Below, in pieces: positions 1 through 54,441 of a stretch of 54,441 nucleotides of DNA. Location of the stretch: assembly GCA_018920245.1 (NCBI GenBank), contig JAHLMS010000001.1, forward strand, positions 9,431 to 63,871, written 5' to 3'. Source of the stretch: Candidatus Aenigmatarchaeota archaeon (GTDB lineage: Archaea; Aenigmatarchaeota; Aenigmatarchaeia; Aenigmatarchaeales; JAHLMS01). Under the pieces are notes generated by a model. It was given only the letters and a program-made list of their open reading frames with translations, was not told where the DNA came from and did not search any database. The position numbers and the translations under genes are program-made. Positions within the stretch are counted from its first letter, which is position 1. The number at the start of each line of letters is the position of its first letter.

Positions 1-759
1 TGTTTTGCAAACTCTGTAATTGGGGCAAGGACAAACAGAGAAGGGGGACCTTCCGCACTTGCTGCTGCGCTTACAGGAAAGACTCCCAATTTCGGTCTTC
101 ATCTCGATGAAAACAGACAGGCCCAGATAGTTGTCAATGCCGAAACAGAAATCAAAGATCATGAATGGGCAGCACTTGGCCTTGCTATAGGCAAGGAAAT
201 AGGAAACAAGATACCATTGATAAGGGGAATCAAAGATGCAACGATAGAAGAGCTGAAACTTTTCAGTGCATCCATTGCGACCTATGGTGGAACTGCAATG
301 TTCCACATAGATGGTATAACACCAAATAGAACGGATATACCATCCGAGACATTGAGTATTGAAAAGGATGACATAAACTCCGCACATAACGAATTGAATG
401 ATGAGTGCGAACCGGACTTTGTTGGAATAGGTTGTCCGCACTGTTCGATAACTGAGCTTGCCAAAATAGCAAGACTTCTCAAAGGCAGGAAGGTTTCAAT
501 AGCCACATGGATATTCACAGCGAGACAAACAAAAGCACTAGCAGATATCAGAGGATATACATCAGATATTGAAGCTAGTGGTGCGAAATTAGTTTGTGAT
601 ACGTGTATGGCTGTTGCACCATTGAAGGGAAGATTTAGGTGTCTTGCTACTAATTCGGCAAAGGCATGTTTCTATGGAAGGGGTTCGAACAGTTTTAAGA
701 CGAGATTTGGAAGCCTTGAACGTTGCATAAACGCGGCGGTGAGCGGAAAATGGAAATAA
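1..759 (+). CDS. Aconitase X catalytic-domain protein (DUF521). Probable phosphomevalonate dehydratase large subunit of the archaeal mevalonate pathway. The 5' end is cut by the window edge.
   Basis: Frame 1 is open from nt 1 (CFANSVIGARTNREGGPSALAAALTGKTPNFGLHL...) and runs into the listed 217..759 ORF. The sequence is AcnX-like. It overlaps the following DUF126 swivel-domain gene by 10 nt. Confidence 0.75.
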   Translation, partial: CFANSVIGARTNREGGPSALAAALTGKTPNFGLHLDENRQAQIVVNAETEIKDHEWAALGLAIGKEIGNKIPLIRGIKDATIEELKLFSASIATYGGTAMFHIDGITPNRTDIPSETLSIEKDDINSAHNELNDECEPDFVGIGCPHCSITELAKIARLLKGRKVSIATWIFTARQTKALADIRGYTSDIEASGAKLVCDTCMAVAPLKGRFRCLATNSAKACFYGRGSNSFKTRFGSLERCINAAVSGKWK

Positions 760-1136
760 AAGGAAGAACAATTTCCAAAGGTGTAGCCGTAGGGGAGGCA
801 CTTGTAACCTCACAACAGATATCATTCTATGGCGGCGTTGATCCGGATAGCGGCATTGTTGTTGAAAAGGGTCACGAACTGGAAGGCAAATGTATAGCAG
901 AAAAGGTACTTGTGTTCCCATCCGGAAAGGGCTCAACAGTAGGCTCATACACGCTCTATAGATTGAGGAAAAACAACAAAGCGCCCGCAGCAATAATAAA
1001 CAAAGAGTGCGATCCTGTAGTTGCTGTAGGTGCAATAATATCAGGGATACCGCTCATTGATAAGATTGAAGCAAAAATAAAAAATGGTGACATGCTAAAG
1101 GTTGACGCGAATAGGGGAATAATAACAGTCCTCTAA
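750..1136 (+). CDS. Aconitase X swivel-domain protein (DUF126). Probable phosphomevalonate dehydratase small subunit.
   Basis: MEIKGRTISKGVAVGEALVT...FYGGVDPDSG...FPSGKGSTVGSY is typical of DUF126. I prefer the ATG at 750 over the ORF-track start at 723. It is translationally coupled to the upstream AcnX gene. Confidence 0.75.
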   Translation: MEIKGRTISKGVAVGEALVTSQQISFYGGVDPDSGIVVEKGHELEGKCIAEKVLVFPSGKGSTVGSYTLYRLRKNNKAPAAIINKECDPVVAVGAIISGIPLIDKIEAKIKNGDMLKVDANRGIITVL

Positions 1137-1936
1137 GCATGAATTATTGTACCGAGACCTTTCTCGCCAAGCAACGCGCGTTTCAGGCAATCGGGTCTGC
1201 CCGCATTAACAATTTCTGATTCGATACCAAGCTTGGCAAGCTCGAGCAGCCGTTCTATTTTGTGCAACATCCCACCCGTGACATCAATACCTGCCGCACC
1301 ACCAAGATATTTTTTCACTTCGCAAAAATTTTCAGGTGTTATGAGCGGTATCAACTTTGCGTTCTTATCCTTGTGCGGGTCAGCTGTGAAGACACCGTCT
1401 ACATTACCGGCAACTATTACACGCTGTGGTCTAAATACTTGTATAAGATAGTCTATCAACAGCTCTGTGGATGCAATTGAACAGCCTTTATCCAAATCAA
1501 GCACAACATCTCCGTAGAAAACTGGCAGCATGTTGTGTTTCAACATCTCTGCTATGGGTTCCACATACCATTTGAAAATTTTGCCATCCTTCATAAACGC
1601 TGCTGCTGATGGCTGTACTGAGATGGCGTTCTCGCCTGCATCGATGAGCGCGCGAACCACTATCCGGTTCAATTGTGAAGCTGCATCCTGCACCAGAGAT
1701 ATTCCTTTTATGCTTTTTTCTGAAATTATACCATCTTTCACTCTGTATTCTTTTGCTGGAACATGTGGAAAACTGCCTCCACCATGGCCAAGCAGAATTT
1801 TGAGATTTTTGTTAGCCATGCGCGCAGCATGTATCTCTGCTGCAAGACGGTTTATAGTATCCATGTCAGCAGTAAACGGCTTTGTCTTGTCTGTCAATAT
1901 CGAACCGCCGAGTTTAACAATCAAAAGATTTTCCAT
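1133..1936 (-). CDS. ipk: Isopentenyl phosphate kinase (amino-acid kinase fold)
   Basis: The N-terminus IVKLGGSILTDK, the motif GHGGGSFPH and the C-terminus DVTGGM are IPK-like. The gene lies in a mevalonate context. Confidence 0.85.
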   Translation of the reverse strand: MENLLIVKLGGSILTDKTKPFTADMDTINRLAAEIHAARMANKNLKILLGHGGGSFPHVPAKEYRVKDGIISEKSIKGISLVQDAASQLNRIVVRALIDAGENAISVQPSAAAFMKDGKIFKWYVEPIAEMLKHNMLPVFYGDVVLDLDKGCSIASTELLIDYLIQVFRPQRVIVAGNVDGVFTADPHKDKNAKLIPLITPENFCEVKKYLGGAAGIDVTGGMLHKIERLLELAKLGIESEIVNAGRPDCLKRALLGEKGLGTIIHA

Positions 1937-1997
1937 GTTATCTTCCTGTCCTCGCCCCTTAGAAAATTATCATCAATTACGGCAAGCAGCTCAGACA

Positions 1998-2525
1998 TTA
2001 TTTTGACCTCTGGCTTTCCAGCACTCTGTCGAGTGCAATCCTGAACCACAATGAATATTTATCAGGATTTTTGGCAACATCGACCTTAAGTTCATCGATA
2101 GGCATCCACTTGAAAGCATCTATCTCTTCAGGATTCGGTTTGGGCTCACCATCAAATGTTCCTACAAACACGTGATCAAATTCATATTCGGTCAGACCGC
2201 TGTTTGGGTCGGTCACTTTATAAATGAAGCTGAACAGCTCCTTGAGATTCGTGTCGAACCCAAATTCCTGCTTGAGTTTTCTGTGGACTGCATCTGTCAG
2301 CTCTTCTCCTTTTCTGGGATGGCTGCAACAGGCGTTGGACCACAGCCCGCCAAAATGATATTTCTTTACAGACCTTAACTGGAGGAGCATTTGCCCCTTA
2401 GAATTAAATATGAATATTGAGAAGGACCTATGAAGCTTCCCACCATCTTCATGTGCCTTGACCTTTTCTTCATAACCAATTATATTATCATTCTTATCGA
2501 CGAGAGGTATCATCTCTGGCATCAT
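1998..2525 (-). CDS. idi: Isopentenyl-diphosphate delta-isomerase, type 1 (Nudix)
   Basis: LHRSFSIFIFN..., WSNACCSHPRKGEE and TEYEFDHVF match the IDI-1 catalytic Cys/Glu motifs. The start was chosen at MMPEMIPLVD, although the ORF stays open up to 2633. Confidence 0.8.
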   Translation of the reverse strand: MMPEMIPLVDKNDNIIGYEEKVKAHEDGGKLHRSFSIFIFNSKGQMLLQLRSVKKYHFGGLWSNACCSHPRKGEELTDAVHRKLKQEFGFDTNLKELFSFIYKVTDPNSGLTEYEFDHVFVGTFDGEPKPNPEEIDAFKWMPIDELKVDVAKNPDKYSLWFRIALDRVLESQRSK

Positions 2526-2695
2526 TAATATTATTTGCTTATACTTTTTAAACTTACCTATCATTTCAGTGAATGAATATAGAAAGAAGCGTGGAATAAT
2601 CCCAACATTGCATGCTTTCCTGTGATTTTTCAATTATTACGACAATTGCCGAGCCACATTTCAGATTTAAATATTCAACTTGCAAATTGCTAACA

Positions 2696-3763
2696 ATGAC
2701 CGATGGTATTTTTAACAAGCTCGCCACACGTATTCAGAGCCGCAAACTGGACAATGTGAAGATATGCCTGAATAATAACGTCCAGAACGGCGGTTCTGCT
2801 GGATTCGAGCATGTGCGACTTATACACAAGGCATTGCCAGAGATAGACTTTGATTCTATAGACACCAGTTGCATGCTCCTCGGCAAGAAGATGGCTGCAC
2901 CAATAATAATATCCGGCATGACAGGCGGATGGCCGGGTGGAAGTTTGATAAATCGCAACCTTGCAGGCGCTGCGGAGAAGCTAGGACTTGCCTTCGGACT
3001 GGGCAGTCAGCAATCCATGGCAGAAAACACCGGCCTCAAAAGCATCTATTCCGTGCGCAATATTGCGCCATCAATACTGCTGATAGGCAACCTGGGCCTG
3101 ATTCAATTCAGCGACGGCTGGGGCGAGAAGGAAATCAAGACTGCAAAGGGTATAGGTATCGATGCGTTGGCTCTCCACCTAAACGCGGTACAAGAGTTCT
3201 GTAAACCAGAAGGAAACAGAAACTGGACTGGTTGCGCTGCTGCTCTGAAAAGGGTGTGCGCAAAATCCAGGCTGCCCATAATAGCAAAAGAGACAGGAGC
3301 CGGCATATCAGCTGAGACAGCGAGGCTATTGGAAGATGTGGGTGTGGCAGCCATTGATATTTCCGGGTTGGGAGGCACCAATTTTGCGCTCATCGAATCA
3401 TACCGTGGCAGCGCAATAGGCAAGACCTTTGCCGAATGGGGTATACCGACTGTCTGTTCATTACTAGAGGTCCGACACGCCGTGAAACTACCTTTGATTT
3501 GCTCGGGGGGTGTGCGCTCCGGATTGGATATAGCAAAGGCCATCGCACTGGGCGCTGATGCGGTCGGTATAGCCAAACCCCTTCTGAAGTCCGCACTTAG
3601 GGGCCAGGATGCCGTCATTGAGAGGCTGAAGTTGCTTATACACGAGCTAAAGACTGCAATGGCGCTGACAGGCTGCAAAAATATTTCTGAGCTCAAGAAA
3701 ACCAAATATGTCCTTACAGGCTTTGTCTATGATTGGGCGCAGCAAAGGCTAGGACAGAAATAA
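2696..3763 (+). CDS. fni: Isopentenyl-diphosphate delta-isomerase, type 2 (FMN-dependent)
   Basis: IISGMTGG, ALALHLNAVQE, IIAKETGAGIS and DISGLGGTNF are IDI-2/FMN TIM-barrel motifs. The start was chosen at MTDGIF. Confidence 0.85.
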   Translation: MTDGIFNKLATRIQSRKLDNVKICLNNNVQNGGSAGFEHVRLIHKALPEIDFDSIDTSCMLLGKKMAAPIIISGMTGGWPGGSLINRNLAGAAEKLGLAFGLGSQQSMAENTGLKSIYSVRNIAPSILLIGNLGLIQFSDGWGEKEIKTAKGIGIDALALHLNAVQEFCKPEGNRNWTGCAAALKRVCAKSRLPIIAKETGAGISAETARLLEDVGVAAIDISGLGGTNFALIESYRGSAIGKTFAEWGIPTVCSLLEVRHAVKLPLICSGGVRSGLDIAKAIALGADAVGIAKPLLKSALRGQDAVIERLKLLIHELKTAMALTGCKNISELKKTKYVLTGFVYDWAQQRLGQK

Positions 3764-3794
3764 AAACAGAAGGAAAAATAAAAATGCAAAATTC

Positions 3795-4427
3795 TCAAAC
3801 CTTTCCATAGGCCTCTGCGATAAGCGTCATCATCGTGACACCACAGATGAATGAGGCTATCGCGCTTCCCAGGAACGGTATGAAGCTGAGTATTGCTCCG
3901 AGCACTAAGGCATAGATCGTACCGACCAGCCATGCAGCAAAGTATGCGCCTGTGAAAGCCTTCTTCGCTATTGCTCTGAGCTCAAAGGCTGCACCGAAGT
4001 TGCCTTTCTCAGCATATCGCACTATCGCAGCGCTTCCAAGCAGCCAGAATATTATTCCAACCACTACTGTCACAAGCATGCCTATGCCGGCTGTTGCTAA
4101 CATCGGAATAAGGGTCATCACATTTCCTCCCATAAGTGCCGAATAGTTTCCTGAGAGTATTGTGAAACCGATTGTTAGCGCAAAGACTATCATCGCCGGT
4201 ATCATGTAGATTATTCCTATCACTAGCGCCACGATACCATTGATGAACAGGTCAAGCCAGTTCCCCCAGACAGGCAGCTTGTAGTCGCGCCTTACTGCAG
4301 ACTTGGCACAGTTCAGCAAATAGCCGATGCCGATGAAGTTCACTATCGGTATCAGCATTATCACTATGCCTATGACTAACGACTTGAAATCCTGGAAAGG
4401 CCTCTTGAAAGCGTCACTGAATGCCAT
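3795..4427 (-). CDS. DUF4013-like polytopic membrane protein
   Basis: The motif IGYLLNCAKSAVRRDYKLPVWGNWLDLF plus 4-5 hydrophobic helices. The ATG at 4427 is preceded by GGAGGTGA. Confidence 0.6.
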   Translation of the reverse strand: MAFSDAFKRPFQDFKSLVIGIVIMLIPIVNFIGIGYLLNCAKSAVRRDYKLPVWGNWLDLFINGIVALVIGIIYMIPAMIVFALTIGFTILSGNYSALMGGNVMTLIPMLATAGIGMLVTVVVGIIFWLLGSAAIVRYAEKGNFGAAFELRAIAKKAFTGAYFAAWLVGTIYALVLGAILSFIPFLGSAIASFICGVTMMTLIAEAYGKV

Positions 4428-4431
4428 GTGT

Positions 4432-5139
4432 TCACCTCCTTTGAGTTCTTTTTGAAAGGTACCAAGATGTGAATGCAAGCACAGAGAAGGGTGTCACAAA
4501 TAAAACAGACAGTATCATGCCTAATATCGGAATTATGGTAAGCACAAGAGATATTATAACGATGATAACATAGAGCACCAGAATGTCAAGATAGTTCTTC
4601 CGCACAACCCTGTAGCTCTTGCACACGCCGTCCATGACTTTGGTCTTGTCAATCACGATAGCATAGACTATAAAATTGAATAGAAGGCTGGCAAAAATTG
4701 CTGGTATTGCAAGCAATGTGGCGAGACCGATAAAGGCCATCGACTTATTAACATATCCGTATATGCCGGCAACTAAGGCAGGCACGAATAGGAGAATTGT
4801 TATAAGAATCTGGATTATAAGGCCGCCCAGCAGGGATTTCCATCGTTCACGTGCGACGTTCCACATAATCACTATTCTGGCCTTTTTCTTCAGGGCATCA
4901 CGTGCGACCGCAATGTAAGCTCCGGACAAGATTGCTCCAACAATTGCAGCCGCAGTCAAGAGTATAATCGTGCCAAACAAAAGAGGTTCTAATCCAGCTG
5001 TGGACGACATCGACGCCAGCCATATGCCTGCGCCAGCAAGTACAAGCACTACAAACAAAATCAGAAGATAGGCACCGATGAGTGGACATAGGTTCCTTTT
5101 GTATGCCGCCCACGCTTTCTTCAGGTGTTCAACAGCCAT
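4432..5139 (-). CDS. Polytopic membrane protein of unknown function
   Basis: About six hydrophobic segments. Its stop lies 4 nt upstream of the next gene's start, suggesting an operon with 3795..4427. Confidence 0.5.
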   Translation of the reverse strand: MAVEHLKKAWAAYKRNLCPLIGAYLLILFVVLVLAGAGIWLASMSSTAGLEPLLFGTIILLTAAAIVGAILSGAYIAVARDALKKKARIVIMWNVARERWKSLLGGLIIQILITILLFVPALVAGIYGYVNKSMAFIGLATLLAIPAIFASLLFNFIVYAIVIDKTKVMDGVCKSYRVVRKNYLDILVLYVIIVIISLVLTIIPILGMILSVLFVTPFSVLAFTSWYLSKRTQRR

Positions 5140-5172
5140 ACTATCAGTTATGACAACCGCCTTATAAATGTT

Positions 5173-5985
5173 TCAGAACTTATGTCCGAGCCTCTCGAAA
5201 ATCCGTTTCATCTTAAGCGCATCAGCCTCGAGCGTCGGGCCCTCAGCTATTATCGTTACATCTATCTTGCGCTTCAATATCTCTTTCGCGAGCGGCTCAA
5301 ACGGTGGATGATGATTTATAGGCGTGTGACTGATTTCATTTCCAGTGCCAGGGGCCTTTGATGAAAACTTTATGCCTTCGAAATGACAGTGTAGATGCCT
5401 GAAACGTTTTACCTTATCCAAGACTGCAGGATAATCGATTTGTCCGCCAGCGCGAGCGTATAGATGTGCCCAGTCAATGACAGGTACACATTGAGGCACT
5501 GCTTTGCAGACCTGCAATATCTCATCCACAGTTCCCCACTGGGACATTCGTCCGGTTGTTTCGATGCCAATCTTCACATGGTCAGAAAACTTCGCCAGTT
5601 TCAAGAACTTCTCTTTCATACACTCTGTCGCTTCCTCCGATTTCATTTTTCCGTACCAGCCTGCATGAACAGCGATGACTGTGGCGTCCATGGCTGACGC
5701 GCGGCTGAGCGTGTCTATTATCATCCTTTCGCTTGCTGATGCCTTCGCCTTCTCAGCGCTAGTAAGGTTGATAAAATATGGTGCATGGACGGACAGCGCG
5801 ACATCAAGCTGCTTCGCTACTGCACCAACCTCTTTTGCAGCATCGATGCTCATCTTGACGCCACGAACAAACTCGAGTTCCATAGCATTAAGGCCAAGCT
5901 CCGCGCAACGCTTCACGCCCTCAACGGATGAACCGCCTTTAGCTGAAATCGGTATGCCTGCTGGTCCGAGCCGTATGACTGCCAT
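5173..5985 (-). CDS. Endonuclease IV-like AP endonuclease (xylose isomerase-like TIM barrel)
   Basis: SVHAPYFINLTS, VIAVHAGWY, IETTG and VIDWAHLYARAGG resemble the Nfo metal-binding motifs. The start was chosen at MAVIRLGPAG. Confidence 0.6.
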   Translation of the reverse strand: MAVIRLGPAGIPISAKGGSSVEGVKRCAELGLNAMELEFVRGVKMSIDAAKEVGAVAKQLDVALSVHAPYFINLTSAEKAKASASERMIIDTLSRASAMDATVIAVHAGWYGKMKSEEATECMKEKFLKLAKFSDHVKIGIETTGRMSQWGTVDEILQVCKAVPQCVPVIDWAHLYARAGGQIDYPAVLDKVKRFRHLHCHFEGIKFSSKAPGTGNEISHTPINHHPPFEPLAKEILKRKIDVTIIAEGPTLEADALKMKRIFERLGHKF

Positions 5986-6015
5986 ATCGAAAATTCTGTG
6001 AGCTTCCAAATAAAT

Positions 6016-6177
6016 CTATTTCACGAAAAAGAACAGGACAATTTCAATCACAACAAGCGCAGCCGCGAGCGCGACGATGTGCTCTGGCTTGAGCTTGATA
6101 AGACTTTCTTCTGTTTCCTCATATCGCACCAGGCCGGCCATGCCATATGGTGCCTGTATCCTTTGCTTCTCTGCCAT
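6016..6177 (-). CDS. Preprotein translocase subunit Sec61beta (archaeal SecG). 53 aa, below the ORF-track size cutoff.
   Basis: My own translation is MAEKQRIQAPYGMAGLVRYEETEESLIKLKPEHIVALAAALVVIEIVLFFFVK. It has the GL(V/I)RY motif followed by a single C-terminal TM helix. Confidence 0.6.
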   Translation of the reverse strand: MAEKQRIQAPYGMAGLVRYEETEESLIKLKPEHIVALAAALVVIEIVLFFFVK

Positions 6178-6214
6178 AGCAACTACTTAAGCCACGAGCT
6201 ATTTAAATATTGTC

Positions 6215-6418
6215 ATGATAGTTGCCGTTAAAGTCCATCCAAACTCGAAACGATTCAAGATCGAGCAATGCGAATCATGCTTAGAGGTCTGGCTGACTGA
6301 GCCTGCAGAAAAAGGAAAGGCGAACATAGAACTTATCAAAGAACTGACGAAAAGATTTGGCAACTGCAGAATCGTGAAGGGTGTGAATTCTAAAAGGAAA
6401 ATAGTAGAGATTTATTGA
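6215..6418 (+). CDS. DUF167 (YggU-like) small protein
   Basis: VKVHPNSKRFKIE...EKGKANIELIKELTKRF matches the DUF167 pattern. Confidence 0.65.
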   Translation: MIVAVKVHPNSKRFKIEQCESCLEVWLTEPAEKGKANIELIKELTKRFGNCRIVKGVNSKRKIVEIY

Positions 6419-6459
6419 CATCTGGATATTCGGATTGAAGAAACAGAACTATTAAATTG

Positions 6460-6851
6460 GTGTGCCGGGCTTAGCCCGCCTTCTGCGAACCCTTTCTTTG
6501 GCAAAGAAGGCGTTCATGGAAAGAAACCATGACGCCAATAGCCATTTCATTAGCAGGGTTGACAGCATTCGTCTGGCCACGACGGCCAGAGGCCGTCATA
6601 GCGTTTAGCTGGGTACCCGGCCCTCCTTCATCATCAGGCCTGCTTCCCATTGCACCTTGCCAGTTTAAGCGTTTCAGCCGGAACATGTAGTGGCATTGAC
6701 GGCATTTACGCCATCGTTGCATTGTCGCTCCACTGAACGCACCCAACCCTCTCGAGTTGGTCACTTTCGTGACGGCAAGTGGCTGCGCCACTGATGGTGG
6801 ACGGAGCTTAGCTCACTGCTCGCGCAGCGATAGCTGTCTGCCCGGCTCACC
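6460..6851 (-). ncRNA. rnpB: Structured RNA, most likely RNase P RNA
   Basis: This region has no credible CDS. A terminal helix pairs GGUGAGCCGGGC with GCCCGGCAC. There is a P3-like hairpin with a GCGA loop followed by UAAGCUCCGUCC (compare GAAAGUCCGGGC). The 3' element CAGAAGGCGGGCUAAGCC resembles ACAGAACCCGGCUUA. A TATA box lies about 25 nt upstream on the minus strand. Confidence 0.5.
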
Positions 6852-6871
6852 AAAAGGATTTAAGTTTTCAT

Positions 6872-6882
6872 GGTTTAAAAAG
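6872..6882 (-). promoter_or_regulatory. TATA box (CTTTTTAAACC on the minus strand) upstream of the putative RNase P RNA
   Basis: An AT-rich TATA-like element 22-30 nt upstream of the RNA 5' helix. Confidence 0.4.
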
Positions 6883-6886
6883 TTTT

Positions 6887-7270
6887 ATGAATTTCAAAGA
6901 ATACAAACTTAACATCGATAAGCTCTGCGATTCTGAATCTATAGTCGAGCATGATCACTATTTTGCCGCGCAAGCACTCATCGATACAACAAAAGAAAAC
7001 GATGGTTCATACTGCCTTTCACGGATACAAAATTGTAAGCTGCATAACCAGGTCAAGAATCTAATATCCCTCTTCAAGAAGGGTGATGGCGTCAGCGCAA
7101 AGCTGCTAAAGATTGCCGCAATCTATCATGGTTCATGCTTCCTTGCATGTGCTCCTGTCGAACTTGATATACAAGATTTTCTCGAAGAAGGTTTAGAAGA
7201 GGTAAATTATCATCCGAACTCTGTGCAGCTCAACCAACAACTGAATATTGAAGAAGGCTGCAGTTTTTGA
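6887..7270 (+). CDS. Hypothetical protein
   Basis: An ORF of reasonable composition with no recognisable motif. Confidence 0.4.
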   Translation: MNFKEYKLNIDKLCDSESIVEHDHYFAAQALIDTTKENDGSYCLSRIQNCKLHNQVKNLISLFKKGDGVSAKLLKIAAIYHGSCFLACAPVELDIQDFLEEGLEEVNYHPNSVQLNQQLNIEEGCSF

Positions 7271-7302
7271 ATTAAAACAAATTGTGACCAGCAGAGATTT
7301 GA

Positions 7303-7323
7303 GGGGTCATAGCAGGTATCAAA
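7303..7323 (-). other. 3' strand of the 23S rRNA processing stem
   Basis: The minus-strand UUUGAUACCUGCUAUGACCCC is complementary to GGGUCAAUAGCAGGUGUCAAA at 11374..11395. Confidence 0.7.
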
Positions 7324-7652
7324 AAGCATTGGCCATTGGGGGCTCCGAGCTGAACACGTCGCCGAAGCTTCGTGCTTACACCCGAGCTCCATCAAGCGGG
7401 TCGTCTAGCCCGCGGCCATCGCCTCTTTTTCCCGGACGGTTCGGGCTTAGTTCGGCGCACTGCTACAGCTAGGTTCCTTCTGAATGCTGTAGCTAGCGCT
7501 ATGCCTTCAGCCCTTACCGCGTATCGCGTAGCTGCCCGGCATTGCCTTTCGACAACCGGTCAACCAGTGGCGACGAACGCGCGTTCCTTTCGTACTTGCG
7601 CATTCTTCGGGTCAGGCGACTCGCACCCTCGGAAGATATAAACCATACTGTC

Positions 7653-7858
7653 TTTGTCGTCTCGCGTGGGCAAACACAAAGATACTTTACCGTAACGGGT
7701 ATCATGCTCTCATAGCTAGCCATAGCTAAAGCTCGGCATGTCATCATGGTTACGATGTGTGAAAACCGGTCATAAGGGGTTTAGTTGCTCATTGCAGCTT
7801 GCGCTGCTAGCATTACTTCAGATGTTTTCATCCCGGACCGAAGACGCCCACGTCAAGA
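7653..7858 (-). other. ORF-less intron of about 206 nt in 23S rRNA. Boundaries are accurate to a few nt.
   Basis: The conserved CGUCGUGA|GACAG (E. coli ~2593-2602) is split. The insert termini are complementary (GACGUGGGC...GCCCACGC), and the exon GUCGU pairs with the intron ACGAC. Confidence 0.7.
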
Positions 7859-8414
7859 TCACGACGTATTGAACCCAGCTAACGTCCCCCTTTAATCAGT
7901 AAACCCCTGCACCCTTGGCCGCTACTGCACGGCCAGGAGGGGGGGAGCCGACAGCGAGGTAGCAACGCGCGGGGTCGATAGGAGCTCTCGCCCGCCACGA
8001 CTCTGTTATCCCCGGGGTAGCTTTTCTGAAGTTACCGATATCCATCAAGGACGCTCGGCATATCGCTAGCTCATGCTTTCGCAGCTGGATGCCTTGCTGT
8101 GCAGCATCCAGTCAAGCCGGCTTTTGCGCTTGCACTCTACTCCAGATTTCTGACCTGGATGAGCCGACCTTAGAGCACTCTTGATCTCCTGTCAAGAGTG
8201 TACCGCCCCAGCCGAGCGGCCCACCAATCGGTGTCCCCCCGAGTCGAGGGTTAGCCATGCGCCCACGAGATGGCAGTGTTACATTGTCGAGTATCCAACA
8301 TCCGAAAATGTTGGCATGACCTCTCCTGCCTACGCTATGAAATCGCAAACACACAGCAACGACAGGCTGCCGCAGAGCTCCACGGGGTCTTCTCTTCCCA
8401 CCGAGGGTCAGTGG

Positions 8415-8458
8415 CCTTCTGGCGAACGGCTAGTGAAGCCAGAAGCTCGCGCTAGCCG
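8415..8458 (-). other. Possible micro-insertion or mini-intron of about 44 nt in 23S domain IV/V
   Basis: Extra sequence CGGCUAGCGCGAGCUUCUGGCUUCACUAGCCGUUCGCCAGAAGG sits between GGUGAAAAU and CCACUGACCC...GAAGACCCCGUGGAGC, compared with the archaeal consensus as I recall it. It contains two interleaved inverted repeats. Confidence 0.35.
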
Positions 8459-8570
8459 ATTTTCACCACTATAGCAGGTTCGCCAGGTTCCAGCCCGGGA
8501 CAGCGGGGAAGTCGTTAAGCCCTTCATGCGGGTCGCCAATTAAGCGACAAGGGATTACGCTACCTTAAGC

Positions 8571-9293
8571 TCACTGACTCGCATTACTGCGAGAGTCGGA
8601 CTTTATCATCACCCGTTTGTGGGTGTTCGACGTAAAGTCTCTGAGGAGCTGCTTGCTCTAATTCATTCATTATATCTTCCAATTTACGTCTTCTTTGTTT
8701 TCCGGCTAGATTCATTTCAAACGCAAGTTTGACCAAGCGTTTGAAGCCGCTGATGGTGTGATGTTCTTTGTTTTCCATTGCCAAGACGATTTCACGGAAA
8801 ATCCGAAAGTCATGCATCTTAGCAATCGGTGGATAACGCTCAAAGAAGTTTATAACCTTCTCTTTGAGCTGCCTGCGGTTATCGACAAGATAAACCAGCA
8901 GGTCTTTCTGTCCGGGCTTCTCGATTATTCTTCCGCAAGATAACACATCCAAAAACTTCTCTAAGATAATTCTGTTGTTCTTGTGCTGTGTAACTTGAAA
9001 GAGCGGATCGAGAACTACCCCGAATCTGGTACCTTTCTGGCGTTTTAACGCGACACTGAAGCAACCTTCAGCATCGGCAAAACCAAGCAAATACCAGCTC
9101 AAATTTCGCTTCTTGCTCAGAAGCTTTCTTGCGATTCTTTGCTCCATATTACTCACCTCTTTGTGAGCAAGCAGTTTCCTGCTGATTGCCCCACATTTGC
9201 GAGCGCGGATTTTTCCTTTCTCAGGACCGCGTGCTTCTTGGGTTCCCAGCATATTGTCGAATTTATTGACCGCCTTAAGTTCATTTTGAGCTA
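8571..9293 (-). mobile_element. 23S rRNA intron of about 723 nt carrying a LAGLIDADG homing endonuclease gene. Probably an archaeal bulge-helix-bulge type.
   Basis: The conserved H69/H71 junction is split into ...GGUAACUCUGACCGU | insert | CUUAAGGUAGCGUAAUCCC. The intron ends can pair (GCUCA/UGAGC). The ORF fills nearly the whole insert, leaving no room for a group I core. Confidence 0.8.
8584..9147 (-). CDS. LAGLIDADG homing endonuclease with a single motif (homodimer type)
   Basis: It has the motif YLLGFADAEGCF. The ATG at 9147 is preceded by GAGGTGA, although the ORF stays open to 9252. It lies entirely within the rRNA intron. Confidence 0.8.
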   Translation of the reverse strand: MEQRIARKLLSKKRNLSWYLLGFADAEGCFSVALKRQKGTRFGVVLDPLFQVTQHKNNRIILEKFLDVLSCGRIIEKPGQKDLLVYLVDNRRQLKEKVINFFERYPPIAKMHDFRIFREIVLAMENKEHHTISGFKRLVKLAFEMNLAGKQRRRKLEDIMNELEQAAPQRLYVEHPQTGDDKVRLSQ

Positions 9294-10443
9294 ACGGTCA
9301 GAGTTACCGCCGCCGTTTACCGGGGCTTGGGGCGATTGGAATCGCCTTTAACACACCGGCACTGGGCAGGCCTCACTGACTGTACAGAGCGTTTCCGCTT
9401 AGCAGTCAGCTGTGTTTTTGTTAAACAGTCGCTTCCCCCTTGTTAGTGACACCTGCGCACTTCTGCGCAGGCACCCCTTATACCGAAGATACGGGGCCAG
9501 ATTGCCGAGTTCCCTGGACTGGTGTCTCCTGACACGCCATTGCCTTTTCAGCAAGGGGCACGTGTGTCCGTTCTTGGTACGGGCACGGTGCGTCGTTCCC
9601 GCCTTCCTTTTCATGGTCTCTGGGAATTTTCCCAATTCCCGCTTGCGCAGAAACTATGCACGCATTCAGCTCCTTCTCTCCTTGACGGAACTCCGGAGCT
9701 TTCGGCGCTCAACTTACGTGGGAATATCCCAAAGCGTCGGAATGCGGGCTTGCGTTGCCGCAGCTAGCACCGTGGTCACGGAATATTAACCGTGTTCCCT
9801 TTCGCCAGCGTCAGTTAAGGGCTGGCTTAGGACCGACTGACTCCCGGCCCAAAAAAGTTGCCGGGAAACCCTTGCCCTTTAGGCGGAGAGGATTCCAACC
9901 TCTCTTTGCTGTTACTACCGGCAGGATTATCGATGCTGGCCGGTCCATCCCTGCTCACACAGAGACTTCTGCCCAACCAGCACGCCTTCCTACGCTATGG
10001 CTTTCGCCATCCCCGGTCTCGGCCCTGCACTTACCCCCGTCCATTTTGGCCGCACCGGCCCTCGAGAGGTCCGCTGTTACGCGTTGTTTGACGGATGGCT
10101 GCTTCTAAGCCTACCGCCCTCCTGTCTTGGGACCGGCACCAGCTTCGTGTATTAGTGCAGAGTTAGGGGCCTTAACCAGAGGCTAGTTTGTTCACTTTTC
10201 GGACACCGAGCTTACCCCAGTGCCCTCACTCCCGCGTTCTACGAGCCCGGCAGATTATGAGTTTGTCAGGGATGCCGCCGTTGTTGTGGCATAGGTCGCA
10301 GAGCGACCAAAAGGCGATTTTCGCTCGCCTATGCATTCACAGCTTAACACCCCAAACAGTGCTTTACCCCACCGGGACTCTCCCGCGAGGCTGTCCTGAG
10401 GGACATTTCGGAAGGAACCAGCTATCACCGCTCTCGATTGGCT

Positions 10444-10488
10444 TTTGATGACCAGCTCCGCTGTTCGACAAAGTCAGCAAAGCTGATT
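10444..10488 (-). other. Possible micro-insertion or mini-intron of about 44 nt in 23S domain II
   Basis: The conserved GGGGUGAAAGGCCAAUC is interrupted to read GGGGUGAAA[AUCAGCUUUGCUGACUUUGUCGAACAGCGGAGCUGGUCAUCAA]AAGCCAAUCGAG. Confidence 0.35.
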
Positions 10489-11373
10489 TTCACCCCTAAT
10501 CCCAGGTCACCCGAGTGATTCGCAGCTCAACACCGGTATCAGCCCTCCACGGGCCTTTCGGCCCGCTTCAGCTTGCCCAGGATTAGATCGAGCGGTTTCG
10601 GGTCTTGCGCCCGTGACTACCCGCCCTTTCAGACGGCGCCCCTGACGCCTTGCAGCGCTGCGGGCTTGTCGCTTTCGCTACGGTTACCTGCTTGCGCAGT
10701 TAGCCTCGCCACGAGCACAAACTCCCTGCCTCGTGTTTCGAAACGAACGTCATAACCCTGTAAACGGCCGCTCGTACACACTGCTTGCGCAGTTTTCCTT
10801 CGCGATCGCACCTTTCGGGCCATGACTGACTTTTACCAACTGGTTTCGGGGTCTTTTCACCTTCGGTGAGGAATACTTTTCAGCTTTCAGTCACCTTACT
10901 TAGTTCGCTATCGGACTCGCGAGATATTTAGGGTTGGCGGTTGATGCCCGCCGTCTTCCGCCTGCATATCCGAGCAGACGTACTCGATTCCTACAATCGA
11001 CCCTACGGTCTTCACTTACGGGGCTATCACCCTCTGCGGCGCGCCGTTCCAGGCTACTTCAGTTCGACCATCGGGCCGTGCGTAGGTTCCACATCTTCGG
11101 TGCATTACTGCACAGAATTCGGTTTGCCCTGTTCCGCTTTCGATCGCCTTTACTTACGGAATCACATTTGTTTTCTCTTCCTCCGCTTAATAAAATGCTT
11201 TAATTCAGCGGGTTCCCGCTCCTCACGGAGCACCGGCCGAAGCCGGTATGATGTCACATTCGGGAATGGCTGGTTCTAAGGCTGCATGCGCCTCGCCAGC
11301 CCTTTTCGCAGCTTGCTACGCCCTTCATCGGTCTCGCGAACCCAGCCGTCCACCAGCTGGTTTCAATTGCGTG

Positions 11374-11395
11374 TTTGACACCTGCTATTGACCCT
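11374..11395 (-). other. 5' strand of the 23S rRNA processing stem
   Basis: It is complementary to 7303..7323 (see that feature). Confidence 0.7.
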
Positions 11396-11614
11396 TTCCT
11401 CTGACTTTGTGTAGCCTGTCTATATCATTTTGCAATAATATTCACAGGTCTCACAAAGTCACTTTCCTCTGCTGGTCTCATTGACAATAATGTCTCTTGA
11501 GGCTCATAGGATAACAGTGTGCAAAGACAACCGAAGGTCATCAATGCCTGTTCATTCATAGCCTCGTTCGCGACTCACGTTACCGTCTTGTTCTCATAGG
11601 GCTCGACAGCTACT

Positions 11615-11659
11615 CCGATTGTCATCGCGAACAACTAGACGACGTAGGTCGTCTGTACC
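11615..11659 (-). repeat. Leader repeat module, copy B: a GACGAC...GTCGTC hairpin plus GUUCGCGAUGA
   Basis: The plus strand reads ccgattgtCATCGCGAacAACtAGACGACgtagGTCGTCtgtacc, which aligns with 11826..11868 and 11931..11970. Confidence 0.55.
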
Positions 11660-11825
11660 GTTCACTCATTTTGGGACGGTCGATTCATCGCCCTCGATTT
11701 ATCAACCCAACGATCAGTGTCGCGATTTGTTGACCCTTCCACCGCAAGGGCATCCTTGCAGTGTGCACGTGTGGCATGACAGCCGAAGGCTGTCCATGCG
11801 TGTACCGCGTCAGTTACCCCATGGG

Positions 11826-11868
11826 CCATTCATCGCGACGAACAGACGACGTTGCGCGTCGTCATACC
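11826..11868 (-). repeat. Leader repeat module, copy A
   Basis: The plus strand reads ccattCATCGCGAcgAACAGACGACGttgcgCGTCGTCatacc. Confidence 0.55.
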
Positions 11869-11930
11869 TTCGCTCAGCCGCGTTTGCTGCATTTCATCCG
11901 CGGTATTTTTGCGCGTGTATGGTGCACGCG

Positions 11931-11970
11931 CATCACAGAACAGCACGACGACCATAGGTCGTCATTTCTG
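11931..11970 (-). repeat. Leader repeat module, copy C (more diverged)
   Basis: The plus strand reads CATCACAGAACAGCACGACGACCataGGTCGTCatttctg. Confidence 0.45.
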
Positions 11971-12186
11971 TTCATGTGATCATGATTTATTGGTTTGGGA
12001 GGATTTTGATAATCTGTGAGAATGAGCTTCATCTCGTCGCCGAATCCGCCTAAACAGGCAGTGCCGGCCAAAGTTCTGACGGCGTCGTGCACCGTTCAGC
12101 CATGCGGCCGACGACCTGTGGTTCCAATGCTTGTCTATTCAACAGGCATACACCCACCGTTTTAGTGAACAAAGATATCTCCGTAG

Positions 12187-12204
12187 AGTATTTAAAGCTT
12201 AATT
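12187..12204 (-). promoter_or_regulatory. BRE/TATA promoter of the 23S rRNA transcription unit
   Basis: The minus strand reads AATTAAGCTTTAAATACTC, which contains a TTTAAATA TATA box. It lies just downstream of the apgM stop. Confidence 0.55.
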
Positions 12205-12224
12205 GTGCATACATCTGAAATTTT

Positions 12225-13469
12225 TCACGTCCATCTCATTACCTCTTCCATGAAATCTTCTATCTTGCGTACATAACCGAGCGGTGCCTTGCAGCTTTCC
12301 TCGTCGTATTTCTGAACCTTGTTCGGCTTGATACCATGTGTATAAATTGCAAACGGAAAATTACCGGCAACATGCCTGCCTGTTAGCATGGATGTACAGT
12401 GGTCAGATGTAATAACGATGACCGTGTCCGACCAATCGATGCGGCTCACCAAGTACTTGAAAACCTCCCTGTCTATGCGTTCGATAAAGTCTCTGCGTTG
12501 TTCGAAATTTCTGTCGTGAGCTGCGACATCCGCACCTAGGATGGAAACTATGACCATATCATGATCCTTGAGTGCGCGCAACGCCGCTTTTGCCTTGTTT
12601 GTCAGATTTGTATTGCAGTCAGCCGTCGCACCTTTCGGGACTATGGTATCCATGCCTAATAGTTTGGCCATGCCTACCACGACCGGAGAAGCGCCGACAA
12701 GGCATGCTTTTAGTCCATGCACATCTTCGAACGACTTAAATTTTCTTAACTGTGCTGCACCGCGCAGCAGTACAAAGTTCGCTGGAACCTTTCGCTTCTT
12801 GTTAATTGGATGGTTCTTCAGAATATTGTACGCCTCGGCCGAGAATCTGTTAAGCGCTGTTGCTGTCCGCACGGCCTCTGAGCTGCGATTGAGAGGTCTG
12901 ATAGGCTCGAATTCAACATTGCTGACCTGTGGGTCACTGTCTGTTACTGCAGACGACAGTCCTCTGCTCTCACGGAGAACAAGAACTGCACGGTGGCCCA
13001 CACTGTGATAGAAATCACAGTTCACACCATCAACATTGATTTTTGTAAGCTTTTTCGAAAACTCGTCGAATCCCGTCGTATCGCGTCCAGCCCTGCGATC
13101 TATAATCATGAGATGTGGCATCAGGCGCTTGGTCTTCGTTATCGCCGGTGTCAGCTCACCTGTCGGACCGGGTAGTTCTCGCACAGTCGCGAAATTGGCA
13201 CGCAGATAGACATAGCCTGGTTGTGGCTTGATGCCTATGCCGTAGGCGTCAAACAGCCCGCGTCCTGGATAATCGCGCAGCGGATAGCCGAACAGCACCC
13301 AGTGGCTGTCACCGCTGTCCGGGTGCGGTGCTATCTTGTTTTCAATTAGGCCTGCAACGCCCTTTTCCGTTATGTTATCGAGGAACGGCTTGTGCGCAGC
13401 CGCGAGCGCAGAACGGTCCGGGTCGGCTGCGCCGTCGAGGATGACCAGAAGTATTTTCTTGGGCATCAA
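12225..13469 (-). CDS. apgM: 2,3-bisphosphoglycerate-independent phosphoglycerate mutase, archaeal type (ApgM, alkaline-phosphatase superfamily)
   Basis: KILLVILDGAADP at the N-terminus, VITSDHCT and the overall length are ApgM-like. Confidence 0.75.
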   Translation of the reverse strand: MMPKKILLVILDGAADPDRSALAAAHKPFLDNITEKGVAGLIENKIAPHPDSGDSHWVLFGYPLRDYPGRGLFDAYGIGIKPQPGYVYLRANFATVRELPGPTGELTPAITKTKRLMPHLMIIDRRAGRDTTGFDEFSKKLTKINVDGVNCDFYHSVGHRAVLVLRESRGLSSAVTDSDPQVSNVEFEPIRPLNRSSEAVRTATALNRFSAEAYNILKNHPINKKRKVPANFVLLRGAAQLRKFKSFEDVHGLKACLVGASPVVVGMAKLLGMDTIVPKGATADCNTNLTNKAKAALRALKDHDMVIVSILGADVAAHDRNFEQRRDFIERIDREVFKYLVSRIDWSDTVIVITSDHCTSMLTGRHVAGNFPFAIYTHGIKPNKVQKYDEESCKAPLGYVRKIEDFMEEVMRWT

Positions 13470-13475
13470 ATCGCC

Positions 13476-14929
13476 CTACCGCTCTAGCATGAAAATCTTT
13501 CTGTGCGGTATCTTCGTCGGGACCATGTCCAGCAACATGCGCTCAGAAACATGCTTGCCAGCCACTATTGGCTTGAATTCCTCAGCCAGCTTCAGTGCAG
13601 CGTTGAGATTGCTGTTTGTGGAAGAATATATTGTGAAAAGTATCTGTCCTTTCTTGACAGGGTCGCCGACCTTGACGCCAAGCCGCACACCAGCGCCAGC
13701 ATCCTTTGGCGCGCCTGCCTCACGTGCGATAGCCGCTATCTCAGCATTCTTTATCCAGAAGACCTCGCCGTCAGTGTCGGCTTTGATATGCACGGTCTTG
13801 TCGCCTATGGGAATATCATCAGGTTTTATTTTCGGGTCTCCGCCCTGTGCAGCGATTATTTCGCGCATCTTCTTCTCAGCCTTTCCACTTTTCAATATTT
13901 GCAGTGCGAGACGCTTACCAGGCATTTTGTTCTTGCCAACCATGTCAAAGAGTAAGCCAGCTAGTTGCGTCGATTTCTCTATGACGTCAGGCGAGGCCTT
14001 GCCAGCCAGCGCAGCAAGGGCTTCCTGTGCCTCAAGTGCCGGTCCCATGGACCAGCCGAGCGGCTGCTCACCGTAGGTGATACCGCACACCACCGTCATG
14101 CCGAGCCGCTGACCAAGCTCGATGAAATCTTCTGCCAGGTTGTGCGCCTCACCTACTGTCTTAATTTTCGCACCACGGCCTGTCGGAATATCGATGACTA
14201 CATACCTCGAGCCAAGAGCAGCCTTCTTAGCCATGCGTTCGTCTTTCTGACAGCCCTAACTATTTCTTCAGCGCTAAGTGCGACAGGGCAAAGCACTTCC
14301 ATGCAGTCAGCGGTGCCAGCCGGTGAGGTTATCGCGCGTGATGATGTCTTTGGTATTGTCAGACCTGCCGCTGCTACTATCGGGACAACAAGCATGCTCG
14401 ACTTATTGTTACCTGGTATACCTCCGATGGAATGCTTGTCGCATATGATCTTGCCGGGAAATTTGATTGATTTTCCGGTAATCAACATCGCCCTTGTCAG
14501 ATGTTCAACCTCGTCCATAGACATACCGTGCACATCAAGGGCAGTGACAAAGGCCGAGAGCTCTGTCTCACTCAGATGCCGCTCGACAACATCCTTGACT
14601 ATCGCTAGCATCTTTGGCGCGGTCAATCTACCGCCCCGAATTTTTTCCTTGATGAAGAGCAGCGATTCTGGTGCAGGCACAGGTCTGACATCAGCAGTTT
14701 CGCCTGGGCCGAACCTGAAGAATGTGTTGATATCGGCATTCGTGACGACTTCACCAGGCTTTGCAAACTTCTCGGCTACATCGACTATTACAATCATACT
14801 CTTTTTACCTTTTGTTATGAGCACACGGTCGAGCGCATGAATACCCATGTTCGCGATATCTTCTTTGTTGAGAATAACGACACCCTTTCCGCCAGCTTCA
14901 AAATCTATCGGCTTGACCTTCAGCTTCAT
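13476..14929 (-). pseudogene. deoA: AMP phosphorylase (thymidine-phosphorylase family, DeoA), disrupted into two overlapping ORFs with an internal deletion
   Basis: ORF 14198..14929 covers the N-terminal domain through ...KTSSRAITSPAGTADCMEVL...VRKTNA. ORF 13476..14234 resumes at MAKKAALGSRYVVIDIPTGRGAK in another frame. About 35 residues conserved in the family (CLVWGGA.NLAPADD...) have no counterpart. Confidence 0.7.
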
Positions 14930-14933
14930 GCAC

Positions 14934-15929
14934 TCACGCCTCTAATTTGAACTTTTTCCAGTATAAATAAAACCATGCCAACGGCACTATCGCGGAAACT
15001 AAAAGCACGAGCGCTATAATCTGCCAAACACTGACTGTCAGCGGCCACTGTGGTATGCCGAATATCGTTGCAACCGTGTTTGGTATCGAGAGTATTGTTG
15101 CAATTGCTGTCCAAACGAACATAATATATGTCAGACGTTTAATGGTCAAATTGATGCGATTTGATATTGTGGCTAGCTTGTTTGAGAGCACAGACTCGTA
15201 GATGGTCAGCGCGTCGGTAAGCGTGTCTCGTTGCGCCGAGACGATTTCCATCTGATGAATATATGTATCATGAACATCATCAAACAGTCTTATCAACTCC
15301 TCGTTCATTGCAATAGGTGTTATACCCTTCTTTATCGAGTAGATTATCTTCGAGCTGCTCCAAAAGCGCCTCCACATCATCAGCAGTTCGCGCTTATATG
15401 TGACAATTGCAGTTATTTTTTTCCCACCCTGTTCCGGTGTAAGGACAGATTTTTCGAGCTCGGTTATCCGGCGCTCGTTTACCGCAAGAACGTCATATGT
15501 TTCTTCAGAATCACTATCCATTATGTGATAAAGGACATAGCCGACATTCAGTGGCATTTTCCTGAGCATTGCAACAACATCAGAAAAGATCTCATCGAAA
15601 TGTGGAAGCTGAACCTTTGTTATTGTTAAAAGAAAATTTTTGCCGACAACATAAAGAATGTTCTCAAGAGCTATCCGGCCATTAACCATACAGTAGTTGA
15701 CTATGGTAAAGGTGAGCGGTCGAAAAGTATAACGGGTGGAGCGATGCTCATGCGGAAAATGCTCAAAAATTTTGTCAGCCAAGCCGAAATCCTTCCGTAT
15801 TTTGGAAAGCTCCGCAACGGTCGGTGCTGTTGCATGAATCCAAATAAAGCCTTTGGTAGGTTTCGGATATCTTGTTCCAGTGCCTGAACCAAAATTGCTC
15901 TCCGAGAACTTATAGAGCCACTTAAGCAT
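14934..15929 (-). CDS. CorA-like divalent-cation transporter with a non-canonical pore motif
   Basis: It has a CorA-type cytoplasmic domain and two C-terminal TM helices. The position of the YGMNF signature reads IFGIPQ. Confidence 0.65.
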   Translation of the reverse strand: MLKWLYKFSESNFGSGTGTRYPKPTKGFIWIHATAPTVAELSKIRKDFGLADKIFEHFPHEHRSTRYTFRPLTFTIVNYCMVNGRIALENILYVVGKNFLLTITKVQLPHFDEIFSDVVAMLRKMPLNVGYVLYHIMDSDSEETYDVLAVNERRITELEKSVLTPEQGGKKITAIVTYKRELLMMWRRFWSSSKIIYSIKKGITPIAMNEELIRLFDDVHDTYIHQMEIVSAQRDTLTDALTIYESVLSNKLATISNRINLTIKRLTYIMFVWTAIATILSIPNTVATIFGIPQWPLTVSVWQIIALVLLVSAIVPLAWFYLYWKKFKLEA

Positions 15930-15959
15930 GCAGTAAATTGCAAAGGCCGACTTAAATTA

Positions 15960-16373
15960 TTAACCTAATGGGCATGTGGTGTTTTGGGTCGCCTGGTTGC
16001 AGGCCAACTTCAGGTTCGAGCAGTCCAGCTTATCGGAGTGATACTGATTATGTATCTTGCAGAGGTTTCCGATGTACCATTCGACCTGCGGGAGGCTGAC
16101 ATCGGCTGAGGTGTCGCACGACCAGTTGCCCCAATAGTTGCAGTGCTCAATCAAAACGTTCTTGGCCGACTCGCACTTGTAGCCAGGCCTTGCCACTTCA
16201 CAGCCGCCCTTCGGCAAGTAGACAGGGATGGATACAAGAATGACAAAAATAATAAGCACGGCAAGGGCTATCCAGTCAATGCGGCGCCAGCTCTTGAAGT
16301 ATGTGGCTACATCAAACTTCTTAGTAGCAGGCTCATGAGGTAGCTCTGGTTTATCTTCATCGGTCATGACCAT
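15960..16373 (-). CDS. Single-pass membrane protein with a Cys-rich ectodomain (hypothetical)
   Basis: One TM helix (IALAVLIIFVILVSIPVYL) followed by an approximately 80-aa segment containing 8 Cys. Confidence 0.4.
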   Translation of the reverse strand: MVMTDEDKPELPHEPATKKFDVATYFKSWRRIDWIALAVLIIFVILVSIPVYLPKGGCEVARPGYKCESAKNVLIEHCNYWGNWSCDTSADVSLPQVEWYIGNLCKIHNQYHSDKLDCSNLKLACNQATQNTTCPLG

Positions 16374-16398
16374 TACTGGAAGAATGAAATTTATAAAC

Positions 16399-17691
16399 CT
16401 ATTTCACCCAGCCCCACTTGTCAATCACGGCCTTTAGTTCCTTATGCATCTTGGCATATTCAGATAGTGTTTTTCCTTCCATCACAGCATTGATAGCCTG
16501 TCGCATTGCTGTTGCGCCAGCACGCGTGCCTTTGGGATGACCGTGCACGCCACCGCCTGCCTGGATAATTATATCGTTGCCTAACATGCGCACGAGCGTT
16601 GGTACATGACCTGGGTGCAGACCTCCGCTACAGACAGCAAACACAGGCTTGAGATGCCTCCATTGCTCTGACATACGATGGCCCTTTTCCATCAGAAATC
16701 CTTTTTCTATTTCTTCACCAAGCTCTATAACTTCCTTCTTAGGTCCCTCCATCTTGCCCACGGCAGTTCCTATGTGCAGCTGATCGACGCCTATCAAACG
16801 AGCGATATCGGCTATTACCAACATGGATATACCATGTCTCTTGTTGCGCGTCATTGCGGCATGGCCTGCCCTGTGAGCGTGCAGCACGAGTCGCAATTCC
16901 TCATTCGCATCACGCAACGTCTGTAGACCCGCCCAGCCGACTGTGAGAATGTCAACCATCACGTATTCCCCGCCTGCGTTCTTCACAAACTTCGCGCGGC
17001 GAATCATCTCGTTAGTTTCCGCAGAAACATTTGCCATGTACATCTTTCGTTCGCCAGTCTCAGTTTCAGCCTTGTCTCGTAGTCGTAAGGTTTCTGTTAC
17101 ACGTTCCTCAAACTTGTTGAATGATTGCGAAGTAAGATTTTCATCATCTTTGACTATATCTATTCCGCCACACCATGCCTCATATGCAACCTTAGCATGT
17201 TCACGCCAACCAAGCCCTAATTTTGGTTTAATAATTGTTCCGCATAATGGTCTGTCATAGACGTTCAGTATCTTTCTTACACCTGGTATGCCGTACAGTG
17301 GTCCCTTGAACGATTTCATGAGCCATTCCGGCCAGTGTATATCCTCCAAACGCAAATTATTGAGCTCCTTCATGCCGAAGACATTGCCTGCGACCGAGCT
17401 GAGTATGCAGGGCATGTTGCCGGCCTCGAACAGCTCGCTGGGATAGGCTATGCGAACACAAGGCGGCTTGATATAGAAGACCTTGGCGGCCTTGCGCATA
17501 ATGTTCGGACCTGCTGTCTTCACATCGGTCCATGTTCCTACGCTGGACTCTGCAGCAACGGCCTCGGAGGCCATCCGCATCGACACGCCTTTAGCCGGTT
17601 CAATACGAAACTCACAAACAAGGTCATTCTCTGATGGTTTGTAATTCAAATGAATATAGCCTTTGTAAATGCCTTTCACTATACACAACAC
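16399..17691 (-). CDS. rbcL: Ribulose-1,5-bisphosphate carboxylase/oxygenase large subunit, form III-like
   Basis: GTIIKPKLGL, DIVKDDENL, HAHRAGHAA and GGLHPGH...QAGGGVHGHP are RuBisCO active-site motifs. No small-subunit gene is present. Confidence 0.9.
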   Translation of the reverse strand: MLCIVKGIYKGYIHLNYKPSENDLVCEFRIEPAKGVSMRMASEAVAAESSVGTWTDVKTAGPNIMRKAAKVFYIKPPCVRIAYPSELFEAGNMPCILSSVAGNVFGMKELNNLRLEDIHWPEWLMKSFKGPLYGIPGVRKILNVYDRPLCGTIIKPKLGLGWREHAKVAYEAWCGGIDIVKDDENLTSQSFNKFEERVTETLRLRDKAETETGERKMYMANVSAETNEMIRRAKFVKNAGGEYVMVDILTVGWAGLQTLRDANEELRLVLHAHRAGHAAMTRNKRHGISMLVIADIARLIGVDQLHIGTAVGKMEGPKKEVIELGEEIEKGFLMEKGHRMSEQWRHLKPVFAVCSGGLHPGHVPTLVRMLGNDIIIQAGGGVHGHPKGTRAGATAMRQAINAVMEGKTLSEYAKMHKELKAVIDKWGWVK

Positions 17692-17692
17692 C

Positions 17693-18292
17693 TCATAATA
17701 TGCTTTTAAGCTCGGTTAATGATTTTATGATGTGGTCAGACTTAAAGCTTATTTCCTCACCAAACGTGATGGTCTTCCAACCATACCGTGCGGCAACAGA
17801 AAGGTTCTCTGATTTATTATCGATGAAATAGGCCTCTTGGGTTCCTACCTTCTCTGCGACCATGTCATATGCTGCTGGGTCAGGCTTGCGGAAACCTGTC
17901 TCACCACTGATTATTCTTGCCGAAATATACTTGTCGATACCACTCTTCTGGATCAGATAGCAGGCCCATTCCGCGGGCATGTTGCTGAAAATTATTATTT
18001 CATGTCCTTTGGATCTAAGGTATTCAGCCATCTCGATAAAGTCCGGTGCAAGTTTGAAACTATCAAGAAATTCTTTCTCAAATTGTTCATAGTCCTTTAT
18101 TCCAAGAGCGAGCCAGAATCCAAGTCGATTTAGCTGACCGATAGAGTAGCGATCGTATGGTTCCTTCACAGCCTCGTAGGTGAGGCCGGGAAAGCGTTTT
18201 TGAAGCATAGGGTGCAGGACGTTCTTTATTATATGACCCTCAGTAAAGATAATGCCCATCATATCGAAGATGAGGACAGCCATGTCCTTCAC
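17693..18292 (-). CDS. HAD-superfamily hydrolase-like protein with an atypical motif I
   Basis: The HAD IA layout is present (motif I region LIFDMMGIIF, later IIIFSNMP, FIDNKSENL). It shows start/stop coupling with e2b2 and rbcL. Confidence 0.6.
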   Translation of the reverse strand: MKDMAVLIFDMMGIIFTEGHIIKNVLHPMLQKRFPGLTYEAVKEPYDRYSIGQLNRLGFWLALGIKDYEQFEKEFLDSFKLAPDFIEMAEYLRSKGHEIIIFSNMPAEWACYLIQKSGIDKYISARIISGETGFRKPDPAAYDMVAEKVGTQEAYFIDNKSENLSVAARYGWKTITFGEEISFKSDHIIKSLTELKSIL

Positions 18293-19125
18293 TTCAGAAG
18301 TCTTTTGACATTGCCGGGTGTCATCACGCCTTTTTCTGTTATCACGCGCGTAATCAGATTCCAGGGCGTGATGTCGAAAGCTGGATTGCGCACGCTTGCG
18401 CCATGTAGTTCATGCAACTCACGGTAGACCTCCTTTGGCGGCCGCTCCTCAATTATGAATCTTTTGCGCCTATCCAGCTTGAATGTGGATGCAACAGTAT
18501 AGAACGGTTTCCTGTGCGCCCGCGCGAGCAATGCCATGGGATATGTGCCTGTCTTGTTTATCAGACCTTCCTTCATTCGCAATGCATCACAGCCGACGAT
18601 AACTGCATCGCATTGTGACATGAAAAAGCCGGCTGCAGCATCTGTTATCAGCGTTACAGGAATTTTGACTGCGCGCAACTCCTTAACAGTACGAATGCCT
18701 TGTTCGACGGGCTCGGTCTCAGTCGCAATAACATGTATCTTCTTGCCCTGTGCCCACGCGGCCTTCATAACAGCTAGCGCCTCGCCACTATGACAGTGCG
18801 TCATTATTGTCCAGCCTGGTTTGATAATCTTCGAACCTATTGCTGCAATCCGTTTTGTCGTTGTTTGTAGCTGAGCCAGAAGACGGTCTATTGTTTCGAT
18901 GCTGCGCTCTTTTTTGACTGTTTCGATAACATTATGCAGCGGGACCGCTGTAGGTCGAGCTGCCTCTATTTTATTGCAAGCAACATCGAAGGTTCTACCA
19001 AAACCTTTCTGCTTCGCAAATTGTTTCAAAAATTTCAGGCTCTCAACAGCAATCTGCTTCGCCCCTTGGATATGCAGTGCTTTGAGCTCATGAACGAAAT
19101 CATCGAGTGTAAGCTGTTTTGACAT
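18289..19125 (-). CDS. Ribose-1,5-bisphosphate isomerase (eIF-2B alpha/beta/delta-like, E2b2)
   Basis: IMTHCHSGEAL..., VIATETEPVEQG, VIVGCDAL...GLINKTGTY. The start was chosen at MSKQLTLDD, which avoids overlap with the divergent pcm gene. Confidence 0.8.
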   Translation of the reverse strand: MSKQLTLDDFVHELKALHIQGAKQIAVESLKFLKQFAKQKGFGRTFDVACNKIEAARPTAVPLHNVIETVKKERSIETIDRLLAQLQTTTKRIAAIGSKIIKPGWTIMTHCHSGEALAVMKAAWAQGKKIHVIATETEPVEQGIRTVKELRAVKIPVTLITDAAAGFFMSQCDAVIVGCDALRMKEGLINKTGTYPMALLARAHRKPFYTVASTFKLDRRKRFIIEERPPKEVYRELHELHGASVRNPAFDITPWNLITRVITEKGVMTPGNVKRLLK

Positions 19126-19159
19126 AGACCTTTTATTATCAGCATTCAAAATTAAAGAT

Positions 19160-19828
19160 ATGCCTTTGCCACCACACACAGACATCGAGCTGGCTGAGCT
19201 CATCAAAAGCATCAGGGCGGCCGGCTATCTGAAGAGCGCTTCTGTTGAAAAGGCGCTGCGTGCTGTTCCTCGGCACCTCTTCGTTCCCAAGCAGCTTACC
19301 GCGATGGCATATCGGGATTGTCCACTGAGCATAGGACACGGCCAGACAATATCCCAGCCATCCACGGTTGTGGCGATGACCGAGGCACTACAACCAAAGC
19401 GTGGACAGAAAATCCTTGAAGTTGGCGCGGGCAGCGGCTGGCAAGCAGGCTTGCTCGGTCATATCGTAGGCCCCAAGGGCATGGTGTGGACCATCGAACG
19501 CATAATTGAGCTCGTGAAGATGGCGAAGCACAACCTGAAAGCAGCTGGAATAAAAAACGTCCATGTAATACATGGCGACGGTAGTATGGGTTTGCCAAAT
19601 CATGCACCGTTCGATCGCATAATTGTCACTGCCGCGTGCCCAAAGATACCACCGCTCCTTACAACACAACTGAAACCGAAAGGCAGGATGGTGATTCCTG
19701 TCGGCGACCTCTATTTGCAGAAGATGATACTTTTGGTCAGAAAATCGAAGGATGGGTTTGAGCAGACCGAGCTCGGCAATTTCATGTTTGTGCCGCTAAT
19801 AGGACGATATGGTTTTAAGCCTGTATGA
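19160..19828 (+). CDS. pcm: Protein-L-isoaspartate O-methyltransferase
   Basis: QTISQPSTVVAM, ILEVGAGSGWQA and FDRIIVTAA. Confidence 0.85.
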   Translation: MPLPPHTDIELAELIKSIRAAGYLKSASVEKALRAVPRHLFVPKQLTAMAYRDCPLSIGHGQTISQPSTVVAMTEALQPKRGQKILEVGAGSGWQAGLLGHIVGPKGMVWTIERIIELVKMAKHNLKAAGIKNVHVIHGDGSMGLPNHAPFDRIIVTAACPKIPPLLTTQLKPKGRMVIPVGDLYLQKMILLVRKSKDGFEQTELGNFMFVPLIGRYGFKPV

Positions 19829-19831
19829 GCA

Positions 19832-20227
19832 GTGATAATTATGCCAATGGCAGCAAACATTGTGAAACGTGACGGACGCATTGAGGCATTCATACCCGAA
19901 AAAATAGCAATATCGTGCGTACGGGCCGGACTCAATCCAGACATCGCTCACACGATTTCAGTGGAGGTCAGCAAGAAAGTTTATCAGAATATGCCTACCA
20001 ATGAAATACGCAAACTTGTTGCCAAATGGATTGCAAAATATGACAAGACCGCTGCAAAAAGATATCTCGACTATGGAGAGCGTATGTGGTCCAGACCAAG
20101 CCCAGAGTCTATTTTACATAGGCATAGACCAACGAGGCGCAAGCAGATTGAGTTTGGAGGAAAGAAACGCGCCAAGGCCAGTAGGCTGGGAAAAAAGAAA
20201 TCAGGCGCCGGTAGGCCGCCCAGATGA
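19832..20227 (+). CDS. ATP-cone domain protein with a basic C-terminal tail
   Basis: IVKRDGRIEAFIPEKI... is the ATP-cone signature. The tail is Lys/Arg-rich. Confidence 0.55.
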   Translation: MIIMPMAANIVKRDGRIEAFIPEKIAISCVRAGLNPDIAHTISVEVSKKVYQNMPTNEIRKLVAKWIAKYDKTAAKRYLDYGERMWSRPSPESILHRHRPTRRKQIEFGGKKRAKASRLGKKKSGAGRPPR

Positions 20228-20238
20228 TAATTGTTTAT

Positions 20239-20790
20239 TTATCGATTAGAAACAACCATGTTGCCGAGCATGGGCTCGTATGTAATCGATTGCTCATAAA
20301 TTGAAATGTCCGATTTCATGTTCAAGCTGACATTGTCGCTTATGGTCGCAAGAACACGGGAGTTTGACGGCGATCCATTAACATTCACTGTAAGCGGGTT
20401 ACCATGTTGGTTTACTTTGTATCTTCTTGGCCTTTTTACCATGTCCTTTGTAAGATCAGAATCGTAGGTAATGGATACTTTGCTCAAGAACTCATCTAAA
20501 GCAAGTTTTGCTACATGTCTCTGGAATTTTTGTCCTACCCATTGACCACGCCATCTTTTCTCGTTTGCTTGGTCAGTGCTCATTGCAGTATTGTAAGCCG
20601 CAACCAGCATATCCTTGATGCATTCCTCGTAGTGTGGAAAAATCTTATCCAATTCCGTCTGTCTGAACGTTTTTAATAGGATCTTATAGGACGGGTCGCT
20701 CTCCAGACAATCCTTAGGCAGAGCCTCTCCGTTGCAGCCTTTATTTTTTCCAAAGTGGTTTGCATAAAACTTTGCTATTGACCTTCGCAT
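20239..20790 (-). CDS. Hypothetical protein
   Basis: An ORF with coding-like composition and no recognised motif. Confidence 0.4.
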   Translation of the reverse strand: MRRSIAKFYANHFGKNKGCNGEALPKDCLESDPSYKILLKTFRQTELDKIFPHYEECIKDMLVAAYNTAMSTDQANEKRWRGQWVGQKFQRHVAKLALDEFLSKVSITYDSDLTKDMVKRPRRYKVNQHGNPLTVNVNGSPSNSRVLATISDNVSLNMKSDISIYEQSITYEPMLGNMVVSNR

Positions 20791-20852
20791 GCTTTTTGTT
20801 AATATCTAAAACTATATAAAGGTTTATATTTTTACCCCAGAATCCGAGTGAA

Positions 20853-21878
20853 TTATTTAAGGAATTTTCCCAGTCCGCTTGCTGAAGGTTTCAGTTCGCT
20901 CAAGGTTTTTATCACTTTGTTCACGCGTTCTAAAGAGAATTCGAAGTTGTCGACCATGAACTGCCTTATCTTGTCGGGTTGCAACGGCTTTGACTCGATT
21001 TTCACGTCCTTGTCCACAGGCGGGTTTTTAAAGAAATCTAGCACCTCTTGCGGCTCTGGACCTTTCCACTTGTCCTTTACAGATTCCATTATCTTCGAGA
21101 ATTTCTTGTGCTTCTTGACAAGCGCAAGCGCTTTCTTCGGCCCTATTCCGGGTATGCCTGGATTGAAGTCGGTGCCGACCAGCATGCCTATTGCAATCAG
21201 TTGCTCGCGGTCGATGCCTAGCTTTAACAGCACATCTTTCAGTTCCAGTAGCTCCGGTTTTATCTCAACATAAGCGCCTGTGCGCGGAATCTTCCTTCGA
21301 CCACTAACGGAAAGATTGCGAATCATGCGTGGCGACCCGAAAAGCAATGAATCCCAATCCTGGCTCGCGGACGCCCAGACGATTTTCTGGCTGCACATGG
21401 CTGCACACTGTGCCTCACCTTCGCTTGGTGCTTGTACCCATGGCACACCCATGAACGTCAAGAGTTGTTTAGACTGTTCTATCATCTCACCGGTAAGCCT
21501 AGCGGACATCTTTGCCCTTTTCAATGCCTCGGATAGGTCGCCCTCTGCAAGAGCAAATTGCCAGCGCACATGAGCCACGTCACGCGCAGTCTTGCGTTCT
21601 TCGATTACGGCTGCCTTAAAGGCTGGTGGTTCGCCATCGAAAACATAGACGGGCAAGAGTCCAGCCTCGATAAAGTTTGCCGTGCGATAAAACAGCCCTG
21701 AAAGATGGCTGGTCACACGGCCCTTGCTGTCCATAAGGGGTTGACCAGTTGTACGGTCGCGGATGATTGTAAGAAATTGAAAAAGTGTGTTGAAGGCATC
21801 GATGGCTATCTTTTTGCCCTTGAGCCTTTCAAGCTCTATTGGCTCCCCTGTGATAAGACTGCCGAGTGCTACGCCCAT
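20853..21878 (-). CDS. fen: Flap endonuclease 1
   Basis: MGVALGSLI..., IDAFNTLFQFL, SHLSGLFYR, VYVFDGEPP and APSEGEAQCA. The start was chosen at MGV. Confidence 0.9.
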   Translation of the reverse strand: MGVALGSLITGEPIELERLKGKKIAIDAFNTLFQFLTIIRDRTTGQPLMDSKGRVTSHLSGLFYRTANFIEAGLLPVYVFDGEPPAFKAAVIEERKTARDVAHVRWQFALAEGDLSEALKRAKMSARLTGEMIEQSKQLLTFMGVPWVQAPSEGEAQCAAMCSQKIVWASASQDWDSLLFGSPRMIRNLSVSGRRKIPRTGAYVEIKPELLELKDVLLKLGIDREQLIAIGMLVGTDFNPGIPGIGPKKALALVKKHKKFSKIMESVKDKWKGPEPQEVLDFFKNPPVDKDVKIESKPLQPDKIRQFMVDNFEFSLERVNKVIKTLSELKPSASGLGKFLK

Positions 21879-21914
21879 ATGGAACTTTTGCACGTTTCAG
21901 AATAAAAGCTTTCT

Positions 21915-23489
21915 TCAAACGAAGCCCGCATATGTGTCCTTGTACAGCTGAGTTTCAGAAAGCTTCGCTATATCGCGTTTGTAGAGTTCGCTGTCAAGCT
22001 TCTTGCCGGCCTTTTTCTCCCAATCCTTTATCGGCATGGAAAATTTCTTTTGTATATCATCGCGGTACCATTGCGGTATTACGTTGAACGCACAGAAAGG
22101 GACTATACGGCCGTCTGGTTGCGCATAGTGAATGCAGCATCGCTTAACGCGCTCAATATCGTAGTTCCAAAGGTCCATGAAGTGCATTGCGCCTATGAAC
22201 AACGATCGATGATGCAGTTCGCCAAGCGCGCGATAATTATGTTTAGAAATTACTGATTTCAGTATGGAAATCAAGTTGAGACCTGAAGGTTGCTTGGATT
22301 TATCGATAAACCTGCCTATCTGCATTACGACCTTCAGCAAAGTCAATGTTTTTGACTTTCCGGCTTTCAGCTCCTGAGCCTTATCATTCAAATATTCCAT
22401 GAGGCCTTCGACATCGACGAAGCGCGGTATCGGTATGACCTTGTCGCCATCCTTGAAGATATAAGTCGCTGCGCCGCATGCAAAATGGCTCGTCAGCTCA
22501 TACTTCGGCTGGCCTGTCATTTCTTCTATGAAATGTGTAAGGGCGGTCACTGTGGGTATGGGATAGAAGTCTTCCTTGGTTACGAGGCCTGTTTGTTGCG
22601 CAATTCTGTCTATCACTTCTGGAATGGTTATTCTGTATTTTTTCACATCTGCTTTGCTTATTCTGCCCACGAGGCTGACTGGCTGGTAGTTTATGCCACG
22701 GACAACATCGATGTGTTTAAGGCCGAAGCGCAGGATGTTTCCAACATCGTTATCGTTCACGCCCTTGATGACTGTAGGTACGAGAACAACACCCATTCCC
22801 GCTTTCCGACAGTTGTCAAGACATCCAGGGACTTCCCAATGATTTTTCGGGTTTGTCTTTGGTGTCGTACCATCGAAGCTGAGATATATCGTGTTCACAC
22901 CAGCATCGCGAATTGCCTTTGTCCATTCCAAGTCATTGAACAATTTGCGTGTTCCGTTAATGTTCAGCTGAATGTGATCGAACCCTTCCTCTCTGGTCAT
23001 ACGAATTATATCGATTATGTCATCACGCATTTCCGGATTGCCGCCCGTGAACTGAATGGCGTTTGGTGGAACGGGTCGTTCGGCACGCAGGTTCCGAAGC
23101 ATTGCACGTATTTGGTCCAGTGATGGCTCGTAGACATAGCCCATTGCCGAGGCAAAAAAGAAACAGTAAAAGCACTTCAAATCACAACGGTTCGTTACGA
23201 CGATGTTTGCCAGCGCCGTATGAGAGCTGTGCGCCTTGCATAACCCGCAATCGCGCGGGCAGTCTATAACATCCTTGTTTATTGCAGGGTTTGTTATACC
23301 CTTTCCGTCGTGCGCCCATTTGGCGAAGCGTTGGAACGTTGCAAGATCGCCCCAGTACTTGTCTTCGAAGGCTCCGTGCTTGCGGCAGGTCTTCGTTATC
23401 CAGACCTCGTTGCCTCGTGTCTCGACTGTCGCGACTATCTTGGTTAGGCATTCGGGACAAAGTGAAAATGTTTTGTACGGCAACTGCAT
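21915..23489 (-). CDS. Radical SAM protein of the COG1964 type, tetraether lipid synthase (Tes/GDGT-MAS)-like
   Basis: It has an N-terminal Zn-ribbon (SLCPECL...CRKHG) and a CX3CX2C cluster (NRCDLKCFYC). The length of about 520 aa fits the family. Confidence 0.6.
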   Translation of the reverse strand: MQLPYKTFSLCPECLTKIVATVETRGNEVWITKTCRKHGAFEDKYWGDLATFQRFAKWAHDGKGITNPAINKDVIDCPRDCGLCKAHSSHTALANIVVTNRCDLKCFYCFFFASAMGYVYEPSLDQIRAMLRNLRAERPVPPNAIQFTGGNPEMRDDIIDIIRMTREEGFDHIQLNINGTRKLFNDLEWTKAIRDAGVNTIYLSFDGTTPKTNPKNHWEVPGCLDNCRKAGMGVVLVPTVIKGVNDNDVGNILRFGLKHIDVVRGINYQPVSLVGRISKADVKKYRITIPEVIDRIAQQTGLVTKEDFYPIPTVTALTHFIEEMTGQPKYELTSHFACGAATYIFKDGDKVIPIPRFVDVEGLMEYLNDKAQELKAGKSKTLTLLKVVMQIGRFIDKSKQPSGLNLISILKSVISKHNYRALGELHHRSLFIGAMHFMDLWNYDIERVKRCCIHYAQPDGRIVPFCAFNVIPQWYRDDIQKKFSMPIKDWEKKAGKKLDSELYKRDIAKLSETQLYKDTYAGFV

Positions 23490-23559
23490 TCAATCAACTT
23501 TTGGAACTTTTTAAAAGTTATAAAAGTTTATAAGCCTGCAAATATATAAAGATTATCGT

Positions 23560-24009
23560 ATGGCACCAAACATCAAGCGTGAGATTTATTCAACGTTCGC
23601 GGATGTGACCGCGAGCCTGGGATATTCGGAGATTCACGGCCGCATACTCGGGGCATTGCTCGTGGCCGGCAAGCCTGTGTCGCTGACAGAGCTGGCGCAA
23701 GAGATAGGAGCGTCCGTGTCCACAGTCTCCCTCTCGCTTGACCTTCTCGAAACTCTTGGAATGGCGAGACGCATCAAAAGGCCTGGGGACAGAAACCTCT
23801 ATGTGCAGTTGACAGGAGACATGATAAATGGCTTGCGTACTGCTTTTCTTACAAAAGTGAACAAGACCATAGATGACGCTCTAACAAGGTTCGCAGGATA
23901 TAGAAAGCAGACAAAGGGCAGCGGGGTGCTACGCACACTTGACACTCTTGAACGGGAAGCGAAACGGCTGAAGCGCTACATAGAACTTATTGCAAAGGCG
24001 CCGCTCTAA
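23560..24009 (+). CDS. GbsR/MarR-like winged-helix transcriptional regulator
   Basis: HGRILGALLVAGKPVSLTELAQEIGASVSTVSLSLDLLETLGMARR. Confidence 0.6.
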   Translation: MAPNIKREIYSTFADVTASLGYSEIHGRILGALLVAGKPVSLTELAQEIGASVSTVSLSLDLLETLGMARRIKRPGDRNLYVQLTGDMINGLRTAFLTKVNKTIDDALTRFAGYRKQTKGSGVLRTLDTLEREAKRLKRYIELIAKAPL

Positions 24010-24903
24010 CTATGTAAAGGCTAGTTGAATTTCTCTTGAGAGATTTATTTCGATGCCAGCTGCAAGCAGGATCAATCCTATCGACACAAGAAGAAGACAC
24101 ATGGCTACCTGTATAAGCTTGCGACTCTTGGCACCGAACGGATCATATCTCATCATTGCACTGGATATGAGCGCACCAGCGATGGCTGCAATGAAATATG
24201 CTATAACCTCGGGTATGAGGTGAAGGATGTAATAAGCGAAGCCGAGCGGTATTCCCCTCATTATGGCAGGTATGAACTCACCGGATGTTGACAGACGGCG
24301 TACCAGCATGCCTATCGCCACTCCAACGACAGAAGCATTCCAGCTTAATATGAACAGGGCACCAGCAGAAAATATGAACGAGAGCACTGCCATGAGAAGC
24401 ACGAGTTTTATGTTATTGGCGGCTATCATCAGAAACACGTCTGATGCCATCGCCTGTGCGGCCGTGGGTGTAGTTGCGGCGGCCGTTATCTGTGTTATGC
24501 TGTAAAGGTTGAACAGCTGCTCGGACATGAGCGTATCGGCCATATCGGCCGGCAACAGACTGAACCATACTGCAACGCCAGCAACCATACCCAAGAACAG
24601 GAACGTGTACATTTCCACCACATCGATGTTCACATTCACTAGGTCCAACAACGATTTCACCTTGACTTCCTGCAAGCTCTTCTTCCGCAATATATTGGTG
24701 AAAACGTAGACGGTTGGCAACGTCATGAATGTGACGATAACCATGGATGGTGCGTGGAAGAACAGAACGGCCGAGACAAAGATTGCTATTGTCGTATAAA
24801 AGAAGCCTGTGCCAAAAAGATGTGCAGGCTTTTTGATCTCGTAACCAAGAAGATATTCCAGCACCACAAACAACACCATTTTAAAACAGTTAAGAAAGAG
24901 CAA
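24010..24903 (-). CDS. SpoIIM-like (DUF95) membrane protein
   Basis: Multiple TM helices, plus the C-terminal motif IPLGFAYYILHLIPEVIAYFIAAIAG. The start is uncertain, with an alternative at 24879. Confidence 0.55.
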   Translation of the reverse strand: MLFLNCFKMVLFVVLEYLLGYEIKKPAHLFGTGFFYTTIAIFVSAVLFFHAPSMVIVTFMTLPTVYVFTNILRKKSLQEVKVKSLLDLVNVNIDVVEMYTFLFLGMVAGVAVWFSLLPADMADTLMSEQLFNLYSITQITAAATTPTAAQAMASDVFLMIAANNIKLVLLMAVLSFIFSAGALFILSWNASVVGVAIGMLVRRLSTSGEFIPAIMRGIPLGFAYYILHLIPEVIAYFIAAIAGALISSAMMRYDPFGAKSRKLIQVAMCLLLVSIGLILLAAGIEINLSREIQLAFT

Positions 24904-24949
24904 AATAAATAGCTAACTGTATGTGCTTTTTCGGAACCTGTTCTATTGC

Positions 24950-25183
24950 TTACATCTCATTAAGTGCCGCGACCAGCTGCTCGACAATCTCCTTCTCGGC
25001 AGGGAAGCCGAGCGCGTTCTTGAAGCGTTTCTGGCCAGTCGGCGTAATAAAGCCGCGCGAGATGGAGATGAACTCATTCTCGCCTTCCGGGCTTTTCGCC
25101 TTCTTGCGGGCAACTTCCAAGAACTTGTTCTTGCCGAACTTTATTTCCTTGGTCGTTATGGTCTCGAATTCCACCATTTCCAT
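24950..25183 (-). CDS. Small hypothetical protein (possibly PC4/YdbC-like ssDNA-binding fold)
   Basis: The FGKNKFLEVARKK...FISISRGF pattern. This is a weak call. Confidence 0.35.
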   Translation of the reverse strand: MEMVEFETITTKEIKFGKNKFLEVARKKAKSPEGENEFISISRGFITPTGQKRFKNALGFPAEKEIVEQLVAALNEM

Positions 25184-25233
25184 TACCTCCCTTGTTGTTG
25201 GTTTGAATATTGCATAACAGACATAAAAGCTTT

Positions 25234-25482
25234 TTACAGGAGCGTTGCGGACTCAACAATGACATCGGCCACGCCTGGTATTGCCTTTATCTTGGCCTCA
25301 ATCTCTTCAGTACCCACGTCCTTCGCGACCACCAAGAGCTTTAGCGATTTGAGGCCGAATGCCAAAGGTTCGAGTTTTGCGTCCTTGATTTCGATACTCT
25401 TCGCAATATCAGCCTTGAGCCTGTTCATATCGACATCCGGGCTGTCTGGCATGACCTTGAGAGAAATTGCTACCATTCCCAC
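25234..25482 (-). CDS. Translation elongation factor aEF-1beta
   Basis: MGMVAISLKVMPDSPDVD...EPLAFGLKSL...VADVIVES is typical of aEF-1beta. Confidence 0.85.
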   Translation of the reverse strand: MGMVAISLKVMPDSPDVDMNRLKADIAKSIEIKDAKLEPLAFGLKSLKLLVVAKDVGTEEIEAKIKAIPGVADVIVESATLL

Positions 25483-25486
25483 ACTA

Positions 25487-25651
25487 TCACGGACCTTCGA
25501 ACCCGCAAGCAGGGCAGTTGTATCGGTTGGAAAGCTTCTTACACCGTCTGCACCTTATTATAGTTGTCCCAGCGCACTGTGGGCAGTTGAACTTCACGAA
25601 ACCTTCCGCTCCGAGCAGCGAAATGCCGCACGTTGAACATCTCAATGGCAT
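25487..25651 (-). CDS. Zn-ribbon protein (54 aa, four CxxC pairs), the usual upstream partner of aEF-1beta. Below the ORF-track cutoff.
   Basis: My own translation is MPLRCSTCGISLLGAEGFVKFNCPQCAGTTIIRCRRCKKLSNRYNCPACGFEGP. Its stop lies 4 nt before the aEF-1beta start. Confidence 0.6.
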   Translation of the reverse strand: MPLRCSTCGISLLGAEGFVKFNCPQCAGTTIIRCRRCKKLSNRYNCPACGFEGP

Positions 25652-25721
25652 AGTAGAGCTATTTTTAAAGTGAAGTATTTAAAGATAGTAGGGCCTGACG
25701 GCAGAAGGCCGTCTGGCTGTC

Positions 25722-25842
25722 GGCCCTCGTAGTCTAGCTTGGATAGGACATGAGGTTGCGGGCATTTTTTGCACTTTGCGCAAAACCTGCATTGAAAGGC
25801 AAAAACCTCAGGACCTGGGTTCGAATCCCAGCGAGGGCACCA
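25722..25842 (+). tRNA. tRNA-Arg(GCG) with an intron of about 44 nt at the canonical 37/38 position (about 25761..25804). CCA is encoded.
   Basis: The acceptor is GCCCUCG/CGAGGGC, the D arm GUCU/GGAC, the anticodon stem UGAGG/CCUCA with loop UUGCGG...A, and the T arm CUGGG-UUCGAAU-CCCAG. Confidence 0.75.
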
Positions 25843-25853
25843 ACAAACTTTAT

Positions 25854-26483
25854 ATGCATGTTTTTGCAAGGCTTCTCATGGTCTTCCCAGAAATAGCGAC
25901 GATATTGTCTGGCATAGCCGGCTTTGTAATGTTTTTCAACCGCAATCCTAAAAGGAATCCGCCTAAGTTGAATGACATTGTGGTTTCGCCGGCTGATGGT
26001 AAACTGTGCAAGCCTTTCAAGGTCAGTTCGATAAGCAAACTGTTCGGTGCAACATCCAACAGCATAAAAAAACTAGATAAAGACGGGCCACATATGGTAA
26101 TTCCAATAAATCTGTCATTAATGGACGTGCATGTCACACGCTCGCCTTGCAGGGCCAAGGTAATTGATGTGATACATCAGAAGGGCAGGTTCTTGCCGGC
26201 TATATGCAAGTCTGCGCTCGAAAAGAACCAGCGCAATATAATAGTGATGAAATCCAAGGGTGTATATTTTGCTGTCGTACAGAGCACTGGTGCACTAGCC
26301 AGGCGCGTGCGATGCTGGGTAGCTCCAGGGGAGTCCGTTGCCACAGGTCAGACAATAGGTCGTATTCTGTTAGGTTCGAACACATCCTTGATAATACCTG
26401 TCAAACATTTCAGATATTCGGAGCCTTACCACAAGCGCGTCAGAGCAGGCGAAACGATAATCGGAGTCATTAAAAAGGGTTGA
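25854..26483 (+). CDS. asd: Archaetidylserine (phosphatidylserine) decarboxylase proenzyme
   Basis: VVSPADGK, and the self-cleavage motif region RILLGSNTSLIIP. The start was chosen at MHVFARLL, after the tRNA. Confidence 0.75.
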   Translation: MHVFARLLMVFPEIATILSGIAGFVMFFNRNPKRNPPKLNDIVVSPADGKLCKPFKVSSISKLFGATSNSIKKLDKDGPHMVIPINLSLMDVHVTRSPCRAKVIDVIHQKGRFLPAICKSALEKNQRNIIVMKSKGVYFAVVQSTGALARRVRCWVAPGESVATGQTIGRILLGSNTSLIIPVKHFRYSEPYHKRVRAGETIIGVIKKG

Positions 26484-26487
26484 TGTA

Positions 26488-27039
26488 TTGTATAAGATTT
26501 CTCGGCACATAACAGTTGCTGACTGGATATCACTGACAGCGGCGCTCCTCGGCTTTGCGGCATTGTTGTTAATAGTCCTTGGATATGCTGCTCTTGCTGC
26601 ACTGGCAATGGTCATTGCTGCAATTGCAGACTATCTCGACGGTCGAATAGCGCGTAGGCTCGGTGGCAGCCATGATTGGGGCAAACAGGTTGATTCGTTG
26701 TGCGATGTGGTTGCGTTCGCCGTTGCGCCGGCGTTCCTTGCATGGTCGATAATAGCATCTGGTGCAGCCAGCTATAGTTTGGGCCTCGCGGTCACCCTTG
26801 GTTTCATGTTCCCAGCCATGGTAATAGTTGCAGGTATCCTGCGTCTGGCACGTTACAACATTTCGACTATACGAGGCCTGTATGTCGGTATGCCGATAAC
26901 AATGAACGGCATCATATTTCCAGTTGTATGGCTTGCAACCTTTGGTTTGAGTATAGAAATTAGCGCTGTCATTATGGCAGCAACCTGTGTTGCATCCTCT
27001 GTATTGATGGTTAGCAATTTCATCATACGAAAGAGATAA
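26488..27039 (+). CDS. pssA: CDP-alcohol phosphatidyltransferase, probable archaetidylserine synthase
   Basis: DYLDGRIARRLGGSHDWGKQVDSLCDVVAF matches the D-G-x2-A-R...G-x3-D-x3-D motif. The apparent start codon is TTG. Confidence 0.75.
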   Translation: MYKISRHITVADWISLTAALLGFAALLLIVLGYAALAALAMVIAAIADYLDGRIARRLGGSHDWGKQVDSLCDVVAFAVAPAFLAWSIIASGAASYSLGLAVTLGFMFPAMVIVAGILRLARYNISTIRGLYVGMPITMNGIIFPVVWLATFGLSIEISAVIMAATCVASSVLMVSNFIIRKR

Positions 27040-27070
27040 AAGGTCAGCCGATAATTCTGGTCTGATAGGA

Positions 27071-27610
27071 ATGGATATCTGGGTAGAGCTTGTTGGTGCA
27101 CTGTGGTTACTGATACCTGCCTATGCCGCCAACGGATGGCCGCCGCTTGCGCGTGGCAAGATACCAATAGATGGCGGACGAATGTTTTACGATGGCAAGC
27201 GTATCTTCGGTGATAGCAAAACAGTAGAAGGCTTCACAGTCGGTGTTGCCGCCGGAACATTTTACGGCGTGATAGAAAGTTACCTTTATCCGAGCTTCAA
27301 CATTTATGCTGGAATGTGGGGTGCTTCACTTCCTTTCATGTCACCATTCGTCGGATTCATGATAGCGCTTGGGGCAATGGTAGGCGATCTTACAGGCGCA
27401 TTCATAAAGAGACGCTTAGGAATGCTGCCTGGTGCCAATGCACCAGTTCTCGACCAGCTCAACTTCATTGTAGGTGCTATAATTTTCAGCTTTGCCTTTA
27501 CCCAGATAAGCCTCTTCATGGCAATAATCATGCTGGTGCTAACACCTCTCATTCACAGGACCGTTTGCATCATTGGATATGCGCTGCATTTCAAGAAAAC
27601 GCCATGGTAG
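27071..27610 (+). CDS. carS: CDP-archaeol synthase
   Basis: LLIPAYAANGWPPL, GDSKTVEG and GDLTGAFIKRRLG are typical of DUF46/CarS. Confidence 0.85.
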   Translation: MDIWVELVGALWLLIPAYAANGWPPLARGKIPIDGGRMFYDGKRIFGDSKTVEGFTVGVAAGTFYGVIESYLYPSFNIYAGMWGASLPFMSPFVGFMIALGAMVGDLTGAFIKRRLGMLPGANAPVLDQLNFIVGAIIFSFAFTQISLFMAIIMLVLTPLIHRTVCIIGYALHFKKTPW

Positions 27611-28090
27611 CTAGCTGAAATAGCCCAATACCCAATGTATTCCAAAGTATCCCGCAAGCGCAACAACAATGTAGCGTACGGTCTTTCCTCCTAGTGCGGC
27701 AAGATAGAATTTCTTCGCATCGTAGTGTATGCCTCCAGCGAATAGGCCCATGATATCGAAAGGCACTATCGGTATTGCGCCAACAAAAAATATCACGAGC
27801 CAGCCCTTATACTTTTGGAAAAGTTGCTCGAGCTCATGTATCTGCTTCTTGTATTTTTTCTCCAGTATATGCTCACCGCCCCTGGCTATCCAATATGAAA
27901 CCATCTCACCTGTTGCGGAACCCACACCGGCAGCTATGCCTACTCCTATAGGATTGAGCTTCGCGGCAGCCAAGAAGACGAGCAATGAAAGAGGAAAGGT
28001 AGGAAGGAATACGCTCATTGTAGAAGCGGCAGCAACAACTGCAATGCCGAAATAACCGTATGTGCCTATGGCATAATTCGCCCATGTCAT
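27611..28090 (-). CDS. DedA/VTT-domain membrane protein
   Basis: It is a small polytopic protein containing GSATGEMVSYWIARGG. Confidence 0.6.
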   Translation of the reverse strand: MTWANYAIGTYGYFGIAVVAAASTMSVFLPTFPLSLLVFLAAAKLNPIGVGIAAGVGSATGEMVSYWIARGGEHILEKKYKKQIHELEQLFQKYKGWLVIFFVGAIPIVPFDIMGLFAGGIHYDAKKFYLAALGGKTVRYIVVALAGYFGIHWVLGYFS

Positions 28091-28109
28091 GAATTCTTCA
28101 ATCGTACGC

Positions 28110-28679
28110 TCACCTCAATGAGCACCAAAGCGTTGCAAAACGCTGGCCAAATGTTATTGCAGACAACACCACCACTATTATAACAATCAAAAGCAACGAG
28201 CCCGGCCATAGAACTTCTGCAGCTGATCCGATGGCCAGTAGCAAGAGCCTGTCGGCGCGGCCAAGCAATCCCGCATACAACCGCTTTTCTGTCAAGGCCT
28301 GTGCCTCTGTTCCAATAAAACTCACAAGAAGTATGATTACCAATGCCTGCAACCCTATCAGCATGTTAACAAAGCCCCCGGCTATTATACCGGCGATTAT
28401 CGCGATATCCGCCAGCCTGTCCGTGGTATGGTCAAGAAGATCGCCACGCTTGCTTTTGCCGTAACGCAAAGCTATTTCTCCGTCCAGTATATCCAGAAAG
28501 CCATTAAGGAAGATTAGCAGCGCAGCGAACAGCAACATCTGTTGCCACAAGGCAAGGCCGGCCGCAATTGCCACAAGCAGAGCAAGCAGCGTGACCTTGT
28601 TAGGATTTACCTTGAAAATGAACGGCTTCAGCAGTTTATGCCTCAAGCCCGGCCAACGCGTGTTAATCCATTGTAGCAT
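28110..28679 (-). CDS. CDP-alcohol phosphatidyltransferase (second copy; head-group specificity unknown)
   Basis: DILDGEIALRYGKSKRGDLLDHTTDRLAD. The start was chosen at MLQWIN (28679). The 107-codon upstream extension in the ORF track overlaps pth2 and looks non-coding. Confidence 0.7.
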   Translation of the reverse strand: MLQWINTRWPGLRHKLLKPFIFKVNPNKVTLLALLVAIAAGLALWQQMLLFAALLIFLNGFLDILDGEIALRYGKSKRGDLLDHTTDRLADIAIIAGIIAGGFVNMLIGLQALVIILLVSFIGTEAQALTEKRLYAGLLGRADRLLLLAIGSAAEVLWPGSLLLIVIIVVVLSAITFGQRFATLWCSLR

Positions 28680-28732
28680 AGATTTTGTTGTGCATAGGTC
28701 AAATATATAAGCTGCTCCGCTAAAGGCAAAGC

Positions 28733-29071
28733 ATGAAACAAGCCATAGTGGTGCGCACAGACCTAAAGATGGGTAAGGGCAAACTTGCCGCACAATGTGC
28801 ACATGCGAGCATCGCCGCCTTCCTCCGTGCCAGTGAAATAGTCCGTGAACGATGGCTCGGTGAGGGCATGGCAAAGGTCGTTCTGAAGGTCTCAAGTGAG
28901 GGCGAACTGAGAAAAATACTTTCCGCCGCAAAACGTGCAAGATTGCCAGCCGAAATGATAATCGACCGCGGCCTGACCCAGCTCGAGCCAGGAACACCAA
29001 CTGCTGTTGGAATCGGACCTGCCGAGGATGAAACCGTAGATAAGATAACTGGTAAGCTGAAACTGTTGTGA
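28733..29071 (+). CDS. pth2: Peptidyl-tRNA hydrolase, archaeal type
   Basis: MKQAIVVRTDLKMGKGKLAAQCAHAS... Confidence 0.9.
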   Translation: MKQAIVVRTDLKMGKGKLAAQCAHASIAAFLRASEIVRERWLGEGMAKVVLKVSSEGELRKILSAAKRARLPAEMIIDRGLTQLEPGTPTAVGIGPAEDETVDKITGKLKLL

Positions 29072-29075
29072 TAAC

Positions 29076-29876
29076 ATGGACATAGCCGCATGGATTATGG
29101 CAAACTATATAGTTCCACTCTGCAAGTACTACACGCCCGCGGGCACATTGACATACGGGTTGATACTTGTCGTCGCAGTTGCTGGCCTATACAAGCTGTT
29201 GCAAAAGCTACACATAAAGATTGATAGGAATTTTTTTCTCGGCCTGCTGCCGTTCATAATTTACGGCGGCTGGACGCGTGCACTGCATGACCATGGCCTG
29301 GGAATTTATGGAAGTGGTGCATGGTGGTGGTGCAGCCCACCAATATATTTTCTAATTGCGGGCGTGGCATTGGCTAGCTTGTTTGCAGGCATATTGCTTC
29401 AGAAACATGCGAAAATAAAATATTACTACGTTCTGCTTATTGTTGGTGCAGCACTGTTGATATACAATATAACATTGACAACAATATCGAACTTGTTCGC
29501 TGTTGGTATAATCGCTGCACTAGTTGGTTTTTTTGCAGCTGTTTTCTTTGGGTTCCATTATTTCAGACCGAAATTGCTCTCACTTGAGAATGCTGGCATA
29601 GTTGTCGCGCACATGCTGGATGCATCATCAAGCTTCGTAGCAATCCAGTTCTTCGGCTATTATGAGCAGCATGTCCTGCCCAGTTTTCTTATAGGCCTGA
29701 CAGGACCGTGGATAATGTTTCCGCTGAAAATGATAGTCGTACTGGCTGTGCTGTTAGCGATCGACAAATATTCTGATGACAAATTCTTCAACAACTTTCT
29801 GAAGATCGTCATACTGATACTCGGGCTGGCACTCGGAGTGCGAGACTTTTTAACCGTTGGTATGCTAGCTGTTTGA
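29076..29876 (+). CDS. DUF63-like polytopic membrane protein
   Basis: It has seven or more hydrophobic segments. The N-terminal pattern resembles archaeal DUF63. Confidence 0.5.
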   Translation: MDIAAWIMANYIVPLCKYYTPAGTLTYGLILVVAVAGLYKLLQKLHIKIDRNFFLGLLPFIIYGGWTRALHDHGLGIYGSGAWWWCSPPIYFLIAGVALASLFAGILLQKHAKIKYYYVLLIVGAALLIYNITLTTISNLFAVGIIAALVGFFAAVFFGFHYFRPKLLSLENAGIVVAHMLDASSSFVAIQFFGYYEQHVLPSFLIGLTGPWIMFPLKMIVVLAVLLAIDKYSDDKFFNNFLKIVILILGLALGVRDFLTVGMLAV

Positions 29877-29877
29877 T

Positions 29878-31020
29878 ATGTTCACAAAATCACCAGGCAT
29901 CGGTGGCAGGATCAGGCAACGTATAGAAGATTTCCAAGTGGACGAGCTGCCCAAATCGAGTCCGCCCGGCGATGAGTACACGATATTCTGGCTTGAGAAG
30001 TTCAACTGGGACACACATCGTGCGATAAGGGCAATAGCAGACAGACTGCACGTAAGCGAGAAGCGGTTCGGCATCGCAGGCACGAAGGACCGACGCGCGG
30101 TCACAAGGCAGCGCGTCTCGGTCTGGAAGATAGAGCCCGAACAGCTGGAACGCCTGCAAATACGCGGGCTCAAACTGTACAATTTTTCAAAATCAGCAGA
30201 ACGGATAAATCTGGGAGACCTTGAAGGCAACAAGTTCATAATAATTATACGTGACATAAATCTTACTAAGGAAGAAACAGAAAGCAGATTGAAGAAGCTA
30301 TTCATCGAACTCGAAAAGGGCATCCCTAACCTGTTTGGCTCGCAGCGGTTCGGAGAGGTCCGCGCGGTCACCGCTGACGTCGGCAGGGCGATAATAAAAG
30401 GTGATTTGGAGGGTGCAGTGAAAATCTATCTTACCAAGGTATTCGAAGACGAGCCTGATGACGCGAAGATTGCAAGAAATTTTTTGGCTGAAAATTGGGG
30501 TTCTCGTGAGGCATATCTTAAGGCATTGGAGATGTTTCCTAAGCGACTACATTTCGAGCGGACAATGCTGGATGCGCTCGTAAAAACACCGACAGACTTT
30601 GCAGGTGCCCTGAGAAAACTGCCCAAGCGCTTGAGAAAGATGTTCATCAACGCAGTGCAAGCCGAGCTGTTTAACTCCGCAGTGAGCTGGTACGTCAAGA
30701 CTTTTGGACTTGAGCAGAGAGATGTGCCGCTTGTCGGCTATGATACTGTGTTGAACATGGAAGACCCGCTTCATAAAAAAATCTCGGAACTTATGGCTGA
30801 ACAACAGTTGTCCATCGAACAGTTTAGGTTGCCACACTCGCCCGAGCTATCAACTACTGGAGGCACAAGAAAGATGCTCCTATTGCCTCGTAATTTGAGG
30901 ATTATGGAAATAGTCGATGATGATTTCAATCCAGGAAAAAAATCTGCCAAGATTTCTTTCGAATTGCCATCAGGCTGCTATGCTTCCGTAGTGCTTTCAG
31001 AAATCATGAAGAGCAGTTGA
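29878..31020 (+). CDS. truD: tRNA pseudouridine(13) synthase
   Basis: IEDFQVDE, and GIAGTKDRRAVTRQ containing the catalytic Asp motif. Confidence 0.85.
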   Translation: MFTKSPGIGGRIRQRIEDFQVDELPKSSPPGDEYTIFWLEKFNWDTHRAIRAIADRLHVSEKRFGIAGTKDRRAVTRQRVSVWKIEPEQLERLQIRGLKLYNFSKSAERINLGDLEGNKFIIIIRDINLTKEETESRLKKLFIELEKGIPNLFGSQRFGEVRAVTADVGRAIIKGDLEGAVKIYLTKVFEDEPDDAKIARNFLAENWGSREAYLKALEMFPKRLHFERTMLDALVKTPTDFAGALRKLPKRLRKMFINAVQAELFNSAVSWYVKTFGLEQRDVPLVGYDTVLNMEDPLHKKISELMAEQQLSIEQFRLPHSPELSTTGGTRKMLLLPRNLRIMEIVDDDFNPGKKSAKISFELPSGCYASVVLSEIMKSS

Positions 31021-31666
31021 TGAGCTGTTGTAGTTCTTCCTTTGTCCTTAGGCCAACCAGCACCTTATCGTTCAACAGAATGCTCGGCGCGCTCGTCACA
31101 TTATATTCTGCGGCTACAAGGGAAACCGTGCCTATGTTCATATCAAGAGGTATGGGAATAAGGAGTAGCTGGGGACCGCATGTCTCTTTTATCTCGGCCA
31201 GGACAGCAGACTGTGCCTTCTGAATTGCCATCAGGCTCTCGTCGTAATGGCTATAAAAATATACAAGCGTTTGATAGCTCGCATTGCATGACTCTTTCAG
31301 TGCGATACTGTTCAGCCAGAACTGCAATTGGAGCAATGCGTAATGCCTTTTTTCTTGAACAAGTTCGGGTGCAAACCTGTCAACAGCCTCATAGCGCTCG
31401 ATGAGAAGGCCTTCTTTGTATATCCTGTCATTGAACTCGAAATTGTTCTTTATGGCAGAGTCACAGAATCTGCTATCCATACTGGCGTGCAGTTGATAAT
31501 ACAGTGATGTCAGACGAGCGTCGTTCCATTGAAGGTCTATGTCCATAAGCCTAGAACGCGTAGCAGCCACCCGCTGTTCATCGAGCCAGATACCGAGACT
31601 TAAACCTGCGATGAACACTATCGCTGCAAGTATGCCCGCTTTCCACAGGATGTCCTTCTGCATCAA
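31004..31666 (-). CDS. Membrane-anchored hypothetical protein
   Basis: It has an N-terminal TM helix. Its start overlaps the stop of the GT2 gene by 4 nt. Confidence 0.4.
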   Translation of the reverse strand: MMQKDILWKAGILAAIVFIAGLSLGIWLDEQRVAATRSRLMDIDLQWNDARLTSLYYQLHASMDSRFCDSAIKNNFEFNDRIYKEGLLIERYEAVDRFAPELVQEKRHYALLQLQFWLNSIALKESCNASYQTLVYFYSHYDESLMAIQKAQSAVLAEIKETCGPQLLLIPIPLDMNIGTVSLVAAEYNVTSAPSILLNDKVLVGLRTKEELQQLINCSS

Positions 31667-32916
31667 TTAACCCCCGAATAGCTGCGCCAGCTGTGCTCGC
31701 GCCTGAATAAATAGCGCAGTGATGACTGAAAAAGATTTATTGGAAAGATGGCTATGTATACGCCCAGATAAAGCAGCATGTCAGGTATGCCTTTTAGTCC
31801 GCCTATAGGCTTTTTGACTTCCCTCAGGCTCACACAAACCCATATTATGCTAAGAATGAATATTATGATACCAAAAATCGTGAATATGTCCGGGAGCAAC
31901 ATGAAGTCTGAAAAATACATGGGGTTTGCTCCAGCTGCCACCGCGAACCAGCTGAACTGTACAAAGGTCCATATGGATTTTATCAACATGTAACCGAAAA
32001 CGAACAGGCCGAGCATGGATAGTATATAGCTCGCTGAGAAGAATGGCAGCACAAAATTGCCAAGTGCGCCAAAGCCCTGTTTAAACATAGTGTGTTTGTA
32101 CTTGAGCGTGGTTTGGATGCCGCCGATGTTCCAGCGCATACGCTGTCTCCACCAGTTCCTGAATGTGGCCGGCGCCGTTGTTTCGACTTCTGCACACGTG
32201 GCCATCTTTATAGTCCAACCCGCATGCATTATTCGCCACGCTATCTCAATATCCTCGGTTATGTTATTTTCATCAAACCCACCAAGTTCCCGCAAAACTC
32301 TTGTTCGATAGATGGATAACGGGCCTGGCGTAACATAAATGGAATCCAAGAATTCCAGAAGCTTGCGTGCCCAGACTATCATTATGTATTCTATCCTCTG
32401 GAGGCGCTGCACGATGTTGCGTGGCTCACGAACGAAAATGGAAGTGGTCACGGCAGCTACGTTCGGTTCTGAAAAGAACGGCACTGCCTTGATTAGCGAA
32501 TCCGGTGCTGGTCTGCTATCGCTATCTATGCATGCGACGAGTTCTCCTTTCACCTCTTTCAAACCAGCATTGAGCGCCGAGGCCTTCCCACCATTTTGTT
32601 TCTGTATCAGCTTGACGCCCTGAAAGCCCTTGACAACCGCTGCAGTTCCATCCGTGCTGCCGTCATCTACTACCAAGATTTCTAGCTTATCGGGAGGATA
32701 TTGCAGCCTTTTTATGGCCTCCAACGTGCCGGCTATAGTCTTCTCTTCATTGTACGCAGGCACTATTATAGAAACAGTTGGCAGAACGGTCATGACAGGC
32801 GCAGTTCGGAGTTGTGTGCGATTGCGCACATACAACAGAAAGAACATAAAGAACATGTAGAGGGATATGGCTGCAAACAAAAGATAGGCGATGTCTACCC
32901 ATAGCACTGTGGACAT
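31663..32916 (-). CDS. Family 2 glycosyltransferase, membrane-embedded processive type
   Basis: IIVPAYNEE, VVDDGSTDGT, CIDSDS and QRMRWNIGG (the QxxRW motif), plus multiple C-terminal TM helices. Confidence 0.8.
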   Translation of the reverse strand: MSTVLWVDIAYLLFAAISLYMFFMFFLLYVRNRTQLRTAPVMTVLPTVSIIVPAYNEEKTIAGTLEAIKRLQYPPDKLEILVVDDGSTDGTAAVVKGFQGVKLIQKQNGGKASALNAGLKEVKGELVACIDSDSRPAPDSLIKAVPFFSEPNVAAVTTSIFVREPRNIVQRLQRIEYIMIVWARKLLEFLDSIYVTPGPLSIYRTRVLRELGGFDENNITEDIEIAWRIMHAGWTIKMATCAEVETTAPATFRNWWRQRMRWNIGGIQTTLKYKHTMFKQGFGALGNFVLPFFSASYILSMLGLFVFGYMLIKSIWTFVQFSWFAVAAGANPMYFSDFMLLPDIFTIFGIIIFILSIIWVCVSLREVKKPIGGLKGIPDMLLYLGVYIAIFPINLFQSSLRYLFRREHSWRSYSGVN

Positions 32917-33474
32917 TCACTCGAGCTCCATCATTACCATAAGCAGCCTGTCTGCCGCAAGGTCAAGGTCTGTCCATGTGCGGTTGACCTCTGAAAAGTC
33001 TGGACCCTCGACGATTATAATGCCCCTGTCAACAGAAACTGCTGTCTGGTTTGCACCTGCACCTGGACCGCGCATCCATATTATAAGCTCATCACGCGCA
33101 GGTTGTTGCGGTGTTTCGTTCAAAGGCATATCGCGTATTGCCGGTACTCTGCCAAGCATGGCCTTGTAGGCAGCTGTTAGCTTGTAGGCTAGCTCATAAC
33201 CGGTGACAGCATAGAAGCCGTTCTCGGTTTCATTGGGTATGTAGGCAAGATAGACCCAGTTAACCTGCGGGTCGCGCAAGGTCGCCAAGAGCACAGTTTC
33301 GTTGGGATAGACTGGCACTTTCGCGGCCTCATCCAAGTCTGCCCTGAATGTTATTAGTTTGCCGCCAAAGAGACGTTGGTTCGATGCCTGTTTATGAATA
33401 CAACCGGAAAAAATTAAGAGAATGAGCACTAGTATTATCAGAATGTATGTTTTCGTACATCTTATGTTTCTCAT
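32917..33474 (-). CDS. Secreted or lipobox-bearing hypothetical protein
   Basis: It has a signal-like N-terminus ending LLIFSGC. Its stop abuts the GT2 start. Confidence 0.4.
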   Translation of the reverse strand: MRNIRCTKTYILIILVLILLIFSGCIHKQASNQRLFGGKLITFRADLDEAAKVPVYPNETVLLATLRDPQVNWVYLAYIPNETENGFYAVTGYELAYKLTAAYKAMLGRVPAIRDMPLNETPQQPARDELIIWMRGPGAGANQTAVSVDRGIIIVEGPDFSEVNRTWTDLDLAADRLLMVMMELE

Positions 33475-33542
33475 ATTCTATCAGCTAGGTTATGAAATTG
33501 AAAAAATATAAAGGCGGGGGCGAAAGCCCCCGAAAATGGTTT

Positions 33543-35777
33543 CTAAGATGCTGCCGTGATTGTCGGGCTCTCGATGGTTCCGCTGACTGTCACAGCTGGC
33601 ACGTTCTGCGCCTTGATCTCAGTCTGTTTCAACTGGATCACGCGCGCGGCCAGGTCAGTGTCAGCCGCTTCCCATCCTGCGATGAGCACTGCTGTCTTTC
33701 CGGTAGCGAAAGCGTTCGGGAAGACTTTTATCAGTGCTGTGTTCGCAGTCAGGCCAGACGATTCACCGCATGCTGGATATGTCTTGCCCAACAGCTCTGC
33801 AGCCAGTTTGTTGACGCACGGACCGCCTATAACGAACAGGTCGCTGCTTGTCTTGACATTGGCTATTCCAGCCTCATTGTCAAGCATAGCAACGTCTGCC
33901 GTTACCTCGACTGGTTCCTTGGTCTTTACCTCTCCTGTGCCACCAGCTGTCGTCTCACGACCGAATATCAGGTCGCCATAGAGCTGCGTCTTCGGCACCT
34001 TCAGCTCAACACCAGACGAGCTGGCTCCCAAGAAGACCGTGCCGTAGGGCGAAGCGAATCCTCCGCTTCTCGACTTCGGCGTAGTGCCTCCGTAAGCCAC
34101 ACCGATTCCTGGCGTCACTGTGTTGTTGTACGAGACATATGTCGGGTTACCGTCTTTAACGGTAGGTCCAACCTCTGTCACGTTCGCCAGTGTTCCGACT
34201 GTGGTGTTGGATGCGAAGTCATACTCTATGTACCAGTCGCTGGTTGTTATACCGCTCTCGGACAGCGTCGGCTCCCTTATTCTCAACACGAGGTCATCGT
34301 TCGCAAGATTGTCTGTACCGAGCGTCTTGTTGAGTATGGCGAAGCTGAGCGCGCCCTCGGTCAGTGTTATCGATGGTGGTCCAGTAAAGGTTGTCCAGCC
34401 TCCGGTCGAATTCAGGTATACCCAGGCGCCGTTGCTCGCGTCATATGCTACTGTGTCTGCGAAGCCTGAACCTGTGTCGATGACCTTGACAGCATTGCCT
34501 GTTGTCGGGTCTGTAGCAGCTATCTGTAAGCCGCTCTCTGCGACAACACCATTGCCGTTGAAGTCACCAACCCTCGGCGTCACGGATATCTTGTGCCCGG
34601 TGCCACTCTCCAGTCCAGCGAACTTCACTGTGAAGAAGTTGTCCGGCGAAGTTATCGCTGTGCCAGTCTTCAGTGCCGGGTATGTTCCGGTTGGGCCTGT
34701 TCTTGGTTGTATATATTGCAAGGTTATGTTCCTTATCGTGCCAGCTGCACCGACACCGATGCTTGCCTGCCAGTCTTGGTTCGGTGCCTCGAGCATCTGA
34801 CCGTTTGTCAGTTTGTATGAAGTTGCTCCTACCAATATCTCTGCCCAGCCGCCGCCAGTCACGACCGCAGCGTTCTTGACATAAACAGGTATGTTCTTAC
34901 CGCCGATTGTCACGTACTCCGTAGAACCGGAGTTGACGGTAACACGTTGCCCGTTTACATCAATACCGCAAACGACTGTACTGCCTGTTCCTGTACCTAC
35001 GCTCAACAGTTCGACTGTGTATTCGCCTACTGTCTGCTTCTCGCCCACGTTCAGGAAGACTGAGCCGCCTGTTGCAGACAGCTTTACTTCCGTGGTCGAG
35101 GACGATGTCACGACGTAGTCCTTGCCCAAGAACTTTATTGTCTTGCCTGTAAGGTTTGTGGTTCCTACTGGCACATCAGTCTCGAATCTCAACTGATAAA
35201 AGATATAGTGTGTCGAGTCAGACGGTGCCTTTACCATCAAGTCCTTATAGGCATTCTCATATGTTCCTGAGCCGCTCGCATCGTCCGCATACAGCAGATA
35301 ACCGTTCGATGACGTGTCGTTCGCTCCTGTTATTCCGATAACTTCATAGTACTTGTATTCGGTTCCGCCTATGGTTATGCTACCGGATTGCAGGAACGAT
35401 GCTGTTCGTCCACCGTAGGCCGGTGCTTGTATGATGAACGGCGACGTACTTACGTCGAAGTCCCTCGTCTTTGCTGTTGTGTTTAGTGGTTCCATGCGGA
35501 AAGTCACGCCGTCAGCGCCCGCAGCTACCGTTGTCGTCACCGGAACTGATTTCTCCTCGAAGGAGAATGCTGCCATCTTCGCGGCGATGCCAATCGCACC
35601 TGCCACATCTGACGGCTTTGCATCATTTCCGATCACGAAAACAGGGAAGCTCGTTGCGCTAGCGAGTCCGTATATTCCGCTGACGTTACTGACTGTCGCT
35701 GCCAAAGCTGGTGCCGTAGCTGCCAAAGTTCCCATCAGGGCCGATCCAGCAAGGGCTGCAATTTTTCTGAATTGCAT
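33543..35777 (-). CDS. S-layer protein (Methanococcales/Thermococcales-type N- and C-terminal domains)
   Basis: It has a signal peptide ending APALAATV, then SFPVFVIGNDAKPSDVAGAIGIA. The C-terminus reads DLFVIGGPCVNKLAAELL...AVLIAGWEAADTDLAA. The ATG at 35777 is preceded by GGAGGT. Confidence 0.8.
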   Translation of the reverse strand: MQFRKIAALAGSALMGTLAATAPALAATVSNVSGIYGLASATSFPVFVIGNDAKPSDVAGAIGIAAKMAAFSFEEKSVPVTTTVAAGADGVTFRMEPLNTTAKTRDFDVSTSPFIIQAPAYGGRTASFLQSGSITIGGTEYKYYEVIGITGANDTSSNGYLLYADDASGSGTYENAYKDLMVKAPSDSTHYIFYQLRFETDVPVGTTNLTGKTIKFLGKDYVVTSSSTTEVKLSATGGSVFLNVGEKQTVGEYTVELLSVGTGTGSTVVCGIDVNGQRVTVNSGSTEYVTIGGKNIPVYVKNAAVVTGGGWAEILVGATSYKLTNGQMLEAPNQDWQASIGVGAAGTIRNITLQYIQPRTGPTGTYPALKTGTAITSPDNFFTVKFAGLESGTGHKISVTPRVGDFNGNGVVAESGLQIAATDPTTGNAVKVIDTGSGFADTVAYDASNGAWVYLNSTGGWTTFTGPPSITLTEGALSFAILNKTLGTDNLANDDLVLRIREPTLSESGITTSDWYIEYDFASNTTVGTLANVTEVGPTVKDGNPTYVSYNNTVTPGIGVAYGGTTPKSRSGGFASPYGTVFLGASSSGVELKVPKTQLYGDLIFGRETTAGGTGEVKTKEPVEVTADVAMLDNEAGIANVKTSSDLFVIGGPCVNKLAAELLGKTYPACGESSGLTANTALIKVFPNAFATGKTAVLIAGWEAADTDLAARVIQLKQTEIKAQNVPAVTVSGTIESPTITAAS

Positions 35778-35957
35778 CTGCTTTACCTCCATTTCCAAAT
35801 TTTGTTTTCGTTTTTGTTTAAACCTCGCATGTTGTAACAGACTTTTCTGTCCGCAACATCATGCAAGGTTTTGCACGAGTTGCTCGTGCTGGTTTTGAAA
35901 TTTCAACTTGGCAACACGCATTGCAACCTGCTAGCGGCTGCCTGTGCTGAAATTTGT

Positions 35958-35994
35958 TGAATTATAATGCTCATAGAGGGAATATATAATTTTA
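35958..35994 (-). promoter_or_regulatory. Candidate BRE/TATA promoter(s) of the S-layer gene, implying a 5' UTR of about 150-190 nt
   Basis: The minus strand carries AAAATTATATATTCC and GCATTATAATTC. Stable hairpins (GCACGAGCAACTCGTGC and others) lie between the promoter and the RBS. Confidence 0.4.
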
Positions 35995-36090
35995 GAGAAA
36001 CTGTTTCTGTCAATATCGGTTATTGTTTCCAAATATATTTTCAGACATAAATAACATTTAAAATGCATTTTAATAGTTTCTAAAGGTGTT

Positions 36091-36951
36091 TTATGACTCC
36101 TTTTTGATTTCTTTTCCCCAGAATATCCTGTTTGAGCGACCAGTTCGTTCCAATTTCACAAGACCGCGTTCACTCAAAGATTTTAAGACTTTTGATACCT
36201 TTGCCTTGGAGTAGCCGCTTTCCTTGACAATTATCTTCTGATTGACCCCGCTACCATGCTTGATTAGGCATTCAAGAATCGTTTTCTCATCTTTCTTCAG
36301 AACAGGAAGAATCATTTTCATTCCTTCCTTTGAGCTGGTGAAATAATATTTGTATGCGATGGCGCCGGCCGCAACGATTATTGCAATTATTGCGAGCAAT
36401 GTCGAAATGGCAGAAATCTCGAAGCGCTCATATGCGATCGAGCCCGTCCATTGTTCTTTTACATTGCTAGCTGACCAGCTTATCTGTATGTGCCTGCCGT
36501 CAGATGTTATTGAGGCACCCGAAGGCTCGATAGCATCCGTTACGGGTTCCTTGAGCGCTGCACCTGCCGGAAGTTTGACACGCACGCTGAGATTGCTGGC
36601 AGGCTGCGGCATTCTAAAAGTTTCCGACCAAATGAGCCAGCCTTCTTTTCGATGGATACTTGATTTGTATGTCACTATCAATTTGTTTATAACATCATCA
36701 CAAATTATGTTCGTCTGAAGCAATGCTTTGTCTATGCGACAAGTAGGTTCGACGTTAACATCCTGCGGCGTGCCAGGTATAGACATTATCAGATTTTTTA
36801 CAGGTTTCGTGAAAATCATTTCAATATTGGAGCTGGCAGTATCATCAGAAATGATAACATCGACGGAATAGCTGCTTATCTCAGCAGCTACAGGAATGGA
36901 TTGCAGTACCAGTGCTATAAACACCAGCACAGCCATTAATGCTATCCTCAT
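36091..36951 (-). CDS. Membrane-spanning protein with an extracytoplasmic domain and a C-terminal winged-helix DNA-binding domain
   Basis: It has a signal or TM at the N-terminus, a central TM (LLAIIAIIVAAGAIAY), and the C-terminal wHTH ILECLIKHGSGVNQKIIVKESGYSKAKVSKVLKSLSERGLV. Confidence 0.5.
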   Translation of the reverse strand: MRIALMAVLVFIALVLQSIPVAAEISSYSVDVIISDDTASSNIEMIFTKPVKNLIMSIPGTPQDVNVEPTCRIDKALLQTNIICDDVINKLIVTYKSSIHRKEGWLIWSETFRMPQPASNLSVRVKLPAGAALKEPVTDAIEPSGASITSDGRHIQISWSASNVKEQWTGSIAYERFEISAISTLLAIIAIIVAAGAIAYKYYFTSSKEGMKMILPVLKKDEKTILECLIKHGSGVNQKIIVKESGYSKAKVSKVLKSLSERGLVKLERTGRSNRIFWGKEIKKES

Positions 36952-37421
36952 TGTTCAGATCCCCGCACGAATATTATTCCACCAAGTCCGGCTGCAGCGA
37001 AATGATGCATCATTTGCGCTACACTGTTAAGAATATTCTGCGCTTCTCCAACATTTATAGTAAGTTTTGATGGCTCCAGCAATTCAACAGCCGAAGGTCC
37101 GTACTGCATCACGATTTGAACAAGGCTGTCGAAATCCTTTGTCACAAGCTCAACTTCTGCTGTCCCGGACCAGGCAATATCCACGCCTTTCAACGGCTTC
37201 TCGCGTTTCTCAAGAGTGCCAAATTCTTTCTTGTATAGTTTCACGCGCGCATCCTGATCGAGTTTATCTATAAGTTCGGACAGTGCTGCTCGCGTGACGT
37301 CCTCGTTGGCCGCCAATGCAGTAAACGCCAACCATGCGCGCAACCATCCTGAACTTATCTTCTCGTCTGCAACATCTTTGCTTATAATATTGGACACCTT
37401 GCAAATTGTATGTACGGGCAA
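36948..37421 (-). CDS. Hypothetical protein
   Basis: An ORF overlapping the next gene by 4 nt, with no motif recognised. Confidence 0.4.
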   Translation of the reverse strand: MPVHTICKVSNIISKDVADEKISSGWLRAWLAFTALAANEDVTRAALSELIDKLDQDARVKLYKKEFGTLEKREKPLKGVDIAWSGTAEVELVTKDFDSLVQIVMQYGPSAVELLEPSKLTINVGEAQNILNSVAQMMHHFAAAGLGGIIFVRGSEQ

Positions 37422-37432
37422 AGCTTTTAATG

Positions 37433-38455
37433 TTATTGTTTAATCCAACGAGTTCCTGCTATCGGTATTTTTGTCTTACAAGCAGGGCATCTGAAGTCCT
37501 TGGACAAATCTATTTTTTTGACCATTATGCCATATCGCTCTATCAGCAACCGCCCACAGCCGGGGCAGTAGGTCGATTCGTACTTATGCCCTGCGATGTT
37601 TCCTAGGTAAACGAACCGTAGGCCCTCATTGTATGCTATTTCATATGCAGATTCGAGCAGCTTCAAGTCTGGGCTTGGCAACTGTAGCTTGTACGATGGA
37701 AAGAAACGGATAATATGCAGAGGCGTATCTGGGCCCAAGTTGTCGACAATCCATCTGCATAGCTTTCTCATATCAGCCAAGGATTCCCCGTACTGTGGTA
37801 TCAGAAGGTTAGTGACCTCTATGAAAATCTTGTTCTTTTTGTATGCCAACAGTGCATCGTAAATGGGTTGCACATCCGTCACTGATGAGAGCTGTGCATA
37901 AGCCTTCGGATTGCCAGATGCCTTGAAATCAACTACAGCCGCATCCAGATGCCTTGAAATGGCCTTTATCGCCTCAGGGCTCGTGTAGCCATTTGTGACC
38001 CAGCAATTATAGAGGCCAGCCTTATTCGCCAATGCTGCGCAGTCAGCTGCAAACTCAAAGAACATCGTCGGCTCTACATACGTGTAGCATAAGCCGGAAC
38101 ACCCAGCCTCTTTCGCTGATTTTACCACTTGCGCTGGCGTCCATTCCTCACCTTCTACCTCTTTCCATAGTTGCGAGAGCTCGGCATTGCAGCAGAACTT
38201 GCACATGAAATTGCAACCGACTGTGCTAATGGAAAAGGTATTAGAACCTGGCGCGAAGTGAAAAAACGGCTTCTTTTGTATCGGATCAATGTTGATAGCG
38301 GTTAGCCTGCCGTAGTTCAGTGAAAATAGTTTGCCGCCGATATTTTGCCTCACCCTGCAAAATCCTGTTTTGCCTTCGGTTATCTGGCATTTGCGACTAC
38401 AGAGGTAACATTGTACTACCTTACCTGAACGTTTCCAGAACTTCGCAACATGCAT
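37433..38455 (-). CDS. AmmeMemoRadiSam-system radical SAM enzyme (PflA-like activase family)
   Basis: CYLCSRKC...GFCRVR, and TVGCNFMCKFCCN containing the CX3CX2C cluster. Confidence 0.75.
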   Translation of the reverse strand: MHVAKFWKRSGKVVQCYLCSRKCQITEGKTGFCRVRQNIGGKLFSLNYGRLTAINIDPIQKKPFFHFAPGSNTFSISTVGCNFMCKFCCNAELSQLWKEVEGEEWTPAQVVKSAKEAGCSGLCYTYVEPTMFFEFAADCAALANKAGLYNCWVTNGYTSPEAIKAISRHLDAAVVDFKASGNPKAYAQLSSVTDVQPIYDALLAYKKNKIFIEVTNLLIPQYGESLADMRKLCRWIVDNLGPDTPLHIIRFFPSYKLQLPSPDLKLLESAYEIAYNEGLRFVYLGNIAGHKYESTYCPGCGRLLIERYGIMVKKIDLSKDFRCPACKTKIPIAGTRWIKQ

Positions 38456-38459
38456 ATAA

Positions 38460-38473
38460 GGCTTTTAAATTCC
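38460..38473 (+). promoter_or_regulatory. TATA box (GCTTTTAAATTCC) about 29 nt upstream of tRNA-Thr
   Basis: Its spacing to the tRNA 5' end fits an archaeal promoter. Confidence 0.45.
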
Positions 38474-38494
38474 ACGCCTTTAATTTCTTTGCAT

Positions 38495-38603
38495 GCCTCG
38501 GTGGCTCAGTTGGTAGAGCGGTCGCCTCGTAGGGCATGACGGCCTTCGGCCGTCTGTTCATGTGAGCGACAGGTCGCGAGTTCGATTCTCGCCCGAGGCT
38601 CCA
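38495..38603 (+). tRNA. tRNA-Thr(CGU) with a 33-nt intron at 37/38 (about 38532..38564). CCA is encoded.
   Basis: The acceptor is GCCUCGG/CCGAGGC with U73, the D arm GCUC/GAGC, the anticodon stem GUCGC/GCGAC with loop CUCGUA...A, and the T arm GCGAG-UUCGAUU-CUCGC. The intron core hairpin is GACGGCCUUCGGCCGUC. Confidence 0.8.
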
Positions 38604-38643
38604 TAACCTTAAGCTATCGTGATAAAATCTGGAGAGTGAGAAA

Positions 38644-38952
38644 ATGGCAGAATTCATTTGCTTCGTGAAAAGGGAAAATGCGCGCAAGGCTGAGGATATG
38701 CTTCGTGCGGACTTCGATGTCGCTGCAAAGCAGTCGATAACCGTAAGGGATGCATCCGCGCTCGGCATCAAGGAGGCTGGAGATGGCAGCTTCTTTTACA
38801 TAACAGGCAGCGATGAAGGCGTAAAAAAATGTCAGGAGCTTATCAAGGATTTTGTGGTAGCAACTGAAAAACAGCTGCTGGACAAGGCTAAGACAAAAAT
38901 CATCGAGGAACAGGAAGCAGCGGCAGCAGGGTTCGGTGGAATTTTCGGGTGA
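38644..38952 (+). CDS. Hypothetical 102-aa protein with a ribosomal P-stalk-like C-terminal tail
   Basis: The C-terminus ...IIEEQEAAAAGFGGIFG* resembles the aP1/P0 tail (...EEALAGLGALFG). The N-terminal ~80 aa do not resemble P1. Confidence 0.5.
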   Translation: MAEFICFVKRENARKAEDMLRADFDVAAKQSITVRDASALGIKEAGDGSFFYITGSDEGVKKCQELIKDFVVATEKQLLDKAKTKIIEEQEAAAAGFGGIFG

Positions 38953-38958
38953 TACATT

Positions 38959-39318
38959 ATGGCGACAACGATGGCTGTCTATACTACTGGCGCTATGCCA
39001 ATTTACATACAGAAGATGACTCAGTGGACACGCGACAACTGGAACTATGCAGGCACATACACAGACGTGAAAAGGCTACTGGACGATGCTAAGAACAAAA
39101 AGTTTGCCTATGTCCTTGTGTACTCATTTGGTGTGCTTGAACCTGATGTGATGAGCAACCTGGCAGCACTTGGTGTAAAGGTGTTGGCATTCAAAGAACA
39201 ACAGAAGCTCGAAGAGGAACTAAAGAACGCAAAGATATCGGATGCGCGGAGCGTTTCTGTCCGTATAAACCAGAACAGCGATTACGTTGAAATTAAAATA
39301 CCTCCGAAACAAAAATAG
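38959..39318 (+). CDS. Hypothetical protein
   Basis: An ORF 6 nt after the previous stop, with no motif recognised. Confidence 0.4.
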   Translation: MATTMAVYTTGAMPIYIQKMTQWTRDNWNYAGTYTDVKRLLDDAKNKKFAYVLVYSFGVLEPDVMSNLAALGVKVLAFKEQQKLEEELKNAKISDARSVSVRINQNSDYVEIKIPPKQK

Positions 39319-39322
39319 TTCT

Positions 39323-39470
39323 GCGCCCGTAGTCTAGCGGTAACCGACGGCCAAAGGCCGTCTATGCCGTATGGATCTGAGCTTCCCAAGAACCCTTTTG
39401 TTCCGCAAAAGCGTTCACGGAAAAACGGAAAAAGCTCGTGACGCGGGTTCGAATCCCGCCGGGCGCACCA
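39323..39470 (+). tRNA. tRNA-Gly(CCC) with two introns: about 30 nt in the D-loop (about 39343..39372) and about 44 nt at 37/38 (about 39389..39432). CCA is encoded.
   Basis: The acceptor is GCGCCCG/CGGGCGC, the D stem GUCU/GGAU split by an insert containing GACGGCCAAAGGCCGUC, the anticodon stem UGAGC/GCUCG with loop UUCCCA...A, and the T arm GCGGG-UUCGAAU-CCCGC. The mature length sums to 74 nt. Confidence 0.7.
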
Positions 39471-39703
39471 ATTTGGACAATTATGACAATGTTTCGAGTC
39501 TGTGAATCTTGAGGTAAGGTGCACCGTCCGCTGCATTCGGACATATCGGACATCTGAGCGGGGGTACTTAAATTCTGAACTGCTAAATAATTTCAGATCC
39601 CTGCGGCATAAAGGAACCAGAATGACGACCTTCAGTCGTTTCTGCAATGGTTTAATTCACGAATGAAATTATATTTAAATGTTTTTCCACTCAAGCATTA
39701 GAA

Positions 39704-40078
39704 ATGCAAAATCAAAAACGCAAGATTGAAATTGATTATTCGTCTGTATCACTTACAGACAAAGATAAGTATATGGATGCCGTTGATAAGTTGTTTAGTA
39801 TTATTGGCCAAAAACCACAACGCATAAGCTATAAATCTGATGGGCATTGCCGTCCAACAGCAAGAATAATTTGCAATACCGATGTTTATGAGATAAAACA
39901 GCCTCCCAACAAGACAGATGAGAAAAAGCTTGTTGCGCTTCTATACGGACTTGCCAAAATATCTAATGCTCGCTCAGAACTGATCTTTTATGATTCTGCT
40001 GGTGACAATTTTTCCACAAAACATCGCCGCGAAAATGCTGGCAAAACACAGAAAAGAATAGACGAATGGCTGTCATGA
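39704..40078 (+). CDS. Hypothetical protein
   Basis: An ORF preceded by TTATATTTAAATG about 25 nt upstream, which suggests a leaderless transcript. No motif was recognised. Confidence 0.4.
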   Translation: MQNQKRKIEIDYSSVSLTDKDKYMDAVDKLFSIIGQKPQRISYKSDGHCRPTARIICNTDVYEIKQPPNKTDEKKLVALLYGLAKISNARSELIFYDSAGDNFSTKHRRENAGKTQKRIDEWLS

Positions 40079-40106
40079 GTAAGAACTGGACCGCATAGTC
40101 TGATGT

Positions 40107-40118
40107 GTATTTAAAAAC
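40107..40118 (+). promoter_or_regulatory. TATA box (GTATTTAAAAAC) about 27 nt upstream of tRNA-Val(GAC)
   Basis: Its spacing to the tRNA 5' end. Confidence 0.45.
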
Positions 40119-40138
40119 TCTCTATGCAATTTCTGTTC

Positions 40139-40248
40139 GGGCCGGTGGTCTAGTGGTAAGGCATTGATGATGCTTCGCATCATCATCCCATATTGACGTC
40201 ACCCTGACACGGTGGAGGTCGAGAGTTCGAATCTCTCCCGGCCCACCA
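40139..40248 (+). tRNA. tRNA-Val(GAC) with a single intron of about 35 nt in the D-loop (about 40159..40193) and an uninterrupted anticodon loop. CCA is encoded.
   Basis: The acceptor is GGGCCGG/CCGGCCC, the anticodon stem-loop is UCACC-CUGACAC-GGUGG, and the T arm is GAGAG-UUCGAAU-CUCUC. The D region is split by an insert with the hairpin GAUGAUGCUUCGCAUCAUC. Confidence 0.7.
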
Positions 40249-40251
40249 GTC

Positions 40252-41538
40252 GTGATTGTCGTGAAAATAGTTGCTGATCTGCACATCCATTCGCACTTTT
40301 CGCGGGCAACCAGCAAGGACATGAACATCGCGAATTTAGAGAAGTATGGCCTCATGAAAGGTGTCAATCTAATCGGTTGTGGTGATTTCACACACCCGGC
40401 CTGGCTGGCGGAGCTGAAATCTGTGCTAAAACCAGTCGATGATTCTGGATTTTTCAACTACAAAGATAAAAATATGCTTTTTGCGCTGAGTGCGGAGATA
40501 TCGCTGATATACAGCCAGGACGGGAAGCTGCGAAAGATACATAACGTCCTGCTCGCGCCGTCGTTCGAGATTGTGGAACAGATAAACGAATGGCTCGGCA
40601 AATATGGAAACCTGTCGGCAGACGGCAGACCGGTTTTTGGAAAGATAACATGCCCGGAGCTTGTCGAGGCTATGATGCAAATTTCAAAGGACATCATGGT
40701 CATTCCTGCACATGCATGGACTCCGTGGTTCTCACTGTTCGGTTCCATGTCAGGCTTTGACAGCATAGACGACTGTTTCCAAGACCAAATCAAGAACATC
40801 TTCGCTATCGAAACAGGACTTTCAAGCGATCCTGCAATGAACTGGCGGCTTTCGCAGCTGGACCGCTTTGCACTGGTGAGCAACTCAGACTGCCACAGCT
40901 ACTATCCGTGGAGGCTGGGCCGTGAGGCGAATGTGTTTGAAATAAAGCCGACGTACACCGAGTTAGTGAATGCGATAAAAAACAAGGACCCAAAGCGGTT
41001 CCTATTCACAATTGAGACTGATCCCAAATATGGCAAGTATCACTGGGACGGCCACAGGTTCTGCAATGTTGTCATGAGCCCGAAAGAGGCGCTGGCACGC
41101 AAGAACACCTGCCCTGTTTGCGGGCGACAGCTCACGATAGGCGTCGAGCATCGCGTGGAAGAGCTGGCCGACAGACCTGAAGGTTTCGTGCCAAAAGGTG
41201 CCATCCCATTCAAATCACTGTTACCACTGTCCGAGCTGATAGGAGGCCTATATAATATGCAGCCATTCAGCAAGAAGGTGTTCGAAATATACTCAAAACT
41301 CATGAAAGCTTTTGGAAACGAATTCACCGTCCTTCTTGATGTCCCTGAGGAAAGGCTGAAAGCGGTCGTTGATGAGAAGATTGTAACAGCGATAATGAGA
41401 AACAGATGCGGTCAAATAATCGTCCGGCCAGGCTATGACGGTATATACGGCGTACCGGTTTTTGAAGCCAGCGAGATAACAGAGGTCCAGAAGAGCAGGA
41501 GCCCCCAGAGTACCCTTGATAAATACGTGAAAAAATAA
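40252..41538 (+). CDS. Endonuclease Q (PHP-domain nuclease acting at deaminated bases)
   Basis: ADLHIHSHFSRATS, PAHAWTPWFS, NSDCHS...LGREANVFE, KYHWDGHR and CPVCGRQLTIGVEHRVEEL parallel Pyrococcus EndoQ. It has a GTG start 3 nt after the tRNA. Confidence 0.75.
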   Translation: MIVVKIVADLHIHSHFSRATSKDMNIANLEKYGLMKGVNLIGCGDFTHPAWLAELKSVLKPVDDSGFFNYKDKNMLFALSAEISLIYSQDGKLRKIHNVLLAPSFEIVEQINEWLGKYGNLSADGRPVFGKITCPELVEAMMQISKDIMVIPAHAWTPWFSLFGSMSGFDSIDDCFQDQIKNIFAIETGLSSDPAMNWRLSQLDRFALVSNSDCHSYYPWRLGREANVFEIKPTYTELVNAIKNKDPKRFLFTIETDPKYGKYHWDGHRFCNVVMSPKEALARKNTCPVCGRQLTIGVEHRVEELADRPEGFVPKGAIPFKSLLPLSELIGGLYNMQPFSKKVFEIYSKLMKAFGNEFTVLLDVPEERLKAVVDEKIVTAIMRNRCGQIIVRPGYDGIYGVPVFEASEITEVQKSRSPQSTLDKYVKK

Positions 41539-41543
41539 ATGGC

Positions 41544-42473
41544 TTACTTGCCCAATGCCGTCAACGACAGCTGCTGGTCAATATAATAACCGTAGCTGGC
41601 GTTCACACCAACTGAAAATGGTTTCTTGACATTGACCCCAGACGTCACGTTGACATCGCAGATTATCGAAGCTGTGTTGCCGACAATCTCAACATTCTCG
41701 TAGCAAGTCGGGTCTATTATAACAAGGTCTGTGCCGAAGCCTGTCAAACCAACGATTATATCATTCAGCGCATCCTCAGGTATGCTGAACTTGCTTGTGT
41801 CGGTTCCATCGGCGTTTATGCCTGTAACGTTGTTGTATCTATAAACAACTCCTTTCTCGGTGTTAGTGAAAGTGATCTGCAGCGTGAATGTTTCTCCTGG
41901 ACCTGATACAACTACAGGGTCAGGTGCCACTGTGACTGCCATACTGACCGGACCATTGGTAACCGACCAGCTTGACTTTTCCAGAGTTTCGCCTCTATTT
42001 TGCGCTGCTGTCGCTTCGGACTGCGGGTAGACAATTATCTGACCAAATGCTGTTGTCACGTAGTCATAATATACCCTGCCTGTGAGCGTGTATATTCGTG
42101 ATTGCCCGCGCGGTAACGTTGGACCTGTTAATGTCCAAGTCTCTATCTGCATATCAGCAGGGATGTTTCTGAGCGGGTCAGCTGGCCGCAGATTCTTATC
42201 GAACTTGCGCACTATGTTACCAGGTGTCCAGTCATCCGCACCTATAAGAAGTATGCCTCCGTTGCCTACGGTTACAATCTGCTGACCTTGATTCTCTATA
42301 CCAAGCGAAACCTGAGTCTTGGAACCGCTGTATACTTGCGCTTGGGACGCAGTGAAGTTTGTTATTTCGAGCCCGTTGCCCGAGATTATCGTTGGCTGAC
42401 CACCTAGGCAACCAGCCACTATAACAGCACCTAGAATAAGCATTGCGAGTTTTGCTTTTGAATCAAAAAACAT
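41544..42473 (-). CDS. Lipobox-bearing secreted beta-rich protein, paralogue family member (envelope cluster gene 7)
   Basis: The N-terminus is ...LILGAVIVAGCLGG and the C-terminal signature is NASYGYYIDQQLSLTALGK. AGGAGGA lies upstream of the ATG. Confidence 0.55.
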   Translation of the reverse strand: MFFDSKAKLAMLILGAVIVAGCLGGQPTIISGNGLEITNFTASQAQVYSGSKTQVSLGIENQGQQIVTVGNGGILLIGADDWTPGNIVRKFDKNLRPADPLRNIPADMQIETWTLTGPTLPRGQSRIYTLTGRVYYDYVTTAFGQIIVYPQSEATAAQNRGETLEKSSWSVTNGPVSMAVTVAPDPVVVSGPGETFTLQITFTNTEKGVVYRYNNVTGINADGTDTSKFSIPEDALNDIIVGLTGFGTDLVIIDPTCYENVEIVGNTASIICDVNVTSGVNVKKPFSVGVNASYGYYIDQQLSLTALGK

Positions 42474-42485
42474 TACATCATCCTC

Positions 42486-43340
42486 CTATTTTGTTTTAAC
42501 CTTGACAGTGAAAGAATTGTCGAGGTCGTATTTATAGTTTGCTGTAATACTTAGCGTGCCGGTGCTTATCGGCCTGTCTGTTGTTGTTTGGAATGTGCAT
42601 GTAAGCGAAGGTGCCACCTTATTGATGAAGTTAAGGTCACGATCGAGTATTAGCTCATTTCCTTTCGGCTTGTAGCCGTCACAATCTCCTTTCAAGTTAT
42701 TGGGAAGCGTTATTCTTATCGAACCCTTGGGCAATTTGTCTATGAAACCTCCCCCGGTGTCTGCAATATCGATATACATGTACACCGTAGTGTTGTTCTC
42801 CCATGGAAGTGGATCACTGAAGCGCAGCGTTATTGTTACAGGATTTGTCGAGGCGGTTGTTGTGCCTGCCATTGCTGCCAGCGTGCCGGTCTGCTCGCGT
42901 GTGTAGTATTCCGTGCTTGATAGTACATTGATATCCTGGATTATTGTGGCATTGCTCTCCCAGCTGACCTTGAACTTTATGTTGCAGTCGCGCTCGAATT
43001 GCGTTGTTTGTGAAGACCATCTCCATGTCCATGTCTGTGTACGATTTTCCCGCAGCTCATCAAAATGTTTTGTCGCATCACCACTGAACAGGCACTGATC
43101 ATAGACATTTATATTGACATTCCAGAGCCTGTTTGTGGTTTGTTTGTTTGTGATGTTCCATGTGACCGATATATTGCGACCACCCTTCACTTCTGCAGGA
43201 AATGCAACTACTTCCACATTCATGTCTGGATTTTCAACATGTGTTTCACCAGGTATACCGACCTGTTGCCTGCCAAAAGGTAGCTGAACGCAGGCAGCCA
43301 CAACAAGAATGGCAAAAACTAGCAATGCTACTTTTTGCAT
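42486..43340 (-). CDS. Secreted or lipobox-like beta-rich protein, paralogue family member (cluster gene 6)
   Basis: The N-terminus is MQKVALLVFAILVVAAC and the C-terminal signature is ITANYKYDLDNSFTVKVKTK. Confidence 0.55.
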   Translation of the reverse strand: MQKVALLVFAILVVAACVQLPFGRQQVGIPGETHVENPDMNVEVVAFPAEVKGGRNISVTWNITNKQTTNRLWNVNINVYDQCLFSGDATKHFDELRENRTQTWTWRWSSQTTQFERDCNIKFKVSWESNATIIQDINVLSSTEYYTREQTGTLAAMAGTTTASTNPVTITLRFSDPLPWENNTTVYMYIDIADTGGGFIDKLPKGSIRITLPNNLKGDCDGYKPKGNELILDRDLNFINKVAPSLTCTFQTTTDRPISTGTLSITANYKYDLDNSFTVKVKTK

Positions 43341-43375
43341 GCCTATAATGCTTCAAATAGACAAATAAATCTATG

Positions 43376-44332
43376 CTACGGCTTTATGTCTACGCTTAGT
43401 TCTCTTATCAAGTCATACCTGTATTCCAGACTGGAGAAAACATAATATTCCTTTGTTTCTGGGACATCCGATTCAGATGGCATCTTGAAACCGCAACGTA
43501 TCTCGAAGGTCTTCTTATCAGCACCTACGAGATCAATCGTCCTCTTGTTCTTGTAGAGCTTGTAGCCTGGTTCTGTCCCGGCATCTATGAACTCATCTCC
43601 ACAGTTGTCCTGCAACGTCCACGAATCCGGTGCCTTCAATATGAGCTTCTTTTCAGGTACCGCAAGATAGGTTCCAGCACCTTTGTTCTGCACCTGTATC
43701 GATATGTAGAGCGTGCTGTCGGTGCGTGCGGGCATAGCGCTAACCGCCGCCATGTATATCTTTATCGGTCCGCGACCGATATCGGTTGTGGGCGTGTATG
43801 TCGGTGCCTGGCCGGCTGTCTGCAGTGCACGCAGCCTTGTAGCGCTTATAACCTCAACACTAGTCGAGGTTGAAGCTGTGAAATAGTAGTTGACTTTGTA
43901 TTTGACAGGACACCTTCCTGGTAGGTTTCCGAGCTGTGCTGCAGAAGGTGCAACAAGGACTACATCGAGCGGCTTTGACTGACCGGGTCCCATCTTTCCA
44001 AGATTTTGTATGTACTTGCTGCCTAACTTTGTCCAACCAGTTATTTTTGATTCATCACACAAGCCCCAGTCGTACAGCTCTGCATTGACAGACGGTACAG
44101 TATTAATGTCATCCACGTTCTTTACCTCAAACGAGACCGTGAACTCATCGCTGGCGAGCACGGGTGGTGTAGGCACTATGTTTTCGTTCTGTACGACAAT
44201 TATGTCCTCGGGTGCCTCTCTCACTTCGCCCGCTTGTCCGAAAAGGCTCTGGAACGGACCGCCCACACAACCTGCAACAAAAATTGTTATGAGCACAGCA
44301 AACAATAAACCGAATATTTGCTTTCTTGCCAT
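43376..44332 (-). CDS. Lipobox-bearing secreted beta-rich protein, paralogue family member (cluster gene 5)
   Basis: The N-terminus is ...VLITIFVAGCVGG and the C-terminal signature is SSLEYRYDLIRELSVDIKP. Confidence 0.55.
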   Translation of the reverse strand: MARKQIFGLLFAVLITIFVAGCVGGPFQSLFGQAGEVREAPEDIIVVQNENIVPTPPVLASDEFTVSFEVKNVDDINTVPSVNAELYDWGLCDESKITGWTKLGSKYIQNLGKMGPGQSKPLDVVLVAPSAAQLGNLPGRCPVKYKVNYYFTASTSTSVEVISATRLRALQTAGQAPTYTPTTDIGRGPIKIYMAAVSAMPARTDSTLYISIQVQNKGAGTYLAVPEKKLILKAPDSWTLQDNCGDEFIDAGTEPGYKLYKNKRTIDLVGADKKTFEIRCGFKMPSESDVPETKEYYVFSSLEYRYDLIRELSVDIKP

Positions 44333-44371
44333 TTTCTCACTCTTCTCTATTCATTTTGCAAATATAAAACC

Positions 44372-46543
44372 TTATCCTCCTATGGGTGCCTTAATCATTG
44401 GCAGCTGTATCTCTGAAACAGCTGTGTATGTGTAGTCTACAGTGCCGCGGAAGCCTAGCGTCTTGCTTTCCAGGTCTTCCAACGTGTATGTGAACCTGAA
44501 GGCGTATGTCGCAGTCTTGTCTGGTTGCAGGTTGTTGATGTTGCAGCTCACGGTCTTGTAAAGAATGTTACCAACAGTGTCTATGCTATCTGTACAATTG
44601 CTCAAACCGCTCGGCGCACCCACATTCCTTATGCCATCAAGGGTTATGCCTGTGAGCGTCGAAGGCAACCAAAGCTTGAGCGTGCCTCCAGTTACATTGC
44701 CCCTGCCTGTGTTCGTTATCGATATCCGGCCGAATGCCTCTTCTCCTGAACGCAACGGCTGGTCCTGCACATAGATGCCAACCTTCACAGGACCGCCGCT
44801 GTACCGCGACTCTGAATTGAACAGCTTTATCTGATTGTTGAGCAACTTCCGGTTGAACACATCTTTGTTCATAACTTCGATATTATCCATGCTCACGTTC
44901 GATGTGTAGCTGAAGCTGTAGCTTAATGGGAGTATAATTGTCCAGTCTGCATAGCTGTATATAAGTATGCCTGGGTCAGGACAGTAGGTTTTTACCTCTG
45001 TGGGGTCCGTGCATGTCCTTTTCTTGAAAACATAACAGTCAGACTGGCAATTACCAATCGCGTCCTTGCAGTCGCCCTCACAGAGGTTAGGATATTCAGA
45101 CGTATCAACAGGTGCAAAGCAGTCGCATATCCTCATGGTATTGGCCCAACCAGAATTATAATCGCCTTTCTTGCCACACTGGAATGTCAGCGACTTGACA
45201 TCACCAGGTGGACTGTTTGGCCTTTCGCTCTTCCATTCGCATGTGCTGCCAGAGTTCTTGCCTGTATCAGCGCCTGTGCATGATGTGAACTCACAGGCAT
45301 CAAAGGCTAGAGTCACACGACCCCAATCTGGGTGTGCTACAGAAATGTTCCTTGGGTCTATGAGCTTCAGCTGTCCGAACGTGACAGCGATGTTCCGTGC
45401 AGTGAAACAGCCCTGGTTCTCAAGCTTGACGCTGCCTATTAGCGGGATTGTTGGATCGATGTTCGGCACTGCTTCGACATAGTTTATAGCCTTGAACTCG
45501 GTCTGTTCTATAGCCTTAACAGTACCACCTTCGATAAGTTTTGCATTAGCTTCCTGTTTTCGCCTTTCCTGCTCGGCATAATAGCATGAGGGACAAGTCA
45601 ACAACATTTTGGCATCCGATAGGGACTGCCCTACTGACGAGAAAACCTCTCCCATGGGCTGTCCAATTGTTGAAATGGCGGTATTGACCTGCGGCCACCA
45701 AGCACCGAATACTGAGCTACCTATTACGCCTGTATATTGATATGAGAATGCCATTATTGCTAAGAAGAGAATTATTAATCCTATGTATGGCCTGCCCTCA
45801 GGACCTGCGAAGTAGCCCATGATTATGCCAAGGCCGAATATAAGTGACAAAACCCATCCTAAAGCTGCTGTCGTCGGTCCCAAGACCATTTGGATAACAG
45901 GTATCGCTCCTGCTAATGCCAGACCGAGGAAGACTGCATTGGCCCTGTTCTTGCTCTGCTCTCCGGGCGCCCAACCTGTGGGTTTTGTGGATTTTTCGAA
46001 AATATAAATCTCTACCTTTCGGCCGACCTCCACTGGTATCTTGAGCGGCAGATTGACATAATAGGCTGCAGTTAGCAAGAACAAGGCTATAGCGGGGTTG
46101 ACTATTGCCAACGTTATGCCACCACCAACAAGAACGAAGAATATCAAAGATCCGTATATTCCAAGACTTAACCACGGCTTGCCTTTTGCAAATAAACCAA
46201 GTACTATGAAAAGCGGCACGAAGATGAGGATAGAGACTATGCTACCAATGAGCGCGTCGAATGTGCCCTGTAGAATGAAGTAAAAAACTATCGCTATTGC
46301 GAGGCCAAGAATCGTGCGTACCCAAGCGCTCGCTGCCTTGTGTGGTTCATCCTCGCGGTAACTTCCTGGCAACATGAAATAGCCGACAAAGAGCGTTGCC
46401 AGGCTGAGAATAGGATATATCATATAAAACTGCCATGCGACCAGCACTATTGCGAGCACCAGGATGAAGTCGCGCAGTATCATCGCGGCTATGACACCAC
46501 CATGTATCTTCATCGGCTCTTGGTACAATGCTTCATAATCCAT
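44372..46543 (-). CDS. Large polytopic membrane protein (about 9-10 TM) with a Cys-rich extracytoplasmic C-terminal half related to the cluster paralogues (cluster gene 4)
   Basis: The N-terminal ~330 aa are hydrophobic helices. The C-terminal ~390 aa have many Cys (CEFTSC, CDCF, CEGDCKDAIGNCQSDC) and end VDYTYTAVSEIQLPMIKAPIGG. AGGTG lies upstream of the ATG. Confidence 0.6.
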   Translation of the reverse strand: MDYEALYQEPMKIHGGVIAAMILRDFILVLAIVLVAWQFYMIYPILSLATLFVGYFMLPGSYREDEPHKAASAWVRTILGLAIAIVFYFILQGTFDALIGSIVSILIFVPLFIVLGLFAKGKPWLSLGIYGSLIFFVLVGGGITLAIVNPAIALFLLTAAYYVNLPLKIPVEVGRKVEIYIFEKSTKPTGWAPGEQSKNRANAVFLGLALAGAIPVIQMVLGPTTAALGWVLSLIFGLGIIMGYFAGPEGRPYIGLIILFLAIMAFSYQYTGVIGSSVFGAWWPQVNTAISTIGQPMGEVFSSVGQSLSDAKMLLTCPSCYYAEQERRKQEANAKLIEGGTVKAIEQTEFKAINYVEAVPNIDPTIPLIGSVKLENQGCFTARNIAVTFGQLKLIDPRNISVAHPDWGRVTLAFDACEFTSCTGADTGKNSGSTCEWKSERPNSPPGDVKSLTFQCGKKGDYNSGWANTMRICDCFAPVDTSEYPNLCEGDCKDAIGNCQSDCYVFKKRTCTDPTEVKTYCPDPGILIYSYADWTIILPLSYSFSYTSNVSMDNIEVMNKDVFNRKLLNNQIKLFNSESRYSGGPVKVGIYVQDQPLRSGEEAFGRISITNTGRGNVTGGTLKLWLPSTLTGITLDGIRNVGAPSGLSNCTDSIDTVGNILYKTVSCNINNLQPDKTATYAFRFTYTLEDLESKTLGFRGTVDYTYTAVSEIQLPMIKAPIGG

Positions 46544-46554
46544 TAAAACACCTA

Positions 46555-47004
46555 TTACTCGAAGAATGGCGGCTTCTTAACCTCTTCTTCCTCCTCTTCT
46601 TTCTCTTCTTCCTCTTTTTTGGGTTTCCTTACTTCTATGACTATGTGCTTGACATAGTGCTCCTCGGCCTTTTGCATCAGCTCATCAGCCGATGGAATAA
46701 TACTCCTAAATCCCAAAAGTAGCAGCGCAGCACCGAGGAGCGGGAAGCCGAAAATCGCTACCAGCCCACCCACAAGAACGAAAATGAAAAGTTCGAGCCA
46801 TCTGGCCTTCAGAAGTTCCTTGCCAATTCCTGTCAAGTGCTCGCGTTTGAGCACGTAAACTGGTACTTTGGCCTTTTCCGACCCTTCTTTCGTAGGTGCG
46901 GCTGGCCGGGGTGGTACACCATGGCGAGACATATGCTGCTCGTAGTTCGATACATCAGATACATCAACTTTCTCCTCACAGATTGGACATTTAATAATCG
47001 GCAT
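46555..47004 (-). CDS. C2H2/Zn-ribbon N-terminus, two TM helices and an acidic Glu/Lys tail (cluster gene 3)
   Basis: MPIIKCPICEEKV...YEQHMSRH, then LELFIFVLVGGLVAIFGFPLLGAALLLLGF, then KKEEEEKEEEEEEVKKPPFFE. Confidence 0.5.
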   Translation of the reverse strand: MPIIKCPICEEKVDVSDVSNYEQHMSRHGVPPRPAAPTKEGSEKAKVPVYVLKREHLTGIGKELLKARWLELFIFVLVGGLVAIFGFPLLGAALLLLGFRSIIPSADELMQKAEEHYVKHIVIEVRKPKKEEEEKEEEEEEVKKPPFFE

Positions 47005-47090
47005 TGCTATCGTTTACAAATAGCACTCACGGGGTTAAAAAGTTATCATGTGCTGGGCCATTTTTATTTCACGTACATCAAAATGCTAAA

Positions 47091-47204
47091 TTAAAGGCTT
47101 CGCACAGGCCAGCCGCCTGGCGGCTTTTTCATACCGCAGTTAGGGCACATATTCTTGTAAATTTCAATGGCGTTCCTGCAACGCACACAATAGCTCTCAG
47201 ACAT
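47091..47204 (-). CDS. 37-aa Zn-ribbon protein (cluster gene 2). Below the ORF-track cutoff.
   Basis: My own translation is MSESYCVRCRNAIEIYKNMCPNCGMKKPPGGWPVRSL. GAGGTG lies 6 nt upstream of the ATG. Confidence 0.45.
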   Translation of the reverse strand: MSESYCVRCRNAIEIYKNMCPNCGMKKPPGGWPVRSL

Positions 47205-47213
47205 CCTAACACC

Positions 47214-48011
47214 TCATGTAAAATAAATGATTATCTCGGCGCTGTCAATGGTGTATCTTGTGCCAGCCGGGGCTGATATCTTGATATAGTTGGTGCCCAC
47301 GACAAACTTGTCAGGCGTGAAGTCCTTGACAATGTTCATGCTAGTGCCCATGTATATGTTCTCATTATTCAATGTTACATTCAGCTGGCCTGTGCCCTCC
47401 CTGCGCTTGACATTCATCACCAGCCTGCCCTTTGTTGCAAGCGCCACATCCTTGCTCTCAAGCGTGAAGTTGAATGATTTCTCCAAAGCACCCTTCCAGT
47501 TCACGGTCGCGTTCGCGGTGAACTTGTAAATTGTCGGCGCCCAGAAGCGCCAGCCACTGGACTCAGCCTTTATCTCGAGCAAGTTCTCTTCTTTCAATAA
47601 ACCTTGACCGAAGACAATCGAATGGTCACCCGGATAGGCATAATCATTATACAGCTCCTGTCCGTTCAAGGCTACGATGAGCCTGCCGTAGAGATTCGAA
47701 TCGTTTACATGCAGTATCACATGGCCACCTGTCACGGATGCCGGGTCAGATATCAAGAAGCTGTAGGCCTTGTCCTCGCCAGAGAGCAGGCCGCGGCTGA
47801 CGGTACCGGAGATGTTCGCAACAGGCAGCTCAGCTGAAACGTAGCCTACTGAAAAGTTGCCACTGATGGGTATGTGCCTATACTCTTCTGTAAGCCCACC
47901 GCCAACATGAGGCTGCGGCGAAGGCGGTACTGTGACCACTGCGCCGAAAGCCAGCAGCAGGCCAGCAAATATCAGCACTGCTACAATAAGGACCGGAATG
48001 AACTCAGGCAT
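47214..48011 (-). CDS. N-terminally anchored beta-rich extracytoplasmic protein (cluster gene 1)
   Basis: It has a TM helix (FIPVLIVAVLIFAGLLLAFGAVV), then a Pro-rich linker and a beta-rich domain. I prefer the ATG at 48011 over the TTG at 48017. Confidence 0.5.
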   Translation of the reverse strand: MPEFIPVLIVAVLIFAGLLLAFGAVVTVPPSPQPHVGGGLTEEYRHIPISGNFSVGYVSAELPVANISGTVSRGLLSGEDKAYSFLISDPASVTGGHVILHVNDSNLYGRLIVALNGQELYNDYAYPGDHSIVFGQGLLKEENLLEIKAESSGWRFWAPTIYKFTANATVNWKGALEKSFNFTLESKDVALATKGRLVMNVKRREGTGQLNVTLNNENIYMGTSMNIVKDFTPDKFVVGTNYIKISAPAGTRYTIDSAEIIIYFT

Positions 48012-48049
48012 GTGCAATATTAAATACAGGCATGCATAAAAATGTTAGC

Positions 48050-49060
48050 ATGCGCTCGACTTTCGACCTCAAGCATAATATAGCCAAGCTCACACCTGAG
48101 GACAACGATGACGTCTGGCTGTTACATGATATCATTATTCCTGGCACGCTTGTCACTGCCAAGACAGAGCGCAGCGTCCAGGTGGAAAGGGGTGATGGTG
48201 CGGAGGTTGTTGGTCGGAGACCTGTCACACTTACGTTGCTTGTGGAAAAGGCGGAAATGGCAGAGCGGTTGCGACTTACTGGAAAAATCGTGGAGGCGCC
48301 ACCTGACATAGGCAAAGGCTACCACAGCATTGATGTCAAGCCCGGAACGTTCCTCACCGTGCAGAAACCGTGGAAAACCTGGGAAATAAACAAGATAAGG
48401 GCTGCTGCAAAAAAGGCCGAGCCTGTACTGATTCTTGTTATGGATGAGCGGGATGCCGATATATGGCTACTTACAGACAGGGAGAAACATATTCTGCACA
48501 TATCCGGCCCAGGGCTTTCAAAGGCCGAGGGTGTTTCACGCAAGCCGGAGTATTTCGGCAGCATCGCATCAGCATTGAAGCAACACAGTGGGAATGTAAA
48601 GCATGTTATAATCGCTGGCCCAGGCTTCACGCGGGAGGAGTTTGCAAGGTTCATCGCAGAGCGTGAAAAATCGTTGGCAGAAAAGACGATACTTGATGCC
48701 GTAAGCCACACAGGCGAGCCTGGGCTTGTAGAACTGCTACGCAGAGGCACGCTCGAAAGACTGAAAGCAAGCAGTCGTGTGGAAGCCGAATCGAGGGCTG
48801 TTGAAAACCTGCTAACAGAGATAGGCAAAGATGGATTGGCCGTTTATGGTGTTGAACAAACAAAACAAGCGATAGAGGCCGGCGCTGTCGAACTATTGCT
48901 CGTTTCGGACAAAAGAGTCCGTGAGCTTGCCGAAGTGATGGAAGCAGCTGAAAAAACACGAACAACTGTCATGATAATCAGCTCCCAGCATGCTGCAGGC
49001 GAACGGTTGCTGGGCATGGGTGGCATAGGCGGTATATTAAGATATCAATTGAAATATTGA
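48050..49060 (+). CDS. Pelota (Dom34) ribosome-rescue / mRNA-surveillance factor
   Basis: It has the eRF1-like three-domain pattern, with the C-terminus VELLLVSD...AGERLLGMGGIGGILRY. The ATG at 48050 lies about 25 nt downstream of ATTAAATA, suggesting a leaderless transcript. The ORF is open from 48032. Confidence 0.8.
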   Translation: MRSTFDLKHNIAKLTPEDNDDVWLLHDIIIPGTLVTAKTERSVQVERGDGAEVVGRRPVTLTLLVEKAEMAERLRLTGKIVEAPPDIGKGYHSIDVKPGTFLTVQKPWKTWEINKIRAAAKKAEPVLILVMDERDADIWLLTDREKHILHISGPGLSKAEGVSRKPEYFGSIASALKQHSGNVKHVIIAGPGFTREEFARFIAEREKSLAEKTILDAVSHTGEPGLVELLRRGTLERLKASSRVEAESRAVENLLTEIGKDGLAVYGVEQTKQAIEAGAVELLLVSDKRVRELAEVMEAAEKTRTTVMIISSQHAAGERLLGMGGIGGILRYQLKY

Positions 49061-49070
49061 TGGGATTCAA

Positions 49071-49457
49071 ATGGCAAAGAAACCTTTCAGGCATGCGCTT
49101 GTAAAGCACCATCTGCCAGGCATGCGCAGCGCAGTACTGGGTGTGGTGTTAGCGATTCTAATAATAATTGCTGCTACCAGCTGCCCTGTGAAAGGAATAG
49201 AGCTTGGCGTATGCAGTGCTAGTTTCATTTTGCTGGCTGTGCTTGCTATTCTTTTTATCCCAAAACAGGTGCGCCATCTCTGGCATACTATCGAGCACTC
49301 TGACATGCTCTATGGTATAACAGCAATTGGTACGGCAGTGGCTGCGCTGGTGTTATTGCCACTGAACGCAATCATGCGTCTCACTGCTGCGGTCGCAATC
49401 TTCGTTCTGCTAATGCTTTTCAAGTGGGCCATGGACAGAACGTTCAAGTCGCGCTGA
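49071..49457 (+). CDS. Small membrane protein (hypothetical)
   Basis: It has three to four hydrophobic helices. Confidence 0.4.
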   Translation: MAKKPFRHALVKHHLPGMRSAVLGVVLAILIIIAATSCPVKGIELGVCSASFILLAVLAILFIPKQVRHLWHTIEHSDMLYGITAIGTAVAALVLLPLNAIMRLTAAVAIFVLLMLFKWAMDRTFKSR

Positions 49458-49533
49458 TTTGTATATGAAAAAAAATTATATTGGAAAACGCCAGAGAATG
49501 AATATGGCAAATTCCTGCTCGAGAAATTCCTCA

Positions 49534-50010
49534 TCAAGGGCCCTGAGTAGCGAACACCATTACTGCGTCCCACTCTGATTCAGTTTTAACTATAAAGCTT
49601 TCTTTGGGTATTAGTCCGTGAAATTTATCAGTAAGCTCCTTAAGCTTTCTCTCACAGTTCCATTTGTTGCACGGTAGGGTCACGATGAGTTTTCCTTTCG
49701 GTGAAAGAACACGCACGAGTTCATCTGGGTTTTTCAATAGGTGAATTGTATCGATGCAGAAGACTGTGTGGAACCTTCTGCTTTTGAACGGCATCTCATC
49801 CCCGCTAGCAAGGACACGGGGTCCGGAGAACTTTTTAAGATATTCTGGATTGTTGTCAAGCGCTATCGCAAATATTCTTTCTTCAAGAAAGCCTGGTCCC
49901 GAGCCCACATCAAGAGTAGTTCCAGAAACTTTAACCCTCTCAAGTATCTGCCTTATCTTTTCGCGTTGGGTTTTGGCCATCCATTTGGTATAGAGCTTCC
50001 TGCATATCAT
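49534..50010 (-). CDS. Class I SAM-dependent methyltransferase
   Basis: It has motif I TLDVGSGPGFL, and later LSPKGKLIV. Confidence 0.65.
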   Translation of the reverse strand: MICRKLYTKWMAKTQREKIRQILERVKVSGTTLDVGSGPGFLEERIFAIALDNNPEYLKKFSGPRVLASGDEMPFKSRRFHTVFCIDTIHLLKNPDELVRVLSPKGKLIVTLPCNKWNCERKLKELTDKFHGLIPKESFIVKTESEWDAVMVFATQGP

Positions 50011-50639
50011 ATATCAAACACGAAAACAAGTGCTGCCACTACGTATCCGAAATCTTCCGGAACTTTGTCCCAACCCTTAATTTCGAATCTGAAAAACTTT
50101 GATGCATTTTCCTCAAGGTACTTCAGAAACTCCCGCTCAGGGCTCTTCCAGCCGTCGAAATGCTTTCCGAGCGCTGCCTGCTGTTCAGCCCATTCCTTGC
50201 GGTTCATGAGCAGCTCAGATGGGTTGTTTGGATTGTATATCATCAGATTTTCAGCCTCAGCCATCTGGATAAGGGAGAGCATTAGCGTCTCCTTGACGGC
50301 GCGCTCCTCCTTGTGTCCGTGGTCCTCGACAACGTACGCCTTCTTTACCATGCCATCCTTGTTTCTCATGTAGCACCAACCGACTCCGGCTGCGATGCTG
50401 CAACCCTTTGTTCCAAGCTCCTCTGCCATCACACAGAACGTTATGGCGCTGTGCGGTATTGTTGGTGGGTTGCTGAGCTGTACGGCATCCGGATCGAGCA
50501 CAGAGCTGACAGGAACGAGATTGCACTGATTGATATGAGCCTTAATGAAGGCTTCCTGAACCGTGCCCTTCTTGGTTTCTCCGCTTGCACGGCCACTCGT
50601 CACAAAGAACTTTTTTGCCACAGGCATCCAAAAATTCAT
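50007..50639 (-). CDS. pdaD: Pyruvoyl-dependent arginine decarboxylase-like protein (PdaD) with a C-terminal insertion
   Basis: FFVTSGRASGETKKGTVQEAFIKAHINQCNLVPVSSVLDPDA parallels the PdaD N-terminus and its self-cleaving SS site. There are about 45 extra residues before the last strand. The start is uncertain among 50663, 50639 and 50627. Confidence 0.6.
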   Translation of the reverse strand: MNFWMPVAKKFFVTSGRASGETKKGTVQEAFIKAHINQCNLVPVSSVLDPDAVQLSNPPTIPHSAITFCVMAEELGTKGCSIAAGVGWCYMRNKDGMVKKAYVVEDHGHKEERAVKETLMLSLIQMAEAENLMIYNPNNPSELLMNRKEWAEQQAALGKHFDGWKSPEREFLKYLEENASKFFRFEIKGWDKVPEDFGYVVAALVFVFDI

Positions 50640-50785
50640 GCCAACAGAATGATTGCGGTCCAATATAAATATTTCATCCGAGCGTTGTTATATCGACATC
50701 GGCCACATTATAGTTGTTGTAATCTTGGTGTTGGTGACAGCGGCAATAATAGAGACGTTAATACTCAGCACAGTCTTCTGAGAAG

Positions 50786-50927
50786 TGGTGGACCGGGCGG
50801 GATTCGAACCCGCGAACTCTACCAGACGGGGCAGAAACGACCTTCAGTCGTCATTCTGTTTGCCAAGGTAGCGTCAGTGCAGCAAGACAGCCTTAGGCCG
50901 TCATTCGTTTCCACTAGACCACCGGCC
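50786..50927 (-). tRNA. tRNA-Ala(GGC) with two introns: about 30 nt in the D-loop and about 36 nt at 37/38. CCA is encoded.
   Basis: The acceptor GGGCCGG/CCGGUCC carries the Ala identity pair G3:U70. The anticodon stem is CUACC/GGUAG with loop UUGGCA..., and the T arm is GCGGG-UUCGAAU-CCCGC. The intron hairpins are GACGGCCUAAGGCUGUC and CAGAAUGACGACUGAAGGUCGUUUCUG. Confidence 0.7.
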
Positions 50928-50962
50928 CGTGAACGAATTGTTTTCGCAGAATATTTAAATGC

Positions 50963-51070
50963 TGGTGGGCCGGGCAAGATTCGAACTTGCGATATCCACC
51001 TTTCAAGGCAATGACGTGCTTTGCACGTCTACCTGTAAGGGTGGCGTCTTAACCGCTGGACCACCGGCCC
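50963..51070 (-). tRNA. tRNA-Val(UAC) with an intron of about 32 nt at 37/38. CCA is encoded.
   Basis: The acceptor is GGGCCGG/CCGGCCC, the anticodon stem is CCACC/GGUGG with loop CUUACA..., and the T arm is GCAAG-UUCGAAU-CUUGC. The intron hairpin is GACGUGCAAAGCACGUC. Confidence 0.75.
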
Positions 51071-51106
51071 GATAGATTATTAAGTGCTCGATGTTTAAAA
51101 ACTATC

Positions 51107-51565
51107 ATGCAACCTGAGCGCGAGTGGGCAAAGTTGAGGAAAAAATACAGGAAACTACCTGATTGGAAATGGCTGGATGCAAATTTCCGCATCAAGATCG
51201 AGGAAGGCAGGCTCGTTGACAACGTGCGGATTGGTATAATGGACAAGCTGGACCATATCGCACATGACATGATAGAGCCTATAATCGGCGGTGGGGAGAA
51301 CTACTGTTGCTACTTTGAACGCCGCATGCTCACCGAAGCGGAGCGCGAACGTATGTTCGATATTTACAGACAACTAATGGCAATCCTGTGGGTCGGAAAC
51401 CATATTGCTGTCGAATTCTCGGAAAAGGACTTTGCCGAATGGGTGACCACAGTCTACAATGATTGGGAAAAGCTGAAGCCTGTCATAACGGAGCTGTTTG
51501 ACAAGATAGCTGTCGGCTGGACTGAGTACAAGAAACCTTCAACAGAAACCGCGTACCATGGATAA
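51107..51565 (+). CDS. Hypothetical protein
   Basis: An ORF with coding-like composition and no motif recognised. Confidence 0.4.
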   Translation: MQPEREWAKLRKKYRKLPDWKWLDANFRIKIEEGRLVDNVRIGIMDKLDHIAHDMIEPIIGGGENYCCYFERRMLTEAERERMFDIYRQLMAILWVGNHIAVEFSEKDFAEWVTTVYNDWEKLKPVITELFDKIAVGWTEYKKPSTETAYHG

Positions 51566-51581
51566 TACCATAAAAAATCAA

Positions 51582-51710
51582 TGGTGGGCCGGAAGAGATT
51601 TGAACTCTTGACCACCAGTGTTTACACTTTTTGGAACGTTGTCGGACTGACGACCGCCGGTCGTCCAGTTTTATAAGACTGGCGCTCCAACCTGGCTGAG
51701 CTACCGGCCC
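51582..51710 (-). tRNA. tRNA-Ile(UAU) with an intron of about 51 nt at or near 37/38. CCA is encoded.
   Basis: The acceptor is GGGCCGG/CCGGCCC with A73, and the D arm is GCUC/GAGC. The anticodon stem CCAGU...ACUGG has loop CUUAUA (anticodon at plus coordinates 51673..51675). The T arm is AAGAG-UUCAAAU-CUCUU, and the intron hairpin is GACGACCGGCGGUCGUC. Confidence 0.7.
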
Positions 51711-51770
51711 TTTATGCCTGCTGTGCCCTGACGGCCTTCGGCCGTTGGCTCTCAACAGGCATAGGAATAA

Positions 51771-52700
51771 ATGCGTAGCGCACAATTTAAAAATATGACG
51801 AGGATAGGGCTGATGGAGCGTGCCAAGTCTGTTCTTGACGAGCACGGCTGGGCAACATGCTGTTACCACGGTTGCTTTGACATTGCCGCGCGCAAGCACA
51901 GGCTGCTAATGCTGAAGGTTCTTTCAAACATCGATGCGCTACAACCAGCGAGTGCTACCAACCTGAAGACGATTTCGGCAAATATGAATGCTGGTGTGCT
52001 CGTGATAGGCGAGACCACTAGCAGGGAGAGACTCGCGACTGGAGTCATATACGAGCGTTACGAACTGCCGACGCTCTCGATCGAGACTTTCGAGGAATTA
52101 ATTATTAACGATATTGTGCCTGCGCTTTTCAGAGACAAGGGCGGACTCTATATGGAGATAGAACCTAGCCTGCTTAAAGCAGCACGCAAAGGGGCCGGTA
52201 TGACCCAGGCTGAACTTGCCGATGCTGTCGGAATCAGCAAGAAAACTGTATACTGCCATGAGCATAGCCGCCTCAGGGCGCCGCTGGCTATGGTTCAGAA
52301 AATAGAGACCGTGCTCAAAAAACGAATAGTGCATCAACCGAACATGTTCAAAGAAGTGAAAAAACAGGCAACTGCACCCAAGGACAAGCTTGAGAGGATG
52401 GTCAATTTAGCACTGTCTGGACTGGGCTTTAAGACAGAGTTCGTCGGACAGGCGCCCTTCGATGTCTTCGCCCGCGAAAAAGCACTGCTGTTGTCGGACA
52501 TAGAGGCTGACATGCGTGCAATGGTAAGGCGTGCACCAGCACTGAAGCAATTCATGGAAACGGTTCGCCAGCCAGCGCTGATGATAACCGAACACAGCAG
52601 GGATGAAGAAATCTTCGGGATACCTGTGGTTGAACATGATGAGTTGCTAGAGCTGGGGAGCCCGAAGGAACTGCTGCGTCTAGCAAGAAAAGGGGTTTAG
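51771..52700 (+). CDS. Archaeal COG1395-type putative transcriptional regulator with a central Xre-type HTH
   Basis: CFDIAARK..., and the central HTH MTQAELADAVGISKKTVYCHEH. The start is uncertain, with a later ATG possible. Confidence 0.55.
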   Translation: MRSAQFKNMTRIGLMERAKSVLDEHGWATCCYHGCFDIAARKHRLLMLKVLSNIDALQPASATNLKTISANMNAGVLVIGETTSRERLATGVIYERYELPTLSIETFEELIINDIVPALFRDKGGLYMEIEPSLLKAARKGAGMTQAELADAVGISKKTVYCHEHSRLRAPLAMVQKIETVLKKRIVHQPNMFKEVKKQATAPKDKLERMVNLALSGLGFKTEFVGQAPFDVFAREKALLLSDIEADMRAMVRRAPALKQFMETVRQPALMITEHSRDEEIFGIPVVEHDELLELGSPKELLRLARKGV

Positions 52701-52813
52701 AATTTTACTCTGTAAGACAAATGATGAACAGTAAAAAACATTTTTATATCTAACTTGTCAAATATTTATGTGCGAAATCTCGAGTTTCTGACCAACAGAG
52801 GGAGGTATTCAAC

Positions 52814-53191
52814 ATGAAGCAGTTCGATGTTACAATTGAGAACAAGATGGGCGCACTAGCGGAATTGTGCGACATGCTCGCGCGCAATGCAATAAACATA
52901 AAGGCCATATCTACGGATATTCGCAACGGCTTTGGCATTGTGCATTTGGTTACGGAGGACCACAAGACTACAAAGGAGACACTACAGAAGTCAAAGTTCA
53001 AATTTGATGAAACTGAAATACTTGCAGTAAGATTGCCTGACAGACCAGGTGAGCTTGCGAAGGCGGCTAAACTACTGTCCCGCGCAAAAATAAACATCGA
53101 AAACCTGTTCCTGCTCGGCGGTGATGGTGAGTTCAAGGAAATAGCCTTCAAGGTAAGCGATATCGACAAAGCCAAGGAAGTACTTAAATAG
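52814..53191 (+). CDS. Tandem-ACT-domain small protein (paralogue 1)
   Basis: ENKMGALAELCDMLARNAINIKAIS... and RLPDRPGELAKAAKLLSRAKINIENLF form two ACT-like halves. GGGAGGT RBS is present. Confidence 0.6.
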   Translation: MKQFDVTIENKMGALAELCDMLARNAINIKAISTDIRNGFGIVHLVTEDHKTTKETLQKSKFKFDETEILAVRLPDRPGELAKAAKLLSRAKINIENLFLLGGDGEFKEIAFKVSDIDKAKEVLK

Positions 53192-53219
53192 TTTACTGAA
53201 CATTTAATATTGTGATATA

Positions 53220-53597
53220 ATGCGACAATTCGAGGTTGTGATTGAAAATCGCATCGGTGCGCTAGCAGATGTGTGTGAGGTGCTGGCTCGCGCGAAGGTG
53301 AATATCAAGGCTATTTCCACGGAGCTTAGAGATGGTATAGGAATAATAAAGGTAATCACGGATGATGAAGATGTCACACGCAAGGCGCTGGGCAATGCGC
53401 AGCTGGATTTCTCTGAATATGAAATTATTCCAGTGCGACTGATGGACAGACCTGGAGAGCTTGCAAGACTTGCGAGAAGTTTGGCAAACCTCGGCATTGA
53501 TATTGAATCCGTGTTTATGACCAACCGCGATGCAGGCACGGCCGAGATAGCATTCAAGGTAAGCAACCTGAACGAAGCAAGAAAACTTCTGAAGTAA
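53220..53597 (+). CDS. Tandem-ACT-domain small protein (paralogue 2)
   Basis: It has the same 125-aa length and is collinear with 52814..53191 (ENRIGALADVCEVLARAKVNIKAIS...). Confidence 0.6.
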   Translation: MRQFEVVIENRIGALADVCEVLARAKVNIKAISTELRDGIGIIKVITDDEDVTRKALGNAQLDFSEYEIIPVRLMDRPGELARLARSLANLGIDIESVFMTNRDAGTAEIAFKVSNLNEARKLLK

Positions 53598-53600
53598 ATT

Positions 53601-54441
53601 TTAGCCTCTTCTCTTCTTTATCTTACTAGCCTTGAGCTTCTTGGCCTTTACATTTGTCACTTCGGCCTTCTCAGGTACCTCAGATGGTGCAGCTTTTGGT
53701 TGTTTCCTCAGAAGAACCAATCCGAAAACGGCAATAACAATGACAATAACGAATATTGCCGCAATCCACAAGTCGTAAAGCGGCAAAGCTGCAGGCATCG
53801 GTGGCATTACCGGCACCAAACCAGCTATGAGGAACGGTGTGCCAGCTGCCGTAATGTTTGCGCAGATCACAGAGCTTGTCAGATTCTTGATTATCCAAGC
53901 ACTTGGCAGTTCGGTCCAAACACCATCATAGAGGCTGTAGACCGTTACTGTGTTAGCATCAAAGCCTGTTCCTTCCCAGTTGGCGCAGAAGTATTTCTGG
54001 CCACCAGTAATGCTTATCTCGGCAGCTGAAAGCTGTACTGCTGTAATGCTGTCTGTTTTAGGCAACGGTGCAAATGTGCTCGCATCTATCTTGTGCAGTT
54101 CATTTATTGTGATTTTTGATGAAGGGAAGATTATTACAGCTGATGCACCAGGCTGCGGTGAACCGTCAAGCAAATTACCCTCTATCAGCAGTGTCATGCC
54201 CTGCGGTGGTACGTCAAACACTTGTCCTGGTGTCCAACTCGTGACTACGTAGGTTGGCCATTCAGTTGTTGGCACTGTTGGTACAGCCACTGGAGGTTTT
54301 TCTTCCGGTGGCTTTGGTGGTGGGAGTTGTATGGGTGGCATTGGGCATGCACCACAATCAGCCGAACAGCTTGCACAGTCCTCGCCTGAATCACAATAGT
54401 TGTCGCCGCAGTACGTGCTTGATGAGCGGCATATGCCATGC
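53601..54441 (-). CDS. Cell-surface protein with a C-terminal TM anchor and basic tail. Its N-terminus lies beyond the window.
   Basis: The frame stays open upstream of the listed ATG to the window edge (...HGICRSSSTYCGDNYCDSGEDCASCSADCGACPMPPIQLPPPKPPEEKPP...). It has a Pro-rich linker, a beta-rich domain, a TM (LWIAAIFVIVIVIAVFGLVLL) and a K-rich tail. Confidence 0.55.
   Translation of the reverse strand, partial: HGICRSSSTYCGDNYCDSGEDCASCSADCGACPMPPIQLPPPKPPEEKPPVAVPTVPTTEWPTYVVTSWTPGQVFDVPPQGMTLLIEGNLLDGSPQPGASAVIIFPSSKITINELHKIDASTFAPLPKTDSITAVQLSAAEISITGGQKYFCANWEGTGFDANTVTVYSLYDGVWTELPSAWIIKNLTSSVICANITAAGTPFLIAGLVPVMPPMPAALPLYDLWIAAIFVIVIVIAVFGLVLLRKQPKAAPSEVPEKAEVTNVKAKKLKASKIKKRRG

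Follow-up and report, generated by a model that had tools for sequence, protein, structure and literature searches.

The 54-kb stretch of Aenigmatarchaeota DNA analysed here (the window) consists of coding sequence (83.3%), RNA genes with their leaders (11.4%) and other spacers (5.3%). On its minus strand lie an RNase P RNA gene at 6460-6850 (Rfam score 55 bits, below the gathering cutoff) and a 23S rRNA gene at 7319-11377; no 16S gene was found upstream of the latter. Together with seven tRNA genes, all identified, these provide the RNA contexts of a recurrent GC-rich hairpin noticed in a preliminary description. A sequence census of the window yielded 18 related hairpins:

6575-6605, minus strand: RNase P RNA copy 2, a 31-nt insertion, AACGCUAUGACGGCCUCUGGCCGUCGUGGCC, with the hairpin at 6581-6597
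6689-6722, minus strand: RNase P RNA copy 1, a 34-nt insertion; hairpin GAUGGC-GUAAAU-GCCGUC at 6698-6715
11521-11551, minus strand: 23S leader copy F, GGCAUU-GAUGACC-UUC-GGUUGUC-UUUGC
11631-11657, minus strand: 23S leader copy E, a 27-nt insertion; hairpin (A)GACGAC-CUAC-GUCGUC(U)
11773-11802, minus strand: 23S leader copy D, GCAUG-GACAGCC-UUC-GGCUGUC-AUGC
11840-11866, minus strand: 23S leader copy C, a 27-nt insertion; hairpin GACGACG-CGCAA-CGUCGUC
11938-11973, minus strand: 23S leader copy B, a 36-nt two-tier hairpin, GAACAG-AAAU-GACGACC-UAU-GGUCGUC-GUG-CUGUUC
12069-12101, minus strand: 23S leader copy A, a 33-nt insertion; hairpin AACGGUG-CACGA-CGCCGUC at 12078-12096
25691-25722, plus strand: tRNA-Arg(GCG) 5' leader copy, GGGCCUGACGGCAGAAGGCCGUCUGGCUGUCG
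38532-38564, plus strand: tRNA-Thr(CGU) intron at 37/38, 33 nt; hairpin GACGGCC-UUC-GGCCGUC
39344-39372, plus strand: tRNA-Gly(CCC) D-loop intron, about 29 nt; hairpin GACGGCC-AAA-GGCCGUC
39618-39644, plus strand: spacer copy, CAGAAUGACGAC-CUUCA-GUCGUUUCUG
40159-40192, plus strand: tRNA-Val(GAC) D-loop intron, about 34 nt; hairpin GAUGAUG-CUUCG-CAUCAUC at 40166-40184
50825-50860, minus strand: tRNA-Ala(GGC) intron at 37/38, 36 nt; CAGAAUGACGAC-UGAAG-GUCGUUUCUG
50877-50908, minus strand: tRNA-Ala(GGC) D-loop intron, 32 nt; hairpin GACGGCC-UAA-GGCUGUC
51002-51033, minus strand: tRNA-Val(UAC) intron at 37/38, 32 nt; hairpin GACGUGC-AAA-GCACGUC
51639-51665, minus strand: tRNA-Ile(UAU) nested insertion, a hairpin of about 27 nt inside an older intron (whole intron 51621-51671)
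51716-51760, minus strand: tRNA-Ile 5' leader copy, a 45-nt long hairpin; core AACGGCC-GAA-GGCCGUC

The hairpin was present at all 15 sites reported before, but that total was short: RNase P RNA copy 1 and the tRNA-Val(GAC) intron had been missed, and of six leader copies announced only five were listed, the sixth being copy A. Several copies do not pair perfectly: there is one A/G mismatch in the tRNA-Arg leader copy, the stems of the tRNA-Ile leader copy and of 23S leader copy A begin with AAC, and further copies contain G.U pairs. With all 18 copies as input, a covariance model detected no further member in the whole window (best non-member 14.4 bits, E=1.4).

Exact 7-bp stems of the form GACNNNN-loop(3-5)-NNNNGTC occurred 8 times in the window, compared to a mean of 0.095 and a maximum of 2 in 200 dinucleotide shuffles; with at most one mismatch allowed, 15 were observed versus 2.3 in shuffled sequence. 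Generic 7-bp hairpins were enriched about twofold (24 versus 11.2), whereas the GAC class was enriched about 80-fold. As previously claimed, no copy lay in coding DNA: 17 were in RNA genes or leaders and one was in another spacer. If insertion is assumed to be equally possible in the 2.9 kb of spacers and in the non-23S RNA, which amounts to about 2.2 kb, the probability of at least 17 of 18 copies falling in RNA is about 6e-6 (hand computation).

The units, about 25-36 nt in size, follow the consensus (G)GCAU-GACGRCC-NNN-GGYCGUC-(A/U)UGCC. Their similarity extends into the flanks, which held 6.62 bits of information versus 2.25+/-0.48 in random draws, with none of 2000 draws as high. The outer-stem motifs GAACAG/CUGUUC, GGCAU/AUGCC and CAGAA/UUCUG were found repeatedly, and the flank GGCAUU is common to the tRNA-Val(GAC) intron and 23S leader copy F. 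Because the copies have sequence in common beyond the stem, they appear to share descent. Compensatory changes occur between copies (pair 13-23 is GC in 9, AU in 8 and UA in 1), pairing statistics being partly circular in that copies were chosen as hairpins. All 18 units were predicted to fold autonomously, at -8.6 to -26.7 kcal/mol; the lowest value belongs to the tRNA-Ile leader copy (z -5.4). Six loops are of the UUC type and three of the GAA type.

That each hairpin arose at its own site, by convergent selection for stable GC-rich hairpins or by local inverted duplication, is extremely improbable. Host GACG does adjoin two of the sites, at the tRNA-Ala D-loop junction (between GGAA and UGACG) and in RNase P RNA (between CUA and AGACG), and could seed palindromes. 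However, the stem words GACGGCC and GACGACC are repeated while the loops differ, and neither the common flank sequence nor the gap in enrichment between the GAC class and generic hairpins would be expected of separate origins.

We compared the window, as the sample of the host genome, with about 225 kb of sequence from related Aenigmatarchaeota. Orthologous sites were empty at 16 of 17 comparable positions, with conserved or identical flanks, and a covariance-model census of the relatives gave a single match, the tRNA-Thr intron of L009. Every copy occupies the loop at the end of a hairpin that the host RNA already had. These host sites include the anticodon and D loops of tRNAs and, in the pre-23S leader, GAAA loops within K-turn-like modules; in RNase P RNA the positions are one terminal hairpin loop and one joining region, and further copies lie just upstream of tRNA 5' ends.

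The RNase P RNA is 391 nt long in the window versus 295-298 nt in relatives. Copy 2 is a precise insertion between flanks that are invariant across the window, L012 and L014; it folds alone (-22 kcal/mol, z -6.3), and about 5 of its positions are changed in the conspecific strain L018. Copy 1 (24.1 bits with the covariance model) occupies the loop of a GGAGC/GUUCC hairpin, putatively P12 as assigned by position. It is missing from L012 and L014, where the empty site reads GGAGCGAAA joined directly to ACAUGUUCC.

The backbone of the 23S leader is conserved and carries five insertions, each clean, 25-33 nt long and specific to the window. Copy A, not found in L012 and L014, stands in place of the loop of a CGGCC/GGCCG host hairpin. 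Copy B (-20.1 kcal/mol, z -6.0) lies within a conserved host stem, AUCACA/UGUGAU, which holds an unrelated loop in relatives. Copies D and F correspond to stretches of 25 nt and 29 nt, respectively, missing from L012 and L014; the former folds at -16.1 kcal/mol, and the latter takes the place of UUU, the loop of a GAUAAC/GUUAUC host hairpin. Copies C and E were inserted into the GAAA loops of two K-turn-like host modules, the empty sites being GAGUGCGAA joined to AGCACGAUGAA for C and, in L014, GAGCGCGAAA joined to GCGCGAUGAA for E. The hairpin followed by GAUGA had been proposed as a K-turn-type L7Ae site. GAUGA proved to be part of the conserved leader module GA-[GYGC-GAAA-GCRC]-GAU-GA, found in relatives without the hairpin, which in the window has simply entered the GAAA loop of that module. 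The same leader also contains a different hairpin insertion, 61 nt in size, bordered on both sides by a 10-nt direct repeat that resembles a target-site duplication.

Among the tRNA copies, the tRNA-Thr intron is the only one common to a relative: its core is identical in L009 (GGCAUGACGGCCUUCGGCCGUCUGUUC, 32.4 bits), and the copy is missing from the tRNA-Thr genes of L010 and L016 and, by covariance model only, from the L017 locus. Alignment to the tRNA model required D-loop insertions of 31 nt in tRNA-Gly and 36 nt in tRNA-Val(GAC); the D-loop is without an intron in tRNA-Gly of L016 and L017 and in tRNA-Val of L016. In L004 and L007, orthologous tRNA-Ala has neither the anticodon-loop nor the D-loop intron, and tRNA-Val(UAC) has 100% identical exons but no intron. 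The tRNA-Ile intron of the same two relatives is a canonical bulge-helix-bulge intron of 26-27 nt without the hairpin, and that of the window equals this sequence plus GACGACCGGCGGUCGUCAGUCCGACAA. The tRNA-Ile leader of L007 is hairpin-free, with about 22 nt between the TATA box and the tRNA. In L009, tRNA-Arg is intronless and its promoter region near-identical, with just UCAG between that region and the tRNA 5' end and the 32-nt unit missing.

Could the hairpins be ancestral, with the window preserving an old state lost from the sampled relatives? The 23S identities among the window, L012 and L014 are 91.0, 91.2 and 89.6%. Since these three best-sampled lineages are about equidistant and the comparison is not strictly rooted, the sites in RNase P RNA and the leader could formally have lost their copies in a common ancestor of L012 and L014, and the tRNA-Thr copy is indeed common to the window and L009. 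The outgroups L016 and L017, whose coverage is limited to the Thr, Gly and Val sites, nevertheless lack these copies as well (Val from L016; Thr in L017 by covariance model only). Ancestral presence would need 16 precise losses, non-spliced contexts included, and the window copies are too similar to each other to predate lineages with a 9% rRNA difference. We regard this explanation as very improbable.

All hairpin copies were present in four conspecific assemblies, and the tRNA-Val(UAC) stem reads GAUGUGC in strain L021, the pair being retained as G.U. Strains that match the window at 99.5-99.8% identity differ in such insertions: some have, and others lack, a 34-nt hairpin insertion in RNase P RNA and a 43-nt insertion in 23S, the second intron of tRNA-Gly takes another position in L001, and the RNase P hairpin of L018 is the one changed at about 5 positions. 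As judged from these assemblies, this shows that turnover of hairpin insertions is ongoing among near-identical strains; current gains or losses of such related mini-insertions also speak against an old, static set.

A functional determinant recruited by the lineage, such as a site for L7Ae, the splicing endonuclease or another factor coordinating the maturation of tRNA, pre-23S rRNA and RNase P RNA, would account for conservation of stem sequence besides pairing (GAC...GUC is nearly invariant) and for retention of all copies in four assemblies. Non-Watson-Crick stem pairs on the transcribed strand are mainly G.U (8 times, versus A.C twice), the flanking positions are U/U in 7 cases and A/A in one, and by an approximate count by eye the tRNA-Thr intron core seems better conserved relative to L009 than the exons (84% computed identity over the whole gene). 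Nevertheless, RNAs of relatives at 91% 23S identity are without the element, including the tRNA-Val with identical exons, and orthologous RNAs thus do not require it. The K-turn signature GA...GAUGA is the host leader's own, the sequences of the unit do not allow a K-turn geometry, for which a 3-nt bulge and tandem G.A pairs would be needed, and the spacing between hairpin and splice sites is variable (5' linkers 2-8 nt, 3' linkers 9-13 nt). A shared determinant is therefore unlikely. The preliminary description had considered a conserved protein-binding or processing determinant and a mobile mini-element family, and allowed that the two might be true together. Absence from orthologous introns and leaders, which it had itself named as refuting evidence, tells against the former, which is mostly unsupported, and leaves the latter unaffected; the flank information and empty sites strongly support the latter.

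Taken together, the hairpins probably represent one lineage-specific family of self-folding insertions, recently multiplied in the stable-RNA genes of one Aenigmatarchaeota species. Control introns have canonical bulge-helix-bulge splice junctions, whereas those of the tRNA copies are relaxed; no coherent splice motif was found at the non-tRNA copies. In tRNA bodies, the unit would form the central part of an intron of the relaxed bulge-helix-bulge kind, presumably removed by the splicing endonuclease and RNA ligase. By lengthening the inner helix of the intron, the GC-rich hairpin would let the insert fold on its own, keep the host fold intact and present the junction as a helix-loop-helix. 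With such relaxed junctions, the tRNA copies could plausibly use the hairpin as a stabilising core, as suggested earlier for relaxed substrates. Leader copies would be discarded together with the leader, and those in RNase P RNA are probably tolerated as peripheral expansions. The most fitting view of the element is as selfish or neutral, and not as a signal that its hosts require.

For its spread, we tentatively prefer an RNA-level route, in which an excised intron would be ligated anew to abundant stable RNAs, at loops that are nicked or bulge-helix-bulge-like, and the resulting molecule would then be copied into DNA. Nearly as likely is movement at the DNA level, with palindromes or hairpins as targets. 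The family may then be palindromic DNA, an element of the REP, MITE or GC-cluster type moved by a transposase or a replication/recombination process, with its restriction to RNA genes reflecting targeting of hairpin-forming DNA plus selection; such an element differs on the mode of spread only and leaves the reading as a family of insertions in place. The consensus is a near-perfect DNA palindrome. The spacer copy, whose site gave no match to any RNA family, agrees in its stems with the tRNA-Ala anticodon-loop intron but has the reverse complement of its loop (CUUCA versus UGAAG). Loop inversion is possible solely at the DNA level; as read from the sequences, such flips show that DNA-level events occur, which argues against a purely RNA-level history. 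The 61-nt leader insertion with its direct repeat points the same way. However, the GAC family showed no consistent target-site duplication, no defined termini and no terminal signature, and no transposase, reverse transcriptase or other mobility gene is among the Pfam annotations, which cover most of the window without its ends and two gaps. The crowding of 17 copies into small RNAs and leaders, with one in the larger spacer fraction, is the opposite of what random insertion plus selection predicts, and the G.U pairs and U/U flanks are biased to the sense strand.

Translocatable tRNA introns have been described in Thermoproteales (Fujishima et al. 2010, as related in PMC4090602 and PMC4033280). 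As far as these accounts describe it, intron transposition there resembles the behaviour of the present family, which additionally occupies leaders and RNase P RNA.

The window carries 18 hairpin insertions of ~25-36 nt with GAC...GUC stems that, by sequence comparison, are homologous. A hairpin of the kind described was present at every site named in the preliminary description, and three members were added to that set; a covariance model built from the 18 copies detected no further copies in the window. Exact 7-bp GAC...GTC hairpins with 3-5-nt loops occurred 8 times, against 0.095 expected from 200 dinucleotide shuffles of the window, and the same search with one mismatch allowed gave 15 against 2.3; generic 7-bp hairpins were enriched only about twofold (24 against 11.2). 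As had been proposed, the family is absent from protein-coding sequence: coding DNA, 83.3% of the window, contains 0 of the 18 copies, RNA genes and leaders (11.4%) contain 17, and other spacers (5.3%) contain one. The host RNA genes and the added members are as follows.

6460-6850, minus strand: RNase P RNA
6698-6715: added member, second RNase P copy
7319-11377, minus strand: stand-alone 23S rRNA with a LAGLIDADG intron, preceded by a promoter-to-23S leader of 850 nt
12078-12096: added member, sixth 23S leader copy
25723-25839, plus strand: tRNA-Arg, intron-containing
38495-38600, plus strand: tRNA-Thr, intron-containing
39323-39467, plus strand: tRNA-Gly, intron-containing
40139-40245, plus strand: tRNA-Val-GAC, intron-containing
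40166-40184: added member, tRNA-Val(GAC) D-loop intron
50789-50928, minus strand: tRNA-Ala, intron-containing
50966-51070, minus strand: tRNA-Val-UAC, intron-containing
51585-51710, minus strand: tRNA-Ile, intron-containing

Similarity among the copies extends beyond the stem. The 16 flanking columns outside it hold 6.62 bits of information, compared with 2.25+/-0.48 in random sets from RNA regions and a maximum of 4.49 bits in 2000 random draws. Outer-stem words are shared among unrelated hosts (GAACAG/CUGUUC, GGCAU/AUGCC and CAGAA/UUCUG), and the family consensus is (G)GCAU-GACGRCC-NNN-GGYCGUC-(A/U)UGCC. Where stems differ, the changes compensate one another, as at a pair read as GC 9 times, AU 8 times and UA once, an observation that is partly circular because the copies were chosen as hairpins. 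Each of the 18 units is predicted to fold by itself, with free energies between -8.6 and -26.7 kcal/mol and z-scores between -1.6 and -6.3. The spacer copy (39618-39644, plus strand) and the copy in the tRNA-Ala anticodon-loop intron (50825-50860, minus strand) have identical asymmetric stems, CAGAA[UG]ACGAC / GUCGUUUCUG, yet the loop of one, CUUCA, is the exact reverse complement of that of the other, UGAAG, a minute loop inversion. Scans with the pattern ATGACGRCCN{3,5}GGYCGTCTGTTC were uninformative on distribution, giving 9 matches in metagenomes, with about 5 expected by chance, and 1 match among viral contigs, on a contig of 66% G+C. The metagenome matches lay on contigs of 44-70% G+C, eight of them at 53-70% (the window has 48%), and none of the metagenome or viral matches had a tRNA context.

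Routine RNA annotation breaks down in the window. Owing to its insertions, the RNase P RNA reached 55 bits where the Rfam gathering score is 84; ARAGORN in default mode found 0 of the 7 tRNAs, and Rfam in gathering mode missed tRNA-Gly. Genomes of this kind will therefore seem to be without essential RNAs. No 16S gene was found upstream of the 23S gene, whose leader (11378-12200, minus strand) has its own TATA box near 12196. Among protein-coding genes, an archaeal AMP salvage cluster lies at ~13.5-19.2 kb (minus strand), adjoining a phosphoglycerate mutase gene; according to precomputed Pfam matches on a conspecific contig, it encodes an AMP phosphorylase-like PYNP protein, an IF-2B-family isomerase and a RuBisCO large subunit.

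Homologues of the window's proteins carry the name Candidatus Aenigmatarchaeota. A pelota-anchored scan of a genome collection gave just two distant archaea. Employing homologues of pelota, TruD and phosphoglycerate mutase, we retrieved contigs of related Aenigmatarchaeota, on which gene order near each site was largely kept, and compared filled with empty sites.

Insertion sites in the window and the corresponding sites in related contigs (L-numbers)
tRNA-Val(UAC): 32-nt hairpin intron in the window; in L004 and L007 exons 100% identical, intronless
tRNA-Ala(GGC): two hairpin introns in the window; relatives intronless
tRNA-Ile: an older intron with a nested ~27-nt insertion in the window; in relatives a canonical 26-27-nt intron without the hairpin
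tRNA-Ile leader: 45-nt hairpin in the window; in L007 ~22 nt from TATA box to tRNA, without the hairpin
tRNA-Arg: 43-nt intron in the window; L009 and L010 intronless
tRNA-Arg leader: 32-nt hairpin unit in the window; in L009 a near-identical promoter, then UCAG only
tRNA-Gly D-loop: hairpin intron in the window; the more distant L016 and L017 intronless
tRNA-Val(GAC) D-loop: hairpin intron in the window; the more distant L016 intronless
RNase P RNA: 391 nt in the window; 298 and 295 nt in relatives, with scores above gathering
23S leader: six hairpin copies in the window; in L012 and L014 the same backbone without copies

Alignment of the RNase P RNAs revealed two exact window-only insertions of 34 and 31 nt with invariant flanks, each containing a family hairpin. 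In the 23S leader, the backbone including the promoter is highly conserved, and five additional blocks, of 33, 27, 25, 27 and 29 nt, stand out cleanly in the window. One family hairpin is found in each of these blocks and in leader copy B (11938-11973), whose position in the relatives is taken by an unrelated loop of similar length. The sole copy common to a relative is the tRNA-Thr intron, whose core, GGCAUGACGGCCUUCGGCCGUCUGUUC, is identical in L009; this copy is absent from L010 and L016, and none was detected in L017 with the covariance model. Scanning ~225 kb of relatives with the model returned only the L009 tRNA-Thr copy. Since pairwise 23S identities are 91.0% between the window and L012, 91.2% between the window and L014 and 89.6% between L012 and L014, the RNase P and leader comparisons are unrooted. 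Gain of the insertions is nevertheless favoured over loss, because the copies are very alike, the sites in the outgroups L016 and L017 are empty, and exact loss from non-spliced contexts is implausible.

Other insertions were observed in the same genes. The 23S gene has three small window-lineage-specific insertions, each a hairpin or multi-hairpin, at 8419-8461, 10283-10335 and 10447-10490 (43, 53 and 44 nt; all minus strand), and a 724-nt LAGLIDADG intron at 8570-9293 (minus strand); all four are absent in L012 and L014. The tRNA-Arg(GCG) gene contains a 43-nt intron at 25762-25804 (plus strand), at position 37/38, with a canonical bulge-helix-bulge junction and without the family hairpin. 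Absent from the L009 and L010 orthologues, it therefore represents another recent intron gain, of a different family.

At almost every filled/empty pair, the insertion point is the terminal loop of an existing host hairpin, after an A. Targets include GAA^A tetraloops, A37^ in anticodon loops, D-loops, and GAAA^A within one of the terminal hairpin loops of RNase P RNA; leader stems with an insertion in the loop are CGGCC/GGCCG, AUCACA/UGUGAU and GAUAAC/GUUAUC. Outside this rule are the RNase P copy at 6575-6605, in a joining region, leader copy D (11773-11802), which is not assigned to a terminal loop, and both copies that immediately precede a tRNA. Most copies lie within transcripts, upstream of or inside the mature RNA.

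Two of the leader targets are K-turn-like modules, GA-[GYGC GAAA GCRC]-GAU-GA, which also occur in relatives without the hairpin. The suggestion that the hairpin may be a K-turn or K-loop site for L7Ae where GAUGA follows it held in that two leader copies have GA directly before them and GAUGA directly after; yet GA...GAUGA is conserved in L012 and L014, which have no hairpin there. The GAUGA is thus a feature of the host. As the motif of the family, an L7Ae site was rejected, the hairpin being an insertion in the loop of a canonical stem without K-turn geometry of its own. The leader backbone, strongly conserved among lineages at only 91% 23S identity, has several modules of the form GA-[capped stem]-NNN-GA (in relatives, for example, CUGA-GUGC-GAAA-GCAC-GAU-GA), and these candidate L7Ae sites may belong to a leader that chaperones the pre-rRNA. 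Two other readings of the hairpin were discarded: no copy has a U-run on its 3' side, as an intrinsic terminator would, and AUGACGA...CUG, considered as a C/D-box small RNA, has no D box and no significant Rfam match.

The window is 99.5-99.8% identical to contigs of the metagenome-assembled genomes GCA_039091605.1, GCA_039090675.1 and GCA_039091035.1, and we compared the insertions among such conspecific contigs. In L018, the RNase P family hairpin differs at ~5 positions, which render it identical to the tRNA-Thr-type core; in L021, one G-C pair of the tRNA-Val hairpin is changed to G.U. Turnover of other insertions was also seen. A 34-nt hairpin insertion in the 3' part of the RNase P RNA (6505-6538, minus strand; GGCGUCAUGG...CCAUGAACGCC) is present only in the window and absent in the conspecific L018 and L019; in L012 and L014 this region differs wholesale. 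The 43-nt 23S insertion (8419-8461, minus strand) is present or absent among 99.5%-identical strains, being missing in L018. The second intron of tRNA-Gly(CCC) is 44-45 nt long and located at 37/38 in the window (39389-39432, plus strand), and in L001 (~9054-9075), from a strain 99.7% identical, it is a canonical intron of 15 nt, AAGCGCAAGCGGAUA, at 28/29. The same 15-mer is found at 28/29 in the distant L017; the tRNA-Gly intron was therefore relocated within the species.

To assess splicing, we coded the canonical bulge-helix-bulge geometry, in which a central helix of 4 bp separates 3-nt bulges, each cut behind its second base, with an outer and an inner helix on either side, and scored the family introns at the junctions that the mature tRNA dictates. 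The control introns matched: 4/4 central pairs, an outer helix of 6 and an inner helix of 4 for the tRNA-Ile intron of L004, and 4/4 for both the tRNA-Arg anticodon-loop intron and the tRNA-Gly 28/29 intron of strain L001. Among the family introns, tRNA-Thr had 2/4 central pairs in the window (3/4 in its L009 counterpart), tRNA-Val(UAC) 1/4, the tRNA-Ala anticodon loop 3/4 with an inner helix of 0, the tRNA-Ala D-loop 4/4 with an outer helix of 0, the tRNA-Gly D-loop at most 3/4 and the tRNA-Val(GAC) D-loop 2/4. By predicted geometry, the junctions of the tRNA family introns are relaxed, not canonical bulge-helix-bulge. No coherent splice motif was found at the boundaries of the RNase P and leader insertions, and a strict search round every copy returned only geometrically incoherent candidates at wrong positions. 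Removal of the 7 tRNA-body copies restores tRNAs identical or near-identical to the intronless orthologues. Judging from these sequences, the tRNA-body copies must be spliced out, presumably by an endonuclease of broad specificity; the non-tRNA copies are probably kept as passengers or lost together with the leader. The window does not include the gene that would show which type of splicing endonuclease this lineage has. For DPANN archaea, endonucleases have been described in which an additional loop accompanies disrupted tRNA genes (PMC5829648).

How the units multiplied may be considered at the RNA or the DNA level. Copy density is 17 in ~2.2 kb of small RNA and leader, compared with 1 in 2.9 kb of spacer. 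An RNA-linked spread is argued for because the copies are restricted to transcribed stable RNAs, though spacers should be the most permissive place for a DNA-level element. Also consistent with an RNA-linked process are the stem mismatches on the transcribed strand (G.U 8 times and A.C twice) and the flanking positions (U/U 7 times and A/A once). DNA-level events, on the other hand, are suggested by the palindromic nature of the unit and by loop flips on identical stems (CUUCA vs UGAAG; 6 UUC-type vs 3 GAA-type). Pointing the same way is a 61-nt AU-rich long hairpin insertion in the 23S leader (11403-11463, minus strand), absent in L012 and L014 and not of the GAC family, with a 10-nt direct repeat, CAGAGGAAAG, at 11394-11403 and 11462-11471 that looks like a target-site duplication. 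For the GAC family itself, no consistent target-site duplication was found at 8 filled-vs-empty site pairs; GACG beside two targets, and the pair CCUUACA/CCUUGAA seen at tRNA-Val(UAC), are no more than hints of one. Precomputed annotations spanning most of the window include no mobility gene or transposase.

In an RNA-linked route, abundant stable RNAs (tRNAs, the pre-rRNA leader and RNase P RNA) would receive an excised unit by ligation into their hairpin loops, and the joined RNA would then be copied back into the genome. That the family is an RNA-gene-targeted mobile hairpin, spreading via the tRNA splicing/ligation machinery of the cell and caught while still active, with gains, losses and sequence turnover among 99.5%-identical strains, is a rather unlikely reading. 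If true, it would make the long-postulated transposition of archaeal bulge-helix-bulge introns tractable in a natural system for the first time, and would be the first case of intron units colonising RNase P RNA and rRNA leaders. The hairpins themselves are real and most probably make up a mobile, intron-like family, ordinary-looking but informative. How archaeal tRNAs gain introns has been an open question since the 2010 inference in Thermoproteales. It becomes directly testable at this locus, where cleanly filled sites can be set against empty ones in identical flanks, a single recognisable unit of ~30 nt is involved, the host RNAs are of several classes, and strains vary. The locus also shows intron-like units settling in RNase P RNA and in a conserved pre-rRNA leader, in the latter within loops of K-turn modules.

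Several known systems resemble this family in part. Small GC-rich palindromic mobile repeats include REP elements with RAYT transposases, Rickettsia palindromic elements and yeast mitochondrial GC clusters. REP elements are extragenic, Rickettsia elements also occur in frame within proteins, and both Rickettsia elements and GC clusters can lie inside RNA genes and introns. The likeness is in short, GC-rich, self-complementary units multiplying within a genome; a difference is in location, the copies here lying within RNA genes, with none in coding DNA and nearly none in ordinary spacers. We know of no such family described in archaea and of no transposase associated with the GAC hairpin family. 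In bacterial 23S rRNA, the intervening sequences known from helix 25 and helix 45 (Salmonella, Campylobacter and Leptospira) are sporadic among close relatives, ~100 nt or longer and confined to rRNA; RNase III cuts them out, the ends are not religated, and the RNA works in their absence. They too place an extended hairpin in a stable RNA instead of the terminal loop of an existing helix, whereas here ~30-nt units form one sequence family over several RNA classes, and the tRNA copies need splicing and religation.

The closest precedent is the translocatable bulge-helix-bulge tRNA introns of Thermoproteales (Fujishima et al. 2010, Mol Biol Evol 27:2233), which, as later papers summarise, are absent in orthologous tRNAs of related species, implying recent gain (PMC4090602, PMC4033280, PMC4390854); intron transposition was inferred there in 2010, with the mechanism stated to be unknown (PMC4090602). 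As in Thermoproteales, similar family sequences, with a common core and flanks at the tRNA sites, occupy different tRNAs and positions (37/38 in Thr, Val(UAC) and Ala; the D-loops of Ala, Gly and Val(GAC)). Likewise, the Val(UAC), both Ala, nested Ile, and Gly and Val D-loop sites are empty in relatives, and the Thr copy is common to one. The differences are that the host belongs to the DPANN archaea (Aenigmatarchaeota) and not to the crenarchaea, that the family is defined by a single conserved GC-rich hairpin core, and that the junctions are relaxed by the same predicted geometry. Moreover, the Thermoproteales introns are confined to tRNA genes according to reviews, whereas 11 of the 18 copies here are outside tRNA bodies; such locations include tRNA 5' leaders, the pre-23S leader, RNase P RNA, another intron (nested) and a spacer. 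Closely related Caldiarchaeum subterraneum genomes from a single natural population also vary in tRNA intron content (Sugahara et al. 2012, PMC3293823). That case is alike in intron gain on short timescales, but gain there is linked to a 1.8-kb recombinase-encoding element (PMC3293823), whereas the units here are 25-36 nt long, with no mobility gene visible in the annotated part of the window.

Follow-up and report, generated by a model that had tools for sequence, protein, structure and literature searches.

The stretch of DNA analysed here (the window, 54,441 nucleotides) belongs to an archaeal genome represented by a 515-kb assembly of 25 contigs that is about 89% complete. On its forward strand lies a gene for a small protein, called STP here, which occupies positions 38644..38952 with the stop codon included, starts with ATG and encodes 102 aa ending in ...KIIEEQEAAAAGFGGIFG, as read from the list of open reading frames and their translations. 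The frame is a real gene, since a word-indexed search finds 49 close homologues (96-114 aa) of equal length that are free of stop codons and share 56-87% identity; about 330 more distant homologues are added by other searches. A putative Shine-Dalgarno-like sequence, GGAGAGTGA (38631-38639, +), can be read 5-13 nt 5' of the ATG. The product is acidic (pI ~5) and is divided, on the basis of its AF2 model and of alignments, into a compact alpha/beta domain (residues 1-75; 38644..38868, +), the first part of a helix linking this domain to the tail (residues 76-87; 38869..38904, +; the helix spans residues 76-94 in the AF2 model) and a C-terminal tail, EEQEAAAAGFGGIFG (residues 88-102; 38905..38949, +), composed of an acidic run and a hydrophobic end of the ribosomal stalk type.

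The gene is flanked by intron-bearing tRNA genes. One of them (38495-38600, +; Rfam RF00005, 58.2 bits) ends 43 nt upstream of the STP gene and has CGT in its anticodon region, which, read by eye, assigns it to Thr. The others lie at 39323-39467 (+; Rfam, 38.6 bits, above the gathering score) and 40139-40245 (Rfam). A sequence-only reading of this DNA had placed the gene among tRNA genes and away from that of the stalk protein P0, and both points are borne out: STP is encoded between tRNA genes on contig C11, and P0 and P1 are encoded on contig C18. The tRNA at 39323-39467 contains two large inserts, one in the D region (31 nt) and one in the anticodon region (47 nt), and was missed by the Rfam run on the whole window as well as by ARAGORN, which reported no tRNA on the whole window. 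The six tRNAs of the whole-window Rfam run (25723-25839, 38495-38600, 40139-40245, 50789-50928, 50966-51070 and 51585-51710) are 105-140 nt long, which indicates the presence of introns.

Directly 3' of the STP gene is a small basic ORF (38971..39318, +, with an alternative ATG at 38959), which is probably co-transcribed with it. In at least six related loci a tblastn search finds this ORF 0-70 nt 3' of the STP gene, and it is kept in part of the phylum. Its core of about 85 aa starts with MA(I/V)(F/Y)T.GA and has a predicted fold resembling the catalytic domain of serine recombinases (AF2 and Foldseek; E 6e-4 to the N-domain of the TP901-1 integrase); a DNA-binding domain is absent and Thr takes the place of the nucleophile Ser motif. 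The divergent neighbours of STP in Aenigmatarchaeota loci form a conserved trio consisting of a radical-SAM enzyme, an MJ0538-like protein and a DUF7343 regulator, and the neighbours in Thermoplasmatota loci are different ones. Neither the neighbourhood of STP in the window nor those of the related loci of both phyla reveal a link to translation or indicate a function. A second protein of the window, of 157 aa (36948-37421, -), ends in ...HHFAAAGLGGIIFVRGSEQ and contains AAAGLGGIIF close to its end. It was rejected as a carrier of a stalk tail: in its homologues the corresponding motif is internal (FAAAG.GG.VFV.GK) and there is no acidic run. A homologue adjoining STP in the related locus L019 is annotated as MJ0538 (PF27325), a Pfam match that the window copy lacks.

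The sequence-only reading had described a small orphan protein with a stalk-like tail. The description of the tail stands; "orphan" does not, as homologues are found in several searches. An exhaustive search of 1.8 billion representative sequences returns 84 of them and a search with the family profile returns 377 clusters. In the searches for close homologues and related loci, all named relatives are Aenigmatarchaeota except for one record deposited as "Nanoarchaeota archaeon". Within Aenigmatarchaeota, the GTDB phylum of the genome itself, 229 of the 301 sampled genomes have a profile match, as do 85 of the 98 good-quality ones, almost always with one copy per genome. STP is thus a near-universal single-copy core gene of the very small genomes of this phylum. 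Named distant members belong to Thermoplasmata, Thermoplasmatales and Methanomassiliicoccales, and profile matches occur in 40 of 71 sampled Thermoplasmatota genomes. Structural look-alikes in the Atlas point to Micrarchaeota as well, as a lead only. When 70 diverse members were compared with Pfam and NCBIfam, no family was matched, and neither the single protein nor the 70-member profile matched any sequence of the PDB. STP is therefore a conserved, unnamed archaeal family.

The stalk tail serves archaeal and eukaryotic ribosomes as the one handle for aEF1A, aEF2, aIF5B and ABCE1. To our knowledge it has so far been described solely on stalk proteins. The likeness of the STP tail to it can be measured. 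Compared with EEAAAGLGALFG, the tail of the P1 protein of the same genome (which ends in ...KKAEEAAAGLGALFG), it shows both the acidic linker and the hydrophobic C-terminal peptide, and the family profile aligns to this P1 over the last 13 residues only, with 62% identity. Searched without mismatches across all 515 kb of the assembly, a degenerate DNA pattern of the tail finds only the STP gene and P1, and the reversed pattern, used as a control, gave 0 and 1 matches. Moreover, no other part of the protein is as well conserved as the tail, both among the 49 close homologues and among 70 distant members, so the possibility, raised in the sequence-only reading, that the tail might not be conserved does not hold. 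The close homologues show no variation at A93, G96, G98, I100 and F101, and A93, G96, G98 and F101 are conserved in at least 90% of the distant ones.

As in aP1 and aP0, an acidic run is followed, in the same register, by G-x-G-x-hydrophobic-F-G, and F97, I100, F101 and G102 of STP fall in register with the key C-terminal residues of aP1. In aP1 of Pyrococcus horikoshii the substitutions L103S, L106S and F107S abolish aEF1A binding, the same three residues serve for aEF2, and G108 forms a salt bridge through its C-terminal carboxylate (PMC4267659); aP1 without its last three residues, L106-F107-G108, no longer binds (PMC6791870). The complex of the aP1 tail with aEF1A-GDP has been solved (PDB 3WY9; PMC4267659), and interactions of stalk tails have also been described with aEF2 (PMC5887453) and ABCE1 (PMC6125642). 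The STP family does not reproduce the stalk sequence exactly. Of 238 family tails, 233 have F, V or M at the position equivalent to L103, versus L in all 42 P0 tails compared, and the position equivalent to L106 is I in 209 of the 238 versus L in 40 of the 42. The family pattern is thus G[F/V/M]GxIFG versus GL[G/S]xLFG for the stalk, with F/V/M, I/L/V and F as the family-wide residues at the three key positions. The final Gly is terminal in 134 of 238 tails, and most of the others have 1-2 residues after it. The consistency of the F/V/M and I variant implies that the STP tail is under selection of its own and is not a drifting copy. Judged from sequence, such a private variant hints that affinity may be altered or that the set of clients may be narrower.

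It had also been suggested that STP could be a highly divergent stalk protein. This suggestion does not survive the search for canonical P0 and P1 genes, which are adjacent to each other on a different contig of the same genome (C18), and STP is not a ribosomal stalk protein. There are resemblances to P1: STP is small and acidic, of similar length (102 aa versus 97-105 aa), with a flexible tether before a tail of the same type that retains all three key hydrophobic positions. However, as the sequence-only reading had held, the body is not the P1 dimerisation domain. PF00428 (Ribosomal_60s), which scores 50.4 bits on the real P1 of the genome, gives no match on STP. The hhalign comparison of the family profile with this P1 covers only residues 90-102 of STP, that is, the tail, and the AF2 model of the body has an alpha/beta fold in the order beta-alpha-beta-beta-alpha-beta, whereas the stalk P1 has a helical N-terminal dimerisation domain. 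The STP tail differs in addition by its fixed F/V/M and I at the two stalk Leu positions, and the STP gene lies outside the L11-L1-P0-P1 cluster; in the related loci, too, no ribosomal-protein cluster was found. With a normal P1 encoded in the genome, the idea that STP is a strongly diverged P1 paralogue which still dimerises on P0 is very improbable and close to refuted.

The AF2 model (mean pLDDT 85) comprises strand b1 (residues 2-9), helix a1 (10-22), strands b2 (31-36) and b3 (48-55), helix a2 (57-67), a short b4 (71-72), the long helix 76-94 and a low-confidence tip. It suggests that the body is KH-like, a small alpha/beta domain devoid of the GXXG loop. The order of strands and helices fits a type I KH domain (PF00013), and VIA-align superposes STP on the KH domains of Nova, FBP, PCBP2, hnRNP K and N4BP1 over 60-70 residues (Z 5-6, rmsd 2.6-3.0 over 64-69 residues), although Z values below 8 are common for unrelated small alpha/beta folds. 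The beta-strand-G-S-x-E-helix segment yields faint KH matches in Pfam, all of them sub-threshold: KH_1 scores 11.7 bits on STP (E 0.23, below the cut-off of 21.5), and faint KH matches appear in 2 of the 70 members. However, residues 23-26 of STP are D-F-D-V instead of GXXG (the family consensus here is D-D-x-x-S-R-Q-S), so that an acidic D-x-D occupies the GXXG position, and the helix after it is vestigial. PII-like and ACT folds, moreover, match about equally well. For the PII-like fold (PF00543, PF06153), TM values of 0.45-0.58 over 65-80 residues are obtained with GlnK, PstA and SbtB (Foldseek, Atlas), and no sequence signal of these families is found in STP or the 70 members with Pfam and NCBIfam. 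Foldseek of the model against the PDB gave no match at E <= 0.001. From the model, then, the fold could not be assigned with confidence to any named family.

Two motifs of the N-domain, D-x-D..(K/R)QSI..RDA and GS(D/E)E, are kept across both phyla. In the relatives P0227, P0145 and P0171, 20-60 extra residues separate the domain from the pre-tail helix. Among the metagenomic relatives P0120, P0102 and P0129, two have two N-domains in tandem and a single tail, and one has an insert of about 390 aa with a LAGLIDADG_3 domain directly before the GS(D/E)E motif; this insert is an intein.

One alpha/beta protein that acts on aEF1A was considered as a possible origin of STP. The exchange domain of aEF1B (eEF1B-alpha, PF00736) is of similar size (~90 aa), is an alpha/beta sandwich and shares with STP aEF1A as the proposed partner. 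The contact modelled for STP is nevertheless the cleft separating domains 1 and 3 of aEF1A and not the nucleotide pocket. A diverged aEF1B was rejected: the hhalign probability to PF00736 (EF1_GNE) is 1.2%, and a normal aEF1B gene is present elsewhere in the window (25234-25482, -; 56 bits).

The contact with aEF1A was modelled using the aEF1A of the same genome (423 aa, TIGR00483, 713 bits; 28-row alignment) and STP (49-row alignment). The score is 0.64, the median of three runs (0.75, 0.64 and 0.62), and the best of three controls scores 0.00. Of 80 solved complexes 58 reach the pass mark, as do 2 of 110 mismatched pairs, figures that are approximate here because our own alignments were used. 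The runs share at least 92% of their contacts, and the pLDDT of the partner is at least 88. In the model the tail of STP lies in the cleft separating domains 1 and 3 of aEF1A, the site used by aP1. On the STP side the main contact is made by residues 89-102, with residues 29-36, 39, 49 and 54-56 added by the N-domain; on the aEF1A side the interface comprises residues 15-17, 119-135 and 168-173 of domain 1 and residues 321-330, 359-360, 373-377, 401 and 413-415 of domain 3. Alignment to 3WY9_A shows that the contacts K127, F131, K134 and residue 168 correspond exactly to K125, F129, R132 and L166 of that solved complex. The modelled domain-3 contacts lie 3-5 residues off the equivalents of 3WY9 K324, L359, A360, I384 and S423, and K324 is T319 in the aEF1A of this genome. 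As a similar complex, 3WY9, has already been solved, the pass may reflect memorisation by the predictor; the model shows a likeness, not binding. The contacts of the N-domain would be a new element with respect to the solved aP1 complex. The residues that make them coincide with the family motifs, and their mean conservation is 0.54 versus 0.43 for the rest, a marginal difference (one-sided p 0.045).

The P0 protein of the genome (297 aa; L001:545-1438, contig C18) stops after the spine helices, at ...LNAQIKI, and has neither linker nor tail. The same is true of a Methanomassiliicoccales genome with STP, whose P0 likewise ends after the spine helices. For 64 Thermoplasmatota genomes the P0 frame holding the Pfam match was read. 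Among those with STP, P0 is tail-less in 20 and tailed in 14, with one further frame cut by the end of a contig. Among those without STP it is tail-less in 1 and tailed in 29, including G330, whose P0 ends in GLNALFG and was missed by the pattern. STP is thus carried by 20 of the 21 Thermoplasmatota genomes with a tail-less P0. Fisher's test gives p ~1e-5 for the association of STP with the state of the P0 tail, uncorrected for kinship and with G330 not yet counted as tailed. On a weakly resolved P0 tree the state of the tail changes at least nine times and the presence of STP at least 11 times; a test of independent pairs on this tree did not reach significance, with too few supported pairs.

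A strict rule by which STP compensates for the loss of the P0 tail was rejected. In family f21 of the Aenigmatarchaeota, P0 is tail-less in all 20 genomes examined (loci L046-L065) and STP is mostly absent, being found in 2 of 35 genomes; one of these two carriers, G080, is among the 20. In five f21 genomes without STP, the sole matches of the tail pattern were P1 and chance sites. An archaeon with a tail-less P0 can therefore live without STP. The pattern as a whole fits, and does not prove, loss of the P0 tail in backgrounds that carried STP, with STP itself losable later. Among the tail-less P0 copies of these 20 genomes and the genome studied here, some have long extensions rich in Lys and Glu at their end. 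The tail of P1 is kept in all 21 loci in which the P1 gene was read. The only sampled Thermoplasmatota genome devoid of both STP and the P0 tail (G306, locus L164) has a P0 with an acidic end, ...EKVEEEA, and the P0 of G344 (L137), of 395 aa, has a long acidic extension from which the hydrophobic end is absent.

The sequence-only reading had also considered a free factor which recruits or titrates translational GTPases. This is the best reading of the data, in view of the conservation of the tail, the aEF1A model and the co-occurrence with loss of the P0 tail; recruitment and titration are indistinguishable on this evidence. In more specific terms, STP may be a soluble adaptor which grips aEF1A, and perhaps other clients of the stalk tail, in a role overlapping that of the P0 tail. 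This proposal appears to us evenly balanced between right and wrong. STP would combine three elements: the small alpha/beta domain of KH-like type, a helical tether whose length varies, and its own variant of the factor-docking peptide of the stalk. It would most likely bind aEF1A off the stalk, and possibly aEF2, aIF5B and ABCE1. Its C-terminal helix would rest in the cleft separating domains 1 and 3 of aEF1A in the manner of the aP1 tail, and the N-domain would touch domain 3 in addition through its conserved face (KQSITVRD, GS). The role could be that of holding aEF1A, or handing it over, near or between ribosomes, in overlap with the P0 tail. Such an overlap would explain why the P0 tail has been lost mainly in lineages that bear STP.

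The same observations can be read in other ways. In particular, STP could be a detachable element of the stalk, anchored to the ribosome by its N-domain (through P0, uL11 or the stalk base) and standing in, in trans, for the lost tail of P0; it would then be a new ribosome-associated protein and not a free factor. The end of P0 after the spine helices, without linker or tail, in the genome studied here, the same state in the Methanomassiliicoccales genome carrying STP and the presence of STP in 20 of 21 tail-less-P0 genomes of the Thermoplasmatota sample are all in its favour, and the succession of domain, variable tether and tail is the layout of a stalk protein. On the other hand, STP is acidic and shows no sign of contact with rRNA or P0, its N-domain is unlike that of P1, and its gene is never found in the L11-L1-P0-P1 cluster in the loci examined. 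Moreover, STP and a tailed P0 coexist in 14 genomes, family f21 combines a tail-less P0 with the absence of STP, and the model sets the conserved face of the N-domain on aEF1A. We regard this possibility as unlikely. An inhibitory role is improbable: STP would in this case be a competitive decoy occupying the stalk-binding sites of aEF1A or aEF2 and damping translation, for example during starvation or in dependence on a host. It rests on the same evidence as the proposed aEF1A adaptor, namely the complex model, the aP1 mutants and the tail variant. As can be deduced from the aP1 work (PMC4267659), a free tail peptide and the stalk should be competitors for one and the same cleft, and the private variant could exceed P1 in affinity. 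However, a constitutive inhibitor would be odd as a near-universal single-copy core gene of tiny genomes, the preferential loss of the P0 tail where STP is present would stay unexplained, and no regulatory context is seen at the STP loci.

It is also conceivable, with a distinctly low probability, that the partner of the tail lies outside translation or is the domain of STP itself, the likeness to the stalk being convergent. The tail is indeed a consistent variant and not a copy of the stalk tail, and the neighbouring genes (the radical SAM enzyme, the MJ0538-like protein, the DUF7343 regulator and the resolvase-like ORF) are not translation genes. Convergence would nevertheless have to produce an acidic run and a terminal G-hydrophobic-G-x-hydrophobic-F-G in the exact register of aP1. 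The controls of the complex model score 0.00, including that in which STP was kept and aEF1A replaced, and the statistical link to the state of the P0 tail would be hard to account for.

The proposed soluble adaptor can be taken one step further. STP would then be a dedicated escort of aEF1A which acts as an extra, detachable stalk tail in trans, so that the tail of P0 became dispensable and was lost repeatedly in at least two archaeal phyla. This extension is offered tentatively and is rather doubtful. If it were true, part of the factor recruitment carried out by the stalk would have been transferred from the ribosome to a soluble protein. STP is a conserved and unannotated carrier of its own version of the stalk handle on an unrelated domain. 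It matters as a core gene of very small genomes whose presence goes along with loss of the P0 tail, and factor traffic would gain a new participant. In lineages with STP, nature offers a setting in which to ask why so many tails are needed on the stalk. The literature searched holds no paper with STP tail sequences and none on a free carrier of a stalk tail; the motif is of a known kind and, as far as this literature goes, neither the protein that carries it nor its variant form nor the association with P0 tail loss has been described.

Elsewhere in the window, the 23S rRNA match (7319-11377, -) spans 4059 nt versus 2987 nt for the model, and an ORF inside it (8584-9252, -) encodes a LAGLIDADG_1 endonuclease of 222 aa (E 1e-16). 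The length of the match and the internal ORF together show that the rRNA gene has at least one intron carrying a homing endonuclease.

Follow-up and report, generated by a model that had tools for sequence, protein, structure and literature searches.

A syntenic gene cluster of Aenigmatarchaeota that may encode a membrane-anchored surface complex

Gene content and layout of the cluster

We analysed a window of 54,441 nucleotides from Candidatus Aenigmatarchaeota archaeon, a member of the DPANN archaea, in which a sequence-only reading had described seven co-directional minus-strand genes for unrecognisable envelope proteins, packed with gaps of 9–86 nt and several of them preceded by GGAGG or AGGTG ribosome-binding sites. 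All seven open reading frames were confirmed on the minus strand at 41544–48011, each with an ATG start:

47214..48011, minus strand: g1, 265 aa; single N-terminal TM anchor plus two beta-rich domains homologous to each other; predicted extracellular
47091..47204, minus strand: g2, 37 aa; four-Cys Zn ribbon (CxxC...CxxC), cytoplasmic; clade-specific accessory
46555..47004, minus strand: g3, 149 aa; C2H2-like site, TM hairpin and acidic poly-Glu tail
45662..46543, minus strand: g4 membrane domain, residues 1–294; nine predicted TM helices, N-in/C-out
44372..45526, minus strand: g4 ectodomain, residues 340–723 plus the stop codon; paralogue of g5–g7
43376..44332, minus strand: g5, 318 aa; lipoprotein with a VAGC lipobox (Cys22) and two beta-sandwich domains
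42486..43340, minus strand: g6, 284 aa; lipoprotein with a VAAC lipobox (Cys17), paralogous to g5 over its full length
41544..42473, minus strand: g7, 309 aa; lipoprotein with a VAGC lipobox (Cys21), a more remote paralogue

The intergenic gaps are 9, 86, 11, 39, 35 and 12 nt, and putative ribosome-binding sites were located 5' of g7 (GGAGG) and of g2 and g4 (AGGTG). As first described, the cluster is divergent from pelota, which lies 20 nt from the g1 start, and convergent with endoQ, 5 nt from the g7 end; it is also distinct from the S-layer gene of the window, found at 33543–35798. An oligo-T tract directly follows the g7 stop codon. TATA-like boxes in the g4–g5 and g5–g6 gaps, and in the 86-nt g2–g3 gap, would allow separate transcription. 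Given the latter box and the variable insertions found between g1 and g4 in relatives, transcription as one single operon is unproven.

None of the products scored above threshold in Pfam or NCBIfam, and searches of PDB sequences gave no match. The best assignments from these databases and from Foldseek were generic CARDB/DUF11-like beta-sandwiches and Zn ribbons. CARDB (PF07705) was matched by 6 of 29 lipoprotein orthologues, g7 orthologues among them (best E 1e-5). The description of the products as unrecognisable holds for curated families but goes a little too far for the lipoproteins, whose fold Foldseek places among DUF11/CARDB-like Ig sandwiches.

The g1 protein has one hydropathy peak (residues 4–22) and no Cys. 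Its start motif MP[E/D]F[I/V/L/M]P is kept in 41 of 46 orthologues. The protein consists of an internal duplication (D1 versus D2 in hhalign: 96.9%, E 1e-10). Apart from a weak CBM-like match in one orthologue, no Pfam or PDB family was matched, and on these searches g1 is an orphan at the family level. Kinship of g1 with g4–g7 was ruled out by hhalign profile comparison.

Both small proteins of the cluster had been read as Zn ribbons, which fits g2 but not g3. The g2 product matches Pfam Zn_ribbon_3 with E 4e-4, under the curated cut-off, and occurs in 6 of 64 related loci, namely L001, L002, L004, L005 and L009, which are close relatives, and L015; it is essentially missing from 50 metagenome loci. 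Its four Cys are all retained in L001 and L004, and the L002 protein is the same as that of L001. In g3, the N-terminal metal site (C6, C9, H24 and H28, spaced C-x2-C-x14-H-x3-H) is C2H2-like and precedes the TM hairpin at about residues 69–105; the site was not found in those orthologues whose N-termini were inspected. The g3 sequence matches a broad g4-family profile (E 5e-5), a g3 profile matches within the g4 open reading frame in L010 and L016, and in most relatives g3 and g4 form a fusion. These fusions link the two genes, and g3 appears from such comparisons to be a detached N-terminal module of g4. Of the seven-gene unit originally proposed, what is kept among relatives is the core order g1, g4, g5, g6, g7, whereas g2 is clade-specific and g3 a detachable piece of g4.

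The g4 membrane domain and the beta-sandwich ectodomains

The 723-residue g4 protein had been described as a Cys-rich ectodomain joined to a membrane domain of about 9–10 TM helices, and its nine hydropathy peaks and 17 Cys agree with this. The positive-inside rule, with K/R-rich even-numbered loops, gives an N-in/C-out topology that places the conserved motifs GYFxxPxSY and GRPYxG in the cytoplasm and FGxWWPQ, after TM9, outside. Across 29 diverse members the membrane domain matched nothing in Pfam, NCBIfam or PDB, and at the family level it too is an orphan. Neither an internal repeat nor invariant acidic or His residues among the conserved columns were detected, which, with the lack of a catalytic family match, we count in favour of a role other than enzyme or transporter. 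AF2 confidence over this domain was low (pLDDT 35–80), and with so poor a model a transporter or enzyme fold is still structurally possible. The ectodomain begins with a CPSCYY linker, followed by a pair of beta-sandwich domains that carry a Cys-rich insert (AF2 strands at 345–456 and 528–716; pLDDT 75–92 in the C-terminal part) and conserved Cys at 422, 435, 473, 511, 650 and 667. Foldseek returned only generic Ig-like tandem sandwiches for it.

The layout of g4 resembles that of AglB/STT3 in its polytopic N-terminal domain, WW after the last TM helix and beta-rich extracytoplasmic C-terminus. AglB C-terminal domains (3vu1, 2zag) were among the Foldseek matches, and a CxxC lies at the membrane surface beside the Cys-rich domain. 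These features would suit an envelope membrane enzyme, either GT-C/oligosaccharyltransferase-like or forming disulfides in the manner of DsbB/VKOR through the CPSC. However, g4 has 9 rather than 13 TM helices, WWPQ rather than WWDYG, and neither the conserved DxD nor a PF02516 match; STT3, DsbB and VKOR were all unmatched in Pfam and NCBIfam, and the Foldseek likeness is that of a generic sandwich (TM-score ≤ 0.28). Motif tests largely refute the enzyme reading, as WWPQ replaces WWDYG, acidic positions in the first g4 loops lack conservation, and many family members have NPxG in place of CPxC. We consider it scarcely credible.

The three signal peptides proposed to end in lipobox-like sequences do so: VAGC, VAAC and VAGC of g5, g6 and g7 all match the published archaeal motif [L/V/I][A/S/T/V/I][G/A/S]C (PMC12462473), and the Cys is retained among orthologues. 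A strict lipobox is present in 44 of 49 g5 and 53 of 59 g7 orthologues but only in 9 of 43 of g6, most of which carry a non-canonical SLC. In having a Sec-type signal peptide, a lipobox and a conserved Cys, g5–g7 resemble the AliA/AliB substrates of Haloferax volcanii (PMC12462473). Their lipidation, unlike that of these substrates, is a prediction from the lipobox, and their mature domains match no characterised lipoprotein family. No AliA/AliB gene lies in the window.

The AF2 model of g5 (pLDDT 83.6, pTM 0.70) shows two Ig-like sandwiches, and four Cys besides that of the lipobox are invariant. Its Foldseek matches were to integrin legs, TG2/FXIII barrels, SdrG/clumping factor, the AglB C-terminal domain and a DUF11 protein, all at TM-scores of 0.2–0.28. 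Paralogy was assessed with hhalign using 40–59 sequences per family after removal of signal peptides. The g5 and g6 families aligned at 99.8% (E 4e-28), g5 and g7 at 97.1% (E 8e-11), and g6 and g7 at 97.4% (E 1e-11); the g4 ectodomain matched g5 (97.6%, E 3e-12) and g6 (97.4%, E 1e-11), g4 with g7 being the sole weak pair (E 9e-4). The C-terminal signature noticed in four products accordingly reflects homology, and profiles and AF2 models together place the g4 ectodomain and g5–g7 in a single family of paralogues built from tandem beta-sandwiches, as had been proposed. The related mid-protein motif was taken to mean duplicated modules. It does correspond to the final long strand in the first sandwich (g5 strands 140–162 and 293–317), but statistical support for the duplication is weak (g5 D1 versus D2: 42%, E 3e-4). 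That every ectodomain has conserved Cys pairs implies that these domains lie outside the cytoplasm.

Lipoprotein genes beside a polytopic membrane protein gene are the usual layout of binding-protein-dependent transporters, and NCBI labels one homologue 'MFS transporter'. Solute uptake, with g4 as permease and g5–g7 as substrate-binding lipoproteins, is nevertheless very improbable: no ATPase or second permease gene was found within the cluster; the lipoproteins are beta-sandwiches rather than alpha/beta binding proteins and are paralogous to g4's own ectodomain; and the membrane domain, which has no internal repeat or conserved charged residues, matched MFS or another transporter family in 0 of 29 members.

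Conservation of the locus in related genomes

The core order was present in all 64 related loci with enough sequence, from soils, sediments and GTDB genomes and down to 24% g4 identity, which bears out the conservation of gene order among relatives. Among the 50 metagenome loci, 39 have a g1 orthologue 5' of g4; so do 12 of the first 16 loci, the other four (L003, L007, L008 and L015) ending short of a complete g1. Immediately 3' of g4, within 200 nt, g5 was found in 35 of 35 metagenome loci with enough sequence, and g6 in each locus extending to its position. Two g7 copies (g7 and g7') occur in all 24 metagenome loci reaching endoQ, a duplication that is a feature of the larger sister clade. 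Relatives have variable genes, 4.3 kb in total at most, between g1 and g4; an insertion within the g4–g7 block was seen only in L013.

Pelota and endoQ bracket the cluster in every related locus, and a methyltransferase and arginine decarboxylase are further syntenic neighbours. Synteny alone is therefore no proof of functional coupling, and the conserved order may in part be frozen synteny in one lineage. Independent envelope proteins, adjacent solely through such frozen order and forming no joint machine, would also accommodate the possible internal promoters and the insertions between g1 and g4. We regard this as quite unlikely, as the g4–g7 paralogues lie head to tail with gaps of 11–39 nt, remained together and complete in every informative locus (35/35 and 24/24), and are interrupted in L013 alone, while the g3–g4 fusions tie those two genes. 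Divergence is faster for the cluster proteins than for the housekeeping genes beside them (identities of 24–46% for g4 versus 46–78% for pelota). Faster evolution with the order kept is a typical mark of envelope proteins that are exposed and still under selection.

A candidate heteromeric surface complex

The cluster is conserved throughout its lineage yet matches no described protein system. We favour a fixed-composition, membrane-anchored heteromeric surface complex of Aenigmatarchaeota, structural or adhesive rather than an enzyme or transporter, and put its probability at roughly 45%. In such a complex g4, with nine TM helices and a cytoplasmic N-terminus, would be the platform, displaying at its C-terminal end a disulfide-stabilised tandem CARDB-like ectodomain outside the cell, and g3 would be its detachable cytoplasmic end, with Zn finger, TM hairpin and acidic tail. 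The g5, g6 and g7 proteins, as Sec-exported and lipid-anchored paralogues of the g4 ectodomain, would pack at fixed stoichiometry onto that ectodomain and the N-terminally anchored, two-domain g1. The canonical lipoboxes with their conserved Cys, together with the reported prevalence of lipoproteins in DPANN (PMC12462473), count for this model. That the four ectodomain modules are kept as distinct orthologous groups with zero losses points to non-redundant subunits rather than interchangeable adhesins. The most likely role would be in envelope architecture beneath the S-layer or in adhesion, with the cytoplasmic Zn modules of g2 and g3 perhaps connecting the complex to an intracellular partner.

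The closest known folds and systems differ from the cluster in several respects. CARDB, DUF11 and NEW3 (Pfam E-set clan, in archaeal and bacterial surface proteins) share the two Ig-like sandwiches of the AF2 models, but the window proteins fall under every Pfam threshold, with TM-scores of 0.2–0.28, and have a 23–25-residue terminal strand with a Y-x-Y motif and a Cys pattern, both specific to the family. The VARTIG module of Thermococcales (PMC8416519) likewise combines, in operon-like form, secreted Ig-like (CARDB-related) proteins and membrane partners. It is, however, hypervariable, island-borne and horizontally mobile (PMC8416519), whereas the cluster has a fixed composition, stays in synteny and is passed on vertically, and lacks an arCOG07710-like large protein and the DNNxxxGG C-terminal motif. 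Zn-ribbon-anchored membrane proteins (TcaA-type, DZR-TM-ectodomain, CdpC) have the same order of cytoplasmic Zn module, TM and extracellular domain, a likeness confined to the Zn module, with no relationship in the membrane and outer domains.

An exhaustive search extended the g4 family to 325 cluster representatives. Many relatives carry N-terminal CxxC, DZR or C2H2 domains, NCBIfam TcaA and Pfam DZR matches fall on their N-termini, and many family members have C2H2 arrays and double Zn ribbons at the cytoplasmic N-terminus (for zf-C2H2 in P0027, E 3e-14). Such arrays and double Zn ribbons would fit transmembrane signalling or coupling, with the ectodomain complex as sensor of contact or an external cue, and nucleic acid or a protein of the cytoskeleton or of division as the ligand of the Zn fingers; archaeal CdpC uses its Zn ribbons to anchor FtsZ1 at the membrane (bioRxiv 10.64898/2026.07.16.738847). 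We consider this signalling role improbable, since conservation is poorest in the Zn modules, which are missing in inspected g3 orthologues and, for g2, clade-specific, and a recognised output domain was not found.

Two distant g4-family proteins have a peptidoglycan hydrolase domain (Glucosaminidase or Amidase_3) at their outer end, which confirms that the g4 C-terminus works outside the cell. These domains are the sole hint for the surface-assembly or attachment apparatus, and for the host contact, suggested by the sequence-only reading. They would suit a host-contact or host-attack apparatus of an episymbiont, with the beta-sandwich subunits as adhesins and g4 as base, that binds and perhaps breaches the host envelope. 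The DPANN affiliation, CARDB/DUF11-type folds typical of adhesins, and evolution faster than that of housekeeping genes point the same way. Against this, hypervariability, copy-number expansion and a mobile context are all lacking in the subunits; the locus keeps strict synteny, is inherited vertically and was not found on viral contigs; the fusions occur in just 2 of 7 longer or distant g4 members scanned and in none from Aenigmatarchaeota; and the hosts and lifestyle of the lineage are not known (PMC8407114). Host contact thus appears unlikely, though not implausible. In other DPANN, distant g4 relatives had no g1 or g5–g7 neighbours. The four neighbourhoods inspected, for two distant family members, were all in other archaea, and that of the hydrolase-bearing P0137 sits in an archaeal genome. 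A distant g4 relative adjoins an AliA_AliB gene.

Gene layout and predicted products of the envelope cluster

The cluster consists of seven co-directional ORFs at window positions 41544-48011 on the minus strand, numbered g1 to g7 from the pelota side to the endoQ side:

47214-48011, minus strand: g1, 265 aa, ATG at 48011
47091-47204, minus strand: g2, 37 aa
46555-47004, minus strand: g3, 149 aa
44372-46543, minus strand: g4, 723 aa
43376-44332, minus strand: g5, 318 aa
42486-43340, minus strand: g6, 284 aa
41544-42473, minus strand: g7, 309 aa

All seven ORFs start with ATG, and the spacings from g1 to g7 are 9, 86, 11, 39, 35 and 12 nt. Ribosome-binding motifs were seen before g7 (GGAGG) and before g2 and g4 (AGGTG). 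The start codons of g1 and pelota are divergent and 20 nt apart (48011-48032), and 5 nt separate the 3' end of g7 from the convergent endoQ gene, with an oligo-T tract directly after g7. TATA-like boxes lie about 30 nt 5' of g1, g3, g5 and g6; given those inside the cluster, more than one transcript is possible. A TTTTTATG box about 25-30 nt 5' of the g1 ATG falls within the pelota coding sequence, a position that suggests leaderless, overlapping divergent promoters for g1 and pelota. The window belongs to a Candidatus Aenigmatarchaeota archaeon (DPANN); the g4 product shares 99% identity with a MAG protein at NCBI, and no further paralogues of the cluster proteins were found elsewhere in the window.

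The g5, g6 and g7 products begin with a signal peptide whose hydrophobic core ends in FVAGC, VVAAC and IVAGC, respectively. The sequence-only reading had described them as three lipobox products, and the signal-peptide ends VAGC, VAAC and VAGC indeed match the published archaeal definition, [L/V/I][A/S/T/V/I][G/A/S]-Cys (PMC12462473). The strict lipobox is present in 44/49 orthologues of g5, 53/59 of g7 and 9/43 of g6; in nearly all of the non-strict g6 orthologues the h-region is followed by SLC or SMC, which also supplies a Cys. Within the clade that encodes four lipoproteins (loci L018-L067), most g6 orthologues carry Leu or Met at position -1, and g5 and g7 of the same loci are canonical. 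No AliA_AliB gene was found among the ORFs scanned, which comprise most ORFs of the 54-kb window.

The AF2 model of g5 (pLDDT 83.6, pTM 0.70) is all-beta with two beta-sandwich domains, each closed by a strand of 23-25 residues. These two closing strands are what had been noticed from the sequence as a C-terminal motif recurring in mid-protein. Paralogy was evaluated with hhalign on alignments that comprised 40-59 orthologues of each gene and excluded the signal peptides. The lipoproteins matched one another (g5 with g6, 99.8%, E 4e-28; g5 with g7, 97.1%, E 8e-11; g6 with g7, 97.4%, E 1e-11), and the g4 ectodomain matched g5 (97.6%, E 3e-12) and g6 (97.4%, E 1e-11) in alignments extending to the extreme C-terminus. 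Cross-matches of single-gene HMMs in distant loci are consistent with this paralogy. On both grounds, the proposal that four products (g4-g7) end in one shared module is statistically supported. The accompanying idea of duplicated sandwich modules held for homology between proteins; duplication of the first and second domain inside one lipoprotein was weakly supported (E 3e-4).

The g1 product has one N-terminal TM segment followed by two homologous beta-rich domains (96.9%, E 1e-10) and is unrelated to the g4-g7 family by hhalign. Its first six residues follow MP[E/D]F[I/V/L/M]P in 41/46 orthologues (window 47985-48011), with identity over the rest of the protein down to 23-40%; no known sorting signal matches this start. 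A type IV pilus or archaellum was rejected, as the g1 start, MPEFIPVL, has neither the charged leader nor the G/A cleavage site of a class III signal, and no T2SSE/T2SSF gene occurs in the cluster or the window region.

Two small products carry candidate metal sites. The putative four-Cys Zn ribbon of g2, with two CxxC knuckles (C6/C9 and C20/C23), is conserved in its orthologues and scores 20.1 bits against Pfam Zn_ribbon_3, below the cut-off of 27. The g3 product combines a C-x2-C-x14-H-x3-H site (for comparison, the C2H2 finger pattern is C-x2-4-C-x12-H-x3-5-H) with a TM hairpin and a poly-Glu tail; it has no Pfam match, its candidate metal site is not conserved in the orthologues inspected, and it is also matched by a broad g4-family profile. 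One g4 relative, P0027, has a bona fide zf-C2H2 domain (E 3e-14). We consider a signalling or coupling device acting via Zn fingers improbable for the present cluster; in Haloferax, FtsZ1 is tethered to the membrane by a Zn-ribbon protein (bioRxiv 10.64898/2026.07.16.738847).

Family assignment and the g4 membrane domain

Pfam and NCBIfam gave no match above threshold for any of the seven window products, and PDB sequence searches with five profiles gave none better than E 0.1, which agrees with the earlier failure to place any product in a named family. Against CARDB/E-set Pfam models, the only match of the window proteins at E <= 1 was DUF11 in g4 (E 0.11). Pfam scans of 29 lipoprotein orthologues detected CARDB (PF07705) in 6/29 (best E 1.1e-5), DUF11 in two, NPCBM_assoc in two, and a few NEW3 and LPAM matches. 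With Foldseek, the g5 model was compared with the PDB and BFVD and the g4 model with the PDB; every match was a generic tandem Ig-like sandwich, among them integrin alpha legs, C-terminal barrels of transglutaminase/FXIII, SdrG/ClfA, the C-terminal domain of AglB and a DUF11 protein from a virus; for g5 the probability was 1.0, yet the TM-score was at most 0.28. The Ig-like beta-sandwich fold is common to CARDB/E-set domains and g5 (AF2, Foldseek). Based on the CARDB matches in orthologues and the Foldseek sandwiches, the lipoproteins and the g4 ectodomain appear to be remote E-set/CARDB-like modules. TasA/CanA/thread fibres were rejected: there was no PF12389 match, and neither TasA, AbpA nor thread was among the top 50 Foldseek PDB matches. 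The predicted lipid anchor on g5-g7 also makes a released fibre subunit of the TasA type unlikely.

Among 29 g4-family members, Pfam and NCBIfam recognized only N-terminal Zn ribbons or C2H2 fingers, and 12 g1 orthologues yielded a single weak CBM-like match in Pfam. The g4 membrane domain and g1 are family-level orphans with no relatives detected in curated libraries. The g4 protein has nine hydropathy peaks and 17 Cys, and its loops alternate between K/R-rich and short uncharged, which predicts an N-in/C-out topology. Conserved motifs are found in the cytoplasmic loops (GYFxxPxSY, GRPYxG) and just outside TM9 (FGxWWPQ); also conserved are the linker CPSCYY, the motifs GGTVK and YSGGPVK, and a strand with Y-x-Y at the C-terminus. 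The conserved columns of the membrane domain include no invariant acidic or His residue, and an internal-repeat test of this domain was negative. The AF2 model of g4 has a mean pLDDT of 67; its C-terminal sandwiches reach 75-92, and its membrane part is too poor for a fold test with Foldseek.

That g4 is a membrane enzyme is extremely unlikely, as motif, family and context tests for AglB/STT3 and DsbB/VKOR were negative. With respect to AglB/STT3, g4 has FGxWWPQV and lacks WWDYG, there is no PF02516 match, and the acidic residues of its loop vary (REDEP, NEQHL, YTNQP) in contrast to the conserved DxD/ExD in the first external loop. Transport is also very unlikely. ABC/TRAP uptake was rejected since no ATPase or second permease is adjacent in any locus and the lipoproteins are beta-sandwiches rather than alpha/beta proteins. 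The g4 homologue P0017 (NCBI MFQ6009708.1) bears the NCBI name 'MFS transporter'; this name looks unfounded because none of the 29 g4-family members scanned resembles the MFS or another transporter family.

Conservation of the cluster and distant g4 relatives

A word-indexed search found seven relatives of g4, and the same search with the distant relative P0128 added one match. Exhaustive HMM searching recovered 325 cluster representatives at E <= 1e-3, 116 of them at E <= 1e-30. HMMs of every cluster gene were mapped onto the neighbourhoods of 16 loci from look-ups and a GTDB scan and of 50 metagenome loci. Starting from the divergent pelota gene, g1 comes first, then a stretch of variable genes that can reach 4.3 kb, then g4, g5, g6 and g7 (with a second g7 in the larger clade) and finally the convergent endoQ gene; this order recurs with the same flanks in 64 loci, so the gene order, which the sequence-only reading had left to be checked, is kept in related genomes. 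The complete set including flanks is present in 18 loci. In 35/35 informative metagenome loci g5 lies less than 200 nt from g4, and all 24 metagenome loci that reach endoQ have two g7 copies. Only the window's close relatives and locus L015 have g2, and only L013 has an insertion within the g4-g7 block. Identity to the window proteins is 24-46% for g4, 29-70% for g5 and 23-70% for g1, compared with 46-78% for pelota; these three cluster proteins evolve fast yet are never lost.

Synteny alone is no proof of functional coupling, because the flanking genes are conserved too. Stronger arguments come from the absence of loss or rearrangement within g4-g7 and from g3-g4 fusions, g3 being either separate or contained in the g4 ORF (L010, L016 and most of the 849-aa clade). 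Both observations speak against frozen synteny of independent proteins, which we judge quite unlikely. A mobile-element or viral origin was likewise unsupported, given the fixed housekeeping flanks and the lack of relatives in IMG/VR viral contigs. The VARTIG module, which is defined as hypervariable and island-borne, also differs from this cluster, with its constant order and flanks in 64 loci and its absence from viral contigs, and that reading was rejected.

In many relatives g1 and g4 are separated by a large gene of the same orientation (400-1070 aa), without a counterpart in the window. It lies at 6013-7914 in L019 and at the equivalent site in L014, L029, L040, L043, L060 and L061; one member has a transglutaminase-like core (Transglut_core, E 3e-7).

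A distant branch of the g4 family (E 1e-23 to 1e-30, 900-1500 aa) retains the last TM helices, SRPYxG, FGQWWPT, the first sandwich and SPVKLS, and has long N-termini, either basic or with Zn fingers, together with additional modules at the C-terminus. In P0137 a Glucosaminidase domain is present, and the related P0151 has Glucosaminidase plus Amidase_3. The genomes of P0128 and P0137 are clearly archaeal (tRNA-Thr_ED, split RpoB, tRNA-intron endonuclease), and both genes are arranged tail to tail with AliA_AliB and with a cluster of T2SSE/T2SSF pilus genes. The neighbourhoods inspected include:

L017: 10001-18289, AliA_AliB, T2SSF-T2SSF-T2SSE cluster, ThrRS and adenylate kinase preceding
L068: 10001-20159 (P0137), the same neighbours
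L069: a further distant g4-family neighbourhood

Within the g4 family, T2SSE/T2SSF neighbours accompany only the distant relatives in L017 and L068, and no relatives of g1 or g5-g7 were found beside the P0128 and P0137 genes. The archaeal neighbourhoods and C-terminal modules of these relatives show that the g4 family extends beyond Aenigmatarchaeota and, as far as domain content tells, that the C-terminus of its proteins acts on the outside. Bacterial cell-wall hydrolase domains are present at this predicted outer end in at least two g4-family proteins.

Proposed role and other features of the window

DPANN archaea are abundant and mostly uncultured, and they are believed to rely on touching other cells physically. 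To our knowledge, almost nothing is known about their envelope proteins, and lineage-specific uncharacterised envelope clusters are common in archaea. We tentatively propose, at a probability of roughly 45%, that the cluster encodes a heteromeric surface complex of fixed composition with a structural or adhesive role. The g4 protein would serve as membrane platform, its ectodomain would form the external structure together with the three lipid-anchored paralogues and N-anchored g1, and g3 (plus g2 in the window's clade) would provide a variable end with Zn modules on the cytoplasmic side. Neither invariant residues of catalytic appearance nor transporter features were seen, which favours a structural or adhesive role, and the strict retention of each paralogue favours non-redundant subunits. 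Such a complex could either organise the envelope beneath the S-layer or contact another cell. Contact, as proposed in the sequence-only reading, gains some weight from the hydrolase-bearing distant relatives and the DPANN lifestyle, but a classical host-range adhesin would fit poorly with a cluster without hypervariability or mobility; we regard contact as unlikely.

A broader and rather doubtful extension is that g4 stands for a family of archaeal machines for cell contact, seen so far only in DPANN, that would attach to or open a host envelope. The 9-TM platform would be coupled to Zn-finger modules inside and to an exchangeable outer end, consisting of paralogous beta-sandwich lipoproteins in Aenigmatarchaeota or a fused cell-wall hydrolase in other DPANN. 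If true, this would be the long-sought molecular basis of DPANN-host contact; should the surface complex turn out to be purely a structural part of the envelope, it would extend archaeal 'dark matter' in a useful but unremarkable way.

We found no description of this cluster in the literature. Its building blocks, lipobox lipoproteins, Ig-like sandwiches and Zn ribbons, are familiar. What is new is the architecture, in which a polytopic protein has an ectodomain paralogous to three or four lipoproteins encoded behind it, accompanied by an anchored orphan protein with two domains and by Zn modules that can be detached; the whole is constant throughout a DPANN phylum. Few envelope loci are fixed in this way in an entire phylum of DPANN, and with the g4 membrane domain and g1 the cluster adds two protein families that are new. 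Its parts are defined well enough for direct testing: the membrane platform, the set of three or four lipoprotein paralogues, the anchored protein with two domains and the Zn modules on the cytoplasmic side. The predicted archaeal lipoproteins outside Euryarchaeota are useful for work on lipoprotein biogenesis.

Several other features of the window were recorded:

33543-35798, minus strand: S-layer protein, 751 aa (S_layer_C PF05124, E 4e-15)
31663-32916, minus strand: family-2 glycosyltransferase near the S-layer gene
7319-11377, minus strand: archaeal 23S rRNA match, 4059 nt versus a 2987-nt model
8584-9252, minus strand: LAGLIDADG_1 homing endonuclease ORF in the 23S rRNA (E 1e-16)
25723-25839, 38495-38600, 40139-40245, 50789-50928, 50966-51070, 51585-51710: six tRNA genes, 105-140 nt each (Rfam)
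16399-17691, minus strand: form III RuBisCO
18289-19212, minus strand: IF-2B-family ribose-1,5-bisphosphate isomerase
14198-14929 and 13476-14234, minus strand: AMP/thymidine phosphorylase, two overlapping ORFs

The first of these is the separate S-layer locus mentioned from the sequence. The lengths of the 23S rRNA match and its model imply an insertion of about 1.07 kb, and the homing endonuclease ORF within the match suggests an rRNA intron; neither a 16S nor a 5S gene adjoins the 23S rRNA. ARAGORN reported no tRNAs in the window, and the six tRNA genes probably carry introns, which are common in DPANN and other archaea. Genes of the nucleotide-salvage (AMP) pathway lie together at 13476-19212 on the minus strand, and the split AMP/thymidine phosphorylase may reflect a frameshift or an assembly error.
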